A stretch of 64,000 nucleotides of DNA from a virus, in the IMG/VR virus record IMGVR_UViG_3300043427_003402. One strand, given 5' to 3'. Of the stretch, positions 1-64,000 are shown piece after piece (the stretch's first letter is position 1; every line of letters begins with the position of its first letter). Below the pieces are notes generated by a model, which did no database searches, was not told the origin of the DNA, and worked only from the letters and a program-made list of their open reading frames with translations. The translations under genes and the position numbers were made by a program.

Positions 1-682
1 CGATGATGGGCTCCATCACCAAGCTGCCGACTTCGGCGGAGTTCCACTTCAGGACGTCGTGGTACGTGATTTCGTTCGTCATCACGAGTTCCATGTCCAA
101 GCGGTTACGCGACATCGCCTTCTTGGCGTCGGCAATGATGTCCTTGGTCAGCGGCGCAGCGGTAGCCAACGCGTTGGTGGCCGCAAATCGCGCCACACAG
201 CGCTCAATCGCTTCGACCAGCGAGATGTCTTCGACGACCAGAATGTCGTTATGTGCAATGCTTTCCAGGTAACTTCTGATGGGGAAGCTGTTGGCCAGCA
301 ACTGCATCTCGGTCAAAGTGATCATTTTGGTCTTGATGGGCTTGAAGTAAACCCGCGCCAAACGCGACCGGAACCACACTTCCTTCGACGGCTGCATGAA
401 GTCAACGGCCGTGGCGAGGTACTCGCCAAACCGTGGCTCAACCGGCACCAGGGTCGAAGGAACGTCCGGGTTCCGCTCGTCGGGCTGCAACTCGGCGTTG
501 CTGATCGGGCGGTAGGCCAAAACACGACGCGAGATACCGTCCTCGCGGAGGATAGACAGAATCAATTCTTCTTTAATGACGCTGGCCAACTTGCTGATGG
601 TTTCAGCGTTTCCGGACTTCAACCGAGCCACGAAGCCTTCGTTAACGGCTTGCGTCTCAGCAAAACTCATAGGGTGATCCAT
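1..682 (-). CDS. Major capsid protein (HK97-fold, probable), N-terminal 227 codons; runs off the left edge
   Basis: Not in the ORF track; translated by hand from ATG 682 (SD GAGAGGT at 691-697): MDHPMSFAETQAVNEGFVARLKSGNAETISKLASVIKEELILSILREDGISRRVL...PIRSYLESIAHNDILVVED..., open to the edge. Lies downstream of protease, scaffold and decoration genes; the pattern resembles large-phage capsid proteins. Confidence 0.75.
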   Translation of the reverse strand, partial: MDHPMSFAETQAVNEGFVARLKSGNAETISKLASVIKEELILSILREDGISRRVLAYRPISNAELQPDERNPDVPSTLVPVEPRFGEYLATAVDFMQPSKEVWFRSRLARVYFKPIKTKMITLTEMQLLANSFPIRSYLESIAHNDILVVEDISLVEAIERCVARFAATNALATAAPLTKDIIADAKKAMSRNRLDMELVMTNEITYHDVLKWNSAEVGSLVMEPII

Positions 683-706
683 TTTCGGCGACCTCTCTTA
701 CGTGAA

Positions 707-1249
707 TTACAAGGTGATGCGGCACTGAACCGAGGTGGTTCCAGTGACAGCACTAGGGGCTTCCACATATCCGATGACCCGGTCACCGACAACCGTACCG
801 AAGTCAGCAGGGCACAATTTACCGTTAAGCACAGTCAGCGACCGGCCGGCGGTGTAGCTCGCGAGCGTGACAGCCGCGCCACCGTGCGTACCAATGAACA
901 GCGCTTCGACCGGCCACACCGCAAGGATAGAACCGAACAGGCCCGTCGGGGCGTCGGTCAGTTCGGAGCCGGGGAACTCGTCCGCGATGACGGGCTGCTG
1001 AATGATGACTTCAGCATTACCGGTGAAGACCAAGTACGTGGAGCGCTTGGCGTCCGCCGCCTGCTCAAACTTGCCAGGGGCCGCAACCGACGGCGCAAGG
1101 AAGAAGCCGTCGTGGACGATGTCGGCCGCCACCGCGCCTGCCACCAAGGGGCAAGGAACGCGGGCGTACACGCCGCCTTGCATTTCAAATTTGTTGTCTT
1201 GGAACGTTTTGCGCAGGCTACCCGGCGCGCCGAAAGAAATGTTTGCCAT
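707..1249 (-). CDS. Putative capsid decoration/cement protein
   Basis: 180 aa, beta-rich, strong SD (AGGAG), directly upstream of the capsid gene. Confidence 0.5.
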   Translation of the reverse strand: MANISFGAPGSLRKTFQDNKFEMQGGVYARVPCPLVAGAVAADIVHDGFFLAPSVAAPGKFEQAADAKRSTYLVFTGNAEVIIQQPVIADEFPGSELTDAPTGLFGSILAVWPVEALFIGTHGGAAVTLASYTAGRSLTVLNGKLCPADFGTVVGDRVIGYVEAPSAVTGTTSVQCRITL

Positions 1250-1272
1250 TTTAATCTCCTCTAAGCCGAGTG

Positions 1273-1279
1273 AATTATC
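1273..1279 (-). promoter_or_regulatory. GATAATT putative phage promoter element
   Basis: CAGGGTGATAATT in the gap upstream of 1249; motif recurs in other intergenic regions. Confidence 0.55.
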
Positions 1280-1296
1280 ACCCTGTAACGCAAAAC

Positions 1297-2253
1297 TTAC
1301 CGATTGAGCTGGGAAAGACAGAAATCATCGAAACTGGTACCGCGGCCAGCGTTAAAGCCCCCGTCCGCCCCTGCGACGTCAGAAATTACTTCACCTAGCC
1401 GTGCAGACTTGGCGTGCGCCGGTGCAATCCGCTGCACGGTCTGCGCGAGCACGTCCGAAGCTTCGGGGCTACCGTAGAATACAGCGGCATACTTATCAAT
1501 CTCATCTGTAGCGATCGCACCGGACGCGCAAAGCTCGTTCGCTCTTTTGAGCGCTTCGTCGCGCTTTGGGATGTCCGCTAGGATCGCTGCAGCTTTCTCA
1601 AGGCTAGTTAGCGCCTCTTGTATACGAGCAATTTTAGGGTCCATGTTCTGCGCGCCCTCCTGCGGTTTTAAGCCTTCTGCTTGATGAATTTGATTCATAA
1701 TCGTGCCGGATCCAACCAGTGTAGCGGTGTCGGTACTGAAGTTCTTGACCTTTTTACCTAGCTCGCCGCCTACGCCGGGCACGGCGACACCGTGCAGGGT
1801 ATGGGCATAAGCACTTGGGTTACGCCCGTGCTCCGTCAGTACTTTTGCCAAGTCTAGGTCGGAGTGTGAGTGTTCCCTTATCAAGTTATCTAAACTTTGC
1901 CGCAAGCTTGCACCGTGCTGCTGCAGCTTCGCGTCGCTAGAGCCCTCGTAGTGTTGTAGAGTGTCTTTAATGCGCTTTATGTGCTCAGGTTCCAGCTTTA
2001 TGTCTTCTTTACGTGCGTGACCAAGCCAGTTGCCCACCGTGTAATCAACTTTTTCCCCGGCACGGGCTGCGGTCTCACCCCACTTTGCAGGGCTCAGTGC
2101 ACTGGGAACGTTAAGCGCCGGGTTTCCTGTCGCCTTTCGTAGGGCCCACTGCGCGGGCCTGTGCGTCAGGTAATCCGCCGCCCCCAGTACAAGACTGGAG
2201 TTGCGGGGGTTTACCAGCAAGCTATGAAGTTCGGAGTTGATAGGCGTGGGCAT
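1297..2253 (-). CDS. Scaffold/internal head protein; possible nested start at 1644
   Basis: 318 aa; helical C-half (LEKAAA) ending SFDDFCLSQLNR; located in the head module. Confidence 0.45.
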   Translation of the reverse strand: MPTPINSELHSLLVNPRNSSLVLGAADYLTHRPAQWALRKATGNPALNVPSALSPAKWGETAARAGEKVDYTVGNWLGHARKEDIKLEPEHIKRIKDTLQHYEGSSDAKLQQHGASLRQSLDNLIREHSHSDLDLAKVLTEHGRNPSAYAHTLHGVAVPGVGGELGKKVKNFSTDTATLVGSGTIMNQIHQAEGLKPQEGAQNMDPKIARIQEALTSLEKAAAILADIPKRDEALKRANELCASGAIATDEIDKYAAVFYGSPEASDVLAQTVQRIAPAHAKSARLGEVISDVAGADGGFNAGRGTSFDDFCLSQLNR

Positions 2254-2271
2254 AGCGCGTGCAGTCTGTGG

Positions 2272-2472
2272 CTACTGCGGGTTCTGCAAAGCGTTTACAT
2301 AACTGGCATACTGCAGGTTTTTGTAAATGTTTACCAAAGCCGCAGTTTTATACGCTTCTTGCTGCGCGCCCACCAACTCCGGTAGCTCCAGCTCCAACGT
2401 TTCTCTTGCTGTCTTTAAAATATCTTGTGCTTCTTTAAGGAGCGCGTCGCGCTCCGACAGCCATTTCGACAT
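2272..2472 (-). CDS. Small helical head-associated protein (MSKWLSERD...)
   Basis: ATG 2472 directly follows the upstream stop; KEAQ/KTAR/KTAA motifs. Confidence 0.55.
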   Translation of the reverse strand: MSKWLSERDALLKEAQDILKTARETLELELPELVGAQQEAYKTAALVNIYKNLQYASYVNALQNPQ

Positions 2473-2473
2473 T

Positions 2474-2707
2474 CTATACCTGCCCGTACGCCGCAAGCGT
2501 CTCGTAATACGCCTGGTCAAATGCCAACTTCTCCTGCTCTGCCTGCAGGATCTGCGCGTATTCAGGATCCAGTGCAGCTAGCTTCGCTGTGTGCTCGTTA
2601 AACGCGGCGTCGAACAGCGCCTCTGTCTGCTCCGCTTCGTAAACGGCCGCCTGCTTAAGCAGCTCCTGCTCGTAAGCTTGATGTTGCAGTTGTGCGTAGA
2701 TACTCAT
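2474..2707 (-). CDS. Small scaffold-like paralog (HTAKLAALDP family)
   Basis: 77 aa; shares LFDAAF.EHTAKLAALDP.YA..LQ.EQ.K.AFD with both neighbours; SD AGGAG. Confidence 0.7.
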   Translation of the reverse strand: MSIYAQLQHQAYEQELLKQAAVYEAEQTEALFDAAFNEHTAKLAALDPEYAQILQAEQEKLAFDQAYYETLAAYGQV

Positions 2708-2740
2708 TTCGTACTCCTGTTGGTTATGACGGGGACGGGT

Positions 2741-2971
2741 TTAAGCGATGCCATACTGCGCCAGCGTAGCGCGGTAGGCCTCGTCGAAGGCTATTTTCTG
2801 CTGCTCAACCTGCAGCATCTCCGCATAGCTAGGGTCAAGCGCAGCCAGCTTTGCCGTGTGCTCGTCGAACGCGGCGTCAAACAGGTCGGCGTAAGCCGTC
2901 TCCGCGGCGCTTTTTTGCACGTACGCGGCCCAAAATGCGTTCTCAGTAAGCGCGTCTTCTACGGACTTCAT
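2741..2971 (-). CDS. Small scaffold-like paralog (HTAKLAALDP family)
   Basis: 76 aa; same repeat; SD GGAGG. Confidence 0.7.
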   Translation of the reverse strand: MKSVEDALTENAFWAAYVQKSAAETAYADLFDAAFDEHTAKLAALDPSYAEMLQVEQQKIAFDEAYRATLAQYGIA

Positions 2972-2973
2972 TT

Positions 2974-3540
2974 TTAGAAACCTCCAAACTGATTAAAACC
3001 GCGGGCCCCCATCTGTTGTTGCACGTGCAGGACGGCATCCTCAAAGCCTTGGTTAAAGGCCGCCTTCTCTTGTTCCGCCGCCAATAGCTGAGCGTAGCTA
3101 GGATCGAGGCTTGCCAGCTTTGCAGTGTGCAGCTCAAAAACTTCGTTGAACAGGTCAGCTTCTGCTTGCGCTTCACCTGCTTGCTTGAGCGGCTCCGGTG
3201 CGGTGGTTCCAAAAACGTTTTGCCGCGCCATGTCGGCAAGGAACAAAGACGTCGCTTCCGCAGCGGCCAGTTTGCGCAGGTCTTCAGGCAGCGCCTCGAG
3301 GCCCGCAAGGAGATCAAACTCGGTGCTAGCGGACTTTTTCTCGTCCTCTTCTCCGCCCTTTTCCTTGGCCCGGCGCATGCGCTCTCTGAAAGCGTTGTCT
3401 CGCTCCGTCTTTTCGTCCTTGGAATGTTCTTTATCTTTATCTTTGTCTTTCTCGTCTTTTTTGTCGCTGTCTGCCGCCAGCTTCACACCTTCTTCAGTAA
3501 GCTGGCTAATCAGACTCTGTATAAATTCGTTGCTGGCCAT
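2974..3540 (-). CDS. Scaffold-like protein with charged linker and HTAKLASLDP module
   Basis: ATG 3540 has SD GAGGAGG; D/K/E-rich tract; C-terminal module paralogous to the two downstream ORFs. Confidence 0.65.
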   Translation of the reverse strand: MASNEFIQSLISQLTEEGVKLAADSDKKDEKDKDKDKEHSKDEKTERDNAFRERMRRAKEKGGEEDEKKSASTEFDLLAGLEALPEDLRKLAAAEATSLFLADMARQNVFGTTAPEPLKQAGEAQAEADLFNEVFELHTAKLASLDPSYAQLLAAEQEKAAFNQGFEDAVLHVQQQMGARGFNQFGGF

Positions 3541-3569
3541 TAAAGCATCCTCCTCAGTAGGCACTTAAA

Positions 3570-3884
3570 TTATACGCGCGGGTGCACTTCGTCGTGTAAG
3601 CCGTAGAATTTGCGCGCTGTACGCCGCACTAAACTTGTTGCGGCGTCCGCAATCGGCCGCATCAGCACGCCGTCGATAACGCCGCCCATACTACCACCAA
3701 GTAAAGACGTGCCGCCGGCACCGCGCGGATTACTCATGAGCCCGTACGCGACGTTGTTGAGTGAGTTACGCGCCATATCGGCTTTGTGCGCGTCGAAGTA
3801 TGCCGCAGTCGCACGTGCGTGCTGCTGCACGTCTTCCATTACGGCCCCGTGCTTGATTAGCTGGTACGCCTCGAACGGCCGCAT
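3570..3884 (-). CDS. Hypothetical virion protein with leader MRPFEAYQLIKHGA
   Basis: 104 aa, start overlaps the protease stop; Gly-rich segment. Confidence 0.6.
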   Translation of the reverse strand: MRPFEAYQLIKHGAVMEDVQQHARATAAYFDAHKADMARNSLNNVAYGLMSNPRGAGGTSLLGGSMGGVIDGVLMRPIADAATSLVRRTARKFYGLHDEVHPRV

Positions 3885-5314
3885 TAAAAGTCTCCAAAGC
3901 TCGTGGTGTAGGCGCTGTGCAGCTGCGCCGCACCGTAGCCAAATTCGCCGCTAGCTTTCTTGTGAATTCCGTGGTACACCGCCAAGTACGGAAGCAGCCC
4001 CGCGTCTAGGTTAACGCGTAAGTTTGCCGCTTTAATTATAGGCGCGCGCATGCGCCGCGGAGTGACGAACGGTTCTATGTACGAACGTTTCTCTGCAAAT
4101 GGCCGAACTAGGTTCATTACACGCTCTACGTTCGCAAAACTTTTACGCGCAAACTTAATTTGCGCGTTTTGCGCAATTTCATCCCGCCAGCCATCAACGG
4201 GCGGAACGTACACCACAGCTTGGTCCAGTTCGTACGCGAGTTTTGGTGTGAGCGCATCCGAACCGAACGTAACGTAGTACAGTTCTGAGGGGCGCAAGCA
4301 CATACCGAGTTTAGCCAAACCGGCGGTCACTTCGTCTAAACTAAACTGCCTCAGCTTGTCCAGGACGGGCGGCGGCAGTACCGGCTCGTTTTGGTACAGG
4401 GTTTGAAACTCGTCCAAGACCACATCCAGCGGGAGATCCGGTCCCTGTTTCTCAATCTTCGCCGATTTTGCCACCGGGTTGCTCGCGAGAGTACGCGTGT
4501 CTAAGCGCGCCTGATCACGCGCCACCTTCATGATTGAAAGGGCCTCCGGCGCAGCGGGACTCTCGACGCAAGACTCGTCGAAGAAATGCGGGAAGTCATT
4601 TATCATGCAGACCGGCGTACCGTCTTCTTTAATTTGCCGCAAGCTGTACGCGCTGGTACCGGGCTTGATGTGTACGCAATACTGCGCGCGGGTGGGCGCA
4701 AGGTTTTGGCAAATGCTGCACCGGTCAAACGGCACGCGCGCTGCCATCGAGGTCCCGATCGTTGCCCCGTTATCTAGCCTGTCTGCCCACTTTTTACCTT
4801 TGGTGCGGTCAATCCAGATTAGGTTCTCTACGCGGTGCATCCGGTTGTTCCAAAACGTGTTCTGGATTCCGCCGATTGCCAACCGGGGATCCGTATTACG
4901 ATGCTCCTCAAACACATGGCCTTTAAGAAAGGTCTTGTAGCCCCAGCCTGGACGGATACGAGCTTTGAACTTATCGAAGAAGCTCATAGCTGTGTCTGCC
5001 GGCGGAAGCCCGAGCAGCGCTTTCTCCGGGAACGCGTCGCCGTTGTTGTTGACGCCCCAAAATTCGCTCGCGCCCAAGCCGATTACCAAGGCGTACACCC
5101 TGCCCGGTACGGCTTTTACGTTGTGGCACTCCGCTAAAGCTTCTTCCGCCGCCGCAGTCTTAACTTGGTGCTGCCCAACGGAGCGCCGGTCGTCGACCTC
5201 TAAGCCACGAGACGTTTGCGCCAGTTTAACTACGCGCGACTCACCTGTGTTCAACGAGTGGTCGTCACCGAGCGCGATGTGCTTCTCAAGGTGGGGCGGG
5301 TGTTGCATTTTCAT
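3884..5314 (-). CDS. Prohead (capsid maturation) protease with Zn-finger
   Basis: NNNGDAF, YKTF, VFEEHRN (candidate catalytic His), GTSMAA (candidate catalytic Ser), CSIC..YCVH, ESCVESPAAPEA; upstream of scaffold and capsid genes. Confidence 0.7.
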   Translation of the reverse strand: MKMQHPPHLEKHIALGDDHSLNTGESRVVKLAQTSRGLEVDDRRSVGQHQVKTAAAEEALAECHNVKAVPGRVYALVIGLGASEFWGVNNNGDAFPEKALLGLPPADTAMSFFDKFKARIRPGWGYKTFLKGHVFEEHRNTDPRLAIGGIQNTFWNNRMHRVENLIWIDRTKGKKWADRLDNGATIGTSMAARVPFDRCSICQNLAPTRAQYCVHIKPGTSAYSLRQIKEDGTPVCMINDFPHFFDESCVESPAAPEALSIMKVARDQARLDTRTLASNPVAKSAKIEKQGPDLPLDVVLDEFQTLYQNEPVLPPPVLDKLRQFSLDEVTAGLAKLGMCLRPSELYYVTFGSDALTPKLAYELDQAVVYVPPVDGWRDEIAQNAQIKFARKSFANVERVMNLVRPFAEKRSYIEPFVTPRRMRAPIIKAANLRVNLDAGLLPYLAVYHGIHKKASGEFGYGAAQLHSAYTTSFGDF

Positions 5315-5315
5315 A

Positions 5316-6167
5316 TTAGAGATTTAGGTCTTTTTTGTAGTTATGGTGCAGCATAGCAGCAGCTGCCTCACCCACAACCGGCGCGAAGGGCCCAGTGGGG
5401 AGCGCCAATGTGGAGGTCCCAAGCGACGTCAAGTATGGGTGCTTAACGACAAAAGGAAGCTCGCCAGACCGCCCTTGCGCTTTCTCGCGGTCAGCGTAAT
5501 GCGAACGCGCGGTGTAGTGCAATACAGGCGCGGCGCCATACATTGCACCCGCAGCGGCAAACGGGCCGCCCACCAGCGAGGCGGGTATTCCCAGTGCGTA
5601 ACGGGTAGCGTACGGGTGGTTTAAGGCGAAAGACTCGACTTTATCCTGAAAAGAAGGTTCCGTAGCCGTAGGCGAGGAGGCTTCAGCCGGGACAACCGCC
5701 GTCTCGGCCGCAATCTTAGCCATCGCAAATTGGTACCCTGCAGCGTACGCTGCGTCTAGCCGCTGGTTGTACATTTGACCCGTCCTTTCGGTTGCTGAGC
5801 TCATTTTCTGTAAAGCAAACGGGTCTGTCGCGCCGTACGCCTGCTCTACCGCCTTGCGCTTGTTATCGACGTCGTTGTGCCCCTTCATGGCGCCCGCGCC
5901 CAAGCCCACAAGTCCGCCAGCGCCGGCCATACCGAGCGTGCCGCGGAACCCCGCGTTGTGCTTACGGAGCAAGATACCTGTACCTATGCCCACCGCGCTA
6001 CCTACGGCGCCGCCCTCTAAAATACCTTTCGCGTAGTGCGGCGTGGGATTTATGACCACGTCAGTAGGGTCGTCCTCGTGACGCGCGAATGAAAACTGGC
6101 TCGCGGCCTTAAGGCCCGTGTTTTGCGTTTGCAAGCTGCTTACGGCTAAAGATCCAAGAGTGTGCAC
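5316..6167 (-). CDS. Glycine-zipper virion protein (HPY family)
   Basis: GTG start with SD GGAGG; GGAVGSAVGIGTG and GAGGLVGLGAG segments; NHPY and LPFVVKHPY motifs; KAAS/KIAA sites. Confidence 0.65.
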   Translation of the reverse strand: MHTLGSLAVSSLQTQNTGLKAASQFSFARHEDDPTDVVINPTPHYAKGILEGGAVGSAVGIGTGILLRKHNAGFRGTLGMAGAGGLVGLGAGAMKGHNDVDNKRKAVEQAYGATDPFALQKMSSATERTGQMYNQRLDAAYAAGYQFAMAKIAAETAVVPAEASSPTATEPSFQDKVESFALNHPYATRYALGIPASLVGGPFAAAGAMYGAAPVLHYTARSHYADREKAQGRSGELPFVVKHPYLTSLGTSTLALPTGPFAPVVGEAAAAMLHHNYKKDLNL

Positions 6168-6186
6168 CGCGTCGCCTCCTAAGGTT

Positions 6187-6215
6187 GCACGAGCCAGCGG
6201 TAGGCCGGCTCGTGC
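6187..6215. other. GC-rich intergenic hairpin
   Basis: GCACGAGCC...GGCTCGTGC 9-bp inverted repeat; no clear U-tract. Confidence 0.4.
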
Positions 6216-6240
6216 GCTGTGCCGTTTTACTTATCTATTG

Positions 6241-7020
6241 CTAGATCAGCCCCATCTGCCGCAACGCGAATTGCTGGCCCAGATAGGCGGCGGCCTTAAC
6301 TTCGTCGCCCGCGGGCTGCATCATCTGATGTACACCGTAACCGAGCCCGCCAGCCGCCGCGACTCCCAGACCGGCGATGCCAGCGCGCTCCAAACGGCTC
6401 CGATTATGCCACAAGGCGTCAGCGGCCTGCGAACCGAGACTGCGAACCGCGGGCGTATGGCTCTGTGGGCCCGGTACTTTTTTGTTTGCTTCTTGGCGGA
6501 TTTCAAGCATGTCTTGCAGCACCTGCTGCTTTTCTTGCTCCTTTAGAAACGCGTCTTGGCGCTGCTGTAAACTCTTGGGGCTAACCGGCTGCCGCTTAAT
6601 TACATTGCCATTCGCGTCGTACTGCCCGCGTTCAGGCGCACTCAGGTTCTCTTTCATTTTGTTAATTGCGAATTGGCGCTGTTCTTCGGTCAGCGCCTGC
6701 TTGTTCATCATGTAAACGTACTCGGCGAACTTGATCGCTTCGTCCACCACAGCGGCGGCCTTCACGTCAGCCTGCATCTGCATCGAGGGCGAAGAGCCAG
6801 GGGCAGGAGTCGAGTAGCCGGCTCCGGCGTCAGCCGAACCCGAGATCAGCGCCATAGCCTGCATGTTAGCGCGGTTTTGTGCCAAGGCGGACGACGTTGC
6901 CTCGACAGCGTCGCTGTCCATGTGCCCGCTGTTCACGCCCATGCCCACTTGCCCTGGAATCAAGGCATCAGACGCCTGCTTCGACAGCAGGTCTACGTAC
7001 AGATCGTAAGGGGTTGTCAT
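6241..7020 (-). CDS. Hypothetical internal virion protein with leader MTTPYDLYVDLLSKQAS
   Basis: 259 aa, SD GGAGG; several KxA sites; C-terminal Gly/Ala hydrophobic helix. Confidence 0.65.
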   Translation of the reverse strand: MTTPYDLYVDLLSKQASDALIPGQVGMGVNSGHMDSDAVEATSSALAQNRANMQAMALISGSADAGAGYSTPAPGSSPSMQMQADVKAAAVVDEAIKFAEYVYMMNKQALTEEQRQFAINKMKENLSAPERGQYDANGNVIKRQPVSPKSLQQRQDAFLKEQEKQQVLQDMLEIRQEANKKVPGPQSHTPAVRSLGSQAADALWHNRSRLERAGIAGLGVAAAGGLGYGVHQMMQPAGDEVKAAAYLGQQFALRQMGLI

Positions 7021-7150
7021 TTTGTAGCTTCCTCCACAGTCAGCTTTGTATGTGCAATCACGTCACCAGAGAGATTATCGAACCGTGATCAAATTGCACA
7101 TTTTGGGGCCCTTTTAAATTGAGTAAAAGTGTAAATCCGGAGCGTACTGG

Positions 7151-7723
7151 TCATAACAAAGGCGAAACAAGCTTCGATCCGACATCCGCGGCCTGCAGCA
7201 GTGGCATGAAGGGCGCAGAACGCGTTTTTGTCATAGACTCTTGCGTGCGCACCAGTTCCATATACGTTGTGTGGTCGACGCCGTCGTAGTTCAACATGCG
7301 TTTAATTAAGGAGCCGGCGACGATGTGGTCTTTTGCGACGTCCGGCGCGGCGCGGGAGATGGACACGAAAAGCTCGCGCACGCGGCTTGGCTCTTCGCGC
7401 GCCAGTTCAGGGTAGCGCTGCAGCATGTCCTTGTAGGCGGAGTTTAACTGCATCTGCGAAACACTCGCCGCACCGCCTAACATAGCACCTGCCGCTGCAG
7501 TTGCGGTGCCCAACGCCATCAACCCGTGCCCGGGCATAAAAGCGCTCCGCGCGTTAGCCGGCAAAGACCTCGGAAAGTTACGGTTCAGGAGCATACCTGC
7601 ACCGGCAAGGAGCCCGCCGCCTATACCGCCTGTAAGGAGGCTTGGAATAGCCGCCGAGACTGGCGACGCGTAAGCGGTAATCGGAGCGTGTGTTACGCTG
7701 GGCAACTGACGGTCGTTATACAT
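7151..7723 (-). CDS. Hypothetical head-module protein with glycine zipper
   Basis: 190 aa, translationally coupled to the upstream ORF. Confidence 0.6.
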   Translation of the reverse strand: MYNDRQLPSVTHAPITAYASPVSAAIPSLLTGGIGGGLLAGAGMLLNRNFPRSLPANARSAFMPGHGLMALGTATAAAGAMLGGAASVSQMQLNSAYKDMLQRYPELAREEPSRVRELFVSISRAAPDVAKDHIVAGSLIKRMLNYDGVDHTTYMELVRTQESMTKTRSAPFMPLLQAADVGSKLVSPLL

Positions 7724-8495
7724 CTGCGCTCACTCCATTCTTTGCCGCCCGTATTGCGGCGTTAATTTTTGCAAGTTTTGCTTGGGCCTCACCCGTCGTC
7801 TGCGCTAGCGCCACCAACTTCGCGCTCGCGGCCTTCATGTGTTCAAAATCTCTCAGCGCCTGCGGCACCAACATCGCGATCGTCTGCCCGACCATTTCTT
7901 GCCGCTGGCTAGCCGCCTTCTCCAACACCGCCTCCAGCATCGACGCGACGGGGCCGCCGCACGCGTTCAATAGCTGCTGAAATTCAGCGGTCTTCTCCAA
8001 GCCCAACCGTTTGATCAAGTGCGCTTGGTGGCTCATCTTTTCCATTCCCAGACGAATTTCAGTGAGGCCAGTTTGGATCGCCGCCTCGCACGCAACCTTA
8101 TCTCGGTGCAGCTGCTGCTGTACGGCTCGGGTGTAGTCCACGGACGTAATGTTTTCAGTAGTAACGGACGCTGTCTTGGACCGCAGCTCTTCGCCTTCTC
8201 CTCGCGCCACCTTCACGGGCAGCGCCGCGGGTACTGACCGAGTAGCCAGCTTGGCTTGTGCCAGCTTGACAGCGGCAGCGTCTGCAATTGCAGGCTCGTC
8301 GTGACGGTCGAGCTGCATCGCGGTCTTAAAACTATGCCGGTTGACGCACGCAGTTAGCGCGTCAGTCACCTTCGGGCTGTAGCCGTGGTCGGAGGCGTAT
8401 TTCGCAACCAGCTCGTTTATGTCGCCGCCAGACGATCGGTGATTCTCGACGATGCACTGCGCGTCGGCCATGAGCTGAGGCTTAATATCCGGCAT
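7716..8495 (-). CDS. Hypothetical helical head-module protein with many KxA sites
   Basis: 259 aa; KYAS, KTAM, KLAQ, KTAS, EKTA, EKAAS, KAAS. Confidence 0.65.
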   Translation of the reverse strand: MPDIKPQLMADAQCIVENHRSSGGDINELVAKYASDHGYSPKVTDALTACVNRHSFKTAMQLDRHDEPAIADAAAVKLAQAKLATRSVPAALPVKVARGEGEELRSKTASVTTENITSVDYTRAVQQQLHRDKVACEAAIQTGLTEIRLGMEKMSHQAHLIKRLGLEKTAEFQQLLNACGGPVASMLEAVLEKAASQRQEMVGQTIAMLVPQALRDFEHMKAASAKLVALAQTTGEAQAKLAKINAAIRAAKNGVSADV

Positions 8496-8539
8496 AGTTA
8501 AAGACCTCGTTTCAGAAGGGGTCTTTTGAATTATGCGCC

Positions 8540-8920
8540 TTACCAGCCGCGGTTCTTTGTGCTGATCCTTTTGGTGTCAACGATGGGCGCGTTGATGATC
8601 TCCGCGCGGTCTACGTCGTCTTCTGCGTACTTAGCGATGCCTTTTTGGCGCATGTGCTTGTAAATAATCTGCGCCAGACTGTTATACACTTGGTGCACGC
8701 TCTCTGAATCGACTTCAAACACCATATCTTCGCGCGTGTTACCTTCCTCGTCAGCACGAAACACCACGACTACTTCGTTATCGGAGCAGACGAACTTTTC
8801 GATCGCTGTATAAGGAATCACTTCTCCGCGGAAGCGCAAACCATTGTGACCCAGTTCGGGCGGAAGGTCGTGGCCGACGATCGGCAACGCAAACGTAGAG
8901 AGATCCATTGGACTTGCCAT
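8540..8920 (-). CDS. Hypothetical protein
   Basis: 126 aa, SD AAGGAG, divergent from the terminase gene. Confidence 0.6.
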   Translation of the reverse strand: MASPMDLSTFALPIVGHDLPPELGHNGLRFRGEVIPYTAIEKFVCSDNEVVVVFRADEEGNTREDMVFEVDSESVHQVYNSLAQIIYKHMRQKGIAKYAEDDVDRAEIINAPIVDTKRISTKNRGW

Positions 8921-8989
8921 TTGACCTTTACTCCTTATAAAAGACGTGTTAGGATGACCCTTGCCAGTATACGCAGCAGCGAGAAGCGA

Positions 8990-11839
8990 ATGTCAACTAG
9001 CGATGATGCTTCAAAGACGGTTGTTACGACAGACCGTATGCGGATTGCGGAAGGTAATTTTTACCTAAAAGGTAAACCTTTTTCGCTTAACCAGCACCCG
9101 CCGTTCCGCGCTATATACCAAATTCAAGCGCCGAAGCTGGTTATATGCAGTGGGAGACAAGTTGGGAAGACCGGAGTAGGCAGCGCGCTCGTTGGCTCTT
9201 GGAACGGCTTACCTAAACGGCTGGACCAGATGCAAATAGGCGACCGGGTGATTGCTATGTCCCCACGCCACGCTTTAGTTGAGGGCGTTGTAACTGGCAC
9301 CGTAGCGTCCGGCGATAAGCTCTGCGTACGCATCACGACGCGTATGGGCCACGTATTGGACGTCGCGCTGACCCACCCGATTCGCAGACTGCGGGACTAT
9401 TTGCCGGCCGGTAAAATTTCCGTCGGCGATCGCATAGCCGCAGTCCGCAAGGGCGGCAGCTTTACAGGTAGCAGTGAATTTACCGATGCAGACGTGAAGC
9501 TGCTGGGTTACGGCTTAGGCGATGGGCATTTCACAAGGAATACAATTAGTTTTGTAAATACCAAACCGTCCGTTCTGGCGGACTTTGAAAGCGCGGCCGA
9601 AGCATTAGGCGGCAGCTGTAAACGGTACCCGAAAAAGGGTACGCCTGCTACAGACATACGTGTTCGCGTGACGCCTGCCATTACGCGGTTAATTGCGGAC
9701 TGCGGCTTAGCGGAAACACGCTCAGCCACCAAATTCGTTCCTGACGCTGTTTTCGACTTGAGCCGCGAAAAGACAGCCCTTTTTATTAACCGGCTGTGGT
9801 CCTGCGACGGCACAGTCAAGCAAAACCGCCCTGGCCAGTACGACATAAGCTACTGTTCTATTTCAGAGCGCCTTGTGCGCGGGCTTCAGGCGCTTCTCTG
9901 GAAATTTGGTGTACCGACCTCGTGCCGCACAAAAATTCCGCCTACCTACGAGGGCACTGATAAGAAAGCCTACATTTTGCGTGTCGAGACACAAGAGGGC
10001 GTGCGACGTTTCCTGACAGAGATCGGGGCGCTTGGAAAAAGCGAAAACGTACCGTTACCGGCAGTTAACAGCAACAATAATCGCGACACTGTCCCGCAAG
10101 AAGTTCAGCTGTTGCTCGACAACATTTTTACGCGCACCGACGCGAAGCGGCTCACCGCAAACCGTGGCCACCACACCACAAAAGGCGTACGGCCTACCGA
10201 TCAAGGTTTGCGCCGTAAGCTCAAGTACCCACCCACTCCTGATAAGCTACTCGCGTACGTAGCGTTTTTCACAGAGCTAGGTCTCACAGACGACCCGGAC
10301 GTAGAGCTATTGCGCGACATCGCGACTGGCGACGTGGTTTGGGACGAGGTCGTCTCGGTCAAACCTATCGGCTCGCACCCTTGTTTCGACATTGAAGTTG
10401 CCGAATACCATAATTACGTGCTGAACGGCGTGGTTACTCATAACAGCACGTTGGCGAGCACTTTCACGGTCGCTGACGCAGTGGGTAACCCGTTTTGGGA
10501 GTCTTTAACCGTCCACCCATCCCTCGCGCAGTCGCGTCGATTCTCTAACATGCGTATTGCGCCCATTATTGACCAATCCCCCGCCATAAAAAAATACTTT
10601 TTCGACACCACGTGCAGGCACAACACGTCCGAGCGCAGCCTCAAGAACAACGCCGTGATGTATTTCGGCGCGATGAGCCAGATGGAGAACCTTCGTGGTT
10701 TGTCCGCCAACTCGGTAAACGAGGACGAGGTGCAGGACATGGTAGGCGAAGAACTGGCGATCGTGGAAGAGGTCATGTCCGGTCAGCACTCCTCGAAGCG
10801 CTTTGTTGTACGGACAGGCACAGCAAAAACTGTCGGTAACATTCTGGAATCGACATTCCGCGAATCTACGATGAACGAATGGATCGTGCCTTGTCCCTCC
10901 GGGCACTGGAATATCCCTTCCGTAGAGAACATTGGCCCGCACGGCTTCATCTGCAAAAAATGTAAAAGCCTCTGTGACGTACGCCAAGGGAAATGGCGCG
11001 CTATGCGGAAGGCAGAGGATGTTGCGTGGGTGGGCTTCCGTATTCCTCAGATAATCTTGCCCACGCACACCGAAGACCCTGGTGCGTGGAAAGAAATAAA
11101 CCACAAGCTGCACCACACTGACCCAGTGCAGTTCTCTAATGAAGTCATGGGGCACGCTGCGGGCTCGGGTATCAGCATCCTGACTGAGGACCACTTAAAA
11201 GCCTGCTGCCAGCCGGAATACGATATGATCGAGGACTACATCCCCACAAACGACCGCTACTACGCAGTATTTGCGACCATCGACTGGGGCCTCACCGCAC
11301 GCAAGTCTTTCACTGTCGTAGGGGTGTGGGGCATCGCAGAGGACCACCGGATCAGACTGATTTACGCTAAGCGCTACCAAGAAACGGACGTGCTGAAACA
11401 AGTGGAAGACATCGGGCACATCTGTTTACGGTTTGCTGTGGATATGGTCTGCGCGGACTGGGGCGCGGGCATTACACAGAGCAGGTTGTTAGAGCAGCAG
11501 TTGAACCGCTCGGTGAACCGTATGATGTACGTCAGCGAGCAGCACGAGTTGATTCGGTGGGACCCGCGCGGCGAGGTGTACAAGGTCAACCGCACGCAGG
11601 CCATGACTGAGACTTTCGTAAAGATGCGCATGGGGAATTTTCATTTCCCGCGCTGGCCGGAATTTCAGAAGTTTGCAAAAGACATTCTTGTCGTATACGA
11701 GGAGCCACTGGACGACAGAAACTCGAACGATAAAATAAAATACGACCATCCGGAGGATAAGCCTGACGACTTCACGCACGTGTGCGTCGGCGCTGTTCTA
11801 GCTGTGCACCTACTCACAGGGCAAGTCCGCAGCCGCTAG
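8990..11839 (+). CDS. terL: Terminase large subunit (GpA-like) with intein
   Basis: Walker A GRQVGK|ST interrupted by the intein; Walker B NEDEVQD; RTGTAKT; CPSGH...CKKC Zn motif; nuclease IDWG and PDDFTH. ATG 8990 preferred because the track start (8846) overlaps the divergent gene. Confidence 0.88.
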   Translation: MSTSDDASKTVVTTDRMRIAEGNFYLKGKPFSLNQHPPFRAIYQIQAPKLVICSGRQVGKTGVGSALVGSWNGLPKRLDQMQIGDRVIAMSPRHALVEGVVTGTVASGDKLCVRITTRMGHVLDVALTHPIRRLRDYLPAGKISVGDRIAAVRKGGSFTGSSEFTDADVKLLGYGLGDGHFTRNTISFVNTKPSVLADFESAAEALGGSCKRYPKKGTPATDIRVRVTPAITRLIADCGLAETRSATKFVPDAVFDLSREKTALFINRLWSCDGTVKQNRPGQYDISYCSISERLVRGLQALLWKFGVPTSCRTKIPPTYEGTDKKAYILRVETQEGVRRFLTEIGALGKSENVPLPAVNSNNNRDTVPQEVQLLLDNIFTRTDAKRLTANRGHHTTKGVRPTDQGLRRKLKYPPTPDKLLAYVAFFTELGLTDDPDVELLRDIATGDVVWDEVVSVKPIGSHPCFDIEVAEYHNYVLNGVVTHNSTLASTFTVADAVGNPFWESLTVHPSLAQSRRFSNMRIAPIIDQSPAIKKYFFDTTCRHNTSERSLKNNAVMYFGAMSQMENLRGLSANSVNEDEVQDMVGEELAIVEEVMSGQHSSKRFVVRTGTAKTVGNILESTFRESTMNEWIVPCPSGHWNIPSVENIGPHGFICKKCKSLCDVRQGKWRAMRKAEDVAWVGFRIPQIILPTHTEDPGAWKEINHKLHHTDPVQFSNEVMGHAAGSGISILTEDHLKACCQPEYDMIEDYIPTNDRYYAVFATIDWGLTARKSFTVVGVWGIAEDHRIRLIYAKRYQETDVLKQVEDIGHICLRFAVDMVCADWGAGITQSRLLEQQLNRSVNRMMYVSEQHELIRWDPRGEVYKVNRTQAMTETFVKMRMGNFHFPRWPEFQKFAKDILVVYEEPLDDRNSNDKIKYDHPEDKPDDFTHVCVGAVLAVHLLTGQVRSR
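9170..10444 (+). mobile_element. LAGLIDADG (DOD) intein, 425 aa, in the terminase Walker A
   Basis: Ends YHNYVLNGVVTHN|S; LLGYGLGDG and LWSCDG homing motifs; excision restores GRQVGKST. Confidence 0.88.
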
Positions 11840-11983
11840 CTAGGTGTCGATAAACCACTCCCAGTCGCAATCTGCGCACACGGCCACGTAGGCAGACATG
11901 CCAGTTTCAGCGTCCGTTTCTGGAAACTCAAACAAGTCTACGCTCCCACATTCCGGGCAGCAGAGGCGGTCTTTTTTGATCAT
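11840..11983 (-). CDS. 47-aa Zn-ribbon protein
   Basis: Hand-translated: MIKKDRLCCPECGSVDLFEFPETDAETGMSAYVAVCADCDWEWFIDT; CPEC...CADC; stop abuts the terminase stop. Confidence 0.65.
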   Translation of the reverse strand: MIKKDRLCCPECGSVDLFEFPETDAETGMSAYVAVCADCDWEWFIDT

Positions 11984-12031
11984 TGGACGGCAGGCGCTCC
12001 AAACTACGAACTAAACGGGCTCCCGCATCAG

Positions 12032-12056
12032 TTATCTACCCTGCACGTAGATAATT
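12032..12056. promoter_or_regulatory. Palindromic divergent promoter/operator
   Basis: TTATCTAC-N7-GTAGATAA gives GATAATT on + and GATAACT on -, between divergent genes. Confidence 0.5.
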
Positions 12057-12101
12057 TCTACAGGTTTTACGGGCCCATACTTATACACGGGAGTCAGCTA
12101 A

Positions 12102-12818
12102 ATGCAAGAAGCCGAGCGCCGAATCGCAACTGGTGCATATTTTGCCAAGGTTGCGGCGCGTATAAAGACCGCGAGCGGCGGGCCTATGGGATTCGCTTGG
12201 ATAGGCGACGCGCCAGAAATTGGCCGCGCGTACCCTAACGAAAAGCTCGAAGCTGACTTTCAAATGCAGCACCCAATTATGTCCACTCTGCACCCCGGCG
12301 TGTACGGCGGCGCAGCTGTAGGCGGATTGGCGGGCTACGCCGCCCGTGGGCTACCTGGCGCAGCGGCTGGCGCGTCAATAGGCTTGCTCGCTGGCTCGCT
12401 TGGCGAAGGTGCGTTGCGGTACAGGCATTTGATGAACGCGCGCGAGCGCATGCTGGCGGGTAAAAATCCGGTCGACCCTAATTTGTCGCTGGACCAGTTC
12501 GGAAAGCACGCTAGCTTAGAGATGATCTCGGTCGTACCTTCTATGGGTGGGCACTTTGCCGACCATCGACTTGAGCAAGACTACGTTATGAAGCACCCTA
12601 CAACGTCTACGCTGCACCCCGGTATTTATCTGGGCGCCGCGGGCGGTGCTGCGCTAGGCGCGCTTCGCGGGCACGCGGCCACCGGCTTGCTACTCGGCGG
12701 GTCCGCCGGCATGCTGGCTGAAGGGGTGATGCGCGCGAATTACTTACTTGACGCTCGGCGTAAACTGCTGGCCAAGCAAAACCCCGTCGACACTCGGTTT
12801 TCTTTTAGCCAGTTTTAA
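12102..12818 (+). CDS. Two-repeat glycine-zipper virion polyprotein
   Basis: Duplicated unit LE.D..M.HP..STLHPG.Y.GAA.G...G.LAEG.R...L.AR..L.A.NPVD..S..QF; units preceded by KTAS and KHAS. Confidence 0.75.
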   Translation: MQEAERRIATGAYFAKVAARIKTASGGPMGFAWIGDAPEIGRAYPNEKLEADFQMQHPIMSTLHPGVYGGAAVGGLAGYAARGLPGAAAGASIGLLAGSLGEGALRYRHLMNARERMLAGKNPVDPNLSLDQFGKHASLEMISVVPSMGGHFADHRLEQDYVMKHPTTSTLHPGIYLGAAGGAALGALRGHAATGLLLGGSAGMLAEGVMRANYLLDARRKLLAKQNPVDTRFSFSQF

Positions 12819-12825
12819 TGGGCGC

Positions 12826-13968
12826 ATGCACAACTTCGATTTTCTCGAGTTCGATCCCAACCTCGTGCTGCCGACTGCACCGCCGAAGAGTAGCTACATT
12901 CGGTCGTTAGACACGTTTGTGGCGCTGACGCAGCGCTTTGCGGATGAGTGGAAGCTGGATGTGGTCCAGGATACTGAGGCGGCCGAACAGTTAAAGGTCG
13001 GCTACTACCCGGACAAAGCTTCGTTTGAGCCGTACGTCACGCATGGATTTTACGAGCGGTTACCCGCCGCGCACGGGTTGACTTTTCCTTATACACGTGA
13101 CGGGACCGTCACCATGCTCGTTATTAGCGAGATGTTGAACGAAACCGAGTTAGCCCAAGACACTCGTACTTACCTCTATGGGCAAGGCTACAACTTTTAT
13201 AGCCGTCAGGGGATATTTGGCGTCCACCGACTGCGCGGCAAGGGTCGTCGCGAGGTAGTGCTCACCGATAACGAGCTAGAGGTGTGTCGCACACCGAACG
13301 CTGTCGCCGTACAAGAGCTATGCGATTACTCCTTGAATTTGCTGGACCGCCGGGCCAAGCATATCGTGCTGCTAAGCGACAACCGAAACTGGTTAACGAA
13401 AATGATGAAGCTCAGCAAACTAGGCTTTGATATTTCGGTCGATAGCCAGCACGTACTGGAGTACGTTGCCAAGCAAATCAGTGACTTGGCGTTGTCGGGT
13501 ATTTCTGAGGCTAAGCTGGCGCGTAAAGCAGCGAAACTCCTGCGCTGCCTAACCGAGGTAGAGCAGACCGCCGTAGTTTCGGCTGTTGCCAAGTTCACCG
13601 GCGTAAGGGTGCCGACAGCCCTCGTGCGCGTCGATCGGCCCGACTACATCTCGGAGACGGCGTACTACGAGCAGGTAAAGTCGGTGCTGTTCACAGAAAT
13701 TACCCACGCTACGTTGACGCGCGACGTGGTGCTTCTAGGGTTAAAATCGGGCGCTGAGCAGCGGCTGCCGATTCAACCGAGCGCCGTGGCTGCCGTTATC
13801 TGCCCGCTGTTCGACGTGAAAGAGGACTTGGTTCAATGGTCCTATAACTACTTTAACGGGATACCGAAATCAGTCAGCGAGGCTGGCCCGAGCCGCTGGG
13901 CGCATAACTTAGCCATTGCGGAGCTGATACTGTCTATTTTAACCCGTCACGCAGATATTTTGGAGTAA
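12826..13968 (+). CDS. Degenerate DnaG primase-like (TOPRIM) protein
   Basis: KVGYYP, LTFPY.RDG, IFGVH, EVVLTDNELEV, AVAV, LL.RRAKHIVLLSDN follow DnaG motif order but lack the EG and DxD catalytic motifs. Confidence 0.5.
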   Translation: MHNFDFLEFDPNLVLPTAPPKSSYIRSLDTFVALTQRFADEWKLDVVQDTEAAEQLKVGYYPDKASFEPYVTHGFYERLPAAHGLTFPYTRDGTVTMLVISEMLNETELAQDTRTYLYGQGYNFYSRQGIFGVHRLRGKGRREVVLTDNELEVCRTPNAVAVQELCDYSLNLLDRRAKHIVLLSDNRNWLTKMMKLSKLGFDISVDSQHVLEYVAKQISDLALSGISEAKLARKAAKLLRCLTEVEQTAVVSAVAKFTGVRVPTALVRVDRPDYISETAYYEQVKSVLFTEITHATLTRDVVLLGLKSGAEQRLPIQPSAVAAVICPLFDVKEDLVQWSYNYFNGIPKSVSEAGPSRWAHNLAIAELILSILTRHADILE

Positions 13969-13971
13969 CAA

Positions 13972-14478
13972 ATGTCGGCATATAAAATGTATTTAGAGAC
14001 GCAAAAGTCTGCGAATATGCTTTCCACGATCGGCAACGCGCACACCACCGTGATGAACCCTGCAATGGCTGGCGGCGTCATAAACGCGCTCGGTTCAGGG
14101 CTTAAGAGCCTTGGTGGGTTTATTAAGGGTAAAACGACGGCTGGCGCGCGGCATGCTACCGGTAATTTTTTAGAGCGCGCAGGTAAAGGCTCCGAAAAAT
14201 TGGGCGAGTACACTTCCGATGTGGCGCACGGTATCCTGAACGCCGGCCCCGGAATCGAATACGACGCGTCGAAGCTGCCGTCGTTGATGGGTTTTGAGCA
14301 ACGCATCGGGACAGGTAAAAAAACAAAACTTACGGCGCAGCGCGGGCTTCTGTGGGCGGGCGGCGCCGTAGGTGCCGGAGAGGCCGCGGGCGCGCTGATG
14401 AAAGCTTTCAAGGGGCCCGAAAAGCAGGCCCGGGAAGACGCGGCGGCGCTGATCGCGTTCTGGGAGAATTCTGTATGA
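13972..14478 (+). CDS. Gly-rich virion protein with leader MSAYKMYLETQKSA
   Basis: 168 aa, SD GGAG, C-terminal glycine zipper. Confidence 0.65.
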   Translation: MSAYKMYLETQKSANMLSTIGNAHTTVMNPAMAGGVINALGSGLKSLGGFIKGKTTAGARHATGNFLERAGKGSEKLGEYTSDVAHGILNAGPGIEYDASKLPSLMGFEQRIGTGKKTKLTAQRGLLWAGGAVGAGEAAGALMKAFKGPEKQAREDAAALIAFWENSV

Positions 14479-14948
14479 GTATGTTCAGGGTGTTTCAATT
14501 GCAGCTGCGCAACATGGCGGCAGCGGCAGACAAATTCTTGCGGATGTCGCGCGAATCTTATCACGCCAACTTGGCGCTGATCGACGTGCTTAGCGAAAAG
14601 CGCTACGAGTATTTCGGGCTAGGCGAGGACATTCTGAGCAAGTCGCCGGAAGTAATCACCGAGAACGGAAAGCTGAGCGTAGCGCTTACCGCCCCAGGGC
14701 CCGGTACCGTAGTATTTCACACACGCACTGCGGCTTATGCGGTCTTGAACACCCGTGTGCTGCTGGAAGGAAAAGGCGTCTCATGGCAGTTAAAGAAGAC
14801 CTACGGCGCCTCAGCTGCGCAGCCGCCGGTGTTCTTCTCTAGCGGTCAGCTTCCGTTGCTGTCGGACAACATACAGCTAATCGTAGCCATACAGCCCGGT
14901 GGCGAGTTTACCGCTGCGGCTGTGCTGCAAGAAATCACCATGCTGTAG
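14475..14948 (+). CDS. Hypothetical protein (MSMFRVFQ...)
   Basis: ATGA overlap with the upstream stop. Confidence 0.6.
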   Translation: MSMFRVFQLQLRNMAAAADKFLRMSRESYHANLALIDVLSEKRYEYFGLGEDILSKSPEVITENGKLSVALTAPGPGTVVFHTRTAAYAVLNTRVLLEGKGVSWQLKKTYGASAAQPPVFFSSGQLPLLSDNIQLIVAIQPGGEFTAAAVLQEITML

Positions 14949-14993
14949 GGGCAGCGCTATAATTACTAAGAGCGCGCCCGAGCGGAGGTTGGC

Positions 14994-15455
14994 ATGGCAA
15001 TTCGCGTAAAGCAGATCATTTTTGATGAAGACATCAATATCTCTGGCTTTAATTTGACGGGCCTGCGCCGGTTCATTTTTACAGAGCTGCCCGACGGTAC
15101 AAGCCCGCTTCCGAACGAGATTTTATACGCAGACGACACGTTGAAAGTGGATCGGCTGCTGGTTGTATCCCGGCTGCAAGCAGGCGCTGGGAATACGGCG
15201 TTGTTCATCCGCCGCGCAATCGAGGCCGTGCTGGATACCCGAAACGTCACGTGGGCGTATGACTCCGCAAATCGAGTAACGCAGCTGCAGGAGCGCGACG
15301 GAGCCAACCCCGTCAAAACGTTGAGCTTCACGTATGACAGTTTGAACCGTGTCGCGACCGCAACCGAAATCACACTTGCCGGTACGCTTATTAGCACTTA
15401 CACTTACGTAGGCGCTAGTTTTGACATCGCCACAGTAACTAGGACGGTCAGTTAG
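14994..15455 (+). CDS. Small YD-repeat protein
   Basis: WAYDSANRVTQ, FTYDSLNRVAT, YTYVG; SD GGAGG; TATAATT at 14958. Confidence 0.65.
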   Translation: MAIRVKQIIFDEDINISGFNLTGLRRFIFTELPDGTSPLPNEILYADDTLKVDRLLVVSRLQAGAGNTALFIRRAIEAVLDTRNVTWAYDSANRVTQLQERDGANPVKTLSFTYDSLNRVATATEITLAGTLISTYTYVGASFDIATVTRTVS

Positions 15456-15456
15456 C

Positions 15457-16413
15457 ATGAGCGATCAACTTGTAGCACTTCTAAACCTGCGCCAGCGTAT
15501 TTCGACGCTTGGTTCCGGTGGCGGCGGAGGTGGCGGTGACGTCACAGTCGCCCAATTCAACGCGCTGCGAAATGCCGTGGCGCAGTTGGACCTACTCACG
15601 CCGCGCGTGAAAATCCACCCGATTCAAACCGCGACGGAAGGGCAGACCGTGTTCACGCTCCCGGACCCGTTCTCAGTTAGCACCGGGCAGCTCTTCGTTT
15701 ACTCCGGCGGGGTTCTAGTCGATACCTACACCCTCACTTCACCCACTGAAATTACGTTCACCTCTGGGCGAGAGGACGGGGAGAAGATACGCGTCGTCGA
15801 AGTGCAGCTGGGCTCAGATACCGGTACCACTGTGGTTGACGGTATAACTGCAACGGGCTCTGTAACGTCCGCGGACTTTGAGGCGCTTGTAGCCGCTGTC
15901 GCGCTGTTGGATCGGCTCACTGCCCGCGTCAAGACATTCTCGTTCTCAGCTACTGCTGGGCAGACCGTCTTCACCTTGCCCGAGACATACGAAGTCGGCC
16001 AGAACGCGTTACTGGTTTTTTCAGGCGGCGTGCTAGTGGACACTTACACTGAGACGTCCCCCGCACAAATTACATTCACTTCTGCCAGGGAGCTAGGGGA
16101 AAATATCCAGATTATAAAGGTGCAGCTTGGCGCTGCGGCCGGCGTAACCGTCGTCGACGGGTTTACGCTCGGGCCTGCAATTACAGCCGAGACGCCTACT
16201 GGGCTCATAACCAGCACCGACGGCACAAATGGTAATGGTACGTTTACTGTCGCCTTCCCTGTGGACGCGGCGATTACTCCGCGCGTGCTGGTCAGCGGCC
16301 TAGAGCTTTCGCCTGTAATGTTCTCGCGTACTGGGCAGACGTTCGTCGTTAACGCCCCGTATAAGCCTGTAATCGGCGAAACCGTCAGCATTCTCTACAA
16401 ACGGAGTTCGTAA
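15457..16413 (+). CDS. Virion structural/fibre protein with a duplicated beta module
   Basis: Two copies of AT.GQTVFTLP...SGGVLVDTYT.TSP..ITFTS.RE.GE.I....VQLG, plus a third diverged module. Confidence 0.7.
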   Translation: MSDQLVALLNLRQRISTLGSGGGGGGGDVTVAQFNALRNAVAQLDLLTPRVKIHPIQTATEGQTVFTLPDPFSVSTGQLFVYSGGVLVDTYTLTSPTEITFTSGREDGEKIRVVEVQLGSDTGTTVVDGITATGSVTSADFEALVAAVALLDRLTARVKTFSFSATAGQTVFTLPETYEVGQNALLVFSGGVLVDTYTETSPAQITFTSARELGENIQIIKVQLGAAAGVTVVDGFTLGPAITAETPTGLITSTDGTNGNGTFTVAFPVDAAITPRVLVSGLELSPVMFSRTGQTFVVNAPYKPVIGETVSILYKRSS

Positions 16414-16414
16414 C

Positions 16415-17239
16415 GTGAACAAGAACAACCTGCTGTTTTACTTAGGTCAGTTTTCGAGAATGGGTGACGTCGCCGGCGGTATTTCTGCAGTGCTAGGCGT
16501 GTGCGATCAATTCGACGTCATTGTGGCGCGGCGACAGTTGGCGCCCGAGGAATCGAAAGCCATGCGGTCTGTGATCGCCGGGTGGCGGATTAGCAATCCT
16601 GCCAGCAAGTTCTTCGCATACACCTCTTTGGGTGCCTCGCTCGATCTAGCTGCTTGGGTGGCGGAGGTGGAAGCCAACATGGCAGAGTTTGGTACTGCAC
16701 TGACCGGCATCTTTATTGATAACTTCGGCTTCGACTCAGCGCTTAGCACCCGTACAAACCAGAACGCCGCTGTTGAGTTTTGTCACGACCGCGGACTCGC
16801 TGTGTTCGTACGCGCCAAGAACGTGATTGATGTATTTGACACGATTAGCAGCCCGATTACGCCGGCGATCGGTCGGTTGCCTACGATCAAAGACGCCGTG
16901 CTGTTGACCGACTTTTACCAGATTAACTCAAGTGACCACGCGCCCGCCTCAGAGCCGCAAGCCAGCGTCATCGGTAGGCTGCAGTTTAGCTTGCAAGCTC
17001 GGACCGACCGCAGCGCGTGGCCCAATACGAATTTGAACCTAGAGTTCGGCGCAATTATCGGTGCGGGGCTGCTCAGTGAGATCGACCTTCGGAATGTATG
17101 GGTGCCGGCGGCTAACGCCACTCAGCAGTATAAAGTGGAGTATCTGGGCGTCGTTCCTTCGGATGAAAGCGCGAGCACGAATAAGTTTTTCATCCGCAAC
17201 ATCGCTAACCAGTTTGTCTACGCCCCACCTGCGCCCTAA
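16415..17239 (+). CDS. TIM-barrel glycoside-hydrolase-like protein
   Basis: FFAYTSLG, GIFIDNFGFD, QNAAVEFCHDRGLAVFV resemble GH114/Sph3-type barrels; GTG start. Confidence 0.45.
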   Translation: MNKNNLLFYLGQFSRMGDVAGGISAVLGVCDQFDVIVARRQLAPEESKAMRSVIAGWRISNPASKFFAYTSLGASLDLAAWVAEVEANMAEFGTALTGIFIDNFGFDSALSTRTNQNAAVEFCHDRGLAVFVRAKNVIDVFDTISSPITPAIGRLPTIKDAVLLTDFYQINSSDHAPASEPQASVIGRLQFSLQARTDRSAWPNTNLNLEFGAIIGAGLLSEIDLRNVWVPAANATQQYKVEYLGVVPSDESASTNKFFIRNIANQFVYAPPAP

Positions 17240-17631
17240 AGCTCGAAGCGCAGGTTGTCCCAAGCCCGTTTCAGCTCGCGACGCGTTAGCTGTTGGCCCT
17301 CAACCGGTCTTACCAGTTTGCGCTGCTGAAACCGGGCCAGTTCAGTTTTAAATACTTCTAACCGTGCCTGCTTACCGCTTTTCTGCTGCTCGCCGTCTTC
17401 AATCTGGGATTGTAGCGCGCGCAAGATAACGCCTTCGGGGATCATATCCGCACGGCGCTTACGGGCTAACGCCGCGGCAGAGCGGCAGTCTTCACAGATT
17501 AAAAGCCACTTCTTTCCGCGTGCGGCAGCGCCTTTACGGCGGTCGAACCAACCCTTACAGCGCGTGCACATACCTAAGTTGCCCGTTCCTGGCTCAGCAA
17601 CTCGGTGGGCCGGCCGTTTGCGTCTAGGCAT
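17236..17631 (-). CDS. Basic Zn-finger protein
   Basis: CTRC...CEDC; R/K-rich; ATG 17631 overlaps the upstream stop. Confidence 0.55.
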   Translation of the reverse strand: MPRRKRPAHRVAEPGTGNLGMCTRCKGWFDRRKGAAARGKKWLLICEDCRSAAALARKRRADMIPEGVILRALQSQIEDGEQQKSGKQARLEVFKTELARFQQRKLVRPVEGQQLTRRELKRAWDNLRFEL

Positions 17632-18373
17632 CGTCTGCCCCTGGTACATTTATGCGCTGAATGATTCGTGCAGCGTTGGCGCGGATCAAGAGCAGAATCT
17701 TTTTAATGACCAAAGGGTCTTGCCGTACGCGGAAGGCAGGGATCGTCAACACCTGTAAATTCAACGTGCACTCGAACAGGTCGTCATACTCCTCAGTTAG
17801 TACCGGGCCGTTCAAATCAGGGTACCCTACGTACTGAAGGTTAAAAGCTTGCTGTATGTCTAGGCGGCTAGCGATGAGCGCGCCGCGTATGCGCTGAGCC
17901 AGCAGGGTCGCGCGTAACGAATCGCGGTCAAGCACCTGAATTTGGTAGATCAAGGTTTCGCGCACGGCCCGTCGGTCGTCTTGCGGGGCGTCTGCACCCG
18001 CCATCTTGACGGCGTCTCGCATCGCATGGGTCTCTGCCTGCGCGCGCCCAAACTTTACGACGATTAAAGGCCGCTTATCCCGAGCGGCCATTTCGTTGCG
18101 CCGAAGGTCTTTTGCAATCAGCACCGCGGAGCGCTCCGGATCCTCGGGGAAATAAATAAAATCGTCATCAGTCATGAACCGGTGCTCGATCACGCTGAGG
18201 ATGCCACTCTGCACGAGAAGCGGCAGAAACTCGTAATTGGTTGAGGCGATTGCGCTCAGGTGCGACATCAAGGTCGCAACGGACGCCTGCGCAAACTCGT
18301 TAGGGTCGTTGTTTATTGCAAGCGGGTCGTTGCCGTTAGGGTCGGGGTAACCTGCGAATGGCTCGATCGACAT
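17624..18373 (-). CDS. Putative tail terminator/neck protein
   Basis: 249 aa; KRPLIVVK and YQIQVLDRDSLRATLLAQRI resemble tail-completion proteins. Confidence 0.4.
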   Translation of the reverse strand: MSIEPFAGYPDPNGNDPLAINNDPNEFAQASVATLMSHLSAIASTNYEFLPLLVQSGILSVIEHRFMTDDDFIYFPEDPERSAVLIAKDLRRNEMAARDKRPLIVVKFGRAQAETHAMRDAVKMAGADAPQDDRRAVRETLIYQIQVLDRDSLRATLLAQRIRGALIASRLDIQQAFNLQYVGYPDLNGPVLTEEYDDLFECTLNLQVLTIPAFRVRQDPLVIKKILLLIRANAARIIQRINVPGADDA

Positions 18374-20223
18374 TAGTACTTACCATCTTTCCCTTGCCCG
18401 AAATACTGACCGTGCACGTAAGCGGGCACGGGATTAAACGTATCCCGAATCTGCGTGCGCGCCCCCGTCGCGGCGTTTTGGCGGAAGGTCTGGTTGACGA
18501 ATCGGAACGCTAGGTTAGCCATCCAGTCGTCCTTATGGAGGGCGGCGCGCTCGGTTCCGAGCATAATCGGTTTAACTATTAAACTGTTCTGCTTGAACAC
18601 TGGAACGTGCGAGATGTTCTGGTCCTTCAACTGCTTAACTGTTGCGGGGGTCAAAACCGTATACGGCGAAGCAGTACCGGTTTCGTGTGCAAGGATTCGG
18701 CCTTCAGCTTTCCCTAACTCCACCGTGTCATGAGCGGTGGGTAAATGCTGCTGGATGCTATTCCAGTGCACAACTTCCCCAGGCACGTAGTCGTGCGTTC
18801 CCGGGTGAATAACTTGGCCCAAGTTCAAGATACCGCGCGTCACAACTTCGGTAACACGTGAATTGCTACGGATACCCGCATCGGCATATATCTGCCGAAG
18901 CCTTGACGCGAAAAATTCGCGGCCCGCTTCCATGCCTTTGTGCTCAACCACGTCTACAGGGTTTATCTCGCCGTGAGATAAGGGGTCACCCTTCGCAACC
19001 CGCTGCCCAGGCTTGACTGTAACATCCAAGCCCGGTGCGACATAGTGCTTAATGTTTTTCACTGTCACGTTGAGCCCACCTGCCGCAGCTGGCTCGACGT
19101 GCGTAACCTCGCCCGACACGTGCGCGAGCGTCGCTGCACCTGCAAACATCTTCGGCGCGTGCATAAATTGAAGGATGGTCTGGAGCGGAGATTTGCTTGC
19201 GCCCACGACGCCACCAGCGTGCTTTTGGTTCAAGGCGAGCTGGGTCAAAGGCGCGGTCAAGCCTTGCGCGGCCTTCAAGCCGACGTGCTCACCCACTGGC
19301 GGCAGCCGCCCTTCTTCGTTCAGACCGGTGCATACTGCGCACACGCCTTTTGGCGCGGTGCAGAACAACGGACTGCGTATCTTTACGACGGTGCGCTGCT
19401 TCGCCAACCGCTCCCGCATCACGTTGGTGATAATGTCATTCCGGTGCCCGACGCCCGGTACGTCCTCAGCCAACGCCCGACCAATCAAGTCCGGGCTGTT
19501 CGCGGGCAGCTCGCGGCCGTGCGTAGTCTTACAGTCGTGGTCGGTTACCACCATATCCATGTGAATGGTGTTCAACTCTTTAGCGAACGCGCCCGGATCA
19601 CGTACAGCGGTGTAGGTGTTGACCAAGCCGCGTCTAGCGCCTTGCGCGTGCACATAGAAGTCGATAGGGCTCATTCCCTCACTGAAGCTTCGTTGCGCGA
19701 TTACCGGCAGCAGGTGATTGCTAGTATCGAGGTTTAGTCCCACCATCCCCAGCATCTGCCTGCCCATCGACGTGTCACCGCGTGCACCGGACTTGATCCA
19801 GCTAGTCAAATTATTCGGCCGGCTCTCGATCGCTGCTTTGATGCCGTTGTTTACGTGCTCTTCCACTTTTGCAAACAGCTCTAACTTTTTCTGCTGGAAC
19901 GGTAAGCTGCGGTTCAATTCTGGATTAAGCGCAGCCTCGTGGCGCAGACGCAGCAGCTGCGGCATGTGCGACTTAAACGCGGCGTCGCGAAGGTCTGTAT
20001 GAGGTTTCAGGTCGTTGATGCTGAAGCTCGAGCCCGACTCCAACGCGATCTGGTTACCGACGTCACGAAGATTTTGCACAACTGTCCCGTACTGCTTCGG
20101 GTGATGCTCGGCGATTGTTTGCAAAAGCTTACTTGTACCACCCTTATCCAACGGCCCCTGCAACGCAACGTCCGGCGGTAGCGCGCCTTGAATAAGAAGC
20201 TGCCCAATGGTAGTGGTCGACAT
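18373..20223 (-). CDS. rpoC: RNA polymerase beta' subunit, C-terminal half
   Basis: SGARG, SFSEGMSP, GARRGLVNT (bridge helix), DC.T..G, IRSPLFC..GVCAVC, AAQGLTAPLTQLALNQKHAGG (trigger loop). Confidence 0.92.
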   Translation of the reverse strand: MSTTTIGQLLIQGALPPDVALQGPLDKGGTSKLLQTIAEHHPKQYGTVVQNLRDVGNQIALESGSSFSINDLKPHTDLRDAAFKSHMPQLLRLRHEAALNPELNRSLPFQQKKLELFAKVEEHVNNGIKAAIESRPNNLTSWIKSGARGDTSMGRQMLGMVGLNLDTSNHLLPVIAQRSFSEGMSPIDFYVHAQGARRGLVNTYTAVRDPGAFAKELNTIHMDMVVTDHDCKTTHGRELPANSPDLIGRALAEDVPGVGHRNDIITNVMRERLAKQRTVVKIRSPLFCTAPKGVCAVCTGLNEEGRLPPVGEHVGLKAAQGLTAPLTQLALNQKHAGGVVGASKSPLQTILQFMHAPKMFAGAATLAHVSGEVTHVEPAAAGGLNVTVKNIKHYVAPGLDVTVKPGQRVAKGDPLSHGEINPVDVVEHKGMEAGREFFASRLRQIYADAGIRSNSRVTEVVTRGILNLGQVIHPGTHDYVPGEVVHWNSIQQHLPTAHDTVELGKAEGRILAHETGTASPYTVLTPATVKQLKDQNISHVPVFKQNSLIVKPIMLGTERAALHKDDWMANLAFRFVNQTFRQNAATGARTQIRDTFNPVPAYVHGQYFGQGKDGKY

Positions 20224-20231
20224 GCTCGCTC

Positions 20232-21794
20232 CTATTGTCGCTGCGGGGCGTGAAGGGGGCGCCGTAAAAGGTCCGTCAGTTGGTTATTCAACCGTGTTTT
20301 CTTATTCGCTACCGTGTACGTCCACTCGTCTACCGTGGCCCCTGCGGCCGGATTACGAAACATGCCAAATATCTTCGGCTGCACGCTCACGTAGCGGTTC
20401 ACATGCACTTCGGGCACCGGAGAGCCCGCCCGAATGCCTCGTGCTTCTGCCTGCTGCGTCACCTCGGGGTTGAAGTTAGGGTCGAGGGTTACGTGCAAAG
20501 TAGTTCCTGGAAGGTTGAGGCCCTCCGTGCCCGCAGAGTTAATCACCATGACTCGCTTCTTGCCCTTCATATAATCGTCAATGTGTTGCAGCCGTTCGGC
20601 CTTGCCCTGGTGCGTCTGCCCGACAAACACCCCCGGCTCGTAACCGTGGTGCTTCAGGCCCGCCACCGCGGCGTCTACTCCGCCGGTCACAAGATTCGTG
20701 TAAACAATCGCTTTGTTATTCGGGTCGGCTTTAAGGTGCGAGTCTACGTCCTTCAACGCGCGCTGCAGCTTGGGTGTTGCTAGCGCGCCTGACAAGGCGT
20801 CATGCCGGGCGTCCATCGTATGCACGCTGTTCGCCACTTGGCGCGCGCGAATGATCTTTGCCAGCATACTCCGTGCTTCGCTCGAGCTAACAGGAACGTT
20901 ATTGCGAACCTTGGCCGCAATCGCTGGTGAAACATTTGCCATTGCGTAGTCGTATAATTCTTTTTGGTGGGCGCTCATCTCTACTGGAATATTGTGCACG
21001 ATTTTGCGCGGCATGTTTGTTGCCACCGCCTCTACGGGGACGTAATGAAGATGCTTATCAAGTTCCTCTTTAAGGTAGCGCATGTTTTTAAGCGCTGGCT
21101 CCACGGTCCGGACGCCCATGCCAAACGCAGCAAACGGCCCGTGCGTTTCTACGCGTTGCCCCACGTACATACGATCAAACTGTTTGGGCGTACCAAGCTT
21201 ATGTTTGCCATCTGTCACGATGTCGACAAGCGGGACGATGTCGTGGGGGTGATTCATGACCGGGGAGCCCGAAAGCGCAATAAAATTCTTCACCTTTCGC
21301 CGCGCTTCGCGCATCGCGGAAAAATTAAGCGACTGATCATTACGCCCCTTATGCGCCTCGTCCCAAATAATCGTGTCCGCTTGGGTCTTGGCGACATATG
21401 CGTGCGGATCCTTTCGGAACAACTCGTTGCTTACAACGTAGTAGTGCGCGTTCGGAAGTTCTTGGTCAATCTGAAGGCTGCCTTTTTCATTCTTCGGCCC
21501 GAATTTAAGGGCCTTACTCGTAGTGAATTTGTTTACGCCTTGTTCTATGAAATTTTCCCGCAGGCTCGACGGCACGACGACAAGCGCGCGCTTCGCTTTA
21601 CCCGAATCCCGCAAGTGCTCAAAGATGGCGGCGGAACTCAGCGTCTTACCGGTTCCGACCCCGTGCGCGAGCAAGATTGAGCCGTTGTTAGCGACCGCAC
21701 GGTCTACAGCATCGCGCTGGTGCGGCTGCAGGGTCACGTCTGGCCGCAGCGCGCCCATTTTGGCGAGATAGCACTGGTACGGTGTCATGTACAT
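20232..21794 (-). CDS. SNF2-family (SF2) helicase/ATPase
   Basis: LQPHQ, HGVGTGKT, DEAH, LSGSP, GTEGLNL, QAEARGIR. Confidence 0.9.
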   Translation of the reverse strand: MYMTPYQCYLAKMGALRPDVTLQPHQRDAVDRAVANNGSILLAHGVGTGKTLSSAAIFEHLRDSGKAKRALVVVPSSLRENFIEQGVNKFTTSKALKFGPKNEKGSLQIDQELPNAHYYVVSNELFRKDPHAYVAKTQADTIIWDEAHKGRNDQSLNFSAMREARRKVKNFIALSGSPVMNHPHDIVPLVDIVTDGKHKLGTPKQFDRMYVGQRVETHGPFAAFGMGVRTVEPALKNMRYLKEELDKHLHYVPVEAVATNMPRKIVHNIPVEMSAHQKELYDYAMANVSPAIAAKVRNNVPVSSSEARSMLAKIIRARQVANSVHTMDARHDALSGALATPKLQRALKDVDSHLKADPNNKAIVYTNLVTGGVDAAVAGLKHHGYEPGVFVGQTHQGKAERLQHIDDYMKGKKRVMVINSAGTEGLNLPGTTLHVTLDPNFNPEVTQQAEARGIRAGSPVPEVHVNRYVSVQPKIFGMFRNPAAGATVDEWTYTVANKKTRLNNQLTDLLRRPLHAPQRQ

Positions 21795-21799
21795 ACGCT

Positions 21800-21806
21800 A
21801 ATTATC
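21800..21806 (-). promoter_or_regulatory. GATAATT putative phage promoter element
   Basis: CAGGTGATAATT just after the RNR terminator, a few nt before the helicase ATG. Confidence 0.55.
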
Positions 21807-21810
21807 ACCT

Positions 21811-21849
21811 GAAAATAAAAGCCACTCCCGGAAAGTTTCCGGAAGTGGC
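21811..21849 (-). terminator. Rho-independent terminator after nrdJ
   Basis: GCCACTTCCGGAAA-C-TTTCCGGGAGTGGC followed by TTTTATTTT. Confidence 0.8.
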
Positions 21850-21868
21850 GACCAGTACTGTTAGAGGG

Positions 21869-24800
21869 TTAGCCGCACTTAGAGAAGCCGCAACTGAGGT
21901 CAGAACACTTGCAGCAGCCTTCCTCAAACTTTAAGGCACTGCCGCAATCTGGGCACTCAGGACTCTCACCAAAAATGGTGACAGCCTCATCAACATAAAC
22001 TTGCTCGGTCGACAAGCTTAAATTGCTGAACGACAACTCCGTTTGCAACGCGTCAAGAGCTTCTGAGCCGGCGCCTTGGAAGAACGCGGGAGCAGCTTTG
22101 AGCGCCTTGCCCAGACCGTCCGGGATGCTCAAGACTTTGTTCGGCCCCAAGCCCGCTTGGTCTGCGCTACGGATACCGATCAGCGTCCGTGCTACGTCAT
22201 CCACCGGCGCCCCGTGCTGCAACGCCATGGACGCCAAGCGCCCAATGGCCTCAGCCAAGCTGTGGATCGTACCACCGGAGCGGCCAATCGTGAGCAGCAC
22301 CTCGCGAAGACCAAGCTCGTCGTAGTTGAAGGTGGTCAACATTTTCCCGTTACCGGTGTGGATCACGCTGGTGAAGCCCGCCAACGTCTCGGGACGCGGG
22401 CGCGGCGTACCACCCCTAGTCGCCGTAGGCACCGTGGCTTCCAACTGCGCAGCTTCGGCTAGCTCCTTGCTGGACTTTGTACCGGTGGTAAGCGGTTGGA
22501 ACGAACGCGAACCGTCGCGGTATACGGTGATGCCTTTGCACCCCAGAGACAACGCCATGTCGTACGCGTCAAGCACGTCTGCTACTGTGGCGGTGGCAGG
22601 CAGGTTAATCGTCTTAGACGTGGCCGAGTCGTTAAACCCTTGCAAAATCGCCTGCATCTTAACGTGCGCGTCAGGGCGTATGTCACCGGCGGTAACAAAC
22701 ACCTCGCACAGCTCAGTTAGCTCTTCTTTGCCGAGCCAGTAGTCTAGCGCGCCCGCAGCTGCAGCCGCGTCTACCGAGCCTTGATGCCGCGCCACGATCT
22801 CAAGAATCTCATCGCGTTCAGCTTCGTTAAACGCCGAGAGCGCCGCTACAAACTCTGGATCGCCGTCGCGCATCTCCAAGCCAGCCTGGAAACGCGAAAA
22901 GACTAAGCCAAACAACGGCTCGCAGCCGCCAGTTGTGTCGTGAAACACCGACAACGTCCCTGTTGGCGCAATCGTCGTGGTCGTCGAGTTGCGAATACCG
23001 GTTTCGGTAACTCGGGTTTGGCACTCGACGTAAGTGTCCATGATATGGTGCCAAATCGGTTCCAGCGCTCTTACGGCGTTATCGGAAGCCGTCTGCGCCT
23101 TTTCAATTCGACGCGCCAGCAGGTCTTGGTGGAACGCAACCGACTCGTCCCAATTATTTACAAAATAGGGATAGGCGCCGCGCTCAGTCGCCAAGTCGAT
23201 AGACGCGCGCTTGGCCTCGGCGTCGATAAACGCGTACAGCGCAGCAGCTGTGTTGCGGCCTTCTCTTGAATCGTACGCAAGCCGCAGTTTGAACAACGCC
23301 CGTGCAAGGCCCATAATACCGAGCCCGAGCTTACGGGTAGTCATAGCGATCTCTTTAATTTGTGGAACTTTCGGAACGTACGCGTTGGCTTCTACCACGT
23401 TGTCCATAAACCGAATACTCAGATGAACGGCCGCGCGCAAACCTGACCAGTCAATAATCGCGTCGGGCCCGGAGCCAATAACGAACTGGTCCAACGTGAT
23501 TGAACCTAAGTTGCACGACTCGTAAGGAATCAAAGGCTGTTCCCCGCAGTTCGCAGACAGTATCCCGTCGTGCTCACCGCAGGCGACAAAGTACCGGTGC
23601 GTGTCGTCTACGGTCCCGTTGTACACGTCCGCAAGCTCGCCTGTTCTTACAACTTTTACAACTTTGTGGTTTACAACAGCCTGGTCTTTTTCAGGACGAA
23701 CCCAGCCTAGTCGTTTCATAACAGTGTATTTTGAGCAGCCCACTTCAGCGGCTATTTGCTTAAAGCTCTTGCCACTTTCCCGAAGAGCGGTCAGCTGAGC
23801 GTCGTCGAGGTCGCGACGATAACGGCCATTGTTTTCACCGTCTGTAGGGATTAAGTAGAGCGGGTTACGCTCGTCCCAGACACCGTACATAGGGTTCTTA
23901 TCGCCCTGCATGTGCTCCGAGTTATGCTCAGTACCTAGCTTAATTTCAAGATTCGTAGGCCGGTTGTCACTTCTATCCTCGTTAATGTGGTGACAGTGTT
24001 CAGCCGGATAGTCAGGGCGCCGGCCCGTGTGGCCGCTGACCATGACGTGATGGTACAGCGGGGCCTCAATGCCGTTCGATATTCTCAGGTAGCCTTTCGT
24101 GTTTGCCTTATACCGGTAAACGCTCATCAAAGAGTCGTTAGGTTTCAAGTCTTGAACTTGAACCTTCATACCGTTCCGCAGGTACAAATTATGGTCTAAT
24201 GTGGCCTTCAAGACTGTACCGTCGTCCAAATGTAGCTCTGCAACCTCAACCGCCTGCCGGGTTAACCGGGGCGCGCGCATCAGCTTGACCACGAAATTAC
24301 CTTGATCGTCTTGGGACAACACTTGTACACCGGTGCCGCGCTCCGCAAGGTCTTTGAAAGAGACGTGCCCGTCAACAGTCCATACCTGCGTGTCCCCAGT
24401 CCAGCACGGATTTGTCGCCTCGTACGCACCCAATCTTGGAACAGGGTTGTCACGGTTCATGCGGTCGATAAAGGCCAGACCAGGCTCGCCTGTTGCGTGT
24501 GCCCGCTCCGCGATGTGGCGCCACACCTCACGCGCGCTCAGAAATTCCCCCGTCGGTCCCGAGCGCGGATTGATTAACTCGTAGCGGTCGTCGTCGGCTT
24601 CGAGCGCCGTCAGGAACGCGTCAGTGACTGCAACCGAGACGTTAAAGTTTGTCAGCTGCGACAAGTCGCTTTTGAGGTCAATGAACTCCAAAATGTCAGG
24701 CGAGTCGACACGCAAGATGCCCATGTTCGCGCCGCGCCGAATACCGCCTTGCTTAATAGCCTCTGTGGCGGCGTTAAAAACTTTCATAAAAGGAACTGGC

Positions 24801-25270
24801 CCGGAACTCGCGCCTTTCGTGCTGCCCACAGTGTCGTTTTTGGGCCGCAGGCGCGTGAAAGCGAAGCCGGTTCCGCCACCTGTTTGATGTATAAGCGCCG
24901 CGTGCTTTATCGTGTCAAAAATGCCGGAGAGGTCGTCTTCCACAGGCAGTACGTAGCACGCGCTGAACTGGCCAGTCCGGATACCCGCGTTGGCAAGCGT
25001 CGGCGAGTTAGGCAGAAACTGCCGCCCGCGCATCAATTCAAAAAAAGCTCTGTGGAGCTCTGCAACTTTATCCGCGCCGCCAAACGCGGCTTCGGCCGCC
25101 GCCATCACTTCGGCAGTGCGCCAGTACATCCCGTCTACGTCTTCTAAAATTGTCTGGTCGTCTAACTTGTTGAAATAACGTTTCTCCATGACACTGACGG
25201 CGTTTGCCGACACCGGCGGCGCGGTTTCGACCCACGCCTGGACATCCGAAGGTAAATCCGACAAAAACAT
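21869..25270 (-). CDS. nrdJ: Class II (B12-dependent) ribonucleotide reductase with intein and C-terminal TSCPD/Zn-ribbon region
   Basis: FLPNSPTL, SACYV, GGGTG, QGGIRRGANM, NP|CGEQPL, SCNLGSI, TIAPTGT, SKTIN, KGITVYRDGSR, CPDCG...C.C..CGFSKC; SD GAGGT before ATG 25270. Confidence 0.93.
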   Translation of the reverse strand: MFLSDLPSDVQAWVETAPPVSANAVSVMEKRYFNKLDDQTILEDVDGMYWRTAEVMAAAEAAFGGADKVAELHRAFFELMRGRQFLPNSPTLANAGIRTGQFSACYVLPVEDDLSGIFDTIKHAALIHQTGGGTGFAFTRLRPKNDTVGSTKGASSGPVPFMKVFNAATEAIKQGGIRRGANMGILRVDSPDILEFIDLKSDLSQLTNFNVSVAVTDAFLTALEADDDRYELINPRSGPTGEFLSAREVWRHIAERAHATGEPGLAFIDRMNRDNPVPRLGAYEATNPCWTGDTQVWTVDGHVSFKDLAERGTGVQVLSQDDQGNFVVKLMRAPRLTRQAVEVAELHLDDGTVLKATLDHNLYLRNGMKVQVQDLKPNDSLMSVYRYKANTKGYLRISNGIEAPLYHHVMVSGHTGRRPDYPAEHCHHINEDRSDNRPTNLEIKLGTEHNSEHMQGDKNPMYGVWDERNPLYLIPTDGENNGRYRRDLDDAQLTALRESGKSFKQIAAEVGCSKYTVMKRLGWVRPEKDQAVVNHKVVKVVRTGELADVYNGTVDDTHRYFVACGEHDGILSANCGEQPLIPYESCNLGSITLDQFVIGSGPDAIIDWSGLRAAVHLSIRFMDNVVEANAYVPKVPQIKEIAMTTRKLGLGIMGLARALFKLRLAYDSREGRNTAAALYAFIDAEAKRASIDLATERGAYPYFVNNWDESVAFHQDLLARRIEKAQTASDNAVRALEPIWHHIMDTYVECQTRVTETGIRNSTTTTIAPTGTLSVFHDTTGGCEPLFGLVFSRFQAGLEMRDGDPEFVAALSAFNEAERDEILEIVARHQGSVDAAAAAGALDYWLGKEELTELCEVFVTAGDIRPDAHVKMQAILQGFNDSATSKTINLPATATVADVLDAYDMALSLGCKGITVYRDGSRSFQPLTTGTKSSKELAEAAQLEATVPTATRGGTPRPRPETLAGFTSVIHTGNGKMLTTFNYDELGLREVLLTIGRSGGTIHSLAEAIGRLASMALQHGAPVDDVARTLIGIRSADQAGLGPNKVLSIPDGLGKALKAAPAFFQGAGSEALDALQTELSFSNLSLSTEQVYVDEAVTIFGESPECPDCGSALKFEEGCCKCSDLSCGFSKCG
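23549..24406 (-). mobile_element. Intein, 286 aa, with HNH homing endonuclease
   Basis: Starts CWTGDTQV; block B ATLDH; HCHHINEDRSDNRPTNL..H..EH; HTH; ends DVYNGTVDDTHRYFV...ILSAN|C. Confidence 0.88.
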
Positions 25271-25345
25271 AGCTACCTCTAATAAAGCGAGCACGACAAA
25301 CGCGTCCTTTTAAACGCGCGCGTAGGGGTACCTGCGGCAAACTAC

Positions 25346-28300
25346 CTATTCGATCGAAATCGGATCGTTAATACGAATCCGTCCCTCTCGGTAAGCAGCG
25401 ATTGCCTCCTCTTTTGTCCGGAACCGTGCTACGGGGCTGCTACCCTGCGGCGCGGTCGCCTTCCACAAACCCAGTACCGTCTCTTGCGACGGCACGTGCA
25501 TTGGCGCATGATTTAGTGGGTTAAACAAGTTGTTTGACGGTAACATTTTGTAAACATCCTTGACGCCTTCCGGCGTAACGGGAATGTTCACACCCATCTG
25601 GTCTCCGTCAAAGTCAGCGTTTAAGCCCTTCAGCACCAACGTGTTCATGTGTAAACTCTTTCCGTCAACAATACGGGGCTTCAGCCCCACCAAATTAAAC
25701 TTATGCAAACTAGGTGCGCGGCTCAGGACGAGAGGAGTTTTGGCCATCACGTTTAGCACCGCTTGAGAAGCTGTTGGCGTCTTATCCTCGAAATGGCGGG
25801 CGGCTACCGGCAACGGCATACCGCCCTGAACAAGATCACCTATCGCGTGGTTGCGATAAATTTTCATAGCCATGTCGTGGGGAATTCCAACTTCATCTAT
25901 ACCAAGAGACGGATCGGGAACGATAACCCCGCGGCCAGTAATGTCCTGGCGGCGGCTAAGAAGTTTGCTTTGGAAATAACCATCTTTTGCCTGCCCGCTT
26001 CCTGCAATCACTTTCAGGAACCCTTGTGCAGGTCGTTCACCTCGCATGTTTTCAACCACCGGGTCAAGCCCCTGCACTTTTTCAAACGCCTCGTGTAAAC
26101 CCTTGCGTAGGTCCCGTATCGTGGTAGGGTCGCCGATCTTTTTATGCTCTGTGAGCTGATCGTTGACCAACATCAGCGATTTGTACAGGTGATTTGCGTC
26201 AGATACTACGAGGCGGCCAGTTTCGGAATCAGGGTATATTGGCCGCATAGCGGGAGGAATTACCGGAACGTGATTCAAAATGTAAGCGTCTTGCGGTTTT
26301 AAATCTGCTTGGTCTAAAGCTTTAAGAAACTTTAATTGTTTGTAGATAGCGTCCTTTTTTGAGACAGAATTAGTGCTGTTTACTTCTGAACTTAGTTGTT
26401 TGATCTTAGTCTTTACATCAATCTTTGATAACTGTTCTTTAATGTGTTCGGCGCCGTGGTTGTATAGCGTATCAGCGTATGACTGCTTCGTCAAGCCCAG
26501 CAGCGTACGCGTTGCGTTAGCGAATAAAGGGTTGACAATCGGCTCCGTCAAATTGATGTGCGACCAGCGGTTGCCGACAAGGCCGCCCGTGCTACGGGTG
26601 TCGAAAAGTCCACCCTCTTCGGGACGGTAAGGCAGGCCGGTCGTAGGATCAGGTTTATCGTGCACCGTTAGCGGCTGCGTGACTGCGCCCGAAGACATGG
26701 TTAGCACGTCCTTGTTAGTCATCGGAAGCAGCGCAATCGAGTTGCCTTCCTTTTTAAGGTTCAAGCCCATACCTTGAAGCATACCCTCAAACTTTTTGAA
26801 CGCAAACGTGGGCTTTGCCGGCGGCAGCGGCTTGCCCTGCCACATGGCCTGGAGCACCTCGGGGTTCGCTTCGCTCTTGTGCTGCACGTCCTGTAACAGC
26901 GCACGGCTGCCTTGGGCGAGAAGACTGTACAGGTCAAGCGTGCCGATGCTCTTGGCGCCTTCTTCGCCGCCTTTCGCTGGTCGAAGGTCAATGTCGTACT
27001 CGCCGCCAGACCGCGCGCTAAACCCGGTTTCGGCCTGCTTGAACAGCTTCAGCATGTACATCGGCCCCATCAACGTACGGCCAAGAGAACGCTTCGTAGT
27101 CGGATCAAAAAGCTCCTCGGTTCCATCCGTGCCCGCCTTACGCGCCAGCTCGTTCACTTTTTCCCAGACGTTCCCGGTTTGAAAGTGCGGAAATACTTGC
27201 TGCTTGATTCCAAGCTTCTGTAACGACTTAGCGGCAATCGTCTCGAATATCTGCCCGTTGTTCATACGTGAGGTCAACCCGGCAGAGTTCAGGATCACGT
27301 CGGGGATCTGCCCGTCGGCAGTCCGTGGCGCCTCGTGGTCGGGGATGATTGCAGAGATGACGCCTTTGTTACCGTGCCGACCTGAAAGCTTGTCCCCGAC
27401 CTGCACTGTGGCTTTGGCGGAGATGGCGACTTTTATCCCCTCGGGCGTCTTCTCCACCGCCATGACTTTTCCTTCGTACGGCCGGTCCCACACGACGGCC
27501 TTATTTGCGTAGGGCTGGCGGAAGCCTTTGTTTGCGCGCCCGAGAATCAACTCTTCCGGCGTAACGAGGCGTTTGCGCAAGCCCAACATAATAGGGTCGC
27601 CGTTCGTTAACACCTGCCCGACCTTCACAACGCCGTGCTCATCCACCTTCGCAAAGTGCTTATTTTCAAACTCGGTCGGGAAGTGCGCCTTGAACTTCGC
27701 CAAGTCAAAAACGGAGCGTTCGTCAATGAGCGCCTCTTCGGTGTGCAGGTGCTGGCTGACCAGCTTGTCGGCGCCTTGACGCGTCACCACGATCGCGTCT
27801 TCGTGGTTCAGTCCCTTATACGGCATAAACGCGACGGTTAGATTTTTACCGAGTGCAGCAGCAGCGCCGGTCGTAAAGTTGTTGCCCGCGAGCAACTGCC
27901 CGGGTGTCACCTTGTCGCCAGGCTTGACTTGCAGGTCGCCGTGCAAGAAACTGCCGCCATTCAAGGGAAACTCGTGCGGGTAGTTTACTTTGACGACTTG
28001 CCCTTGGGCGGTCTTCAAATGAATGACACCGGGATCAATTTTGTGAACAGTGCCTGCGGCGGGGCTTCGTACAACGAAGTCTTCCAGCGCGTTACGCGCA
28101 AACGGCGTGTCCACGATTGGCGGTTCGCGGTCCACTAAACTTACTGCCTGCCCCAGCATCTTCGCGCCCATCGCAGCGCGGTGCGCGTGTGTCGACTGGA
28201 TGAACGGCACCATGGTGGTAGACACTGTGAACTGCGAACCTGTCGGAATGCGGTACTGTACGTGCTGCGGCTTGGCGTCAATCACCATACCCTGGTGCAC

Positions 28301-29635
28301 TGCGCGCACCAAGCCGTGCTCTGTCGGCTCCGTATCGTGCGCAACGACCGAGTCGAAGAGTTCAACCGGCGTCTTGAACTCGGGTTTACCTGTCCGTGCG
28401 TTGAGCACGCGGGTCATTAACTGCTTACCCTGCTTCGTAGCACTCAGCGCAAGACGCACGTCCACGCCCGCGCTGGCGTTGTCGGGCGTACGTACGGGGT
28501 CGATAAACCCCATGCTTGATGGGTGAACGGCGCGAACCTCCGAGCCGATCGCGTGGGTATCACCAATTGCGCCCTCGCCCAGAGACGACAGTTTAAACGC
28601 GTTTTCCTTCATCTCAAGCGGGTTAATTTGCATGACGTGGTTAGACTGCGCGGACTGCGTGAAAAACTGATCAATGAACGGCTGCACATACCGGTGGAGG
28701 CCCACGTCCCCCAGCGCTTCGGCTTTATCCACGCGAGGGCGAAGTTTATACGCCAAGTTAAACCGGTTTTTCTCCAGTCGTTCGCGCACGAAATCTTCGA
28801 CGCCGTGAATCTCCGTAAACGCGAGCTGGTCTTTACCCGTCGGGTCTTTTTCTTTCCGGTGCACTGCCAAGACTTGTTTCGCAGCGGCCTGCAGCACGGG
28901 CGCGGTTATTTTGTCGGCCTCAAGGCCTAAAGTTAAACGGTTGACCCCGGGATCCATCTGCACATTGTGAAAATACTCGCGGATATTTGTCCGCAGCTCT
29001 GGCAGCGCCGTCGGCACGGGCTTGTTTGGTTGAATCATGCTGTGCATTGTACTGAGCGCCGCGTGCTCGTCTTTCTCCGAAAACGGCGTGTCGAAAGCCT
29101 TGCCCAAGCCTAAACTGTCGGCACCGAGAACGTGCTTCAGCACTGGGTTTAGCGGAACGCGAGTGTTGCCGAACTTGATGTTGAACTGATTTGCTTCGGG
29201 GTCGAGGGTCAGCGCGAAGTTCCGGCCTTTTGCCAAGTTGAAGTCTGCGACAGCCTCGCCAAGACGATTAACTTTGGTGTACGCTGCCGGCCGCAATCGC
29301 CGTTGCATGTTCACCTGGTACTCCTTACCGTTAATGACAAACGTGTGCCGGTTCGTAGGTGTGGGCAGAAAACCAATCCGCACAACCTTTTTGTCCAGCA
29401 GCTTGTTGTCGGCCCCGTGCATGGCTACAGTGGCCTTGACAGGCACGCCCCAAGTTCCGCCAGACATGATCGCCTGCTTCTGCCCGTTGTAGTCCGTCGG
29501 GTCAGGCATATCCGGCGCGTGAACCTGCGTCACTGTGAGCGTGCGGTTCGCGTTGGTCACCACAGGGAAAGTGTTTTTAACGCCCTCACTGAACTGGTGC
29601 ATCATGGCTTGAAAAGTTTCTTGAGGTGTACGCAC
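25346..29635 (-). CDS. rpoB-rpoC: RNA polymerase beta subunit fused to the beta' N-terminal half
   Basis: FVINGKE, HPSSMGFIDPVRTPD, RAAMGAKMLGQA, NHEDAI, GDKLSGRHGNKGVI, SRMNNGQ; then beta' motifs GGLFD, VPVIPP.MRP, LSRRQD.TGRGVI, RAPSLH, NADFDGD (25601-25621). Confidence 0.95.
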   Translation of the reverse strand: MRTPQETFQAMMHQFSEGVKNTFPVVTNANRTLTVTQVHAPDMPDPTDYNGQKQAIMSGGTWGVPVKATVAMHGADNKLLDKKVVRIGFLPTPTNRHTFVINGKEYQVNMQRRLRPAAYTKVNRLGEAVADFNLAKGRNFALTLDPEANQFNIKFGNTRVPLNPVLKHVLGADSLGLGKAFDTPFSEKDEHAALSTMHSMIQPNKPVPTALPELRTNIREYFHNVQMDPGVNRLTLGLEADKITAPVLQAAAKQVLAVHRKEKDPTGKDQLAFTEIHGVEDFVRERLEKNRFNLAYKLRPRVDKAEALGDVGLHRYVQPFIDQFFTQSAQSNHVMQINPLEMKENAFKLSSLGEGAIGDTHAIGSEVRAVHPSSMGFIDPVRTPDNASAGVDVRLALSATKQGKQLMTRVLNARTGKPEFKTPVELFDSVVAHDTEPTEHGLVRAVHQGMVIDAKPQHVQYRIPTGSQFTVSTTMVPFIQSTHAHRAAMGAKMLGQAVSLVDREPPIVDTPFARNALEDFVVRSPAAGTVHKIDPGVIHLKTAQGQVVKVNYPHEFPLNGGSFLHGDLQVKPGDKVTPGQLLAGNNFTTGAAAALGKNLTVAFMPYKGLNHEDAIVVTRQGADKLVSQHLHTEEALIDERSVFDLAKFKAHFPTEFENKHFAKVDEHGVVKVGQVLTNGDPIMLGLRKRLVTPEELILGRANKGFRQPYANKAVVWDRPYEGKVMAVEKTPEGIKVAISAKATVQVGDKLSGRHGNKGVISAIIPDHEAPRTADGQIPDVILNSAGLTSRMNNGQIFETIAAKSLQKLGIKQQVFPHFQTGNVWEKVNELARKAGTDGTEELFDPTTKRSLGRTLMGPMYMLKLFKQAETGFSARSGGEYDIDLRPAKGGEEGAKSIGTLDLYSLLAQGSRALLQDVQHKSEANPEVLQAMWQGKPLPPAKPTFAFKKFEGMLQGMGLNLKKEGNSIALLPMTNKDVLTMSSGAVTQPLTVHDKPDPTTGLPYRPEEGGLFDTRSTGGLVGNRWSHINLTEPIVNPLFANATRTLLGLTKQSYADTLYNHGAEHIKEQLSKIDVKTKIKQLSSEVNSTNSVSKKDAIYKQLKFLKALDQADLKPQDAYILNHVPVIPPAMRPIYPDSETGRLVVSDANHLYKSLMLVNDQLTEHKKIGDPTTIRDLRKGLHEAFEKVQGLDPVVENMRGERPAQGFLKVIAGSGQAKDGYFQSKLLSRRQDITGRGVIVPDPSLGIDEVGIPHDMAMKIYRNHAIGDLVQGGMPLPVAARHFEDKTPTASQAVLNVMAKTPLVLSRAPSLHKFNLVGLKPRIVDGKSLHMNTLVLKGLNADFDGDQMGVNIPVTPEGVKDVYKMLPSNNLFNPLNHAPMHVPSQETVLGLWKATAPQGSSPVARFRTKEEAIAAYREGRIRINDPISIE

Positions 29636-29637
29636 GG

Positions 29638-30927
29638 TCAGATGGCCTCCGACGCTTCTACAGCTTCGCCGTTCATCGCTCTGTGCATGTCCTCGAGCTC
29701 TTTTGCTGTGTTAACTTCCTCGGTTGCGGTGAGCCCGTACCTGTCCATGCTTAACGTAGGCACCCGGCTCTGAAAGAAATGCTTCCGCTCGTTGTGCGAC
29801 AGTGCGTTACCGAGCACCCCAGCGGTCATACCCGCCAGCGACGCGTTGGTCGCGGCGTTTAGCACGCGTAAACCGGCGCCTGTTCCAGGTCCCACATGAC
29901 GCGCTAATTCGCGAACGGCCGCGTGTGGGCGCGCTAAACCGTATGCGGCAGCCAGCACGGATGGCCCCGCGGTCATTAAGTAGGGGTGTCGCGCCATAAA
30001 TGGGATGCGCTCCCCTGATTCCTGCTCAAATTTATGTACCGCTTCATCGTGCTTTTTGACACGCGAAACGGCTCGTGTCAACGCGCCAGCTCCAAGCCCG
30101 AGAGCCGCGCCGCCCAGTAAGCCCGCGACGCCGCCCCCGGCGCGCACGGTACCTGCGCCCAGCTCCTTCGCGAGGTCTGGTACATGGCGCACTAGCGCGT
30201 GCGCCGCTGCTAGCCCCGCTAAGCCTCCCAAGGTCGCGCCGCCGGCCGCAAAATTCAAATGCTGACCCCGGCGTGTTGCTGACTCCTCGATGTTTTGCGG
30301 CCGCTCAACCAGCCCGGGGTGCAACAGCCGCGGATCCGCGAGTACCGCAGCTGACTTGCCCATCTGATACGGGGCAAAATAAGCTTCACGAGCCGCCTGT
30401 GCGTAGTTCGCCGCCAGTGGCGTCACCGTGAGCCCGCTAGCGAGCGCCCCAACGCCGGCACCAGCGAGGCGGCCTAGGCCGATACTTGGAGCAGCGAGCG
30501 CGCCCACAGCCGCGCCGGCCAACACTGGTGCGGAGTTGACGAGGTACGGGTGCCTCTCCATAAACGGTAGCACTCGGCCCGTCTGCTGTTCAAACTCATG
30601 AGCCGCCGCTGCGTGGCGGTTGAGCTTATCGTTGAAGCGCTGCGCAACGGCCGTCGCCCACCCTAACCCCCCTCCGATAGCCATAGCCGTTCGTACCGCG
30701 TCTGGGCCGGTAAGCGCCGCTACTCGCCTCGCATTCGCAGGGCTGCTGCCCCAACGAGTACTTGGCAGCAAGCGATTAAGGGCGAAAGTCCCTGCGCCAC
30801 CCAGCGCGGCGCCGACCACTGTACCGAGGAATCTTTTATCCGCGCGCTCCTCGCCCGCCTCTAGCGCGGCTTGGCCTGACGGCTTGGCTGCAAGATTTGG
30901 ATGAAGCAGGATACGATCAAATGACAT
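29638..30927 (-). CDS. Two-repeat glycine-zipper virion polyprotein (HPY family)
   Basis: Units LLHP.L...G-zippers...H..A.H.FEQ..G...PFM.RHPYL separated by GKSAA. Confidence 0.7.
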   Translation of the reverse strand: MSFDRILLHPNLAAKPSGQAALEAGEERADKRFLGTVVGAALGGAGTFALNRLLPSTRWGSSPANARRVAALTGPDAVRTAMAIGGGLGWATAVAQRFNDKLNRHAAAAHEFEQQTGRVLPFMERHPYLVNSAPVLAGAAVGALAAPSIGLGRLAGAGVGALASGLTVTPLAANYAQAAREAYFAPYQMGKSAAVLADPRLLHPGLVERPQNIEESATRRGQHLNFAAGGATLGGLAGLAAAHALVRHVPDLAKELGAGTVRAGGGVAGLLGGAALGLGAGALTRAVSRVKKHDEAVHKFEQESGERIPFMARHPYLMTAGPSVLAAAYGLARPHAAVRELARHVGPGTGAGLRVLNAATNASLAGMTAGVLGNALSHNERKHFFQSRVPTLSMDRYGLTATEEVNTAKELEDMHRAMNGEAVEASEAI

Positions 30928-30947
30928 GCTGATCTCCTAGGGCTGGC

Positions 30948-31613
30948 CTACGCCGTATAAATTGAGTCGCTGTCTTCTAGCTCATTTGCACGCAACTTTA
31001 GGTGCGGGAAAGCGTCCGCTAGTTGGTCGCGTCGCATCTTGTTAATGAGCGGCTCCGCTAGGGTGCTCCCGATCGCGGCCCCTAACCCCAACCCCGCTAC
31101 CGGATGCCGCCCTAGCGCGGTGGCGGCGGCCGCGCCAACGGCCATACCCGCCGGCCCCGCGATGAATGGCGCTGCCATGGCTGCAGCGTAAGGGTGCCGC
31201 ACCAAAAAGGGGAGCGGTTTACCGCCATGCGCATAATAGTTATCCACGGCCGCCTGATGCTTGTGGACCTTATCCAGCGTACTGGTGACGGCGTGCGCAC
31301 CTACGCCTGCGATCGAACCAAAAGACGCGCTAACAAGTGGCGCGACCGCATGCGCGTAGCGGGCCAAAACACGCAGGGACGGGTCGCTGACAGTCTTAGG
31401 GATAAGTTTTCGCGCAAGCAGCCCCGCTCCTGCGCCTAGTGACGCCCCTATACCGATTTTCGCTGCAAGGGCTTCGCGGCGATCCGCCAGTTCGTTGAGG
31501 TCCGCCGGAGCGTTGCCTTTCCACGGGTAGCGCAAAATTGTGTCGGGCGCGTAAGGTTCGGGCGGTGCGGCTGCCGCGCGCTTTAAGAGGTACAGGTGAT
31601 AAGGTAACGACAT
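30948..31613 (-). CDS. Glycine-zipper virion protein (HPY family) with leader MSLPYHLYLLKRAA
   Basis: Single copy of the unit repeated in 29638..30927 (KH..AV..Y...G..LPFLVRHPY). Confidence 0.7.
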   Translation of the reverse strand: MSLPYHLYLLKRAAAAPPEPYAPDTILRYPWKGNAPADLNELADRREALAAKIGIGASLGAGAGLLARKLIPKTVSDPSLRVLARYAHAVAPLVSASFGSIAGVGAHAVTSTLDKVHKHQAAVDNYYAHGGKPLPFLVRHPYAAAMAAPFIAGPAGMAVGAAAATALGRHPVAGLGLGAAIGSTLAEPLINKMRRDQLADAFPHLKLRANELEDSDSIYTA

Positions 31614-31632
31614 CTACTATCCCCTTCCCTCA

Positions 31633-31938
31633 TTATAGGCCAAACATAGACCGGTAGTACCGAAGGTTGGCCAGCTGCACCTCTTGCGGTGTGAGGCGCA
31701 CCTGCGGCGGATTTATTGCGGAAAAGTTCGTCGCGAGCGCGGCTATATCTGCGGCGCTACGCGCCTTGGCTAGGACGGTGAGCGGATGGCTGTTCAACCT
31801 GAATGCACGTAACTGCGACACGGGATCCCCATGCGCGTCTTCCGGAAAAGGCGACGTGGCCGTGTCATTCGATTCCAAGAACCGGTTGGTCGGCAGGTCG
31901 ACGGGGCGGAATATAGAGTAAGCGCTTTTATCTAGCAT
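31633..31938 (-). CDS. Hypothetical protein (MLDKSAY...)
   Basis: SD AAGGGG before ATG 31938. Confidence 0.55.
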   Translation of the reverse strand: MLDKSAYSIFRPVDLPTNRFLESNDTATSPFPEDAHGDPVSQLRAFRLNSHPLTVLAKARSAADIAALATNFSAINPPQVRLTPQEVQLANLRYYRSMFGL

Positions 31939-31948
31939 CGCGTCCCCT

Positions 31949-32332
31949 TTAAACAGTATTAGCCGTTCCACCGAACACGCCTAAAACTCCACCCACTATG
32001 CGCTGCTCCAGCTTCGGGCGCGCTGGGATAGGTTTACGTGTAGGGTCCCAAAGTTTTTTCGCTGTCGCGTGATAGCCTTTTCCAAGTAAGGGGAAGGCGA
32101 CACCGCCCAGCGCCCCGGCTGCAACGGCACCCCCGACGGCCCCCCTTAAGGCGCGTTGCCCTAAACTGGTTTGCCCGTCGTCGTTTAGCGCGCCAGCCGC
32201 AGCACCGGTCACTGCACCTGTGCCGGTGTGCCGCGCAACGTGCGCCACCGCCGAGCCAAAGCTCGCTTGCTTTACGGCGCGTGCACGGGCGAAGGCGGAA
32301 CGAGCCAAGTAACCAGCAGTCTGAGAGTCCAT
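31949..32332 (-). CDS. Small glycine-zipper protein with KQAS leader
   Basis: GAVTGAAAGA, GAVGGAVAAGALGG. Confidence 0.6.
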   Translation of the reverse strand: MDSQTAGYLARSAFARARAVKQASFGSAVAHVARHTGTGAVTGAAAGALNDDGQTSLGQRALRGAVGGAVAAGALGGVAFPLLGKGYHATAKKLWDPTRKPIPARPKLEQRIVGGVLGVFGGTANTV

Positions 32333-32334
32333 GT

Positions 32335-33138
32335 CTAACTCCGTAAATAATCTACAGCGCGAGTATAGCGTTGCGTCTGCTCCGCAATTTCCGTGCGTAG
32401 CGCCTGGATGCGCGCGGGCGTTACCTTAAGCTTTTCCGCGAGTTGCTGCCCGCTTAACACTGGCGCGCCCTTGTACCCGACGGTGTGTTCGAACACCACT
32501 TTGTGCACAGGGCTGAAATCGTGGTGCAAAAAGTCCAGCACCATTTCCCGGTGGCCAGTTTGTTCCATAGCCGGCTGGTTCGCTCCCGCAGCTTCGGTGG
32601 CGGAATACAGGCTCGTTTGCGCCCGGTGCAGGTCGCCTAGCCGGTGCGGCGCAACACCGAGGCGCTGCGCAATTTGCGTCGGTGTCGGTTCCGTACCGAG
32701 CTCTAGGCGTAAGTCGGCTTGTGCTGTTATCGCCTTATTCCGCATATACGCGCGATCAAGGGGCATGCGAACATCTGACCTGTGCGTCATTACAAACCCG
32801 TCTAACTTCCGTAAGTGGTTTGTAAAGTGCGTGCCCAGCGTACCTTTAGCAGGGTCGTAGCTGGGCAGGGATTGCGCCATCAAACGCTTTGCTTCCGCCT
32901 CCAAGACGACCCGCGGCAGCCCTGACGCCTCCCACCGCGAGACCTCGCGATGCACTAACGGCGCGTACTGCTCAAAAACTGCGTTAGCTGAATTCTTTTT
33001 CGGCGCGGGGCTTTCCGTAGCCGCCGCTCCGGTGCTCGCCACACTATCGGCGCCTAACATCTGCTCCTCGAACGAGGGGCGCTTGACCGCAGGTTTGGCA
33101 GCCTGTTTCTTTTTAAGCTGCTCAATAAAATTAGCCAC
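32335..33138 (-). CDS. Sigma70-family RNA polymerase sigma factor
   Basis: Region 2 YAPLV...SYDPAKG..GTH; VRMP; region 3 ELGTEPTPTQIAQRLGV; region 4 HTH SGQQLAEKLKVTPARIQ. Confidence 0.82.
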   Translation of the reverse strand: MANFIEQLKKKQAAKPAVKRPSFEEQMLGADSVASTGAAATESPAPKKNSANAVFEQYAPLVHREVSRWEASGLPRVVLEAEAKRLMAQSLPSYDPAKGTLGTHFTNHLRKLDGFVMTHRSDVRMPLDRAYMRNKAITAQADLRLELGTEPTPTQIAQRLGVAPHRLGDLHRAQTSLYSATEAAGANQPAMEQTGHREMVLDFLHHDFSPVHKVVFEHTVGYKGAPVLSGQQLAEKLKVTPARIQALRTEIAEQTQRYTRAVDYLRS

Positions 33139-33757
33139 TGGTAAGCCTCGGCGGCTCGGGTTGCAGCGCGGAGTAATGTGCCGCGCGCGCTAGCGCGCTG
33201 TCCAAGACCTGCCGTTTAGCGGCGCGCGCAGCAGCTGAGTCCGCGAAATAGCCAGCGGCCAACGTACCGGCTACGGCGCCTCCGAGGCCGGCTGCGGGGC
33301 CCACTGTGCGGTAAAGTGGCACGCCCGCAGCGAGGCCGCCCGTTATGGCCCCCGCCAACGTAAGCGGGTAAAGCTCGCGTCGGCGCGCCATGTACTCTGC
33401 GCGGCTGGTAGGATCATTCGCTAGCGCGTACTGAAACAACGGCTCTTCTAAGTGTGGCGGCAACGCAGCGACTTTTTGCTGTGCTTGCGCGGGCGAAAGC
33501 CGCGCGGTTTTCTCCAGTACAGCTGCCCACTTTTCAAGCCTCGACAAGGTGCCATACGCTTCGCGCACAGCAGCACGGGACGCCACTTTTTCCACGTGGG
33601 TGGCCCGGTGCCAGTTAGCTACACAAGTTTCTTGCGCCTTCTTGGCAAACTCCTGCAGGTGTGCCGCGTGCGCGGTATTCCGCTCGTCGAACGCTTCGCC
33701 TAGTCCGGCGGCCTTTATAACGCTGTCAGCGAGTACTTTTAAATCTGCGGAAGCCAT
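33131..33757 (-). CDS. Virion protein with KxA sites and glycine zipper
   Basis: KAAG, EKVAS, EKWAA, EKTAR; GAITGGLAAG, GLGGAVAG. Confidence 0.6.
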   Translation of the reverse strand: MASADLKVLADSVIKAAGLGEAFDERNTAHAAHLQEFAKKAQETCVANWHRATHVEKVASRAAVREAYGTLSRLEKWAAVLEKTARLSPAQAQQKVAALPPHLEEPLFQYALANDPTSRAEYMARRRELYPLTLAGAITGGLAAGVPLYRTVGPAAGLGGAVAGTLAAGYFADSAAARAAKRQVLDSALARAAHYSALQPEPPRLTSG

Positions 33758-33783
33758 ATACGCTCCTACCCCGTCAAGCGACG

Positions 33784-36700
33784 TTAATCGTTATGCGGCA
33801 ACGCCTCGAACTGGCGCACGTGTAAATTATGCCTAAGAACTAGGCCCCTAATGTTATTATCGAACACCAGTACGGCCCCGGGGTCTTTGCGCACTCCGTT
33901 GGCGAAAATAGGAGGTTGCTTGTACACAACAATTTGCTCAGGGATACCTTTTACCCCCGTGGGTAGCTTAGCTGCGGTCTGGGTCGTTTTTTGTACCGTG
34001 GTCGCGTCGGCGGCTGCCTCCTCCTCGGCGGCGGTGTTCTCGATGTCTTCTTTTAACGCGTAATCGACTAAACTGGCGTTAGCAGCGGCTAGATTGTTTT
34101 GCCCTAAGCGCTGCACGCCCCGGCGGTTGTACGCGTAGGCTTGCTGGACGGAAAGCGTACGCGACACGTTGCGGATGGTGTCCGCAAAAATAAAATTGGA
34201 TTCCACGTTCAGTAAGGGCTTCTGGTTGTTGGCAGCTTGGTTGTACCCTAGATACACGGCGTAAGTGTTAAAGTTGCGCACGTTTGCTGTCAGGCCCGTT
34301 CGCGCCTTTTGTGCCGCCTTCTGGTCCACCCGCCCAAGACCGAACCCGCCATCGTAAACAAAGATGGGCGGCAGCTTCGTTTCGAGGTCATGAAGTTGGA
34401 TCGGTAAGAACGTGCTGGGTATGACGCACGGCTTATCGGCAGTTTGGGCTAAGCGCTGGAGGTACGTGTAGTACAGCTCCGGGTCGCGCGCAATCGTCAA
34501 ATTCGATAACGGCTCATTATCTGGTCCCTTTAACGGCTCTAACCCTAACTTAGACATAATCGTGCCATTGTTGATCGGGGCCAACATAACAAACTGGTTC
34601 GTCAGCGTTTTACTAAAGGGAATCATGGCTTCGCGCTGCAGCATGTTAAAGGATGCTTTCGGCACCGTCCCTTTGGCGCGGTCCGTTTGCGTTTGTTCGT
34701 TTTGCGCGATCGCTTCAAACGCTTCTATGTCCTCCGCGTCCTCCGTGATCGTTCGCCGCACGTGCGTCAGCGTCACTGTCGTCTGCATACCGGTGGGAGT
34801 AAAGTCGTGCGCCACGGCGTGCACGTAACCGACAAGGTCGTAGCCTGTGCGGGTGGTGTCAAGAACTAGCGCGGGGTAACCAGGCGTAACGTACGGGTGA
34901 AAAGGTAACGAGACGTTTAGCGTGTGCGGCGCGACCCGTGCTGAGTAAAATTGATAGTTCAAGAACCCCCGCAAGAAGCCAAAAGTTATCTCGTTGAATT
35001 CGGGGATGTTTAGCTCTGCGGCGTTAGCCGGTGCTTGAACAAGGTCCTGGATGGCCGCTTGGGGCGCTTCGGCGGGCGCAGCACGTTTAGTGCCTGTACC
35101 TGTCGCTTGTGTAGGCGTGGGCGTAGCCGCGGCGCCGTTCGCTGCAGCCTCGGGGTACTGAGCAGAAAACTGGCGCGCGGCAGCGCTGGGCGCCGTGGTG
35201 CGCGATTCCGAAGCCGCCCCCTGCCGGCCTTCAGTTTGCGGTATTTTCTCGGCGGTAGCGGCGACGTCAGCCGGGGCAGTCGTCAGCGGGATGAACTGCG
35301 CACCCGAGCCAGAGCCGGTCAACCCTTTATCCCACGCGTTAAACTCCTCAAACAACTTGGTGCGAAAAGTGGAAATTAAAGATTGCAAGTCCTGCATGGC
35401 GGGCAAGTTATGCTGCCCGTTTAGCGCCGCCATCGACACGTTAAAGTACTCATTTAGGGGCTTGACGGGTAAGGTCCCGGACTGCTTCGCGGGCTTGTCG
35501 AGAGTGCCGACTGAAGTCACCTGCAGCTCCTGAACCGCCGCAATTAACCTGGCGAGCGCGGTTTTCTGACTGTCGGTAACGCGGCCGTCTCGGCCTAAGT
35601 CGATTGCAATCGTTAAATTACGCTCGTTTCCGGTGTCCTCGACGACACTAAGGCCGAACTTAGACACGACAGCGCTTTTCGCGTCAGCGAGCAACCTGAA
35701 AGCGTTACGCACGCTGGTCGCTTTCCAAGCGCCGCTACCGGCTTGGCAGAAAAACCAAGGCTTCACTGTCGACGAGTCAGGTACCTTCTCAAGTGTGACG
35801 GGCGCGCGCGAGGGTAGCGCCGCGCCAGGCGCCTGCGCGGCCCCCGGTGCGTCAATGATGACGCGGTAAACGACTGCGCCTTGGTCGTCCTCTGCGGTCC
35901 CGACGGTGAGCACTTCGGCTCTCACCTCTTGCTGTGCTGCTTTGCCAAACGGGATTAGGGCCCGGACGCGTCCCGACCTGAAGTCGTTAAGCTGCGCTGC
36001 ACGCAGCGGGCGCTCAGGTGAAAAACTCCAGCCCCCGGTAGGCTCTAAGCGCCCGTCGCGTGTCTCGAACCTGAACACGAGCGCGTAGCGTTGATCGGCG
36101 CCCGCCAGCTTGACGATCTCGACATTAACCGCGTCGGCCCGTACAGTCTGGCTCCGCCATCCGGTGTATGACTTACCGTAAACAGGCGTGCTGTTATTGA
36201 GTGTCGCGTCGAGCGTCGGACTTGAGCCGGCTAGCTTAACTCCCAGCGGCACGGCGCTGGATTCCGCAAACCTGTGGTAGCTCCTAGAAAGCAGCTGCAC
36301 CACCTTACCGTCCCGTAGTACCAAATAGTTCGTGTTGATGCCCTGCACCGCGGCGCGGCTAAGTGTTTCGTTTCTTTGAAAACTGTACCTGACGGGCACT
36401 AACGTGATACGCGTAGGCACGGCAAGAAAGTTGCTAGACGCGCTAGAAAAAACTCTGATTGACCCGCGAAGTGCCGCTGCGGTCTCATACGTCTTCGCGT
36501 CTAACCCGCCGTCGCCAAGCGCCACGCAAAGAAACGCCATGTACTTAGCGCGGCGGTCTTCGGGTTGCGCGGAGAACAGCTGCTGGGACAACGCATACTT
36601 TCGCTCAGTAGGATCGGAGTGCTTAGGCAGCTCCGGTAAGCCCGGTGCCCCATCGGTTTTTGACGTGCGCAGCGTCTGGCTGAGGACGACCGTATTCAGC

Positions 36701-37950
36701 AGCGGCGGCACCGTGTACTGCATCGTAACAATCCCGCGCCGATCCTCTTCGTGCGTTAGAAACGGCACGCCGTCCGCAGGTTTAAAAAACGTGAGCGGGC
36801 GCTTCTGCTCGTTCTTGGGCGGAGCGGGTGCTCCCGTAGCCGTTGCATCGAGTATTTTGCGCCACAGATACTGCAGCTCGGACGGCGCAAACATTGTGAG
36901 CTCTCGCTGAAACAACGTCAGGTCAAATTCGCCCGCGGTACCCAAGGGCGCGAACATCGTCTGCAGCCGTGTTGGCTGGCTGGCAAAATTTTCCCTAAAC
37001 GCCAGTCCGCCAGTCATGCTGGGGAAAAACACGTTGCACCGCGGCACGGCATTAAAATGTGTTAAAGGTTTGATTTGAACCTGCTTGGTCACCGATTCCG
37101 CGTTTGGTATGACGTGTACCCCGTGCAGGAAGAACTGGCATATACCACGTATGACGTCCAGAAAAGTTTGCGAACCTCCTGCCTGCTGCGGGCCCTGAAC
37201 AAGTAATTGAGCCATAAGCTTGGAGTAGACCTCCGACCAATCTATGAGATCGGGATCGGGAAACTGGAAACGAGCAATCAGCTGGTGCATGTCCACTGCA
37301 ACGCTGGTGTATGTGTCACTGAGCCGGCTGTTGCGGAATATCTTCCGGTAAAGTAGAAACGCGCCAAGAACAACGTCCCTGACCGTCAACTGCGTCGCGT
37401 TTGGCGTACGGTTAGGTGTTTTCACCGCGCTGGTCGCCGCAAGGGCGGTGTCCACTCTGGCCGTAGCCGAGAACTCGCGTAGGTCGGCCGTCAGCTGCTC
37501 GACGTTTAAAAGCTCTAGAATGTTTCCGGTGAACGCGGCGTTCACTTGCGTGCCGCCTAGGTTACCTGCGCCCCCTAACGCCTGAATTGAAGTCGTGGTA
37601 TCGAGCGTGGTAATCTCGTACTGGTCTAAGTGCGAGGTGACGTGCACCGCGGTGAACGTCAAGTTTCGAGTATCGTCCCCCTTTTCAAACCCTCGTTCGG
37701 TAATCTCGAACTCGCCCATGACAATCACGTTGTGCGGGGGCGCCGGCTCCACAGCGATTAAGTGTACACGTGCGCGCGGGCCGACGTGACGCAGTTCTGG
37801 CGTAGCCGGCACGGTAATCGCGATGTAGGGTATTCCGCCCTCTTCGGTCATCATCTGAACGGAGACAAACCGGCACTTCACGCCCTCAATGTACAGCGCT
37901 ACTGTGTCGCGAGGAGCGAAGGCCGGGTTCGACTGGAAGCTTTCGGTCAT
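33784..37950 (-). CDS. Baseplate hub-like protein with an inserted degenerate amidase-like region
   Basis: N-terminal LYIEGV...IAITVP and later PFHPYVTPGYPALV...GYVHAVAHDF...TTVTLTHVR hub-type motifs; position downstream of the tape measure. Confidence 0.55.
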   Translation of the reverse strand: MTESFQSNPAFAPRDTVALYIEGVKCRFVSVQMMTEEGGIPYIAITVPATPELRHVGPRARVHLIAVEPAPPHNVIVMGEFEITERGFEKGDDTRNLTFTAVHVTSHLDQYEITTLDTTTSIQALGGAGNLGGTQVNAAFTGNILELLNVEQLTADLREFSATARVDTALAATSAVKTPNRTPNATQLTVRDVVLGAFLLYRKIFRNSRLSDTYTSVAVDMHQLIARFQFPDPDLIDWSEVYSKLMAQLLVQGPQQAGGSQTFLDVIRGICQFFLHGVHVIPNAESVTKQVQIKPLTHFNAVPRCNVFFPSMTGGLAFRENFASQPTRLQTMFAPLGTAGEFDLTLFQRELTMFAPSELQYLWRKILDATATGAPAPPKNEQKRPLTFFKPADGVPFLTHEEDRRGIVTMQYTVPPLLNTVVLSQTLRTSKTDGAPGLPELPKHSDPTERKYALSQQLFSAQPEDRRAKYMAFLCVALGDGGLDAKTYETAAALRGSIRVFSSASSNFLAVPTRITLVPVRYSFQRNETLSRAAVQGINTNYLVLRDGKVVQLLSRSYHRFAESSAVPLGVKLAGSSPTLDATLNNSTPVYGKSYTGWRSQTVRADAVNVEIVKLAGADQRYALVFRFETRDGRLEPTGGWSFSPERPLRAAQLNDFRSGRVRALIPFGKAAQQEVRAEVLTVGTAEDDQGAVVYRVIIDAPGAAQAPGAALPSRAPVTLEKVPDSSTVKPWFFCQAGSGAWKATSVRNAFRLLADAKSAVVSKFGLSVVEDTGNERNLTIAIDLGRDGRVTDSQKTALARLIAAVQELQVTSVGTLDKPAKQSGTLPVKPLNEYFNVSMAALNGQHNLPAMQDLQSLISTFRTKLFEEFNAWDKGLTGSGSGAQFIPLTTAPADVAATAEKIPQTEGRQGAASESRTTAPSAAARQFSAQYPEAAANGAAATPTPTQATGTGTKRAAPAEAPQAAIQDLVQAPANAAELNIPEFNEITFGFLRGFLNYQFYSARVAPHTLNVSLPFHPYVTPGYPALVLDTTRTGYDLVGYVHAVAHDFTPTGMQTTVTLTHVRRTITEDAEDIEAFEAIAQNEQTQTDRAKGTVPKASFNMLQREAMIPFSKTLTNQFVMLAPINNGTIMSKLGLEPLKGPDNEPLSNLTIARDPELYYTYLQRLAQTADKPCVIPSTFLPIQLHDLETKLPPIFVYDGGFGLGRVDQKAAQKARTGLTANVRNFNTYAVYLGYNQAANNQKPLLNVESNFIFADTIRNVSRTLSVQQAYAYNRRGVQRLGQNNLAAANASLVDYALKEDIENTAAEEEAAADATTVQKTTQTAAKLPTGVKGIPEQIVVYKQPPIFANGVRKDPGAVLVFDNNIRGLVLRHNLHVRQFEALPHND

Positions 37951-37952
37951 GT

Positions 37953-39416
37953 TTAAATAGCCTTGTTGATCACGGAGCCGTACTGTAGCCGCTCGCACCA
38001 GATAGCGACCTTCTGTACTATATCACCTGCGCGATCAATAACTAAACTGGCATCGTAACTTTCCAGATCGGGGCTTTCCTGGCGAATAATCTTACCGAGA
38101 TCGTGGGCAACAGGCTGAATCATATCCAAGAACGGATAGAGCGCGGCGGGCCGATGAATAATTTGTGCGCTCAACGGGGAACGGATACGCGTGTCGGTAG
38201 TGAACTGTAAGAAGTAGTTAAGCAGGTCACCCTGTAACCACACCGCCATTTGCTGCAGAACAGGCCCGGGCGTCAACGTACCAGGTAAAGGCGGAACAGC
38301 GCTTATCACTGCATACGTCCGCGCGCTCAATGGGGCTGAGAACTGACCCAATCTACCTGCTGCGTTCACAGCGCGGGCGGTGAACGTGTACACCGTATCT
38401 GGCGTTAAATTGGTGTAAGTCTGCACGAACGGTAGCGGTTCGCGCAGCGTCAACCCGAGCCCTGTAAGGTCACCAAGGGCAACAGTTGCGGGGTCGTCCG
38501 GCGCCTGCTCGACCAACAACCTTATTGAGGTTGCGGACAGCGCCTGAATAGTAATGTGGGGCGGGCGCGGGACAACGTTCCAGACCTGCGCCTCAGACAC
38601 GACTTGGCGTTGCGCTAAGCTTGAATCAACTGCCGTTATGCGAAGTTTGAGTGTCCCGTCAAAAGCCGAGACTGGCACGAGCACCGGCTCCACAGCGTGG
38701 CCGCTAACTATAGGCGTCGCTTCCGCGCCTCGGGTAACGGACCACGAAACCGTGGCAGCCGGGTCGTCGACGTCAAAGTTCGCGCGGGCTTCGGTTAGCG
38801 ATATGCTCCATGGGCCTACCGTGATATTCGGGCCCGTTGACGCAGGTGTAAAACTTAATAGCGGAGAGGCGCCCGACTCGGCGCCCGTCGCGTCAGCGCC
38901 CCGCATGAACAAAGCATTTAAGTTAGCCGTGTTAAACGTCAGCGCAGCAGAGGTCTGCGCAACAGGGTACGTGGCCAGTAACGTGACCGTTCCGTTCCCA
39001 GTACGATGATAAAGCCGCCATGCAATGTTTGCCTCCGATACGGCAGCTGCGCCCCACGTAAGCTCAAGTCCCGTGCTGGTAAATTGGCTAAACGCCAGCC
39101 AATCCGGGGCAGCCGGCCGCGTGCGATTCTGGACGTCAAATTCGGTCGAGCGTGTGGTGGCTGTACCAAAAGCGTCAACGGCCGTAACCTCAGCAAAGAC
39201 CCTACCGTCGAAGTTCGTCACGTCTAAGCTCGCCGTGCCTGTCAGGGCCGTACTGGTCACAGTGCTGGGCGTGTCGGTGACGCGCCACACCCTGTACCGC
39301 ACAGAGCTTACCGGCGGTTCAGTATCTGAGTAGATCGTCCACGTGATTTCGGCCTGTGAGCTTGTGATTACCCAAGGTTCAAAAACGATGTTAAGCACGG
39401 GTACTCCTGACTTCAA
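37953..39416 (-). CDS. Fibronectin type III/Ig-repeat virion protein
   Basis: LTPDTVYTFTARAVNAAG, LELTWG, EVTAVDAFG, RITAVDS. Confidence 0.7.
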   Translation of the reverse strand: MKSGVPVLNIVFEPWVITSSQAEITWTIYSDTEPPVSSVRYRVWRVTDTPSTVTSTALTGTASLDVTNFDGRVFAEVTAVDAFGTATTRSTEFDVQNRTRPAAPDWLAFSQFTSTGLELTWGAAAVSEANIAWRLYHRTGNGTVTLLATYPVAQTSAALTFNTANLNALFMRGADATGAESGASPLLSFTPASTGPNITVGPWSISLTEARANFDVDDPAATVSWSVTRGAEATPIVSGHAVEPVLVPVSAFDGTLKLRITAVDSSLAQRQVVSEAQVWNVVPRPPHITIQALSATSIRLLVEQAPDDPATVALGDLTGLGLTLREPLPFVQTYTNLTPDTVYTFTARAVNAAGRLGQFSAPLSARTYAVISAVPPLPGTLTPGPVLQQMAVWLQGDLLNYFLQFTTDTRIRSPLSAQIIHRPAALYPFLDMIQPVAHDLGKIIRQESPDLESYDASLVIDRAGDIVQKVAIWCERLQYGSVINKAI

Positions 39417-42400
39417 CCAATTGGTGGAAAGGTTTTCTTGAACCAGTCTACGACAGTTTGCGCTGCTTTGCGCTTCTTGTCAGCGACTTCCTGAGGCGGC
39501 TTGCTTGTCGGGGCTTTTGTGTCCGCCTTCGTAGTCGCGGCCTGCCTTTGCAGGTCCGCTAAAAGTTTGGACACTTTTGCGGCGCGTTGGGCAGTGTCGC
39601 CTCCTTGGGCAAGCGGTAAAGTCGCCCAATTTGTAACAAGTATCTGCAGGGTAAACGGCGTGGCAGTTTGAACTTCCGGATTATGCTGCGGAACAAAAGC
39701 AACCGCGTACCCGTAGACTTTAATGCGCAAGGCGGGAATGACGATTACCATTTTCTGCTTGTGCTCTGCAAGCGCGGTGATCCGCAGGAATTTCTCGTAT
39801 AGCAGCCTGAACTTATTGAGCTGGTCGGAAACCACGTCGTTAATCAGCACGCCCGAGATGCTCCACATCTCAGGGCGCGGGCCGAACGCGAACGCCATGA
39901 AACTATCTGAAAGCGTGTCAACCAGCTGAAACTTCTCCGTATGGGCTTCCTGTAACCCGGTGAGCTTAAACTGGTTGTACCGGAACCCGGAATGCGAGCT
40001 GTCTAGGCCCTCCAAACCTTCTAGATGGTGGCCAGCACTACTGCCCCGTAAGACGCCCTCATTACGGCCGTCGAAGTCACAGAGGGTGATGTGGGCGTAG
40101 TTACCTGCGTTGAATTGCGCGGCGTTCAACGCAGCGAGCGGTACAGCAGCGCTTATCATACGGAAGTCCAGAATGTCGCCGCCAAATAGGTTTGTGACGG
40201 GAAGCATCGGGGAGCTGTCTTTTGAGGGCGCAGGGGCAGGCGCGCTTTGAGCGGGGGTACCAGCCTTGGGCACCGGAGGCGGCGGAGGCACGGTGCCAGG
40301 TACATACGGCCGCACGGTAGGCGCTTCGGTTACATTTGCGCTCACCAATTCGACTGTCTCATTTGTCGCGTTCTCGACCGCAGTCTGGTCGAGTTCGGGG
40401 GCGGGCCGCGGGGCAGGGAACGCAATACCGCGCGCGGCGCCCTCGGCGGCTTTCGCGTCCTCTGCTGGCTGGTCGGCTGCTTTACGAGCCTGAACCGCAG
40501 CCATTGCGTTCTCCAGTAACCGGCGGCTTTGCGGGTCGGTAGTCTGCGCGTAATGATTTTGCAAGTCGGCCAACGTGATAGCCCGCGAGCGTTGCCGCGC
40601 GCGTATCCGTGTGTAGCTCCGCTTCAGCACCGCGACCGAAGTCTCGGGCGCGATGGCGACGAAGTCCTGCACAGCCTTTCGCCGGGCGCGTGCATCGTCG
40701 GACTTGAGCCCAGTTAACAACTGCGCCGGGTACACGGGCAGTGCGCTAGCGAAGTCCACGCCGTTTCCGGTGACAAAAAATGTGCGCTTATCCGCGCCGA
40801 AATCTGCCGGTATAGCGGGCTGCATGGCGTTAAACAAACCCGTGATAGCCGTGTCTGCTTGCGTTGCGACGGCCGTGCGACCCAGTGCAATCAGCGCTTC
40901 TTTAGCTGAAGTTTTCATCTTCTCCGCCAAGAATAAGAGTGCCGAAATTCGATGCTTGGCACCGGGCGAGAGTACTGGCACCGTGTTACTAAGCTGGGCG
41001 CTGTACCCTAATACTTGCAAGCTGGCGTCGACGTACAGGTTTTTGATCTTCGTGACGCTTTTACCTTGCTCTTGCTGAGCCACTTGGCCGGTGCCGTTTA
41101 AGAACGTCTTGCTGTACGACGCCGTAGCGACAATCCCCATGATGTCTTGGAACCACGGCTGCTGTGCAACATTCGCGGTTGCGACACTCGTTTGCGTCAT
41201 AGTGGCGTACGCGCGCGGTGTCGTCTCTAGGCTCTCGCCGACAAAGCCACCGCGTATTGTAACAGGCAGCTCAGGGATAACATCCGCCACCTGCGCGGCG
41301 ACGGTATGAATCGTTGATACGATGTCCCCTTGAGAGACAGTGGGCGAGTAAAGGCGTGCGATGACTTGGTCTCCTGCTGTGCGCAAGGCGGCTGGCAGCT
41401 TGGCAGTAAAAGCGGCCAACTGCGCCGTCACGTTCGCCAGCGCGTCGGTACGGGTCTGGAACCTTACGCGTTCGATGGCGGTAGACCGTTGTTCCGGGAA
41501 ATCGTAAGTGGCAGTGGGGCTGACTGTGTATACATTGTTTACAACCGTTACCTGCGCCGTGCGGAGTTCGACGCTAGCTTGAGTGGGCGAAAAACCTAAT
41601 ACTTCAAACACGTAGTCCGCGCTCGTGGGCGCAACTCCGAGGGTGAGTTTGGCAAACATGTCCAGCGTGATCGCAGAACTAGACAAGCCCTCCAAGCGGA
41701 TAAAGTCAGTCCGGGCAGCTGGCCGCATGCAAGCCGCATTGGCGGCCAGCGAAAACGACGAGAGCTGCACAGGATTTAAACCGGTGACGGCCTCTAGATC
41801 AATCGCGCTCACGGCGCTCTCGTTCTGAACCGTCGGTTTTAACGCCATAGGCGCCGCGGCGTTCAGCACTAGGACTTTGCGGTCGGCAGACACGCTCTGT
41901 ACCGAGAAGTAACGCGGGGTAACTGCGGTCTGTATGGCGACCCTAGCTCCTAGGCCAGCCGCATCAGCCGCGCTAGGCGGCAGCGCGTCGATCAAGATGC
42001 GGTCTGCCGCTTGTACACCAGTAGCGAACTCCCCGCTGCCTGCGTGCAGCACGAGCCTGTCATACTCGTTAAGCTGTACCTGGACCACCGAAAAGTTCGC
42101 AGTGCGCGAGCCCGGTGCGGTAAGCACTGGCGGAAGAGCCGATGCTGTATACGGTGCAAACATTGAACCCGCGCCCTCTAACGCGCGTCCGTCTAGCCGC
42201 GTGCTTGCCAGCAGTAAAAAATTGGGTACCGGTTGCGCAGTGACCCGGTGCGCGGCGTAGTAGGGCGACGGGGCCGTAACGCTCAGTTTGGCGTACGTCG
42301 TGGGCGTAAAAGCCGTGCCTGCCGGTAAGTTTGCGCCCGGACCGTGCAGGAACAAGTTTTCTGTAAAATTGGCCCGGATGACGTCAACGTCGAAGTGATC

Positions 42401-43987
42401 GTCCAACAGCGCGAAGTCGACGCTTGCCGTAATTTCAGACAGGTTACCCAGCTCGTAGTTCGCTGCGTCATAATCGCGGTACCGCGCCTGGCGCAAAGTG
42501 GCGGTCGTAGACGTAACACTTTGCACTTCGTACAAGATAGGCTGCGCAGGTGCGCTGCCAACCGCCGGCGCTTCCGAAAACGGATGGGTAACGGTCGAAC
42601 GGTAAACTTGGCAACCTGCAAGGTCGGTCAGCGTGGCGTACGCCTTTCCTACGCTGACAAAAGCTTGGCCCACCAGCTCAGTTTTCTCGTTGTCCAAATG
42701 TAGCGTCGGGCCTGCTATGTTCACTATTTTATAGTATTTACCGGCAAACACGGCGGCGGACGCGGTACCTGCCTGCGCAGTCAGCATTACGTAATCGCCA
42801 ATGCGCGCCTGCGTAAAAGTTCCTGTTGAATTTGTTACAGTAAAGACTGCCAGCTCGTCAGTCGGCGCACGTGACACGGTGAAAGTGCACGTGGTCGCGG
42901 GAAGTGTACCGAGGAGCGCACCTGCGGTGTACGGCGCAGTTCCGCCCGGGCCGGCGTTATACAGCGTGGGCTGGAGCAACAGTAGCGTTGGCGTCGGTAC
43001 AGACGCGGCTCGGAAAATCCGCGAAGTTCCGGACGTAGAGGTTGTCTTTACATAGTCGTCGGGTAACACCGTACTAAAAACTGCGCTGTTAAACCTTAAG
43101 TACACCACGTCTGTGCGAACGCGCAGCACGCGCCAGTCGAACTGGTCGTTGATTTCAGTGGGGAGTGTAACACCCGTTCGCAGCGAGAAGGTGCCCTCGG
43201 CGGTTCGTTGGTATGGTGTCAGTTCAAGGCGCAGTGCGGTCGAAAACACTTGAACAACTTTGTAGAACCCAGAAACCGTAGTTTGCACGGTGATAGGCGC
43301 CCGGGTACGGGCAATTAGCTCGACGTAATCGCCTGGCTGCACTAACCCGCTTACGGTGCCCGTAGTGGTAATCGTGAACGGGGCCGTACCTGTCCGTAGG
43401 ACAGTTGCTTGTGCTCCCGCAGCCACCTCCCACTCAACGTTTCCCCGGGCTACTGTCCCGTTGCGGCGGAGGCTTACGGCCGTGTTCTCCCGCGCCTGTA
43501 TCTGCACGCCGCAGTTGCCGACGGTTGGTCCCTGTGGCAGCAGGGTTCGTACGCCCGTCGTGTTGGCCCGGTGCCGAACGCGTAAGTAATCCCCGGTCTG
43601 CATTGCGGGTAAGGCCGCGCCAGCTGGCGGCGTTACGGCTACCGTGGCCGGCGCGGAGCCGGTGACCCCTTTGAAGCCTAGGTTCGTCGCGGTCGAAGTC
43701 ACCACGCCAAGCCGTGTGGCGTACCGAAGCGTGGCGGTGGCCGACGGGGTAGGTATCGGTAGCTCTTTCAGGTACGCGCGCAAAGTTAACGTAGATGAGC
43801 CAAGTGCGACAGGTTGCAGGGTCCGAAGGGCCGTGAACTTCACACCGCCGAACACAGTGTCCGCGTAGTTGCTTGCGTTTAGCGACTTGAGCCGCGTAAT
43901 GACGTAGTTTGCCGTCGCGCGGGCGGTCTCGTTGTTGTCGAGCCACGTCTGAATGATGTTTTCGTAATCTGTCTGAGTCTGGGGCAC
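39413..43987 (-). CDS. Large tail/baseplate structural protein, 1524 aa
   Basis: T/V/A-rich beta repeats (GDYV...YKVV); C-terminal domain (LQEAHTEKFQLV...FGPRPEMWSISGVL) resembling distal-tail/tube-initiator proteins; directly after the tape measure. Confidence 0.55.
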   Translation of the reverse strand: MPQTQTDYENIIQTWLDNNETARATANYVITRLKSLNASNYADTVFGGVKFTALRTLQPVALGSSTLTLRAYLKELPIPTPSATATLRYATRLGVVTSTATNLGFKGVTGSAPATVAVTPPAGAALPAMQTGDYLRVRHRANTTGVRTLLPQGPTVGNCGVQIQARENTAVSLRRNGTVARGNVEWEVAAGAQATVLRTGTAPFTITTTGTVSGLVQPGDYVELIARTRAPITVQTTVSGFYKVVQVFSTALRLELTPYQRTAEGTFSLRTGVTLPTEINDQFDWRVLRVRTDVVYLRFNSAVFSTVLPDDYVKTTSTSGTSRIFRAASVPTPTLLLLQPTLYNAGPGGTAPYTAGALLGTLPATTCTFTVSRAPTDELAVFTVTNSTGTFTQARIGDYVMLTAQAGTASAAVFAGKYYKIVNIAGPTLHLDNEKTELVGQAFVSVGKAYATLTDLAGCQVYRSTVTHPFSEAPAVGSAPAQPILYEVQSVTSTTATLRQARYRDYDAANYELGNLSEITASVDFALLDDHFDVDVIRANFTENLFLHGPGANLPAGTAFTPTTYAKLSVTAPSPYYAAHRVTAQPVPNFLLLASTRLDGRALEGAGSMFAPYTASALPPVLTAPGSRTANFSVVQVQLNEYDRLVLHAGSGEFATGVQAADRILIDALPPSAADAAGLGARVAIQTAVTPRYFSVQSVSADRKVLVLNAAAPMALKPTVQNESAVSAIDLEAVTGLNPVQLSSFSLAANAACMRPAARTDFIRLEGLSSSAITLDMFAKLTLGVAPTSADYVFEVLGFSPTQASVELRTAQVTVVNNVYTVSPTATYDFPEQRSTAIERVRFQTRTDALANVTAQLAAFTAKLPAALRTAGDQVIARLYSPTVSQGDIVSTIHTVAAQVADVIPELPVTIRGGFVGESLETTPRAYATMTQTSVATANVAQQPWFQDIMGIVATASYSKTFLNGTGQVAQQEQGKSVTKIKNLYVDASLQVLGYSAQLSNTVPVLSPGAKHRISALLFLAEKMKTSAKEALIALGRTAVATQADTAITGLFNAMQPAIPADFGADKRTFFVTGNGVDFASALPVYPAQLLTGLKSDDARARRKAVQDFVAIAPETSVAVLKRSYTRIRARQRSRAITLADLQNHYAQTTDPQSRRLLENAMAAVQARKAADQPAEDAKAAEGAARGIAFPAPRPAPELDQTAVENATNETVELVSANVTEAPTVRPYVPGTVPPPPPVPKAGTPAQSAPAPAPSKDSSPMLPVTNLFGGDILDFRMISAAVPLAALNAAQFNAGNYAHITLCDFDGRNEGVLRGSSAGHHLEGLEGLDSSHSGFRYNQFKLTGLQEAHTEKFQLVDTLSDSFMAFAFGPRPEMWSISGVLINDVVSDQLNKFRLLYEKFLRITALAEHKQKMVIVIPALRIKVYGYAVAFVPQHNPEVQTATPFTLQILVTNWATLPLAQGGDTAQRAAKVSKLLADLQRQAATTKADTKAPTSKPPQEVADKKRKAAQTVVDWFKKTFPPIG

Positions 43988-44003
43988 GCTACGTCACCTC
44001 CCT

Positions 44004-47000
44004 TTAAGGCTTGCCGCCCGCCGGCGGCGTGGGTACGTTACCTGCCGGTAGCGGCTGCTTAGCACCTGTACCGGGGCGCGCCGGCGCCGTACTTTGCGTG
44101 TTTGCAAACTTGTCGACCGCGTCCCCGAACCGCTTCGCAAACCCGTGCAGCGTCTCGTCGTTGGCGCTGTCGCTACTCTTACCCACCACGCCTTTTAGCG
44201 CCGTCTTTATAAAGTCGTTGTCTTGGCCTAGCTGCTTTGACAACTCCGCCAAGCTATTTGCGACTTCTGTCTGCTTTTTAATTGACTCCTGCACGCCGGC
44301 CAGCTGTTGCGTAGACTGTGCGGCGCCTACCGCGGCCGTAGCCTTCTCGAGCGAGGGGCCGCCAAACGCACCGTGCACGAGCTGCGCCGCAAGCATCTGT
44401 TTACGGTTCGCCGATGTTACACCTTTGGCGCCATACGAAGCGAGGCCCAAATCGGCCGCGGTTTGTGCGTCTTCTTCGGTCGGGTCTTGGTTGACCCGGT
44501 CCAACAGCTGCCGTACCGAAATCGCGTTTTGTTTACTGCCAGTTTCGGTCGAGATAAGCGTGTCTGCCGCGCGCTTCAGCCCTTCAATGTCGGTCCCCTC
44601 AAGCTGCCGCCGCAGCGCCGTGACATCCACGCCTTTGCCGCGTAATACTTCAAGATTGGACTGTTGCGCCTCGTCCAGCCTGTAGCCCGAGGCGTTTAAG
44701 TAATTGTTGATGCTCCGGCGTGCGTTGTACATCACCTTTAAAAAGGCGCGCGGGTCTTTCCGCGCGTCGTTCATTAGCGCCAAAGCCTTTGCGTCCCCGC
44801 CCTTGCCGTTACCGCCACTCGCGTTCGCAGAGACCTTCCCCATCTGTTCCCTTAGTGCGTCGCGGTCCTGCGCAAAGCTGCCTCTATAGAGCCCGGCCTC
44901 GCTGAGCATGCGCTCCGTAGCCGCGTCGTCAAAGCCTGTCGCGTCTTTTGCACGGGCAACCAAATCATCATAAGACATGTGGTTGCCGCCCTCCTCAATC
45001 ATCCGAAGGAGCGCCTCGTTAATGCCCGCCGTCAGCCTCCCGCCGGCTTTACCCTTATCGTCGTCGACTACTGCGCTGAATGACTCGTTAGGCTGGCTGA
45101 ACATGCTGTCCACGCCGCTCCCGAGAAAGTTTCCTACAGCTGCTCCGGCCGCTGCGCCAGCCGCCAGTCCGACGCCCGCCCCTATAGCGGTTCCCAGCGG
45201 GCCGGCCATGAAAGTGCCTCCAATACCGCCTAGTGTCGTCCCAAGCATCCGGCCCGCCAATCCGGCTACCATTCGCACACCGCCGCCGATCATCGTCCTC
45301 GCAATGTTTTGGCCCGCTAGACCCGCAAACGTCCCAACTGCGGTACCGCCAAAAATACCGATGTTTTTACCGTAAGCCGCGCGCCCTCCTTCCTCTTTCA
45401 GCGAACCTAAATACTTTGTCAGCTGCTCGTTCGTTGAAGCCTCGCCGTTGTCCCCTGCGGCGTCCAATACTTGCTGCGCAGACTTGTCGCCGGTCTCAGC
45501 CGAGTAAGCTTGAACGTACTTGCCTAAGGTATTAGCCAAACGAGAGTCGCTCACCACCTCGTCGTACGACTTGCGCTCGAACACTTCCGGCATAGTTGCA
45601 ACGATGGCGCGGCCGGTGGCCTCTAAAGAAGACACCGCGTCCCCGCGGTTTGCCTGGTCGCGTTGTGCGGCGGCCTTAATCGCGCCTACGGAATCCCGTA
45701 CCCGTCCCCTCAGCGCCTGCGCCATGTCCCCTGACGCCCCGTCATTAAGCTCTCTAAATCCCGACAGCACGTCGCGTAAGCGGGACTGCCGGTTTTTGTA
45801 CAGGTCCAACGCCGCGCGCTCGACCGCGTCACGGGTTGCACCCGAAAGACCTGGTTGCCCTTGCGCCTGCTGGCGCACCTGCGCGAACGCGCGCGAGTTC
45901 TGCGCCGCCGTTACCACGTCATCCGCGTTGTAGCGGGTACCGGCGGATAAAATATCTTCGACGTTATCCGTGGTTACTCCCGTAAGCCCGGTGCGGCGAA
46001 GCGCCGCGACGATCTGGGCGCGCGACGTGGGGTCGCTTAGCGCTGTGCTTACCTCCGGGGCCAACTTACGCGTGTCTTCAGGCGGCTCCAACTCAAAACT
46101 GACGCCAAGCTCCGCGGCGTAGTCGCGCGCTTCCGCAGATTTCTGCGCGCGGCCGCCGGGGTCAAGCAAAGACCGGTCCGTAGCGCTAATCCGGTACTGG
46201 CGTACGCCAGTGATTAGCTCCTGCGCGTCTTGCACGTCCCTACCCGTGAGGAGGCGGCCAATGAGCCGCGCGCCGCCATCGGCCATGTCAATGGCGGACT
46301 CTCGGGCGCCCGTCGTAAACCGTGTGATTGGCTCGTCTATTTTGCGCTCTAAAAATTTCTCAACAACGCGGCTGATCGACATGTGCCGGAGGCCTTCCAT
46401 CGCCTGCATACTCAGCTGAGCGCCCGCGGACTGCCGAATGTCTTGCGCGGTCTTCGGCGCGTTTTGCAGCGTCTCCACCATAGCCAAAGCTTCGTTCTGC
46501 GGTAAATTAAACTTTGTGGTTAGCAGCGCGATCAACCGGGTCGGATTTATTTTTCCGTCCTCGTCCAACTGTAAGCCTAACTGCCTGTACGCCGAAATAC
46601 CCATCTGCATTGATTGGTACTGCAGCTCGGGCCCCAAATTCTTAGTAAGCTGCGGCATGCGCGCCATCAGGCCCGCATACATCAGCGGGTCGCCCGCAAA
46701 GCCGCCCACACCCATCATCGCCTGAAGCGGGCTGACGCCACGCTGATTTAGCACAGAGCTAAGCACGTTTGAGCCTGGCGCGAACATGCCCCCGAGCATT
46801 GCCTGCCCAATCGGGCTGCGCAACATCGAAAGCTGCGCGCTGCTGAGGGTGTTTGCAAAACCTTGCGTCCCCCCGAAGTAAGCGTTGTCAAAGTCGTTTA
46901 GCGAACCTTGCCTAAACATGGCCCCCGAAACTGCCAAATTCTGTGCGCCTAAAATGCCGCCGGATCCGATGCCTTGAGCCATAGCCGCCTGCGCGATCGG

Positions 47001-48293
47001 CGCGGACGCTTGCGCCACTTGCGTGGTGCTCATGCCTGCGCTCATGGCAGAGGTGGCGAAAGTCTGGAACAGATTAGCCAAACGAGCGGGGTCCGTGCCT
47101 GCCGCAACACCGAACTGGTTAAATGCCAAGTCTATCGCCTGCAGCTGCTCGCGAGACTTGATGCCCAACGAAAAAAGTGTCTTTACCGACTTACTCATAT
47201 TTTCAAGCGTCTTCAGCGCTTGGTCTTTTGAGCCCACCATCTGAAACATGCCGGTGTCGCCAGCCATGTTAATCAGCGTGCGATAGTCGCCGGCGGTGAA
47301 AAAGTTGTCGTTGGCCACCTGCTTTTCCAAGTCGCGCTGTAGCCTTAAGGTGTCGCGGTAGTTTAAGGTGCCGCCGAGCCCCGTGCCTCGTACGTACGGC
47401 GCCATATAGTCGCGCAGGTCTTGGGCGCCCTCTAAGTACGGGCGGTTACGGTTTGCTGCAAAATTGACGCCTGCGCCGATCGCTGCTGACGCCAGTAACC
47501 CGCTCCCTAAACCTGCGCCGATCGTGGCTATCCGGCCGAAGCCGAGGCCCGCGGCCGCCTTTTCGGCGAGAAACCCGCCGGCGAGGCCCGCAGCTGTCTC
47601 TGCACCAAAGCTAGCGATACCTGCGCCCGTCTCGTAAATGTTTTCAGCAAAATACTGGTTGTACCGCGACGCCATACGGTACATAGGGTCTTCGAGGTTA
47701 TCGTTCGTAAACCCGAGGCCGGTTCCCCCAAAAAGCCCGCGACGCACTACGCTTGAGACGCCGTGAAAACCTAAATTGAAAATTGACCCCTCACCCGTAC
47801 CAAAAAACAAACGAGACCGCGCCGGCTCGTTGGGTTGGCCTGGGCCGCCGAACTGCTGAAGGCTGCCTGTCGGAAGTTGATAAGACGCGGGTGCGGGCGT
47901 CAAAAACGGGTTAATCGTCGGCGTGCCGGCGGGCGTCGTCATCGAGGGGCCGAAGCCGCTACTGGGGCCCATTGCCATCACCTGGCGCTGGTACATGTCT
48001 TGCGCGATCATGTTCTGCGATGAAAACGGCATCGTCGAGCCGGCGTACATCGCCGCCTGCATGGCGTTCATCTGCGCCATGGGGTTGCCCATCATGCCCG
48101 CTTGCGCACCGGCTGCCCCGAACGCGCCCGCCTGCATTTGCGCGATCTGACCCAGTACGTTGCTACTCATGGCGGTGACTGATTGCGCAGACTGCTGTGC
48201 ACGCTGCTCAATCTCGTTGATCGCTTGGTACACATCCGAGCGATCAACGTTCACCTTATAATTCAACTGTTGTTGAAAATCGTCGTCTGCCAC
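44004..48293 (-). CDS. Tail tape measure protein
   Basis: 1429 aa, Ala/Gly/Gln-rich and helical, with glycine-zipper hydrophobic blocks (GGIGGTFMAGPLGTAIGAGVG); followed by baseplate genes. Confidence 0.75.
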   Translation of the reverse strand: MADDDFQQQLNYKVNVDRSDVYQAINEIEQRAQQSAQSVTAMSSNVLGQIAQMQAGAFGAAGAQAGMMGNPMAQMNAMQAAMYAGSTMPFSSQNMIAQDMYQRQVMAMGPSSGFGPSMTTPAGTPTINPFLTPAPASYQLPTGSLQQFGGPGQPNEPARSRLFFGTGEGSIFNLGFHGVSSVVRRGLFGGTGLGFTNDNLEDPMYRMASRYNQYFAENIYETGAGIASFGAETAAGLAGGFLAEKAAAGLGFGRIATIGAGLGSGLLASAAIGAGVNFAANRNRPYLEGAQDLRDYMAPYVRGTGLGGTLNYRDTLRLQRDLEKQVANDNFFTAGDYRTLINMAGDTGMFQMVGSKDQALKTLENMSKSVKTLFSLGIKSREQLQAIDLAFNQFGVAAGTDPARLANLFQTFATSAMSAGMSTTQVAQASAPIAQAAMAQGIGSGGILGAQNLAVSGAMFRQGSLNDFDNAYFGGTQGFANTLSSAQLSMLRSPIGQAMLGGMFAPGSNVLSSVLNQRGVSPLQAMMGVGGFAGDPLMYAGLMARMPQLTKNLGPELQYQSMQMGISAYRQLGLQLDEDGKINPTRLIALLTTKFNLPQNEALAMVETLQNAPKTAQDIRQSAGAQLSMQAMEGLRHMSISRVVEKFLERKIDEPITRFTTGARESAIDMADGGARLIGRLLTGRDVQDAQELITGVRQYRISATDRSLLDPGGRAQKSAEARDYAAELGVSFELEPPEDTRKLAPEVSTALSDPTSRAQIVAALRRTGLTGVTTDNVEDILSAGTRYNADDVVTAAQNSRAFAQVRQQAQGQPGLSGATRDAVERAALDLYKNRQSRLRDVLSGFRELNDGASGDMAQALRGRVRDSVGAIKAAAQRDQANRGDAVSSLEATGRAIVATMPEVFERKSYDEVVSDSRLANTLGKYVQAYSAETGDKSAQQVLDAAGDNGEASTNEQLTKYLGSLKEEGGRAAYGKNIGIFGGTAVGTFAGLAGQNIARTMIGGGVRMVAGLAGRMLGTTLGGIGGTFMAGPLGTAIGAGVGLAAGAAAGAAVGNFLGSGVDSMFSQPNESFSAVVDDDKGKAGGRLTAGINEALLRMIEEGGNHMSYDDLVARAKDATGFDDAATERMLSEAGLYRGSFAQDRDALREQMGKVSANASGGNGKGGDAKALALMNDARKDPRAFLKVMYNARRSINNYLNASGYRLDEAQQSNLEVLRGKGVDVTALRRQLEGTDIEGLKRAADTLISTETGSKQNAISVRQLLDRVNQDPTEEDAQTAADLGLASYGAKGVTSANRKQMLAAQLVHGAFGGPSLEKATAAVGAAQSTQQLAGVQESIKKQTEVANSLAELSKQLGQDNDFIKTALKGVVGKSSDSANDETLHGFAKRFGDAVDKFANTQSTAPARPGTGAKQPLPAGNVPTPPAGGKP

Positions 48294-48422
48294 GGAGTTA
48301 GCGCCGCCCTCGTAAACCTACCGCTTCTTAAGTTATACCCTTTCACCGGCGCCATGCGGTAGCGCGGTTAAAGTGAAGCCGAGGTGCGGGGCGGCTGCGC
48401 GACTGCTAGAAAGGAAGTGCCT

Positions 48423-48479
48423 GTGACCCTGATCTACCTGATTCCGGTGTTCTATCTTTTGCTTGTGTTACAACGCTAA
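48423..48479 (+). CDS. Candidate 18-aa hydrophobic peptide MTLIYLIPVFYLLLVLQR
   Basis: SD-like AAAGGAAG at 48410-48417, GTG start, TAA stop, then a hairpin. Confidence 0.35.
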   Translation: MTLIYLIPVFYLLLVLQR

Positions 48480-48480
48480 C

Positions 48481-48520
48481 AAAAAAGTCGCGCGGCATCA
48501 CGTAACGTGGTACCGCGCGA
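48481..48520 (-). terminator. Rho-independent terminator ending the Ig-anchor array
   Basis: TCGCGCGG...CCGCGCGA stem with an adjacent T6 tract on the minus strand. Confidence 0.7.
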
Positions 48521-48582
48521 AATGCGCTTTAGTTTTAATTTTGAGCCCGCCGCGCATTCACCGCGCTGAGCTAACACCTGTT

Positions 48583-49350
48583 TTATTCGTAGAACTCTAG
48601 TTCAAAAACACGGAATCGGTCAATCGTTGGTGCCCCTTGGATGCCATAGTAAGTACCGGGAATAGGCGTTGCATTAGCTGGACGCACGGCAAAATAGGTT
48701 GCAGCTGCATATGCGTCAACCTCCCATTCGAGCCAGTTGAATGCAGTATTTTCAGGATTGGCATACAATCCGACCGTGACAGTATCGACGACTGTCCAGT
48801 TGACGCCATCGCTTGACTTGATAAACTCCAAGTTAAGCGGAACTGTAGCAAACAGCCCACGCACCTTCCTGACCTGCTTCTGGCTAGCGTACTGTTGACC
48901 GACATAGCTTTGCGTAATGTCTCCGAAGGTAGTGAATGACTGCCAGTAACTACCTTCGGCAGAATCAAACGCATTTTCAACGCCTTGGCCATTGTAGCCG
49001 ATAGTTCCAATGGCCGTCTGGGAAGTAATCAGCGTGTAAGACGGCGGTGCAGATACAGCGGCAAACTCAACTGCCAACTCTTTCGTGCCAGAATCCAAAT
49101 CCGCTTGGACTGCAAAATCGGCGGCACTTAATACTTGAACAACAATTGATCTCAATAAATTACCAGAAGCATCCTTAACCTGAACAATCGCCGTACCAAC
49201 TGCTAATGCTTCAACAACACCAGCAGAAGTAACTGAGATTGTGTCTTGTTGATCAACAGGTACTGAGTAAGTGACTGAGGTATCAACCGCGCCGCCATCA
49301 AATGCGGCATTAATATCTAATTCTGAACCAAGTTCTAGTTTTAGTTTCAT
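48583..49350 (-). CDS. Ig-like (Big_2-type) anchor + F5/8C (discoidin-like) domain
   Basis: Shared N-terminal module; ENAFD...YWQS...SSDGVNWT...ELEFY. Confidence 0.75.
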   Translation of the reverse strand: MKLKLELGSELDINAAFDGGAVDTSVTYSVPVDQQDTISVTSAGVVEALAVGTAIVQVKDASGNLLRSIVVQVLSAADFAVQADLDSGTKELAVEFAAVSAPPSYTLITSQTAIGTIGYNGQGVENAFDSAEGSYWQSFTTFGDITQSYVGQQYASQKQVRKVRGLFATVPLNLEFIKSSDGVNWTVVDTVTVGLYANPENTAFNWLEWEVDAYAAATYFAVRPANATPIPGTYYGIQGAPTIDRFRVFELEFYE

Positions 49351-49363
49351 TATTTTCTCCTAC

Positions 49364-49395
49364 AAAATGCGCCCCAGCCGAAACTAAGGCGCATT
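49364..49395 (-). terminator. Probable terminator/hairpin
   Basis: AATGCGCC...GGCGCATT with a short T tract. Confidence 0.5.
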
Positions 49396-49407
49396 GATTA
49401 ATGCTAT

Positions 49408-50184
49408 TTATTCAAACATTTCGATTTCATAGACGCGGAATCGGTCAATGACGCCGCCATTTGCAGCCCAATAAGTACCAGGGAGTGCGTTATAGGTATT
49501 CGGACGCAGAACTAGCTGAGTGCTAGGCGTGTATGGAGGGAGAATAATCTCCTGCCATACCCATTGACCCGCTGGGGCGTTCTCAGTATAGACCGGCGTA
49601 AAGTCGTAAATACTAGGCTGCTCCCAACCTTCAGTACGCACGCTAACGCTATCCGGTGCTGTCACCCACTGAATGCGCAACTTTTTGACCATCTTTGGTG
49701 AGTCAAAATTCAAGCCAACAAATGCAAGCGTAGTTGACCCAAATGTGGCTTGAGACACGTACAGTGTTGGCGTTGCGCTATTGCCGTCGAAACCATCAAA
49801 CGCTTTATCTGGCCCCTCTAAATACATGCCAGATGTGCCATGGGGGGTTCCGTTACTAATAAGAGTATAAGCTGGCGCAGCCACCACTTCAGCAGTCTCC
49901 ACGCTCAAGTCTGTTACACCAGCATCCAAATCTGACTGAACCGCAAAATCGGCGGCGCTCAAAACCTGAAACACGACTGCTCGAAGCAAATCACCCGAGG
50001 CAGCATCTTTGATTTCAACCGTGCCTGTACCCACGGCAACCGCTGTGACAACGCCATTGGCGTCAACGGTAATAATGTCCTGCTGATCGGCAGGCACCGA
50101 ATACGTTACTGACGTATCAACTGCTCCGCCGTCAAATGCAGCGTTGATGTCTGCCTGTGATCCAACTTGAAGTTTCTTTTTCAT
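49408..50184 (-). CDS. Ig-like anchor + F5/8C-like domain
   Basis: Anchor closely similar to 48583..49350; DKAFDG...IDRFRVYEIEMFE. Confidence 0.75.
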   Translation of the reverse strand: MKKKLQVGSQADINAAFDGGAVDTSVTYSVPADQQDIITVDANGVVTAVAVGTGTVEIKDAASGDLLRAVVFQVLSAADFAVQSDLDAGVTDLSVETAEVVAAPAYTLISNGTPHGTSGMYLEGPDKAFDGFDGNSATPTLYVSQATFGSTTLAFVGLNFDSPKMVKKLRIQWVTAPDSVSVRTEGWEQPSIYDFTPVYTENAPAGQWVWQEIILPPYTPSTQLVLRPNTYNALPGTYWAANGGVIDRFRVYEIEMFE

Positions 50185-50195
50185 AATTCAATCCT

Positions 50196-52502
50196 TTACT
50201 CAAACGAACCGTAGCCGTAAGCCTGCAAAGACATCTCGCCAAGCGTAGTAGTGACTCCTGCATACGCACCCAGGGCTGTCACGTAAATTCGGTAGTACGC
50301 ATAATTAGCCGGTTGAGCCAGTATATAAGTACGCAAGTGGGCGCGGCCGCCAACAATTCGGGATTCGCCCGTTCTGGTATCAAGCGCGGTCCAATTTATG
50401 CCGTCACTTGACCCCTGAAATTGCCAGTCTGTCCAGTGCGTGCTGCCATCAGTGGTGCCGTAAAGCGTATAAGCCTCAATCGTAGTTGTAGACTCAAACT
50501 GATAACCAAGCCACTGAGGCGATCCCGCGCCCGAGCGCCAGGCTGTTGCGTCGTTAAAAGTCCCATCAAAAGCAACGTAGGCGTCGTGAGTAGCGCTGGA
50601 GATAGAGCTGGCTGAAGCAACCCCGCTTGAGACTGAAGCAAACTGCGCGTAAGGCCCTTTTTGCGTGTTAGAAACCATATACGGATTGACTCTCACCAAA
50701 GTGGGAGGCGTTACAAAAGCAAGGACCTCAGAGGCTGTTTCACCTGTTGTATTGTCTGAAACGTAAACGACGTAATTCCCGCTTGTGTAATTGCTGGGCA
50801 GCGTAAGCGTGTTGGTGAACGGTCCCGTACTGGCAACCGTCACGTTGTTAATTACATCCAAGACGGTGTTTGAATATTGTGGCCGGATTCCAATTTGATA
50901 GGTGCGGCCCGCAATCACTGCGCCAATTCCCCAATTAACGTCAATTGAATATGAGCGAAATTGCTGGCTAACGCTTGAAACTTGCGGAAAACTGTCCGGC
51001 TGGGGCACGCTAATTGACCGCGTTGTCTGGCTTTCAAACCCATCTGCATTGGCGGATTTAAAAGTCACAACATAAGTCTTGCCGTCTTTGGCGTGCGGCA
51101 AAACGAGCGTGCTATCAACGTCGCTCATTACGTCTTGGTTATTCAACAAAATTGTGCTGCCGTCGCTGGTTCTAATATCCAGTGTTTTACTCGCCACCGC
51201 AGTCTCAAGGTCACTTGCAGACCACGAAATTGTAAACTGATTGGCTTGCCACTCAGCAGACAAAGAAATGGTGGGCGCTGTGATGTCGTGCTTGACGTAA
51301 GAAACTGACGCGTAGCCCAATTTTTCAGAATTGAGGTCGTATGCAAAAATCTCATAAACACCGGTTGGTACCGATTCTGGCACAATTAACGTATAACTAA
51401 GCGGCCCAACCGTGGTCTGCGCCTCTGGCAGCGTAAAGCCTGGTGAGTAGCCCAACACGGTGGCAAGCGTGTAAGACGGTGCGCCATTTGGGTGGCGTAT
51501 GCCGACTTGATAAGAATCGTATTTGGCCCAAACTGAGTTTGTCCATGAAATCGTAATTGTGTTATTGCCGTTATCCACACCCGAAACCAGTGTAGGTTGA
51601 TTGGGTATAGGTGGCACAACCGCCGTGGCGGTAACCGTTTTGCTGAGACCGTCGCCATTGATGACAGTCAGCGTAGCGGTGTAGGTCGTGTCGTTTGGCT
51701 CAATGTAAGCCGTCATGGTACTGTCGGCGTCAGCCGTGACGCTCTGGTTGTTAATCAGCACGCTGGCGCCGTCCTGAGAGCGCAGGTCCAGGGTCTTGCT
51801 GGTAATTCCGGTCTCAGGATCGCTGGCAGACCAACTTACCGTAATCAAATTTGTGTACGGGGACCAGTTGGCGGAAACAACGGCAATCGGGTCGCTAAAG
51901 TCTTCCGTGTTGATCGTGACCAAAGCTGAGCCAATCGTCATATTTACAAGGTCTTGAACGTAAACCTCGTAAGCCCCGTCTGCAACGGCAGACAGCAGCT
52001 GAACCGTGTGCGGCCCAATACCTGAAAAAGTGCTGTTTTGGTGCTCAAATCGTCCGGACCCGGAAGTTGAGCTCGCGGCCGAGCCGACGGCACGAATACC
52101 AACCTGAAACGCCCTAGCCGTAACTGCCATCGTGTTAGAAAAGGTAACGCTGACGTAGTTATTGCCCGCGTCCGCGCCTGACACGTCAACCGGTGAGTTG
52201 ATGTCAATAATCTCAACCTGCAGTTCAGTTTCACCCGCGCCTAAGTCTTCCTGCGCCGCAAAGTCTTCAGCGCTCAAGACTTGGATTACAATGGCCCGCA
52301 ACAGGTCGCCGGTCACAGCGTCGTTAATTTCAACTGTGGCAGTACCGATCGCCAAGGCGGTTACAACACCGGCGGTATCGACCTCAATAACATCCTGCTG
52401 ATTCCCCGGCGGCACCAAGTAAGTGACTGACGTATCAGCCGCGCCGCCGTCAAAGGCGGCGTTGATGTCTAGCTGAGACCCAACTTCAATTTTCTTTTTC
52501 AT
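50196..52502 (-). CDS. Ig-like anchor + repeated Ig/FN3 domains + F5/8C domain
   Basis: Internal repeats WSASD.ET...SKTLD.R..DG and YQVGIR; C-terminal AFDG...WLGYQF...WQFQGSSDGINWT.LD..YYRIY. Confidence 0.75.
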   Translation of the reverse strand: MKKKIEVGSQLDINAAFDGGAADTSVTYLVPPGNQQDVIEVDTAGVVTALAIGTATVEINDAVTGDLLRAIVIQVLSAEDFAAQEDLGAGETELQVEIIDINSPVDVSGADAGNNYVSVTFSNTMAVTARAFQVGIRAVGSAASSTSGSGRFEHQNSTFSGIGPHTVQLLSAVADGAYEVYVQDLVNMTIGSALVTINTEDFSDPIAVVSANWSPYTNLITVSWSASDPETGITSKTLDLRSQDGASVLINNQSVTADADSTMTAYIEPNDTTYTATLTVINGDGLSKTVTATAVVPPIPNQPTLVSGVDNGNNTITISWTNSVWAKYDSYQVGIRHPNGAPSYTLATVLGYSPGFTLPEAQTTVGPLSYTLIVPESVPTGVYEIFAYDLNSEKLGYASVSYVKHDITAPTISLSAEWQANQFTISWSASDLETAVASKTLDIRTSDGSTILLNNQDVMSDVDSTLVLPHAKDGKTYVVTFKSANADGFESQTTRSISVPQPDSFPQVSSVSQQFRSYSIDVNWGIGAVIAGRTYQIGIRPQYSNTVLDVINNVTVASTGPFTNTLTLPSNYTSGNYVVYVSDNTTGETASEVLAFVTPPTLVRVNPYMVSNTQKGPYAQFASVSSGVASASSISSATHDAYVAFDGTFNDATAWRSGAGSPQWLGYQFESTTTIEAYTLYGTTDGSTHWTDWQFQGSSDGINWTALDTRTGESRIVGGRAHLRTYILAQPANYAYYRIYVTALGAYAGVTTTLGEMSLQAYGYGSFE

Positions 52503-52547
52503 TGTTAACCTCTAAGCTTTTGGTAGCTACAAGACCTAGGCTAAAAT

Positions 52548-53507
52548 CTAAGCGCCGTAGATTTTGATGTTGTGCACCGTAATGTAGCCTTTATCCATGA
52601 GTTCAGTACCGCCTACGGTAAGCGGATAAAAATTGATATTAACTCTAATTTTTCTAAATTCCTCGTTTTGTAGCTCAAAGTTTAAGCTAGGAGTCATACT
52701 CTGCAGACTCGTGGTTGCACCGAAGTCAACGTCTAACGGAGAACCTAGCTGCACCCAGCTCCCACCGTAGTCCGGGCCGTCTGCGGTCTGTATCATTCCG
52801 GCATACATACCCTCTACTACAACCCGGACTAAACCGTGTCCAGTAGCCTCTACCACAAGTGCTGTTATGTTTTTAGCTACAGGAAGCGCGATGCCAACCA
52901 TAAAACTATCTACAATAATTTCAGATTGCGCACCGTAACCGTCGCCGTAGTAGCCGCCGTGACTCAACGCATAAATACCGCCGCTTTGGGTGTTTGCGTC
53001 AAACGCCTCGTACGCCTCACCCGTGCTTGTTTCAACATTCCAGTAACGGTTGCCGTACAAGTAAGCGTCACTAGCGTTCATAGAGGTCATAAGCCACGCG
53101 CTGTAGCCATTTGAGTTATTGCTTGTCATGTTGGGCAAAATTAACTCGCCTGCCCCTACGCCGCCGCCACTGTTATCGTTACCGCTGCTAAGCGTAACAA
53201 AGGAAGCAAGAAACTCGGTGCCGGGGCCGCCTGCAAGTCCAGAGTCAAGTGAAACTTGAATCTCGTGAGCAGCCTCTGCGAGCACCTGGATGACGACTGC
53301 GCGAAGCAGTCTGCCCGTGATGGCGTCTTTAACTTCAATCGTAGCAGTGCCCTCTTCCAGCGCAGTAATCACGCCAGAAGGGCTAACACTGACCACGTCC
53401 TGCTGCTGGGGTGAAGGCACCACGTAGAGCACGGAGGCGTCTATCCCGCCGCCCTCAAAGTCTGCGTTAAGGTCTATCTGGTCGCCGACCGCCAATTTTT
53501 TCTTCAT
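52548..53507 (-). CDS. Ig-like anchor + divergent beta-sandwich domain
   Basis: Shared anchor; PNMTSN...AYEAFD. Confidence 0.7.
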   Translation of the reverse strand: MKKKLAVGDQIDLNADFEGGGIDASVLYVVPSPQQQDVVSVSPSGVITALEEGTATIEVKDAITGRLLRAVVIQVLAEAAHEIQVSLDSGLAGGPGTEFLASFVTLSSGNDNSGGGVGAGELILPNMTSNNSNGYSAWLMTSMNASDAYLYGNRYWNVETSTGEAYEAFDANTQSGGIYALSHGGYYGDGYGAQSEIIVDSFMVGIALPVAKNITALVVEATGHGLVRVVVEGMYAGMIQTADGPDYGGSWVQLGSPLDVDFGATTSLQSMTPSLNFELQNEEFRKIRVNINFYPLTVGGTELMDKGYITVHNIKIYGA

Positions 53508-53540
53508 GGTACAGCCTTTCTTTGTGCTAACTTCAACAGT

Positions 53541-53547
53541 AATTATC
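53541..53547 (-). promoter_or_regulatory. GATAATT putative phage promoter element
   Basis: Intergenic, 34 nt upstream of ATG 53507, downstream of a terminator. Confidence 0.55.
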
Positions 53548-53643
53548 TTCGCTTACAGTATAGCACTTGCAGGTAGGCATATCGGCGCGTGTGCGAACGC
53601 TTTTACGAAGGTTAATTTGACAAGCTATAAGCCGGCACCTGCC

Positions 53644-53677
53644 AAAAAACAACGACCCCAGCCGAAGCTGGGGTCGT
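53644..53677 (-). terminator. Rho-independent terminator
   Basis: ACGACCCCAGC-TTCG-GCTGGGGTCGT followed by TGTTTTTT. Confidence 0.88.
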
Positions 53678-53711
53678 CAGTCAGACTACCATTAGGAACT
53701 TTAGCTTACCC

Positions 53712-54044
53712 TTAGAATACCTGAGGTGGCTCCTCTTCTTCTTCCTCCTCAAGCCCGTCAATCGTAATGTCGAGCAAGCCTCGGGCTTCCATTTCAACTG
53801 CTTCCAGTTCTTCGTCTGTCAAAACTTTAACAATAACCGTTGCAATGGGAGCGTCGTTGGCAGTCTCGGTTACATACACCACCGCAGTGCCATGATCAAG
53901 TGCCGTTACTACGCCTGCGGCATCAACTGAAATAATGGCTTGTTGTGCTTCAGATACCGAATACGTAAGCCCGGCGTCTTCCTCATTTTCACCAAGTTGA
54001 AAGTTTAAGTCGAGCGTGTCGCCCACACTAAGTTTATACTGCAT
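53712..54044 (-). CDS. Stand-alone Ig-like anchor with acidic tail
   Basis: 110 aa, anchor module only, ends EEEEEEEPPQVF. Confidence 0.72.
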   Translation of the reverse strand: MQYKLSVGDTLDLNFQLGENEEDAGLTYSVSEAQQAIISVDAAGVVTALDHGTAVVYVTETANDAPIATVIVKVLTDEELEAVEMEARGLLDITIDGLEEEEEEEPPQVF

Positions 54045-54055
54045 TTGTTTGCCTC

Positions 54056-55456
54056 CTACAGTCCGCTAACTAGGGTATCGTCAAAACCTGAGATTTGCAA
54101 AAATGCAATCTCCATGTTCTGGACGCTAGACACGATTCTAAACGCCCCGTATTTTGTAGATTTTTCAATAGGGAATGTCATAAGCGTATTTACTTGCCAG
54201 GACGAATTGCCGCCCGCATAAATACTTTCCCAAGTACCAGACGAAGTAAACCCTTGTAGCGTGAAATACTTAGGAATTGCAGCGGCGGTAGAGCCAGACT
54301 TTATGCTAATTACTTTTGCCACCATTTGTTTATTTAAACCGAGCGGCGGCATAAAAGTTAAAGAACTTTTCCAGCTGTTAGGGAGGGCTTGGTTAAAAGC
54401 GTTAGCTGAATCTGCAATAAACGGGAGTGCAGCGTTTGACGCAAACGCCAACCACGGGAAATTGGCACCCAAGTAAGGGCCAGACATAATAAGGCCGCTA
54501 CTTGTGTGTGTAAAAGTACCGGAAGAAGGCTCAGTGACACCAGTCCCGTTTGCGTCAATCTCTGGTGAAAGAACCGTCATCTGGTTTGAAAATACTTCAA
54601 GTTTTGTAATTGCCATCTTGTCCGGGCTATGCAGCCGAATAGCCTTAAACGTCTTTAGCGAGTTTGGACCGCGCGTCAAAAATTCGCGCGTTTCGTTTGG
54701 CTTCCAGACTTTACCGTACGTGCCCAGCGAACCTGCTACCTGAAGGTCAACCCAAGTACCGTCTTTACCGTTAGTGGTGTCGTTTGAGCCCTCAAGATAA
54801 AAGCTGGTAGGCGCCATGTTGGCAATCTCTTGTGATCCCGAACATGTGATCCTAATTTTATAAATCACCTTGGCCGAGCCAAAATCTATACCCACGTAAA
54901 AACGCTTCTTAGGGCTAAAGGTAGCCTTTTCAAAAAACGCGCTGTCAGCAGAACGAAAGTAGTCAGCGTTAGTGTTAAACATTGCGTGCGCGCCGTTAGC
55001 GGCAGCAGTGCCTTCGCCAAACAATTTTACAGACGAGTTTGAAACGGTATAAACTCCTGCTGAGCCCGGCGTACCCGCCAGAGTCAGGTTAGTTGGTGAA
55101 ATCAGTACGGCGCTTCTTGCTAGCTTAGCCACTGAAGTGGCCGCTCCAGTCGTCACTGTCGCTGCTTTTGCGGTTACAGTAGCGGAAGGGGCGACGACAG
55201 GAGCTGTAACTTTAATAATAGCGGTCCCGATAATCAGCGGGTTTGGTCCTGGCGTCGAAATTGTAACTGTTGTAGTCCCAACAGCTTTAGCCGTAACAAC
55301 ACCCGATGCGTTGACTGTAGCTATGCTTGAATTTGCGGTTGTGTAAACAACGCTGGAGTCTTGGGCCGCGTTAGCGTCTGGATACTTATAGTTTAAATCT
55401 TTAGTTTGATTCAAGGTCATGTCGTATGTGACTGACGTAGACTTCTTTTTTGCCAT
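54056..55456 (-). CDS. Big_2 domain + two F5/8C-like domains
   Basis: SSIATVNASGVVTAKAVGTTTVT; PTSFYLEGSND...W; PKYFTLQG...W. Confidence 0.75.
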   Translation of the reverse strand: MAKKKSTSVTYDMTLNQTKDLNYKYPDANAAQDSSVVYTTANSSIATVNASGVVTAKAVGTTTVTISTPGPNPLIIGTAIIKVTAPVVAPSATVTAKAATVTTGAATSVAKLARSAVLISPTNLTLAGTPGSAGVYTVSNSSVKLFGEGTAAANGAHAMFNTNADYFRSADSAFFEKATFSPKKRFYVGIDFGSAKVIYKIRITCSGSQEIANMAPTSFYLEGSNDTTNGKDGTWVDLQVAGSLGTYGKVWKPNETREFLTRGPNSLKTFKAIRLHSPDKMAITKLEVFSNQMTVLSPEIDANGTGVTEPSSGTFTHTSSGLIMSGPYLGANFPWLAFASNAALPFIADSANAFNQALPNSWKSSLTFMPPLGLNKQMVAKVISIKSGSTAAAIPKYFTLQGFTSSGTWESIYAGGNSSWQVNTLMTFPIEKSTKYGAFRIVSSVQNMEIAFLQISGFDDTLVSGL

Positions 55457-55569
55457 TTTTTACTCCTTAGTAAGGTAGTGGGGCTCGCCATTTTATTGCC
55501 ATGATGAAGTTTAACAATGGCGGCCCCTGTGGAGCACAAACCTTTCGGCTTAGCCGAAGGAACCTAGTT

Positions 55570-57543
55570 TTAAAGAAGTCCTGACGGTGGGGTCCAGACT
55601 TCTTCTGTTTCTTCTTCAGGTGCAAAACCAAAGAGCTTAAAGCTGGCGTAGCCGTTCCATCCATTTACGTGATCTGAGGCGCCTGCCTGAAGCCTGAAGT
55701 GGGTATAAGCTCCCGCGTTTACAACGTCAAACGACCTAACTTCGCCGGCCGCTAAAGGTTGCTCGGTCGTGTCATACTCCGCTAGCGTTGTCCAGTTTGT
55801 AGACGAGTAGTATTTTGCATCTTCAGTGTCAATCCAGTTGTTTGTGCCCTGGAGCTTGTAGCTCTTAGGCGTAATCGAACCATAGGCAGCCCAATCGTTG
55901 TTTGTGTCCGTCCCAGCTGTAATTTCAAACCGAGTCGGTATTTTTTGCGTGCCGGTTGTGCTCTTTAGCGCAATCAGCGTTCCGTACCTAGAATAAAACG
56001 CAGTTGCGGGATCGTCATCCATGGCGAAGTGCGCAGACCCGTAGGGCGCGTACCAGGTTGCATCGAGCATGTAAATGCGATAACCACCAGCCTCGACGTA
56101 AACCTGGTTCTGATCCCCTGCATCTGTAATAACCGGGCCCCACACATTGCCGCTGTAGTCTGCCGCGTAATTCCAGACGCCGTACGGACTGAGCAAGGTT
56201 TCTTCCTGCGTGTCTACGCCGTAGAGCTTAAAGCCGGAAACTGCTACCCAGTCATTTTGATGATCACTGTCGCTCATTATGACACGGAAATGTTTGTAGG
56301 CCGGTGCGCCTGTTTGCACACTAAAAGCTTTGGTTTCACCAAGCTCCCAGGCTTGACCTTGAATGTCTATGTAGTCAATGGCGTGCCAATTCGTAGACGT
56401 AAATTCACGGGCATCGGCAAGATCAACCCAGTCGTTTGTTCCTTGCAAGCGGAAAATCTTAGGCACCTTAGACCCGTAAGTCGGAATTTCGTTGCCAGGA
56501 TCAAGCGGTGCCGTTACCTCGAAACGAGTCAGAATTTTCTTAGCGGCGCCCTGGAAAATCATCCAAAGGCTATAACGCGTCCAAAAGTCTGTTGCAGTGT
56601 CGTTATCAAATGCGTTCCAGGCTAAGCCCGAAGGGTGATACGTGTTGGCGTCATAAATGGTGTAGCCATTTGCCTCTAAAGGCTGGCTTCCGGGTGTGCC
56701 GTTATACGCAGGGCCGGTGATGCCAAGCGGGCTGATCAGGTGGTCTTGGAAACCAAACACGCGCAGCTCTTTAATGTTGACCACGGGCTGAAGCCCGTTC
56801 GACTTGGTAACAATAAGACGATAGTGCTTAAACGCTTGAGGAACCAATATAGGGTAGGTTTTTTCGTTGCCCGAAATCAGCATCTGATTGGTTTGCTCGT
56901 CAAGCGTAGTCCAGTTTGTTGAGGCAGGGTCCGCAAAATCGGCTTCACTGACCCACGTATTGGAGCCTTGAAAAATAAAATCGCGGGGCGCATTAACTCC
57001 CAAGTGGGCATACGCGTCGGCATCTGGCATAATGCCGTACATTACGGCAAGTTTTTGACTTTGACCCTTATAGCCAACAGCCGCCGGTAACCCGGCTTGC
57101 CAGCAAACAGCTTCGCTATGGGAGCCGTTGAACACCGTGTAAGGCGTTGCAGAAGAGCCGCTACCGTAGGCCGTGAAGTACGGGTTAATGTTGCCTGTCA
57201 TGCCGGTAGGGCTGATCACGCTCACACCAGCCGGGACAATCGGTTCGACGGCCGTTGACTCGACAACTACGACAGCGCCGCTGGCGATAGCTTTCTTAAG
57301 CTCCAGCTGCGCCGGCGTGTATACCGTGAAAACAATTTTTTTAAGAATTTTGTTGGTCACAGGGTTACGGATATACACAATACCAGTGCCAGGATTCAAA
57401 GCTGCGACGTTACCTGCGGCGTTAATTGAAAGTACCGCGTCGGATCCCGGTGCAAGCTCATAGATAACACTTTCATCTACAGGGCCGCCGTTAATAGCCA
57501 CGTTAAGGTCAATAATTTGACCCACCGCTAGGTTTCGTTTCAT
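55570..57543 (-). CDS. Ig-like anchor + three F5/8C-like domains
   Basis: Three repeats P+.F..QG.N.W.......STNW..L...GE.+.F....A+.HFRL. Confidence 0.78.
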   Translation of the reverse strand: MKRNLAVGQIIDLNVAINGGPVDESVIYELAPGSDAVLSINAAGNVAALNPGTGIVYIRNPVTNKILKKIVFTVYTPAQLELKKAIASGAVVVVESTAVEPIVPAGVSVISPTGMTGNINPYFTAYGSGSSATPYTVFNGSHSEAVCWQAGLPAAVGYKGQSQKLAVMYGIMPDADAYAHLGVNAPRDFIFQGSNTWVSEADFADPASTNWTTLDEQTNQMLISGNEKTYPILVPQAFKHYRLIVTKSNGLQPVVNIKELRVFGFQDHLISPLGITGPAYNGTPGSQPLEANGYTIYDANTYHPSGLAWNAFDNDTATDFWTRYSLWMIFQGAAKKILTRFEVTAPLDPGNEIPTYGSKVPKIFRLQGTNDWVDLADAREFTSTNWHAIDYIDIQGQAWELGETKAFSVQTGAPAYKHFRVIMSDSDHQNDWVAVSGFKLYGVDTQEETLLSPYGVWNYAADYSGNVWGPVITDAGDQNQVYVEAGGYRIYMLDATWYAPYGSAHFAMDDDPATAFYSRYGTLIALKSTTGTQKIPTRFEITAGTDTNNDWAAYGSITPKSYKLQGTNNWIDTEDAKYYSSTNWTTLAEYDTTEQPLAAGEVRSFDVVNAGAYTHFRLQAGASDHVNGWNGYASFKLFGFAPEEETEEVWTPPSGLL

Positions 57544-57556
57544 GGTTGTCTCCTTT

Positions 57557-57587
57557 AAAAAAGGAAGGCCCCCGTAAGGGCCTTCCT
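57557..57587 (-). terminator. Rho-independent terminator after the fibre gene
   Basis: AGGAAGGCCC...GGGCCTTCCT followed by a T tract. Confidence 0.85.
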
Positions 57588-57606
57588 CTGCTTACCACTT
57601 ACAGAA

Positions 57607-60510
57607 TTACGCGAAGTAACGGAGTTCGACCATCACGCCCGCGTCAAGAGCCGAGAACGTGACCTTGGAGCCGTCTTCAGCGACTTCAAAGTGTACGTCG
57701 CGGCGCATCTTGCGACCGTCAATGTAGAATTCCACTGCCGCGCTGTTGGGGATTGCCGGAGCGCCAACGGGCTTGAGCAATTCCACTTCGCCGCCCACGG
57801 AGTTGTCGATGAACACCTCGCGGAAGGACTTGGCTTCCAAGGTGTCCAAGCGACCATCCAAAGCAACTTCTGCCGCTTCGGCGCGGGTCTGCTCGGCGCT
57901 GATCGCGTTCAACACGGTGGTGCTGAAGTTGGGGTCGTCACCCAACGCAGCCGCCAGCTCGTTCAAGGTGTCCAGCAACGCAGGCGCGCTGTCCACCAAG
58001 TCAGCGATCTTCTGGTCGGTGTACGCTTCCGCGCTCGAAAGCGTGGTCGCATCAGCCGCAGCAAAATCCGCGCGAATGTCAGCTTCTTCGTTCTGCGCAC
58101 GCAGCACTTCGTTGTCAACGGCTGTTTGCAGCAGAGCGTCAGCAGCAGCGAAATCCAAACGAATGTCCGCCTCTTCGGCCATGGCGCGGGTTTCTTCCGC
58201 CATAATCTTGCCGTCCAAGACCAAGTCAGCCGCAGCAAAGTCGTTACGGATGTCGAGCTCTTCGGCCATCGCGCGAGTCTCTTCAGCCGTAATGTTGGTT
58301 TGCAGCACGCCCTCAGCGGTCGTCGCACGAAGCTCTTCCGCTTCAACATCCGCAACGCGGTCCAGGACTTCCTGCGCCAAGTTCGCGGAAATCACACCCT
58401 CGGCCGCAGTGGCGCGAAGCTCTTCATCCGTAATCTTGCCGTCCAAAACCAAGTCCGCAGCGATGCGGGCAGCGGTTTCAGCAGCCAAGTCGCCGTTAGA
58501 AGACGAGTCCAACGCGGCGATCGCGTCATCGACGTACTTCTTGACAACGAGGTGCTCGTCAGCCTGAGGCATGACAGGCGCAAGGGTCTCGTCAAGCATG
58601 CTAATGCCGTCAGCAAGGAAGTTAACCGATACAAAGGTCTGATTATTATCTGCGCTGGTCTCAACGCTGAGGCCACTTTGCTGAAGCATAAAATTGACGC
58701 CGCCGCCAAGCGTGCTATCGGAAATGCTCACTTCAAAATGATTTGTAAGCTCGTAGTGGCTGACGTGGGTTTCTGCCTCATAATGAAGTTGAATGCTTTC
58801 AGCACCAAGCGAAAGAGTGGAGTTGTTTGCGGAGCTGTCAAACGTAACAACTCCATCGGTATCAATCGCGCCACCAGCCTTGTTGAACTTCAAGTCGATG
58901 TTAGCTTGCAAGGCGTCGCCTGCATCGTCAACATACTTCTTGACAACAAGGTGCTCGTCGTTAAGCGGCATCAATGGGTTGTTGGCACCATCGCGCAACT
59001 GCACACCATCCGGGTTAATGTCGAATTGGCTGTAGGTTGCATAATTGTCAGCAGTGCGCTCAATGTGGAATTCGTCTTTTTTAAACAGCGCATACACGCC
59101 GTTAGTGAGGTCATAACTGTCCAAGGATATACCGTCAATTTCGACCTGAAAATCACCCGCTTCGTCGCCGTTATTGAAATGGGTCTCAAAACGACCAACA
59201 GAAGCTTCAATATCACAGCTAGCCGGACCGTTTTCTGTAATCAACCGCAGGGTTTCACCCATGATGTTTTTGGCTTCAAAGCCCAGTTTGGTGCTACCGG
59301 CCGCGTCCGCGTCCAGCATCTGGAACACAAACTTCTGGGCCGCTTCATCCCACACCATGCCGGCATGCTCGCGCTCAACGCCAGCATCGCTACCACGGTG
59401 AATCGAGACACCCGCCAAGCCCGTAGGAACAGGATCATTTGCGCCAGCAGTCGCGGGCTCGTTCAGGTGAACCAAACGGTCGTTAACCACCATGTCCACG
59501 CTGTTCACGCTGGTCATGTTGCCGTTGATGACCAAGTCGCCCTGGACCGTCAGATTGCCCGAGGCCGTGACATCACCCGTGAAGGTTGACGTGCCAGCCA
59601 CTTCCAGTGTGCCGGTAATTTCAACGTTACCGTCAATTTCGCCGCCAGCCTTGTCGTACTTCAAGCTGCTAAGGTCGGCTTCAGCCGCCAGCGCACGCGC
59701 AATTTCCTCGGCCAAGTCGCCGGCAATTTCGCCTTCTGCGGCAGTTGCACGCTGAGTTTCGCTGTCGATCAGGCCCTGCAACGCGGTTTCGGCGGTTGTG
59801 GCGCGAAGCTCTTCCGCATCCACATCTGCAACGCGATCCAAAATCTCTTGAGCCAAGTTGGCAGCAATGACGCCTTCGGCAGCCAGCGCGCGAGCTTCCT
59901 CATTACTGACAGCTTGCTGGCGGTCAAGAACTTCCTGAATCAAATTGCTATTGATAGTCGTTTCAACGGTTATGGCGCGAAGTTCCTCGGCATCCACATC
60001 TGCGATGCGATCCAAGATCTCCTGAGCCAAGTCGGCCGCAATGACGCCCTCGGCGGTCGTTGCGCGAAGCTCTTCGTCTTCAATCATGCCTTGCAGGACG
60101 TTATCCGCCGCAGCAAAATCCGCACGAATGGAGCCTTCCTCGGTCATTGCACGAGTCTGCTCTTGCTTAACTGAGTACGCAACCGAGCCTTGGAGGCTGT
60201 CAGCACCCTGCAAGGTGTCCAAACGGCCCTCGAGCGCTTCTTCCGCGGCCAACGCGCGGGTGACTTCTTCCGAAATCTGCACGTCAAGCGCGGCTTCAGC
60301 GGCCGACGCACGGTTCACTTCAGCCGTAACCGAAGCGACAATAGCAGCCAAGTCCGAAACCAGACCTGCAATTTTAGACTGTTGAATTGCAGCGTTTGCA
60401 GCAACCTTGCTGTCGCTGATAACACCCGCTGCAAGCAGACCTGCAACGACGGAAGCTTCCTTACCGTGAAGGTTAAGGTCCATCTTCCTTACTGGAAAAA
60501 GTTGCGGCAT
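57607..60510 (-). CDS. Long coiled-coil fibre (head/tail fibre) protein
   Basis: Many E..RA.AAE repeats; GNLTVQGDLVING beta segment; KIADLVDSAPALLDTLNELAAALGDDPNF fibre motif. Confidence 0.8.
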   Translation of the reverse strand: MPQLFPVRKMDLNLHGKEASVVAGLLAAGVISDSKVAANAAIQQSKIAGLVSDLAAIVASVTAEVNRASAAEAALDVQISEEVTRALAAEEALEGRLDTLQGADSLQGSVAYSVKQEQTRAMTEEGSIRADFAAADNVLQGMIEDEELRATTAEGVIAADLAQEILDRIADVDAEELRAITVETTINSNLIQEVLDRQQAVSNEEARALAAEGVIAANLAQEILDRVADVDAEELRATTAETALQGLIDSETQRATAAEGEIAGDLAEEIARALAAEADLSSLKYDKAGGEIDGNVEITGTLEVAGTSTFTGDVTASGNLTVQGDLVINGNMTSVNSVDMVVNDRLVHLNEPATAGANDPVPTGLAGVSIHRGSDAGVEREHAGMVWDEAAQKFVFQMLDADAAGSTKLGFEAKNIMGETLRLITENGPASCDIEASVGRFETHFNNGDEAGDFQVEIDGISLDSYDLTNGVYALFKKDEFHIERTADNYATYSQFDINPDGVQLRDGANNPLMPLNDEHLVVKKYVDDAGDALQANIDLKFNKAGGAIDTDGVVTFDSSANNSTLSLGAESIQLHYEAETHVSHYELTNHFEVSISDSTLGGGVNFMLQQSGLSVETSADNNQTFVSVNFLADGISMLDETLAPVMPQADEHLVVKKYVDDAIAALDSSSNGDLAAETAARIAADLVLDGKITDEELRATAAEGVISANLAQEVLDRVADVEAEELRATTAEGVLQTNITAEETRAMAEELDIRNDFAAADLVLDGKIMAEETRAMAEEADIRLDFAAADALLQTAVDNEVLRAQNEEADIRADFAAADATTLSSAEAYTDQKIADLVDSAPALLDTLNELAAALGDDPNFSTTVLNAISAEQTRAEAAEVALDGRLDTLEAKSFREVFIDNSVGGEVELLKPVGAPAIPNSAAVEFYIDGRKMRRDVHFEVAEDGSKVTFSALDAGVMVELRYFA

Positions 60511-60565
60511 ACAAACCTCCTATAAAAAAAGGGAACGAGGCCGGCGGGATGACCGGCCGCTATAA

Positions 60566-60572
60566 AATTATC
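60566..60572 (-). promoter_or_regulatory. GATAATT putative phage promoter element
   Basis: Intergenic, upstream of the fibre gene. Confidence 0.55.
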
Positions 60573-60666
60573 GGCTAATGCTGCTAGCTTTTGAGCAATT
60601 TCGCGGTACGATTCCCTAGCCGCAGGGGCGCTCCGCACAAATTAACTATCTTGCTATAACCTATGC

Positions 60667-61020
60667 TTAAGCGCCGTAAAAGCGAAGCTCAACGTCCTGA
60701 CCAGGTAGCAACGGCGCAAAGTTAACGGAACCTCCGCCCGCTGCCACAGTAAATACCTTATCCGCGCCGCGCCGCACTTTCCGTCCATCTATGTACAGCT
60801 CGGTTGTCTCATTGTTAGGAATGGGCGGGCTAGAGGGCGGCTTAGCCAGTGACGTTTCTCCGCCGACGGCGCCATCAATGAACGCCGTGTACAGCTGAAG
60901 CGCTTCGGTCGTGCCCCCGCCGCCAGAGCCGCCAGAGCCGCTTGTTGCTAGGCTGTCCCCAGCGAGCGCTGTCGATGAGACAATCGCGTTGCCCTGTTCG
61001 TCAACAAAATAAAGCGGCAT
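60667..61020 (-). CDS. Small paralog of the fibre C-terminal domain
   Basis: FID..VGGE..L.KP...P.IPN....E.YIDGRK.RR...F.VA..G..V.F..L..G..VELR shared with the C-terminus of 57607..60510. Confidence 0.75.
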   Translation of the reverse strand: MPLYFVDEQGNAIVSSTALAGDSLATSGSGGSGGGGTTEALQLYTAFIDGAVGGETSLAKPPSSPPIPNNETTELYIDGRKVRRGADKVFTVAAGGGSVNFAPLLPGQDVELRFYGA

Positions 61021-61032
61021 CGTCTACCCCTC

Positions 61033-61491
61033 TTAAAGGGTCTCTCCAGCAACGGAATAGGAGAACGCGCCCGCGTACTGTGAGACGTCAATTTGTAGCT
61101 GCAAGTGCCGGCCCTCGATGCCGTCCGTCGACATAATGTACGATCCGGTGTATGCGGGCAGTAGAAACCACGTGCGTGGCTCGCCGTCAATTATAATACT
61201 AACCCGCACGTCCCGTGCAACATCGTTATCAAACATCAACGACACAATCTTAAAATCGTTCTGCCGAGTGGCGTCGCCGACAACAATAGTCTGCGGTGCG
61301 GTGGCGCAGTCAATCGGGCCAGCAGCGGCTACAAAGTCTTGCTTTGCGGTTAATGTACCGCTCGCGTCAACCGGTAGGCCGCCCCCTACAATCGAGTAGT
61401 ATAAGAACGTCAGAAGGTCGAGAATTTCGTTAAGCGACTTTTCCGAGCTGTAACCGTGCGAACGGTAATTAAATGAAGGCGGATTGTGCAT
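61033..61491 (-). CDS. Hypothetical structural protein
   Basis: 152 aa, tightly packed in the operon. Confidence 0.6.
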   Translation of the reverse strand: MHNPPSFNYRSHGYSSEKSLNEILDLLTFLYYSIVGGGLPVDASGTLTAKQDFVAAAGPIDCATAPQTIVVGDATRQNDFKIVSLMFDNDVARDVRVSIIIDGEPRTWFLLPAYTGSYIMSTDGIEGRHLQLQIDVSQYAGAFSYSVAGETL

Positions 61492-61494
61492 GCG

Positions 61495-62067
61495 TTATAT
61501 CACCAGCCACTCGTCGCCGGCAAAAACAAATGTCCGGCTGCCATAGGCTTCCGCCAGCACCAAAGCCGTCTGTCCGTCAATCCTTGTCCCGTCAACCGTG
61601 CTCACAGCGACAGGATTTACGTCTGCGTCACCTTTTGCGTCCTTTACGACCACCTGCGTCCCGGTCGCAGCGGCCGCGGGCAAGCGCACGGAAAAAGGCT
61701 GCGGCTGCGAGCTCTTGCAGGCGACTACAGTTGAAGCGGCCGCAGAGTGTGGCGAGGTGGTCGCCACCGTGATGCTCGGTCCTGTGGTAGCGGGGTTGAC
61801 CCCCGTCAAGGTGACCCAAGTCGTGCCGTCCCACATGTCGATTCGTGGGCCTGTGGGAGCCGCTTCGACCAGTACCCACTCGCCGGGCTGTAGGCCAGTC
61901 AACGTGCCGCGTGCCGTAAGCGTGGCGACGTTCCCGCGGAACTTACGCCGGGCGTCCATAAAATGTTGCACGTTGCCGACTGCCGCGCCGTCCCCTACCT
62001 CTACAGCTGTGAACGGTATGATGCGGTTAATGCCGATTATGCCGGCGCGTGTAGGATCGTAAGGCAT
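61495..62067 (-). CDS. Virion fibre/baseplate-associated protein
   Basis: VRLPAA...G.QVVVKDAKG...NPV....IDG....YGS.TFVF.G..W module common in phage fibres. Confidence 0.6.
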   Translation of the reverse strand: MPYDPTRAGIIGINRIIPFTAVEVGDGAAVGNVQHFMDARRKFRGNVATLTARGTLTGLQPGEWVLVEAAPTGPRIDMWDGTTWVTLTGVNPATTGPSITVATTSPHSAAASTVVACKSSQPQPFSVRLPAAAATGTQVVVKDAKGDADVNPVAVSTVDGTRIDGQTALVLAEAYGSRTFVFAGDEWLVI

Positions 62068-62107
62068 GCTACGCTAAAGCCCTCAAACCGCCGGTACCTG
62101 CGAGCCG

Positions 62108-62305
62108 TTAAGAAGAGAAAAAGCGGTTAAGGTAATTATCATCAGCCTCGGTATGGTGTAACGGTTTAGCCCCGGTGGCGCCGCGTAGGTGTTGCGAGTC
62201 TCGGGTTCGCTTTCTAAACGTGCGGCTAAAGGGCATGCGATCCGCGGGGTAGCGGCTAGATTGTAAGCGTTCGGACTCAAGTTCTTCCCACGTAAAGTCT
62301 GACAT
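62108..62305 (-). CDS. Small hypothetical protein (MSDFTWEELE...)
   Basis: SD GGGGGAAG before ATG 62305. Confidence 0.45.
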   Translation of the reverse strand: MSDFTWEELESERLQSSRYPADRMPFSRTFRKRTRDSQHLRGATGAKPLHHTEADDNYLNRFFSS

Positions 62306-62330
62306 ACTTCCCCCCAACCTGCAAGCATAC

Positions 62331-62363
62331 AAAAGGGGGCCGGAGCTTGCGGCCCCGGCCCTT
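62331..62363 (-). terminator. Terminator after the lysis cassette
   Basis: GGGCCGG...CCGGCCC stem followed by TTTT. Confidence 0.7.
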
Positions 62364-62374
62364 GCGCTTTAAAC

Positions 62375-62686
62375 CTATTGAGGCTGCGCGTCCGGCGCGG
62401 GGGCAGGTGGCACGTGATTGTAAGTCGCCACGGCGGAAGCGTAGATGATGATTGCGTTACACGCTTCCGTAACGAGCTGCGGCCAGTCCAGGCTTGAGAG
62501 CGAGCCGGCCAACCACGCGTTCAGGACGGCGCAGAGGACTGCCAAAAGCATAGTGGTGGCTCGGATCGCCATCGCGTTACCGGAATTTACCGGGATGCTA
62601 GGCGCGTCTTTCACCTTTTGCGTCACAAGCGCAACAACGGGGCCCATCAACAATGGCAGCACTGGGGCGAGGGAAGAGAAGTCCAT
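62375..62686 (-). CDS. Holin
   Basis: About 103 aa, three hydrophobic segments, SD AAGGAG, directly after the endolysin. Confidence 0.65.
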   Translation of the reverse strand: MDFSSLAPVLPLLMGPVVALVTQKVKDAPSIPVNSGNAMAIRATTMLLAVLCAVLNAWLAGSLSSLDWPQLVTEACNAIIIYASAVATYNHVPPAPAPDAQPQ

Positions 62687-62714
62687 TTGTAGTCTCCTTC
62701 TAAAGTAAGGCGCG

Positions 62715-63413
62715 TTAACCGAAGGCCGCTGAGAATTCAAATTTGCGTGTACCGGCCTTCAATTCGTCGTAGAACTTTAGCGTACGCTTACGGTAGTGCT
62801 CGGTGACTGTCAGGCCGCTTGCGCCAGGTAGCTTCCAGTTGCAATCCCACCTGAACCGACCGTAACCGTCAGCTTTTGCATACTCGGCGTGGTCGGAAAC
62901 AGCGGGCATTGACGTCTGCTTACCTGTAAACCAAGCATTATCCGCAGACGCATCACACGCCATCTCCGGTAGAATTATCTTCGCGCGGGGGTCGATCCGC
63001 TTCCACGCACAATACTCCGCGTTCCATTGTGCAATTAGCTCCACTTGCGCCAACGTAGGCTCGCGGCCAGGTACGGTAGGGTCAGCGCACAGCGCCCAGC
63101 CATCAACCATCCCGTTACGCTTCCATAAATGGGCCTGCCGCTGGTTACCGCGAATCGCTTTCACCAAGTACGCCTTACCGTCGGCGCCCTGAATCGCACT
63201 GACCATATAATCGTTGTACACAACCAAACGGCGGTCCGCCGTCCAGTGCAAGCACGTGCCTTTGCCTGTAGTAGGTTCGGACTCATTTACTTGATGGTTA
63301 ACCCAGCGGAACTCTACGCGGTTCCCTTGCCAAGTAACTTCGCGCGTGCCAAACCACGGCTTACCCGTGGCCGGGTTCGTACCTGAGACGTCAAGTATCC
63401 GTGACGGTGCCAT
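62715..63413 (-). CDS. Endolysin, N-acetylmuramoyl-L-alanine amidase (Amidase_2/T7-lysozyme-like)
   Basis: LHWTA, AHLWKRN, WALCA, PTLAQVE, DHAEYA..DGYG..RWD. Confidence 0.75.
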   Translation of the reverse strand: MAPSRILDVSGTNPATGKPWFGTREVTWQGNRVEFRWVNHQVNESEPTTGKGTCLHWTADRRLVVYNDYMVSAIQGADGKAYLVKAIRGNQRQAHLWKRNGMVDGWALCADPTVPGREPTLAQVELIAQWNAEYCAWKRIDPRAKIILPEMACDASADNAWFTGKQTSMPAVSDHAEYAKADGYGRFRWDCNWKLPGASGLTVTEHYRKRTLKFYDELKAGTRKFEFSAAFG

Positions 63414-63418
63414 AACAT

Positions 63419-63724
63419 CTACCTCGTAAAGTGAAAAACTTCGGAAACCTTACCAATAAGCGCGCCGAGTACCGCCACCGCGACGCCGTGCCACCACGTG
63501 ATGCGCCGTTGCGTTGTGCTTTTTGCGTGCTCTTCTAACGCGTCAATACGCGCAATCTGCTCGCGAAGCAAAGGGGCGATTCCGGGTCGCCACTCGTTGC
63601 CTTCAAACGAACCTTTCAGCACGTCCATCACCTCTGATTGAAACGCCATCGACTTCTCGCTGTGCGCTACAATCGACGCCTCCAGCGCGTCCAATTTATT
63701 AAACAAGCGGTCCTCGTTCGCCAT
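63419..63724 (-). CDS. Coiled-coil protein with C-terminal TM helix (lysis-associated)
   Basis: IARIDALEE coil followed by WWHGVAVAVLGALIG. Confidence 0.6.
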   Translation of the reverse strand: MANEDRLFNKLDALEASIVAHSEKSMAFQSEVMDVLKGSFEGNEWRPGIAPLLREQIARIDALEEHAKSTTQRRITWWHGVAVAVLGALIGKVSEVFHFTR

Positions 63725-63764
63725 ATCCGCACCCCTCTACGCCCCGCAGCCAAACCCGCGATTA

Positions 63765-63771
63765 AATTATC
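63765..63771 (-). promoter_or_regulatory. GATAATT putative phage promoter element
   Basis: Intergenic, upstream of the lysis cassette. Confidence 0.55.
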
Positions 63772-63816
63772 TGTAAAACGTGACTGCGTTGGCGCGTTTT
63801 CGCGAGCGAGGTGAGC

Positions 63817-64000
63817 TCAAGTTCGGATATACGTGGGCTCAAATCGCTCCCACACGTACTTCCACGACCGCCAAGACCAGACCCACTGGTACCACGTGTT
63901 ATAACTTACGTGCGCCACGAAGCGGCCCTGCTTATTCTTAAACTGCCACCAGCCGGTAGCGTCGCCTCGCCACTCCAGCGTACCCGGCTCAATACCAAAA
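63817..64000 (-). CDS. 3' end of a Trp-rich hypothetical ORF entering from the right edge
   Basis: Open frame ...FGIEPGTLEWRGDATGWWQFKNKQGRFVAHVSYNTWYQWVWSWRSWKYVWERFEPTYIRT*. Confidence 0.4.
   Translation of the reverse strand, partial: FGIEPGTLEWRGDATGWWQFKNKQGRFVAHVSYNTWYQWVWSWRSWKYVWERFEPTYIRT

Follow-up and report, generated by a model that had tools for sequence, protein, structure and literature searches.

About 15 proteins from the head region of an uncultured phage carry a conserved K-x-A motif, probably the cut site of the phage head protease, and a subset of five unrelated proteins additionally begins with a short Tyr-rich leader. With moderate confidence, we read these features as a protease cut code combined with a portable head-targeting tag like that of phage T4; cleavage, packaging and ejection are all steps that we infer. 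The window, a stretch of 64,000 nucleotides, comes from a phage that encodes its own RNA polymerase. The region is a head and virion-transcription module, and the phage is distantly related to Salmonella phage Arash. The features are listed in Table 1.

Table 1. Head protease, putative substrates and cargo, and polymerase genes in the window (aa, amino acids; nt, nucleotides).
Feature	Position	Strand	Motif, evidence or context
Prohead (head-maturation) protease, 476 aa	3884..5314	-	PHROG 18299, E 4e-8; AF2 model; structure matches
Putative cargo 1, 104-aa Gly-rich	3570..3884	-	Tyr-helix leader + K-x-G-A, residues 1-14 (nt 3843-3884)
Putative cargo 2, 259 aa	6241..7020	-	Tyr-helix leader + K-Q-A-S, residues 1-17 (nt 6970-7020)
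Putative cargo 3, 168-aa Gly-rich	13972..14478	+	Tyr-helix leader + K-S-A, residues 1-14 (nt 13972-14013)
Putative cargo 4, SNF2-family ATPase/helicase, 520 aa	20232..21794	-	Leader, residues 1-15 (nt 21750-21794)
Putative cargo 5, 221-aa Gly-rich	30948..31613	-	Tyr-helix leader + K-R-A-A, residues 1-14 (nt 31572-31613)
Major capsid protein, N-terminal 227 aa; gene runs past window edge	2..682	-	PHROG 2522
Scaffold-like protein, charged low-complexity middle	2974..3564	-	Between protease and capsid genes
Small paralogue of scaffold C-terminal domain	2741..2971	-	K-x-A-A, residues 20-23; blastp vs 2974 and 2474; site kept in orthologues
Second small paralogue of scaffold C-terminal domain	2474..2707	-	K-Q-A-A, residues 18-21; blastp
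283-aa Gly-rich protein	5316..6167	-	23-aa N-terminal extension ending K-A-A-S; longest ORFs in both relatives begin at conserved body
259-aa head-module protein	7716..8495	-	K-x-A-[SN], residues 32-35; possible site, weak candidate
238-aa glycine-zipper protein	12102..12818	+	K-T-A-S, residues 22-25; weak Gly-zipper_YMGG match
127-aa Gly-rich protein	31949..32332	-	K-Q-A-S, residues 21-24; motif scan
Sigma-factor-like protein, 267 aa	32335..33138	-	K-Q-A-A, residues 11-14; Pfam Sigma70_r3 E 7e-5, below gathering score; weak NCBIfam sigma matches
208-aa protein	33131..33757	-	K-A-A-G, residues 15-18; weaker candidate; G2 has K-H-A-G at aligned place
RNA polymerase beta fused to beta'-N, 1429 aa	25346..29635	-	PHROGs; no K-x-A leader
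RNA polymerase beta'-C, 616 aa	18373..20223	-	PHROGs; no leader; Arash gp216 found in virions

The motif K-x-[AG]-[AS], which the first-pass annotation had defined on this same window, occurs within the first 40 residues of 15 of the 53 hand-curated genes, whose starts were set by hand. Every leader and motif example that the annotation had quoted lies at the ORF start to which it was assigned. Shuffling within the first 40 residues yielded 3.5 ± 1.75 genes (0 of 3,000 shuffles reached 15), and whole-protein shuffles yielded 3.25. Within the first 40 residues the motif occurred 0.87 times per 100 positions, versus 0.19 elsewhere, and eight control patterns, with letters reordered or with R or E replacing K, gave 1 to 5 genes each. 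Three of the 15 matches are paralogues; with two of these dropped, 13 of 51 genes matched versus 3.3 expected. The observation made in the first-pass annotation is upheld. The block at 2-33757 has the motif in 14 of 34 genes (2.6 expected) and the tail block in 1 of 19 (0.9 expected). In an independent set of four related loci with tool-supplied gene calls, 24 of 100 proteins matched compared with 8.8 ± 2.7 expected, a count reached in 0 of 2,000 shuffles. Various residues follow K-x-A (A, S, N, K, R, D, E, F), so the true consensus may be looser than K-x-[AG]-[AS]; K-x-A alone is enriched only about 2-fold.

It is very improbable that the motif merely reflects chance, composition or host export, i.e., Ala/Lys-rich N-termini, or Sec/Tat-type signal peptides that the signal peptidase of the host would process at an A-x-A-like site. 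Although head-region proteins are Ala-rich and K-x-A-A superficially resembles small-x-small signal-peptidase sites, the local shuffles preserved composition and never reached the observed count, and the scrambled patterns stayed flat. Moreover, the leaders have no hydrophobic core, one of them is found on a cytoplasmic ATPase, and the motif tracks one family of phage proteases rather than hosts.

Conservation among orthologues provides stronger evidence than the motif statistics of the window. The motif position is kept in orthologues from two syntenic viral contigs, the two close relatives, and in more distant relatives. This conservation at aligned places, in orthologues of 40-68% identity, covers the capsid protein, the protease, the scaffold family and the cargo proteins. 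The earlier assignment of the 3884-5314 product as a protease was borne out by its PHROG match and by the modelled fold, which resembles T4 gp21 and herpesvirus assemblin. Structure comparison gave Z 9.6 and an rmsd of 3.4 Å over 131 residues with T4 gp21 (5jbl), and Z 9.1 and 8.7 with the VZV and PrV proteases, respectively. The family is large (about 4,800 clusters at 50% identity) and has no Pfam or NCBIfam coverage. The protein starts with an N-propeptide. Its catalytic domain, which holds a Cys-rich insert, spans about residues 56-265 and is followed by a disordered linker and then a helical C-terminal domain. The K-x-A sites, at K52 and K263, fall in disordered linkers on either side of the catalytic domain in the AF2 model (pLDDT 84; residues 44-52 and 266-297 disordered). 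In the homologue alignment K52 is nearly invariant, and K263 and A265 are invariant. Among 145 representatives, the N-site is present in 110 of 134 and the C-site in 123 of 123, while control patterns for the N-site matched only 3-10.

The capsid protein contains K-x-A-S at residues 31-34, ahead of the conserved body, and the K and A of this site are invariant in 20 homologues; a full-length orthologue gave a weak HK97-fold match. The scaffold-like protein has four motif copies, including one N-terminal K-x-A-A and at least two conserved internal K-L-A-[AS], with K90/A92 and K141/A143 invariant. Orthologues of the 5316-6167 product start immediately past the motif. In a set of 71 anchored helicase homologues, K-x-[AG]-x lies exactly 4 residues ahead of the conserved core in at least 32, and at least 10 start at the core. 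Two Nudix-helicase fusions from relatives (P0063 and P0066) have the leader, followed by K-x-A-A at each of their two domain boundaries. The remaining candidates are more varied. The N-terminus of the 7716-8495 product is itself conserved around the motif, and its Arash counterpart gp220 has K-V-A-S. The 12102-12818 site is kept in one orthologue and reads K-Q-A-D in the other, the 31949-32332 product has no orthologue in the two close relatives, and the K-x-A-A of the sigma-like protein is kept in both orthologues despite an otherwise variable N-terminus.

Because K-x-A flanks the protease catalytic domain and also marks the capsid N-arm, the starts of leaderless orthologues and the fusion joints, it reads, on sequence grounds, as the cleavage consensus of the 3884-5314 protease, in agreement with the earlier proposal. 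Most likely, the enzyme would cut at K-x-(A/G), mostly followed by A or S. The predicted cut position, between the A and the following A or S, is borrowed from the assemblin analogy and may lie one residue later. Besides trimming its own two linkers, the protease would take an N-arm of about 30 residues off the capsid protein, cut the members of the scaffold family at several sites and remove short N-propeptides from about ten further head-region proteins.

A different, unlikely reading is that K-x-A and the Tyr helices are retained as interaction motifs, for example for scaffold, portal or DNA, and that the protease has another specificity. It draws on the fact that we infer cleavage rather than observe it, and on the capsid sequence upstream of the site, which is also moderately conserved. 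The published Arash virion table also reports high coverage for several motif-bearing proteins, reaching 100% for several with an N-terminal K-x-A-S (PMC10585845), which, if sound, would argue against removal of these N-termini. We distrust this column because proteins represented by just two unique peptides are likewise entered there at 100%. Orthologues that start exactly past the motif and motifs at fusion joints, by contrast, fit a cleavage linker rather than a binding motif. The sites of the protease itself lie on either side of its catalytic domain, in linkers predicted to be disordered. No other candidate consensus was seen, since x-E motifs of the T4 and phiKZ types were not enriched in the window proteins.

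Five unrelated window proteins, four small Gly-rich proteins and an SNF2 helicase encoded beside the polymerase genes, start with M-(R)-P-aromatic-[DE]-x-[YF] followed by K-x-A. The leader, 13-17 residues long, opens with Met, in most cases followed by Arg-Pro. Next come a residue at position 4 (or 5) that is aromatic or hydrophobic, then an acidic one, and Tyr/Phe at position 7 (or 8), which places the aromatics at 4/7 or 5/8; 2-6 residues separate the Tyr/Phe from K-x-A. The Met-anchored pattern matched five ORF starts in the window and none in reversed-sequence controls. Across 20,558 residues the un-anchored pattern had 6 matches, of which 5 fell at residues 3-5. Similarity among the five bodies is absent at blastp E<=1, and codons differ among the leaders. 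The leader of cargo 1, whose start overlaps the protease stop, is kept in four orthologues. In the helicase (Pfam SNF2-rel_dom, 76.6 bits, from residue 20), the leader ends in K-M-G-A directly ahead of the conserved core; K12 is at least 90% conserved among homologues, and the AF2 model has a low-confidence helix at residues 5-11 and then coil. The first-pass annotation had described the leader and K-x-A as one system on more than 10 proteins including enzymes. The leader is real, but it has only five bearers in the window, one of them a recognised enzyme, and two features had been merged: about ten other proteins have only K-x-A after unrelated N-termini. These include shell, scaffold and protease, all without the Tyr-rich leader.

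We propose that this subset of propeptides would act as a portable tag of 13-17 residues on five unrelated bodies. Like the T4 capsid-targeting sequence (CTS), it would attach to the core of the prohead during assembly, carry the cargo inside and then be removed by cleavage. Less probable, though more credible than retention of the motifs, is that K-x-A is a cut site and the Tyr-rich leader is no address. The leader could then be a pro-sequence that, up to maturation, holds the helicase and membrane-active Gly-zipper proteins in an inactive or soluble state, or it could serve to dock the protease, with cargo entering by other contacts. All the cut-site evidence fits this equally, the Arash helicase reaches virions without a leader, and most tagged bodies (four of five) are membrane-like, Gly-rich proteins of a kind that might need masking. 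However, a mask or dock need not sit at residues 1-8, where 5 of the 6 matches do, and one tag is shared by bodies as unlike as a Gly-rich protein of 104 aa and an ATPase of 520 aa. In addition, the 4/7 aromatic spacing agrees with the T4 targeting determinants (PMC9026906), and shell, scaffold and protease need no address and have no tag.

Arash (OQ632216) is the nearest cultured relative. Its published virion mass spectrometry recorded 38 unique peptides and 1148 spectra for the helicase, 40 and 1210 for beta', 30 and 1333 for the capsid protein, and 128 and 3516 for beta; 116 proteins are listed, so presence is not very specific (PMC10585845). The earlier proposal was to be abandoned if the helicase were absent from virions; in Arash it is, like the polymerase, an abundant virion protein. 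The Arash paper is silent on processing and targeting (PMC10585845). The two phages share the protease (34% identity), the beta/beta' fusion (33%), the helicase (30%) and a similar gene neighbourhood, and in Arash K-x-A-[AS] lies near the N-termini of protease, gp223, gp220 and gp206. A difference is that the helicase of Arash is leaderless yet present in virions, so the tag is not the sole route into the virion; the 40 kb of Arash examined showed no Tyr-rich leader. The 25346-29635 polymerase, whose Arash homologue at 33% identity, gp206, has the most spectra in Arash virions, is presumed to be co-packaged. In the targeting-tag reading, the untagged polymerase may enter via tagged partners (helicase, sigma-like protein) or its own uncleaved N-terminus.

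The phages phiKZ, 201phi2-1 and SPN3US, with protease gp175 or gp245 and a virion RNA polymerase (PMC5694885, PMC10052503), likewise have large myovirus heads with a multisubunit virion polymerase and many internal proteins. Their gp21-like protease trims N-propeptides of a subset of head proteins and cuts itself, as we predict here. In contrast, Glu is the last residue of their consensus (S/A/G-x-E), and most of their propeptides reach about 80-130 residues, the 20-residue propeptide of SPN3US gp45 being a CTS-length case (PMC5694885). These papers describe no shared short leader on unrelated bodies (PMC5694885, PMC10052503). The window phage, whose genome is unrelated to theirs, has a polymerase made up of a beta/beta'-N fusion and beta'-C.

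Herpesvirus assemblins cleave the Ala-Ser bond of hydrophobic-x-A-S, at a release site just past the catalytic domain and a maturation site in the scaffold. The phage protease shares their fold (Z 7-9; PDB 1vzv, 4v07, 1at3 and HCMV entries), with K-[VIL]-A-S past the catalytic domain family-wide and K-x-A-[AS] in the scaffold. It differs in its Cys-rich insert and large helical C-terminal domain, and in having Lys two residues before the Ala, where assemblins have Val/Leu/Ile; the A/S cut is assumed here. An evolutionary link in specificity is speculative. The assemblin likeness, in fold and in the Ala-then-Ser/Ala site, and the coincidence of aromatics 4/7 with the T4 targeting positions had both escaped the first-pass annotation.

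The T4 CTS was reportedly described by Mullaney and Black in 1996. Its sequence is M-K-T-Y-Q-E-F-I-A-E (PMC8442874), in which targeting requires residues 4 and 7, and processing requires residues 8 and 10 (PMC9026906); it is carried by the internal proteins IPI-III and Alt and removed by the prohead protease gp21 (reviewed in PMC9026906). Both systems have a tag of 10-20 residues at the extreme N-terminus of unrelated non-structural proteins, with a Met-basic-x-aromatic start and aromatic or hydrophobic residues at 4 and 7, ending in the consensus of the head protease that the same phage encodes (predicted here). They also share the protease fold (5jbl, Z 9.6) and, as predicted here, a multi-site scaffold and a short capsid N-propeptide. 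The two proteases have no sequence homology detectable at the Pfam level. The cut motif is K-x-A/G here and [LI]-x-E in T4, the tag here is a few residues longer, and the cargo here, judged from its genes, appears to include an SNF2 ATPase linked to a multisubunit RNA polymerase that the phage encodes.

The window codes for a phage head and virion-transcription module (Table). The cultured phages nearest to it are distant ones, Salmonella phage Arash and Vibrio phages D181, D148, and D69 (approximately 30-34% identity). Synteny at protein identities of 40-68% links the window to two IMG/VR contigs, one of 106 kb and one of 153 kb. The protease gene lies inside the head module, beside the scaffold and capsid genes. 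The genes run in the order protease, cargo, scaffold family, two more genes, and capsid protein, and the synteny holds in the two relatives.

Table. Coordinates of the features discussed and class of the N-terminal element (I, tag with site; II, site only).
Feature	Coordinates	Strand	Class
Major capsid protein, gene start only	2-682		II
Small scaffold paralogue	2474-2707		II
Small scaffold paralogue	2741-2971		II
Scaffold-like protein	2974-3564		II
Cargo protein	3570-3884		I
Head-maturation protease	3884-5314		II
Site-bearing protein	5316-6167		II
Cargo protein	6241-7020		I
Site-bearing protein	7716-8495		II, weaker case
Large terminase	8954-11839	+	
Site-bearing protein	12102-12818		II
Cargo protein	13972-14478		I
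RNA polymerase beta'-C	18373-20223		
SNF2 ATPase (helicase)	20232-21794		I
Ribonucleotide reductase large subunit	21869-25294	-	
RNA polymerase beta/beta'-N fusion	25346-29635	-	
Cargo protein	30948-31613		I
Site-bearing protein	31949-32332		II
Sigma-factor-like protein	32335-33138	-	II
Site-bearing protein	33131-33757		II, weaker case
Gene series with common N-terminus	48583-57543	-	
Bactofilin-like protein	57607-60510	-	

The first-pass annotation had proposed that otherwise unrelated proteins begin with a leader ending in K-x-A, and all N-termini that it quoted were found in the window. To quantify the motif, K.[AG][AS] was scored in the first 40 residues of 53 hand-curated window genes. 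It occurred in 15 of them, compared with 3.5 ± 1.75 after shuffling of those 40 residues, and none of 3000 shuffles reached 15. Its density per 100 positions was 0.87 in the first 40 residues versus 0.19 deeper in the proteins, and eight control patterns, with the letters reordered or with R or E replacing K, were found in 1-5 genes each. The signal persisted when two paralogues were removed (13/51). It was restricted to the head and polymerase block, with 14 of 34 genes versus 2.6 there and 1 of 19 versus 0.9 in the tail block. The pooled count in four other related loci, based on tool-supplied gene calls, was 24/100 versus 8.8 ± 2.7, a value reached in none of 2000 shuffles.

The conservation and modularity of the motif are stronger evidence than these statistics. 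Both syntenic relatives have the motif at the corresponding alignment position of capsid protein, protease, scaffold-like protein, the two small scaffold paralogues, and cargo proteins, often preceded by different residues. At the capsid N-arm site, K and A are invariant in 20 homologues. For the protein encoded at 5316-6167, the orthologues begin precisely where the 23-residue extension of the window protein ends. K-x-[AG]-x stands exactly 4 residues upstream of the conserved core L-x-x-D-V-x-L-x-P-H-Q in at least 32 of 71 anchored helicase homologues, and at least 10 of the 71 start right at this core; when 29 sequences were aligned, conservation of the helicase residue K12 was at least 90%. 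Two helicase homologues in relatives, P0063 (on the 203-kb contig behind locus L020) and P0066, combine a Cys-rich domain, a Nudix hydrolase, and an SNF2 helicase in a single protein. These fusions begin with a leader carrying K-x-A-A, followed by K-x-A-A ahead of the Nudix domain and again ahead of the helicase domain, which reads as a polyprotein layout with putative cleavage linkers; one of them shares its contig with a protease homologue (P0014). In the relative G2, the only Nudix gene has no leader. The same motif appears at the leader ends, in the capsid N-arm, in the scaffold, and in both protease linkers, and we infer that in all of them it is the actual cut site. These sequence comparisons give good support to K-x-A as the probable cut code of this lineage. 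Literature searches of incomplete coverage returned neither a described K-x-A head-protease consensus nor cleavage data for mycobacteriophage Bxz1-type phages or Bacillus phage G.

The protease has a sole family match, PHROG 18299 "head maturation protease" (E 4e-8); there was no Pfam match at E ≤ 0.1, no NCBIfam match, and no meaningful PDB match in sequence or profile searches. In VIA-align, an AF2 model (pLDDT 84) aligned with T4 prohead protease gp21 (5jbl_A) at Z 9.6 (131 aligned residues, rmsd 3.4 Å). Herpesvirus proteases followed at Z 9.1 (1vzv), 8.7 (4v07), and approximately 7.0 (HCMV); unrelated MCE-domain rows reached Z ≤ 5.3, and Foldseek alone gave a weak match (E 0.03). As modelled, the catalytic domain has the gp21/assemblin fold. 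Among the candidate catalytic Ser and His residues, S189 and H138 are invariant, and H133 and H215 nearly so. Long low-confidence stretches inside the model are confined to residues 44-52 and 266-297, which bracket the catalytic domain and border conserved K-x-A sites at K52 and K263, respectively. Sites on both sides of the protease's own domain fit the prediction of autoprocessing. A complex prediction of protease residues 56-476 and the scaffold-like protein with the cargo protein 3570-3884 as partner scored 0.05, a value that speaks neither for binding nor against it.

A profile search with the protease retrieved 4,840 cluster representatives at E ≤ 1e-3, of which 2,417 passed E ≤ 1e-30, a family of approximately 4,800 clusters at 50% identity. 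The two sites were surveyed in 145 new representatives among the best 150. K-x-A-[AS] lies 31-44 residues upstream of N-x-N-G-D in 110 of 134 (control patterns, 3-10), and K-x-[AG] lies at most 30 residues downstream of F-F-D-x-S in all 123 anchorable representatives. Mycobacteriophage Bxz1-type phages and Bacillus phage G are distant members of the family. Many members of 840-1340 aa show two profile-matching stretches approximately 400 residues apart, and these split matches suggest inteins or other insertions within the protease gene.

The K-x-A leader had been annotated as one system. The site is indeed present throughout, but two classes had been merged, and the Tyr-rich tag is restricted to five proteins. 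Class I consists of these five, each with a tag of 13-17 residues that is conserved in orthologues; window and relative sequences together give the consensus M-(R)-P-[aromatic/H/I]-[DE]-x-[YF], 2-6 residues, K-x-A. Class II proteins carry the K-x-A site only, behind unrelated N-termini. The mature parts of the five class I proteins have no mutual blastp similarity at E ≤ 1 and the codons of the five leaders differ, which argues that the constraint acts on the peptide. When the leader pattern was searched un-anchored, 6 matches were found in 20,558 residues, 5 of them at residues 3-5. The anchored pattern gave no match in reversed-sequence controls. The window leaders and 14 helicase homologues have aromatic or hydrophobic residues at positions 4/7 or 5/8 (8 of the homologues at 4/7). 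In the model of the helicase leader, residues 5-11 form a short low-confidence helix followed by a coil containing K-M-G-A. Pfam searches with ten small cargo or site-bearing proteins gave a weak glycine-zipper match only, and PHROGs gave none. In more distant phages with this protease family the K-x-A sites are retained, but the shared leader is another one, A-Y-x-x-G-x-x-x-A-L-x-x-[YF]-K-[VL]-A, which is present on several small proteins in two of the more distant related loci (L021, 1263-3481 and 17358-19136; L023, 2842-4336). Judged by these sequences, the tag-plus-site principle may predate any single tag.

Published mass spectrometry of Arash virions bears on the cargo. RNA polymerase beta gave the most spectra (3516), and the helicase, with 38 unique peptides and 1148 spectra, was on par with beta' (40 peptides, 1210 spectra) and the capsid protein (30 peptides, 1333 spectra); the sigma factor Gp10 was also present (PMC10585845). 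The proteome comprises 116 proteins (PMC10585845), and its coverage column is implausible, with 100% for two-peptide proteins. With spectra on par with those of beta' and capsid protein, the helicase counts as a genuine constituent of virions in this lineage. The Arash helicase has no leader, and within this lineage multisubunit RNA polymerase in virions is known only from Arash, a distant relative of the window phage. RapA was considered as a model for the helicase; it is a weak PDB match (E 2e-6) behind the ISWI and SWR1 ATPases, and a RapA-like role would be speculation.

Several other genes of the window were recorded. The polymerase fusion begins with M-R-T-P-x-x-x-F-x-x-M (residues 1-12), conserved in 3 of 3 close genomes, with no conserved K-x-A downstream, and its Arash homologue begins with M-P-K-S-A-S instead; this N-terminus could be a tag variant that stays uncleaved, or it could have nothing to do with the tag. 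Upstream of the polymerase genes lies the sigma-factor-like gene, whose product matches Sigma70_r3 (E 7e-5, under the Pfam cut-off) and, weakly, several NCBIfam sigma models, and has a conserved K-x-A-A close to its N-terminus. An intein (Intein_splicing, residues 123-497) with a LAGLIDADG domain (LAGLIDADG_3, 61.7 bits) makes the large terminase exceed its orthologues in length by approximately 400 aa, and this insert is absent from both close relatives; a terminase in a distant relative (L022:3338-6277) is also long and has a faint LAGLIDADG match. The ribonucleotide reductase large subunit, encoded between the polymerase and helicase genes, is interrupted by an intein that bears an HNH endonuclease (Intein_splicing, residues 303-562; HNH_3), has a TSCPD domain at its C-terminus, and carries no K-x-A leader. 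The series at 48583-57543 consists of 6-7 genes whose products share an N-terminus of approximately 30 residues (M-K-K-K-L-x-V-G ... D-I-N-A-x-F-D-G-G ...) ahead of bodies of 110-768 aa, one with fn3 and F5/8 type C domains. They have no orthologues in the two relatives and resemble a cassette of interchangeable fibre or receptor-binding proteins with a common attachment module. The 967-aa product of 57607-60510, with a weak bactofilin-like (beta-helix) match below the Pfam cut-off, is probably a tail fibre or spike, and its two N-terminal K-x-A-[AS] matches, outside the head block, are probably due to chance.

The capsid targeting sequence (CTS) of T4 is M-K-T-Y-Q-E-F-I-A-E (PMC8442874), in which residues 4 and 7 serve targeting and residues 8 and 10 processing (PMC9026906). 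Like the CTS, the tag is a short peptide (10-20 aa) at the extreme N-terminus of otherwise unrelated proteins. It has the same outline of Met, a basic residue, an aromatic residue at 4, another at 7, and then the protease motif, the match to the T4 targeting positions being a resemblance of pattern only. As in T4, the protease has the gp21 fold, and the leader ends in the motif at which the head protease should also cleave capsid protein, scaffold, and its own chain. Unlike in T4, the cut motif [LI].E is not enriched at the window N-termini (12/53 versus 12.0 expected), and the protease has no detectable sequence kinship with gp21; the tag would thus work like the CTS outside the T4 family. 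In the main rival reading, the tag acts as a pro-sequence or docking element and carries no address. The analogy to T4, the position of the tag, and its portability among unrelated proteins make targeting of cargo the best reading, towards which we lean with modest confidence. Ejection of the cargo, also proposed in the first-pass annotation, would be pure conjecture.

To our knowledge, head-loading tags and protease codes have an experimental basis only in T4 and, for processing alone, in the phiKZ group. The head proteases of both cut after Glu. The phiKZ-like S/A/G-x-E consensus, unlike K-x-A, is not enriched in the window ([SAG].E, 17/53 N-termini versus 20.7 expected). Different here are the probable K-x-A code and a T4-like tag in an unstudied lineage with its own RNA polymerase, both tied to a protease family of thousands that has no curated model. 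If confirmed, they would allow head-packaged proteins of many uncultured phages to be predicted by sequence, hint at a recruitment route for the virion transcription machine, make a second, orthogonal tag available for loading foreign proteins into phage heads, and let maturation proteases of phages and herpesviruses be compared in one more respect.

In herpesvirus assemblins, cleavage occurs at hydrophobic-x-A|S, and a release site directly follows the catalytic domain. The layout of sites in the window phage protease is parallel, whereas Lys replaces the hydrophobic residue in its motif and the A|S cut is putative. Taken together, a tentative reading, which we consider possible but rather doubtful as a whole, is that a very large head-protease family without a Pfam or NCBIfam model has K-x-A followed by Ser or Ala as its specificity, and that in the polymerase-carrying branch a portable tag of approximately 14 residues loads an early-transcription kit (SNF2 ATPase, sigma-like factor, Nudix enzyme, and via them the polymerase) into the head. 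One could then predict head-packaged proteins from their sequences and direct foreign proteins into such heads. By the same reading, the fold and an Ala-Ser-type scissile site would be common to these phage proteases and the herpesvirus assemblins, linking phage and herpesvirus maturation by a substrate code.

What the first reader, a model, noticed from the sequence alone, without database searches (positions are those of the whole stretch)
18373..29635. Phage multisubunit RNA polymerase with unusual architecture: beta fused to beta'-N, beta'-C separate
Seen: one 1429-aa ORF carries the beta motifs and continues without a stop (junction about 26700-26800) into beta', through NADFDGD, ending EEAIAAYREGRIRINDPISIE. 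The rest of beta' (starting MSTTTIGQLLI, with bridge helix and trigger loop) lies 5 kb downstream. The beta' N-terminal Zn-binding cysteines are missing (GGLFDTRSTGGLVGNRWSHINL), and no alpha or omega subunit is recognisable in the window. Known: full beta-beta' fusions occur in Helicobacter and Wolbachia; cyanobacteria split beta' (rpoC1/rpoC2) close to, but slightly after, this point; phiKZ-like RNAPs are split differently. Inference: a streamlined two-chain, possibly alpha-independent RNAP with both catalytic barrels on one chain.
Basis: partly seen in the sequence, partly recalled or inferred. Interest (0 to 1): 0.82.

Follow-up and report, generated by a model that had tools for sequence, protein, structure and literature searches.

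The report
Fused-then-split phage RNA polymerase
A large uncultured phage encodes its own bacterial-type RNA polymerase as two chains (all of beta joined to the front half of beta-prime, and the back half separately). This layout is shared by a big, almost unstudied phage lineage that seems to need no alpha or omega subunit and, in its one cultured member, carries the enzyme inside the virus particle.

Summary
Window 25346-29635(-) is one 1429-aa ORF holding a complete beta, joined at nt 26740/26741 to beta' up to about E. coli residue 558. Window 18373-20223(-) encodes the rest of beta' (about E. coli 570-1366). The beta' zinc-binding domain is deleted.

It is not an artefact or a one-off. 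At least 146 IMG/VR contigs, over 100 metagenome protein clusters, Salmonella phage Arash and Vibrio phages D69/D148/D181 carry the same enzyme. About half encode beta-beta' as a single ~2050-aa chain. The rest are cut at exactly the window's site, and on rooted trees the cut forms nest within fused ones, so the two-chain form is derived.

Seven complete or near-complete genomes hold one RNAP copy each (shown for five), no alpha or omega match, and sigma-70-family genes.

The window's sigma-like gene (32335-33138) and SNF2 helicase (20232-21794) match Arash gp10 and gp217. These, with both RNAP chains, are abundant in Arash virions (PMC10585845).

Best reading: an alpha/omega-free, sigma-dependent, probably virion-carried RNAP. 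Packaging and alpha-independence are inferred, not shown here.

I found no paper describing the architecture. This scan found the same layout earlier on other DNA (e1-5811429, e1-5351584, e1-5466908).

The parts
25346..29635 (-). Gene for the beta-beta'N fusion chain (1429 aa, GTG start). aa 1-965 are the complete beta; aa 966-1429 are beta' from about E. coli residue 19-21 to about 558.
   Evidence: Pfam Rpb2_3, Rpb2_6, Rpb1_1, Rpb1_2. NCBIfam rpoB, rpoC, rpoC1_cyan and the beta/beta' fusion models. Alignment to Salmonella RpoB/RpoC. N-terminus conserved in relatives.
26738..26743 (-). Beta/beta' junction (codons 965/966). The last beta residue is followed with no linker by beta' lacking its first ~18 residues.
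   Evidence: The same junction is present in all 26 aligned family members (consensus).
26570..26575 (-). Site of the deleted beta' N-terminal zinc-binding domain (between G1021 and N1022; E. coli beta' 68-99 absent).
   Evidence: Absent in the whole family.
25601..25621 (-). Catalytic NADFDGD loop (aa 1339-1345).
   Evidence: D1341, D1343 and D1345 are invariant in alignment A1.
21869..25294 (-). Intervening cargo gene: ribonucleotide reductase large subunit (1141 aa) interrupted by an intein with an HNH endonuclease.
   Evidence: Pfam Ribonuc_red_lgC 2.6e-113, Intein_splicing, HNH_3. Also found in the gap of relative L008.
21821..21849 (-). Strong intrinsic-terminator-like hairpin (13-bp stem followed by a T run) between the RNR and helicase genes.
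   Evidence: This is a consensus match only.
20232..21794 (-). SNF2-family helicase (520 aa), orthologue of the Arash virion helicase gp217. It carries a 17-aa N-terminal extension (MYMTPYQCYLAKMGALR) of the Tyr-helix / K-x-A leader type seen on other proteins of this phage.
   Evidence: Pfam SNF2-rel_dom and Helicase_C. phrog_62. tblastn of gp217: 30% identity over 506 aa, E 7e-55. N-termini. gp217 is in the Arash virion proteome.
18373..20223 (-). Gene for the beta'C chain (616 aa), corresponding to E. coli beta' ~570-1366. It holds the bridge helix, a trigger loop without SI3, the second Zn site and region H.
   Evidence: Pfam Rpb1_4 and Rpb1_5. rpoC_TIGR positions 549-1067. The AF2 model (pLDDT 80.5) aligns over residues 1-616 to solved beta' chains at Z 33-35. 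Motifs.
32335..33138 (-). Divergent sigma-70-family factor (267 aa), homologue of the Arash virion sigma gp10.
   Evidence: Pfam Sigma70_r3 7e-5. PDB phmmer hits to SigA/FliA regions 2-3. BLASTP to gp10: 30% over 115 aa, E 4e-13. The top 50 PDB Foldseek hits of the AF2 model are all sigma-70-family chains. A region-4-like HTH is visible in the alignment.
17624..18373 (-). 249-aa ORF of unknown function whose start overlaps the beta'C stop. It is kept just downstream of beta'C in the two closest relatives. Whether it belongs to the system is uncertain.
   Evidence: L007, L008. No Pfam or PHROG hit.

Best explanation
What it is. The two genes encode the core of a phage-borne RNA polymerase of bacterial type. 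Chain 1 is a complete, insertion-free beta covalently continued into the N-terminal, Mg-binding half of beta'. Chain 2 is the C-terminal half of beta'. The two chains assemble non-covalently, as gamma and beta'' do in cyanobacteria.

How it arose. The lineage's ancestral state is a single ~2050-aa beta-beta' chain. In the clade that holds this phage and Salmonella phage Arash, that gene was cut once (or possibly twice) in a variable surface loop at E. coli beta' ~558/570. Cargo genes then accumulated between the halves (here RNR and an SNF2 helicase).

How it works (inferred). The enzyme has no alpha or omega. Covalent tethering of beta to beta' is inferred to replace the alpha-dimer assembly platform. 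Promoter recognition is inferred to use phage sigma-70-family factors, because the beta flap-tip helix and the beta' clamp helices are retained and a sigma gene lies 2.7 kb upstream.

Life cycle (by analogy). By analogy with Arash, the core, the gp10-like sigma and the SNF2 helicase are made late, packed into the capsid and injected to start early transcription. The same single enzyme, with another sigma, would serve later stages. Its rifampicin pocket is substituted, so it is predicted to be rifampicin-insensitive.

Shown versus inferred. Shown here: architecture, homology, distribution, the derived status of the split, absence of alpha/omega homologues, and orthology to Arash virion proteins. 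Inferred: alpha-independence, sigma use, packaging in this phage, and rifampicin insensitivity.
For: Architecture and active-site motifs.

Lineage and split:
- over 100 protein clusters of two length classes.
- fused forms are colinear with P0001+P0002, with only 3-5 residues between them.
- at least 146 IMG/VR loci.
- 38 fused and 33 split loci, all cut at the same site, with beta'C always downstream on the same strand.
- conserved start M..TT.GQ in 23 split loci.
- FastTree and IQ-TREE rooted on four bacteria put every split form in one clade (99*/98*) nested among fused lineages.
- AU test p 0.061, so a single origin is not rejected.

No alpha or omega: PF01000, PF01193 and PF01192 found nothing in Arash and D69. 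PF01000 and PF01192 found nothing in five IMG/VR genomes estimated 91-100% complete. The controls were positive in 14 of 14 cellular genomes.

One RNAP copy per genome.

Sigma.

Virion link: the Arash proteome lists gp206, gp216, gp217 and gp10 among the most abundant virion proteins. The window's helicase and sigma are their homologues.

Retained sigma-docking elements and the Rif-pocket changes Q513N, D516M, H526N, R529K.

Compactness: only lineage-specific insertions and the zinc-binding domain are missing.
Against: No experiment exists for this phage. Packaging is transferred from a relative whose RNAP is only ~33% identical.

HMM absence of alpha and omega cannot exclude a very divergent analogue or the use of host alpha and omega.

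The Arash paper itself notes that abundant infection-stage enzymes might contaminate purified virions.

The SNF2 helicase is not universal in the lineage: at E<=1e-5 it was found in 1 of the 5 further genomes searched.

The RNAP chains themselves carry no obvious N-terminal targeting leader.

The fused P0029 group nests inside the split clade with support 86-88. The history therefore needs either a re-fusion or two cuts at the same site.
Confidence: 0.7

Rival explanations
1. The phage supplies only the two large subunits, and the enzyme assembles on host alpha2 (and omega), like the beta-beta' fusions of Helicobacter and Wolbachia. It is therefore not alpha-independent.
For: The chains are clearly bacterial-type. 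NCBIfam rpoB and rpoC are the best models, and the whole of P0002 superposes on bacterial beta'. Natural cellular fusions still use alpha (established knowledge).
Against: No alpha or omega gene was found in seven genomes of the lineage. The enzyme is packed in Arash virions, and the paper reports no alpha there, though host proteins may not have been searched. phiKZ/AR9 enzymes show that two-barrel RNAPs can do without alpha (PMC7598289).
Confidence: 0.2
2. It is a non-virion, middle/late RNA polymerase. Host RNAP transcribes the early genes, and the virion signal in Arash is carry-over of an abundant intracellular enzyme.
For: The Arash authors mention this possibility. The RNAP chains show no targeting leader. 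There is only one RNAP set per genome.
Against: gp206 had the highest spectral count of all Arash virion proteins, and gp216, gp217 and gp10 had similar counts per residue. The genes sit in the structural/late module next to terminase, giant virion-type proteins and fibre genes. The helicase partner carries an N-terminal leader of the type shared by other proteins here.
Confidence: 0.15
3. The two halves are rejoined into one chain, by RNA splicing (an intron holding the intervening genes) or by protein trans-splicing (a split intein).
For: Mobile elements do invade this gene. Inteins occur in many relatives, and there is a group I intron with a homing endonuclease in Vibrio phages D181/D148.
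Against: No intron model matches window 17000-34000. The gap holds two complete genes and a terminator-like hairpin. The chain ends are colinear with the fused forms to within 3-5 residues, which leaves no room for intein halves. Every split beta'C has its own start codon.
Confidence: 0.02
4. Assembly or sequencing artefact: a missed stop at the beta/beta' junction, or a false stop at the split.
For: None found.
Against: The same junction and the same cut are present in dozens of independent assemblies and in two cultured phage groups. Peptide coverage of Arash gp206 was 100%.
Confidence: 0.01

Closest known systems
RNA polymerase of Salmonella phage Arash (OQ632216: gp206 1525 aa + gp216 606 aa, with sigma gp10 and helicase gp217; PMC10585845) and of Vibrio phages D69/D148/D181
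   Same: They share the beta-beta'N fusion, the cut site, the missing zinc-binding domain, beta'C downstream on the same strand, a homologous sigma and SNF2 helicase, and the absence of alpha and omega.
   Different: Identity is only 31-33%. The gap contents and gene order differ: in Arash the helicase follows beta'C, here it precedes it. Arash's enzyme is annotated as 'beta' and "beta'", and the architecture is not discussed in the paper.
Single-chain beta-beta' RNAPs of uncultured relatives (~2000-2150 aa, e.g. P0029, P0054, P0120)
   Same: They belong to the same family and are colinear over the whole length, with the same junction and the same zinc-binding-domain deletion.
   Different: They are not cut. 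On rooted trees they form the basal lineages.
Natural beta-beta' fusions of Helicobacter and Wolbachia (NCBIfam PRK09603, PRK14844)
   Same: Beta's C-end is joined to beta's N-end in one polypeptide. These are the best-scoring NCBIfam models for P0001.
   Different: They are cellular, ~2840-2890 aa and uncut. They keep the zinc-binding domain and work with alpha and omega (established knowledge). P0001 scores far below their cut-offs (360 vs 5372 bits).
Cyanobacterial and plastid split beta' (gamma/RpoC1 + beta''/RpoC2)
   Same: Beta' is cut between the catalytic region and the bridge helix, and the halves assemble non-covalently.
   Different: The cut is 16-18 residues further downstream. Beta is a separate chain, beta'' carries a huge SI3 insertion, and alpha and omega are present.
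phiKZ/AR9-type multisubunit RNAPs of jumbo phages (PMC7598289, PMC7824862)
   Same: They are phage-encoded two-barrel RNAPs without alpha and omega, and a virion-packed form exists.
   Different: Those enzymes are very divergent and are cut into 4-5 pieces at other sites. They come as two paralogous sets (virion and non-virion) and have no sigma homologue. Here there is one set, close to bacterial RNAP, fused rather than fragmented, with sigma-70-family genes.

Membership tests
Bacterial-type multisubunit RNAP large subunits (beta, beta') | Two double-psi beta-barrels with the beta GNKG lysine motif and the beta' NADFDGD Mg-binding loop | tested here: met
   SGRHGNKGV and NADFDGD are present. 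The three Asp are invariant in alignment A1.
Bacterial-type multisubunit RNAP large subunits (beta, beta') | Bridge helix, trigger loop, second Zn site and region H of beta' | tested here: met
   Alignment. The AF2 model of P0002 aligns over residues 1-616 to solved beta' chains, Z 33-35.
Bacterial-type multisubunit RNAP large subunits (beta, beta') | Beta' N-terminal zinc-binding domain (four Cys) | tested here: not met
   A 32-residue deletion in all family members.
Bacterial-type multisubunit RNAP large subunits (beta, beta') | Core completed by an alpha dimer and omega | tested here: not met
   No PF01000, PF01193 or PF01192 match in seven complete or near-complete genomes of the lineage (PF01193 searched in Arash and D69 only); controls 14 of 14 positive. 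Use of host subunits cannot be tested with these tools.
Arash-type phage RNAP lineage (unnamed) | Seamless beta-beta' junction, zinc-binding domain deleted, family motif G[FIV][LI]DP..TP in place of the bacterial GRVCPIETPEG | tested here: met
Arash-type phage RNAP lineage (unnamed) | Cut at E. coli beta' ~558/570, with beta'C downstream on the same strand | tested here: met
   33 of 71 loci share exactly this cut. The window groups inside the split clade.
Arash-type phage RNAP lineage (unnamed) | RNAP chains, sigma and helicase present in virions | not testable with these tools
   Shown only for Arash by mass spectrometry. Here only the orthology of sigma and helicase is shown.
phiKZ/AR9-type jumbo-phage RNAPs | Beta and beta' each fragmented; two paralogous sets; no sigma homologue | tested here: not met
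   There is one copy per genome, beta is intact and fused, and sigma-70-family genes are present. Family features taken from PMC7598289 and PMC7824862.
Cyanobacterial/plastid gamma + beta'' split | Cut at the rpoC1/rpoC2 boundary; SI3 insertion in the trigger loop | tested here: not met
   The cut is 16-18 residues earlier. SI3 is absent.
Sigma-70 family (for ORF 32335-33138) | Regions 2, 3 and 4 in order | tested here: inconclusive
   Sequence hits are below the curated cut-offs: Pfam r3 23.3 bits vs 25.3, and PDB phmmer E 5e-4 over regions 2-3. Fold search gives only sigma-70-family chains in the top 50, but with low TM (0.22-0.29) for this flexible multi-domain model. A region-4-like HTH is seen in the alignment.

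The most novel reading that the evidence does not exclude
This lineage's enzyme is a self-sufficient, minimal bacterial-type RNA polymerase. One or two phage chains plus a phage sigma-70-family factor, with no alpha or omega, would carry out promoter-specific transcription. The enzyme would be delivered ready-made from the capsid. That would make it the first sigma-dependent viral multisubunit RNAP and a third class of phage multisubunit RNAP beside the phiKZ and AR9 types.
Probability: 0.45. Interest if true: 0.85.

Novelty: new variant of a known kind. Interest (0 to 1): 0.68.

Why it matters
Reviews up to 2026 divide large phages into two groups. One group has very divergent, fragmented, sigma-less RNAPs (phiKZ/AR9). 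The other has sigma factors but no RNAP. This lineage has both a near-bacterial RNAP and sigma factors, in one or two chains and without the alpha platform thought to be obligatory for bacterial-type enzymes.

If alpha-independence holds, it is a natural minimal model for RNAP assembly and for sigma-dependent initiation. It would also be a compact orthogonal transcription module, and a data point on how often large-subunit fusions and splits arise.

Phage Arash is culturable, so every inference made here can be tested.

Tried and rejected
- Whole-genome search of the window's own genome: none is held.
- megablast of the region against phage records found no match.
- A genome-contig scan with the family alignment found only four MAG contigs and no isolate genome. 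It therefore gave no host and no bacterial outgroups. Outgroups were taken from bacterial contigs mislabelled as phage.
- The idea that a homing endonuclease made the cut: the gaps hold varied cargo, namely leader-bearing ~250-aa proteins, LigD-like PrimPol and ferritin. Only one LAGLIDADG ORF was found, in L070. This idea is neither supported nor excluded.
- The D181 'split' inside beta is a group I intron, not a protein-level split.
- Intron or intein rejoining of the window's halves: rejected.
- A capsid-targeting leader on the RNAP chains: none. The conserved N-terminus is part of beta.
- A shared promoter motif in intergenic regions: none seen by eye, only terminator-like hairpins.
- PHROGs gave nothing for the eight neighbouring unknown ORFs.
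- The second 1429-aa ORF (44004-48293) is not an RNAP.
- Seven literature searches found no description of the architecture (review read).
Full report
**Observation.** On the minus strand, the window holds a 1429-aa ORF (25346-29635), an RNR gene (21869-25294), an SNF2 helicase gene (20232-21794) and a 616-aa ORF (18373-20223).
- Pfam places Rpb2_3 and Rpb2_6, then Rpb1_1 and Rpb1_2, in the first ORF, and Rpb1_4 and Rpb1_5 in the last.
- Aligned with Salmonella RpoB/RpoC, the homologue of the beta C-end (MGLNLKKEGN) runs straight into the homologue of beta' residues ~19-21 onward. The junction is codons 965/966, nt 26740/26741.
- The beta' zinc-binding domain (E. coli 68-99) is deleted.
- The first chain ends at about beta' 558 and the second begins at about 570.
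- NCBIfam models agree. P0001 stops at rpoC_TIGR position 533 and P0002 starts at 549. P0001 stops at 551 of 619 of cyanobacterial gamma, and P0002 residue 26 equals position 8 of cyanobacterial beta''.
- An AlphaFold model of P0002 (pLDDT 80.5) superposes over residues 1-616 on solved beta' chains: E. coli 570-1366 and S. aureus 557-1182, Z 33-35. Cyanobacterial beta'' chains begin at model residue 16-18.

**An active enzyme of bacterial type.**
- The catalytic NADFDGD, the beta GNKG motif, the bridge helix, a trigger loop without SI3, the second Zn site and region H are kept.
- Compared with E. coli, only lineage-specific insertions (beta SI1 and SI2, beta' SI3), short loops, the beta' N-terminal tail and the zinc-binding domain are missing.
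- The beta flap-tip helix and the beta' clamp helices, which are the docking sites of sigma regions 4 and 2 (established knowledge), are recognisable.
- Four rifampicin-contact positions are substituted (Q513N, D516M, H526N, R529K). Insensitivity to rifampicin is an inference from the known resistance positions.

**Not a one-off.**
- tblastn finds the same full-length protein in Salmonella phage Arash (gp206, 1525 aa; beta'C is gp216, 606 aa) and in Vibrio phages D69/D148/D181, at 31-33% identity.
- The metagenome protein search returns over 100 clusters of two kinds. One kind is ~1420-1470 aa, like the window. The other is ~2000-2150 aa and also carries Rpb1_5. Many hold inteins.
- The long forms are colinear with P0001 followed by P0002, with only 3-5 residues between them.
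- A scan of IMG/VR with the family alignment gave at least 146 loci. Of the 71 where both halves are visible, 38 are one ORF and 33 are cut at exactly the window's site. In all of them beta'C lies 0.7-4.8 kb downstream on the same strand, with its own start codon just before TT.GQ.
- The gaps hold varied cargo: a ~250-aa family with K-x-A-type leaders in 12 loci, LigD-like PrimPol in 5, ferritin in 4, and a LAGLIDADG ORF in 1.
- Among 185,579 prokaryote genomes, only four MAG contigs carry the family.

**Direction of change.** FastTree (123 rows) and IQ-TREE (41 rows), rooted on four bacterial RpoB+RpoC concatenates, make the phage family monophyletic. They put all split forms into one clade (support 99 and 98) nested among fused lineages. 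A small fused group (P0029) sits inside that clade at support 86-88. An AU test does not reject a single clade of all split forms (p 0.061). The two-chain form is therefore derived from a single-chain enzyme, by one cut plus a possible re-fusion or by two cuts. The outgroup covers only two phyla, and the long branch between phage and bacteria limits what can be said about origin.

**Other subunits.**
- Six-frame HMM searches found no alpha NTD, alpha dimerisation domain or omega in the complete genomes of Arash and D69.
- They found no alpha NTD or omega in five IMG/VR genomes estimated 91-100% complete, two of them with terminal repeats.
- All 14 control genomes were positive.
- Each of these five genomes has one RNAP copy, unlike phiKZ-type phages with two sets.
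- Sigma region 2 is found in Arash (gp196, gp10), in D69 and in the window's closest complete relative G001. It is found only weakly or not at all in the others.

**The window's sigma.** ORF 32335-33138 gives a sub-threshold Sigma70_r3 hit and PDB sequence hits to SigA/FliA regions 2-3. It has 30% identity (E 4e-13) to Arash gp10 but not to gp196. Its alignment shows a region-4-like HTH. The top 50 PDB fold matches of its AlphaFold model (pLDDT 71) are all sigma-70-family chains.

**Virion link.** In the Arash paper (PMC10585845), gp206 has the highest spectral count of the virion proteome (3516). gp216 (1210), helicase gp217 (1148) and sigma gp10 (467) follow. gp196 is not in the part of the virion protein table that I read. 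Of 21 Arash proteins around the RNAP, only gp217 and gp10 have homologues in the window: 30% over 506 aa with E 7e-55, and E 9e-11. The conserved module is therefore the two RNAP chains, this sigma and this helicase, and all four are virion proteins in Arash.

Two further points fit this reading. The window's helicase has a 17-aa N-terminal extension of the Tyr-helix / K-x-A type carried by several other proteins of this phage, and helicase orthologues in relatives have similar short leaders. The genes also lie in the structural module, next to terminase, giant ORFs without Pfam hits and fibre-like paralogues. Packaging in this phage is still an inference, and the helicase is not universal in the lineage.

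**Alternatives.**
- An artefact is excluded by conservation and by the Arash peptide data.
- Rejoining of the halves is very unlikely. No intron model matches, there is no room for intein halves, and complete genes plus a strong terminator-like hairpin (21821-21849) lie in the gap.
- The apparent extra split in Vibrio phages D181/D148 is a group I intron (100.7 bits) with a homing endonuclease.
- Use of host alpha and omega, and a purely intracellular role, remain open and are scored as rivals.

**Literature and earlier notes.** The two jumbo-phage RNAP reviews and a 2026 review know only the phiKZ/AR9 type. They state that RNAP-encoding phages lack sigma, while sigma-encoding ones lack RNAP. 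The searches found no paper on a phage beta-beta' fusion, and the Arash paper does not comment on it. Subscription journals are not covered by the library.

This scan has met the same architecture before on other genomes, with concordant conclusions (e1-5811429, e1-5351584, e1-5466908). I reached the points above independently before reading those notes, and the tests are cited here.

**Verdict.** This is a real member of a large, essentially undescribed phage RNAP lineage. The architecture, its distribution and its derived nature are solid. Alpha-independence, sigma dependence and delivery from the virion are well-motivated inferences that can be tested in phage Arash.

Noticed in passing
window 8846-11839 (+): The large terminase subunit (GpA_ATPase) is interrupted by an intein with a LAGLIDADG endonuclease.
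   Followed up: no
window 21869-25294 (-): The RNR large subunit carries an intein (about aa 311-582) with an HNH endonuclease and an HTH domain. A TSCPD domain lies at the C-end.
   Followed up: no
window 48583-57543 (-): Seven consecutive paralogues share an N-terminal ~40-aa module (MKKKL.VGSQ.DINAAFDGGAVDTSVTY...). They have Big_2, fn3 or F5/8-type-C domains and look like a diversified fibre or receptor-binding set.
   Followed up: no
window 33784-48293 (-): Four large ORFs (1404, 487, 1524 and 1429 aa) run in a row with almost no Pfam hits. One is by coincidence the same length as the RNAP fusion chain but is unrelated to it.
   Followed up: partly
window intergenic 21795-21868, 49351-49407, 53508-53711, 57544-57606, 60511-60666, 62329-62374: Classical hairpin-plus-T-run terminator-like sites punctuate the long minus-strand operons, often directly before the next ribosome-binding site.
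   Followed up: no
window 29638-30927 and 30948-31613 (-): The two ORFs just upstream of the RNAP gene are paralogues of each other and have no Pfam or PHROG hit. The upstream ORF's stop lies 2 nt from the RNAP start codon.
   Followed up: no
L006 5476-5756 (Vibrio phage D181; also D148): A group I intron (RF00028, 100.7 bits) followed by a homing-endonuclease gene interrupts the beta part of the RNAP gene. The sister phage D69 lacks it.
   Followed up: yes
L044 15921-19637: In one relative the beta'C gene is 1239 aa, about twice the usual length, so it has an unexamined C-terminal extension.
   Followed up: no
L040 14321-15814, L058 7846-9462 and three more loci: A LigD-like primase-polymerase plus 3'-phosphoesterase gene sits between the two RNAP genes in five relatives. 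A ferritin-like gene sits there in four.
   Followed up: partly
L007 (G001) helicase ORF upstream of 15687: In the closest complete relative, the open frame of the SNF2 helicase extends up to ~335 aa upstream of the region matching the window's helicase. The most distant candidate start reads LTTPWDAYQAQKQAA, the same leader type as window ORF 6241-7020.
   Followed up: no
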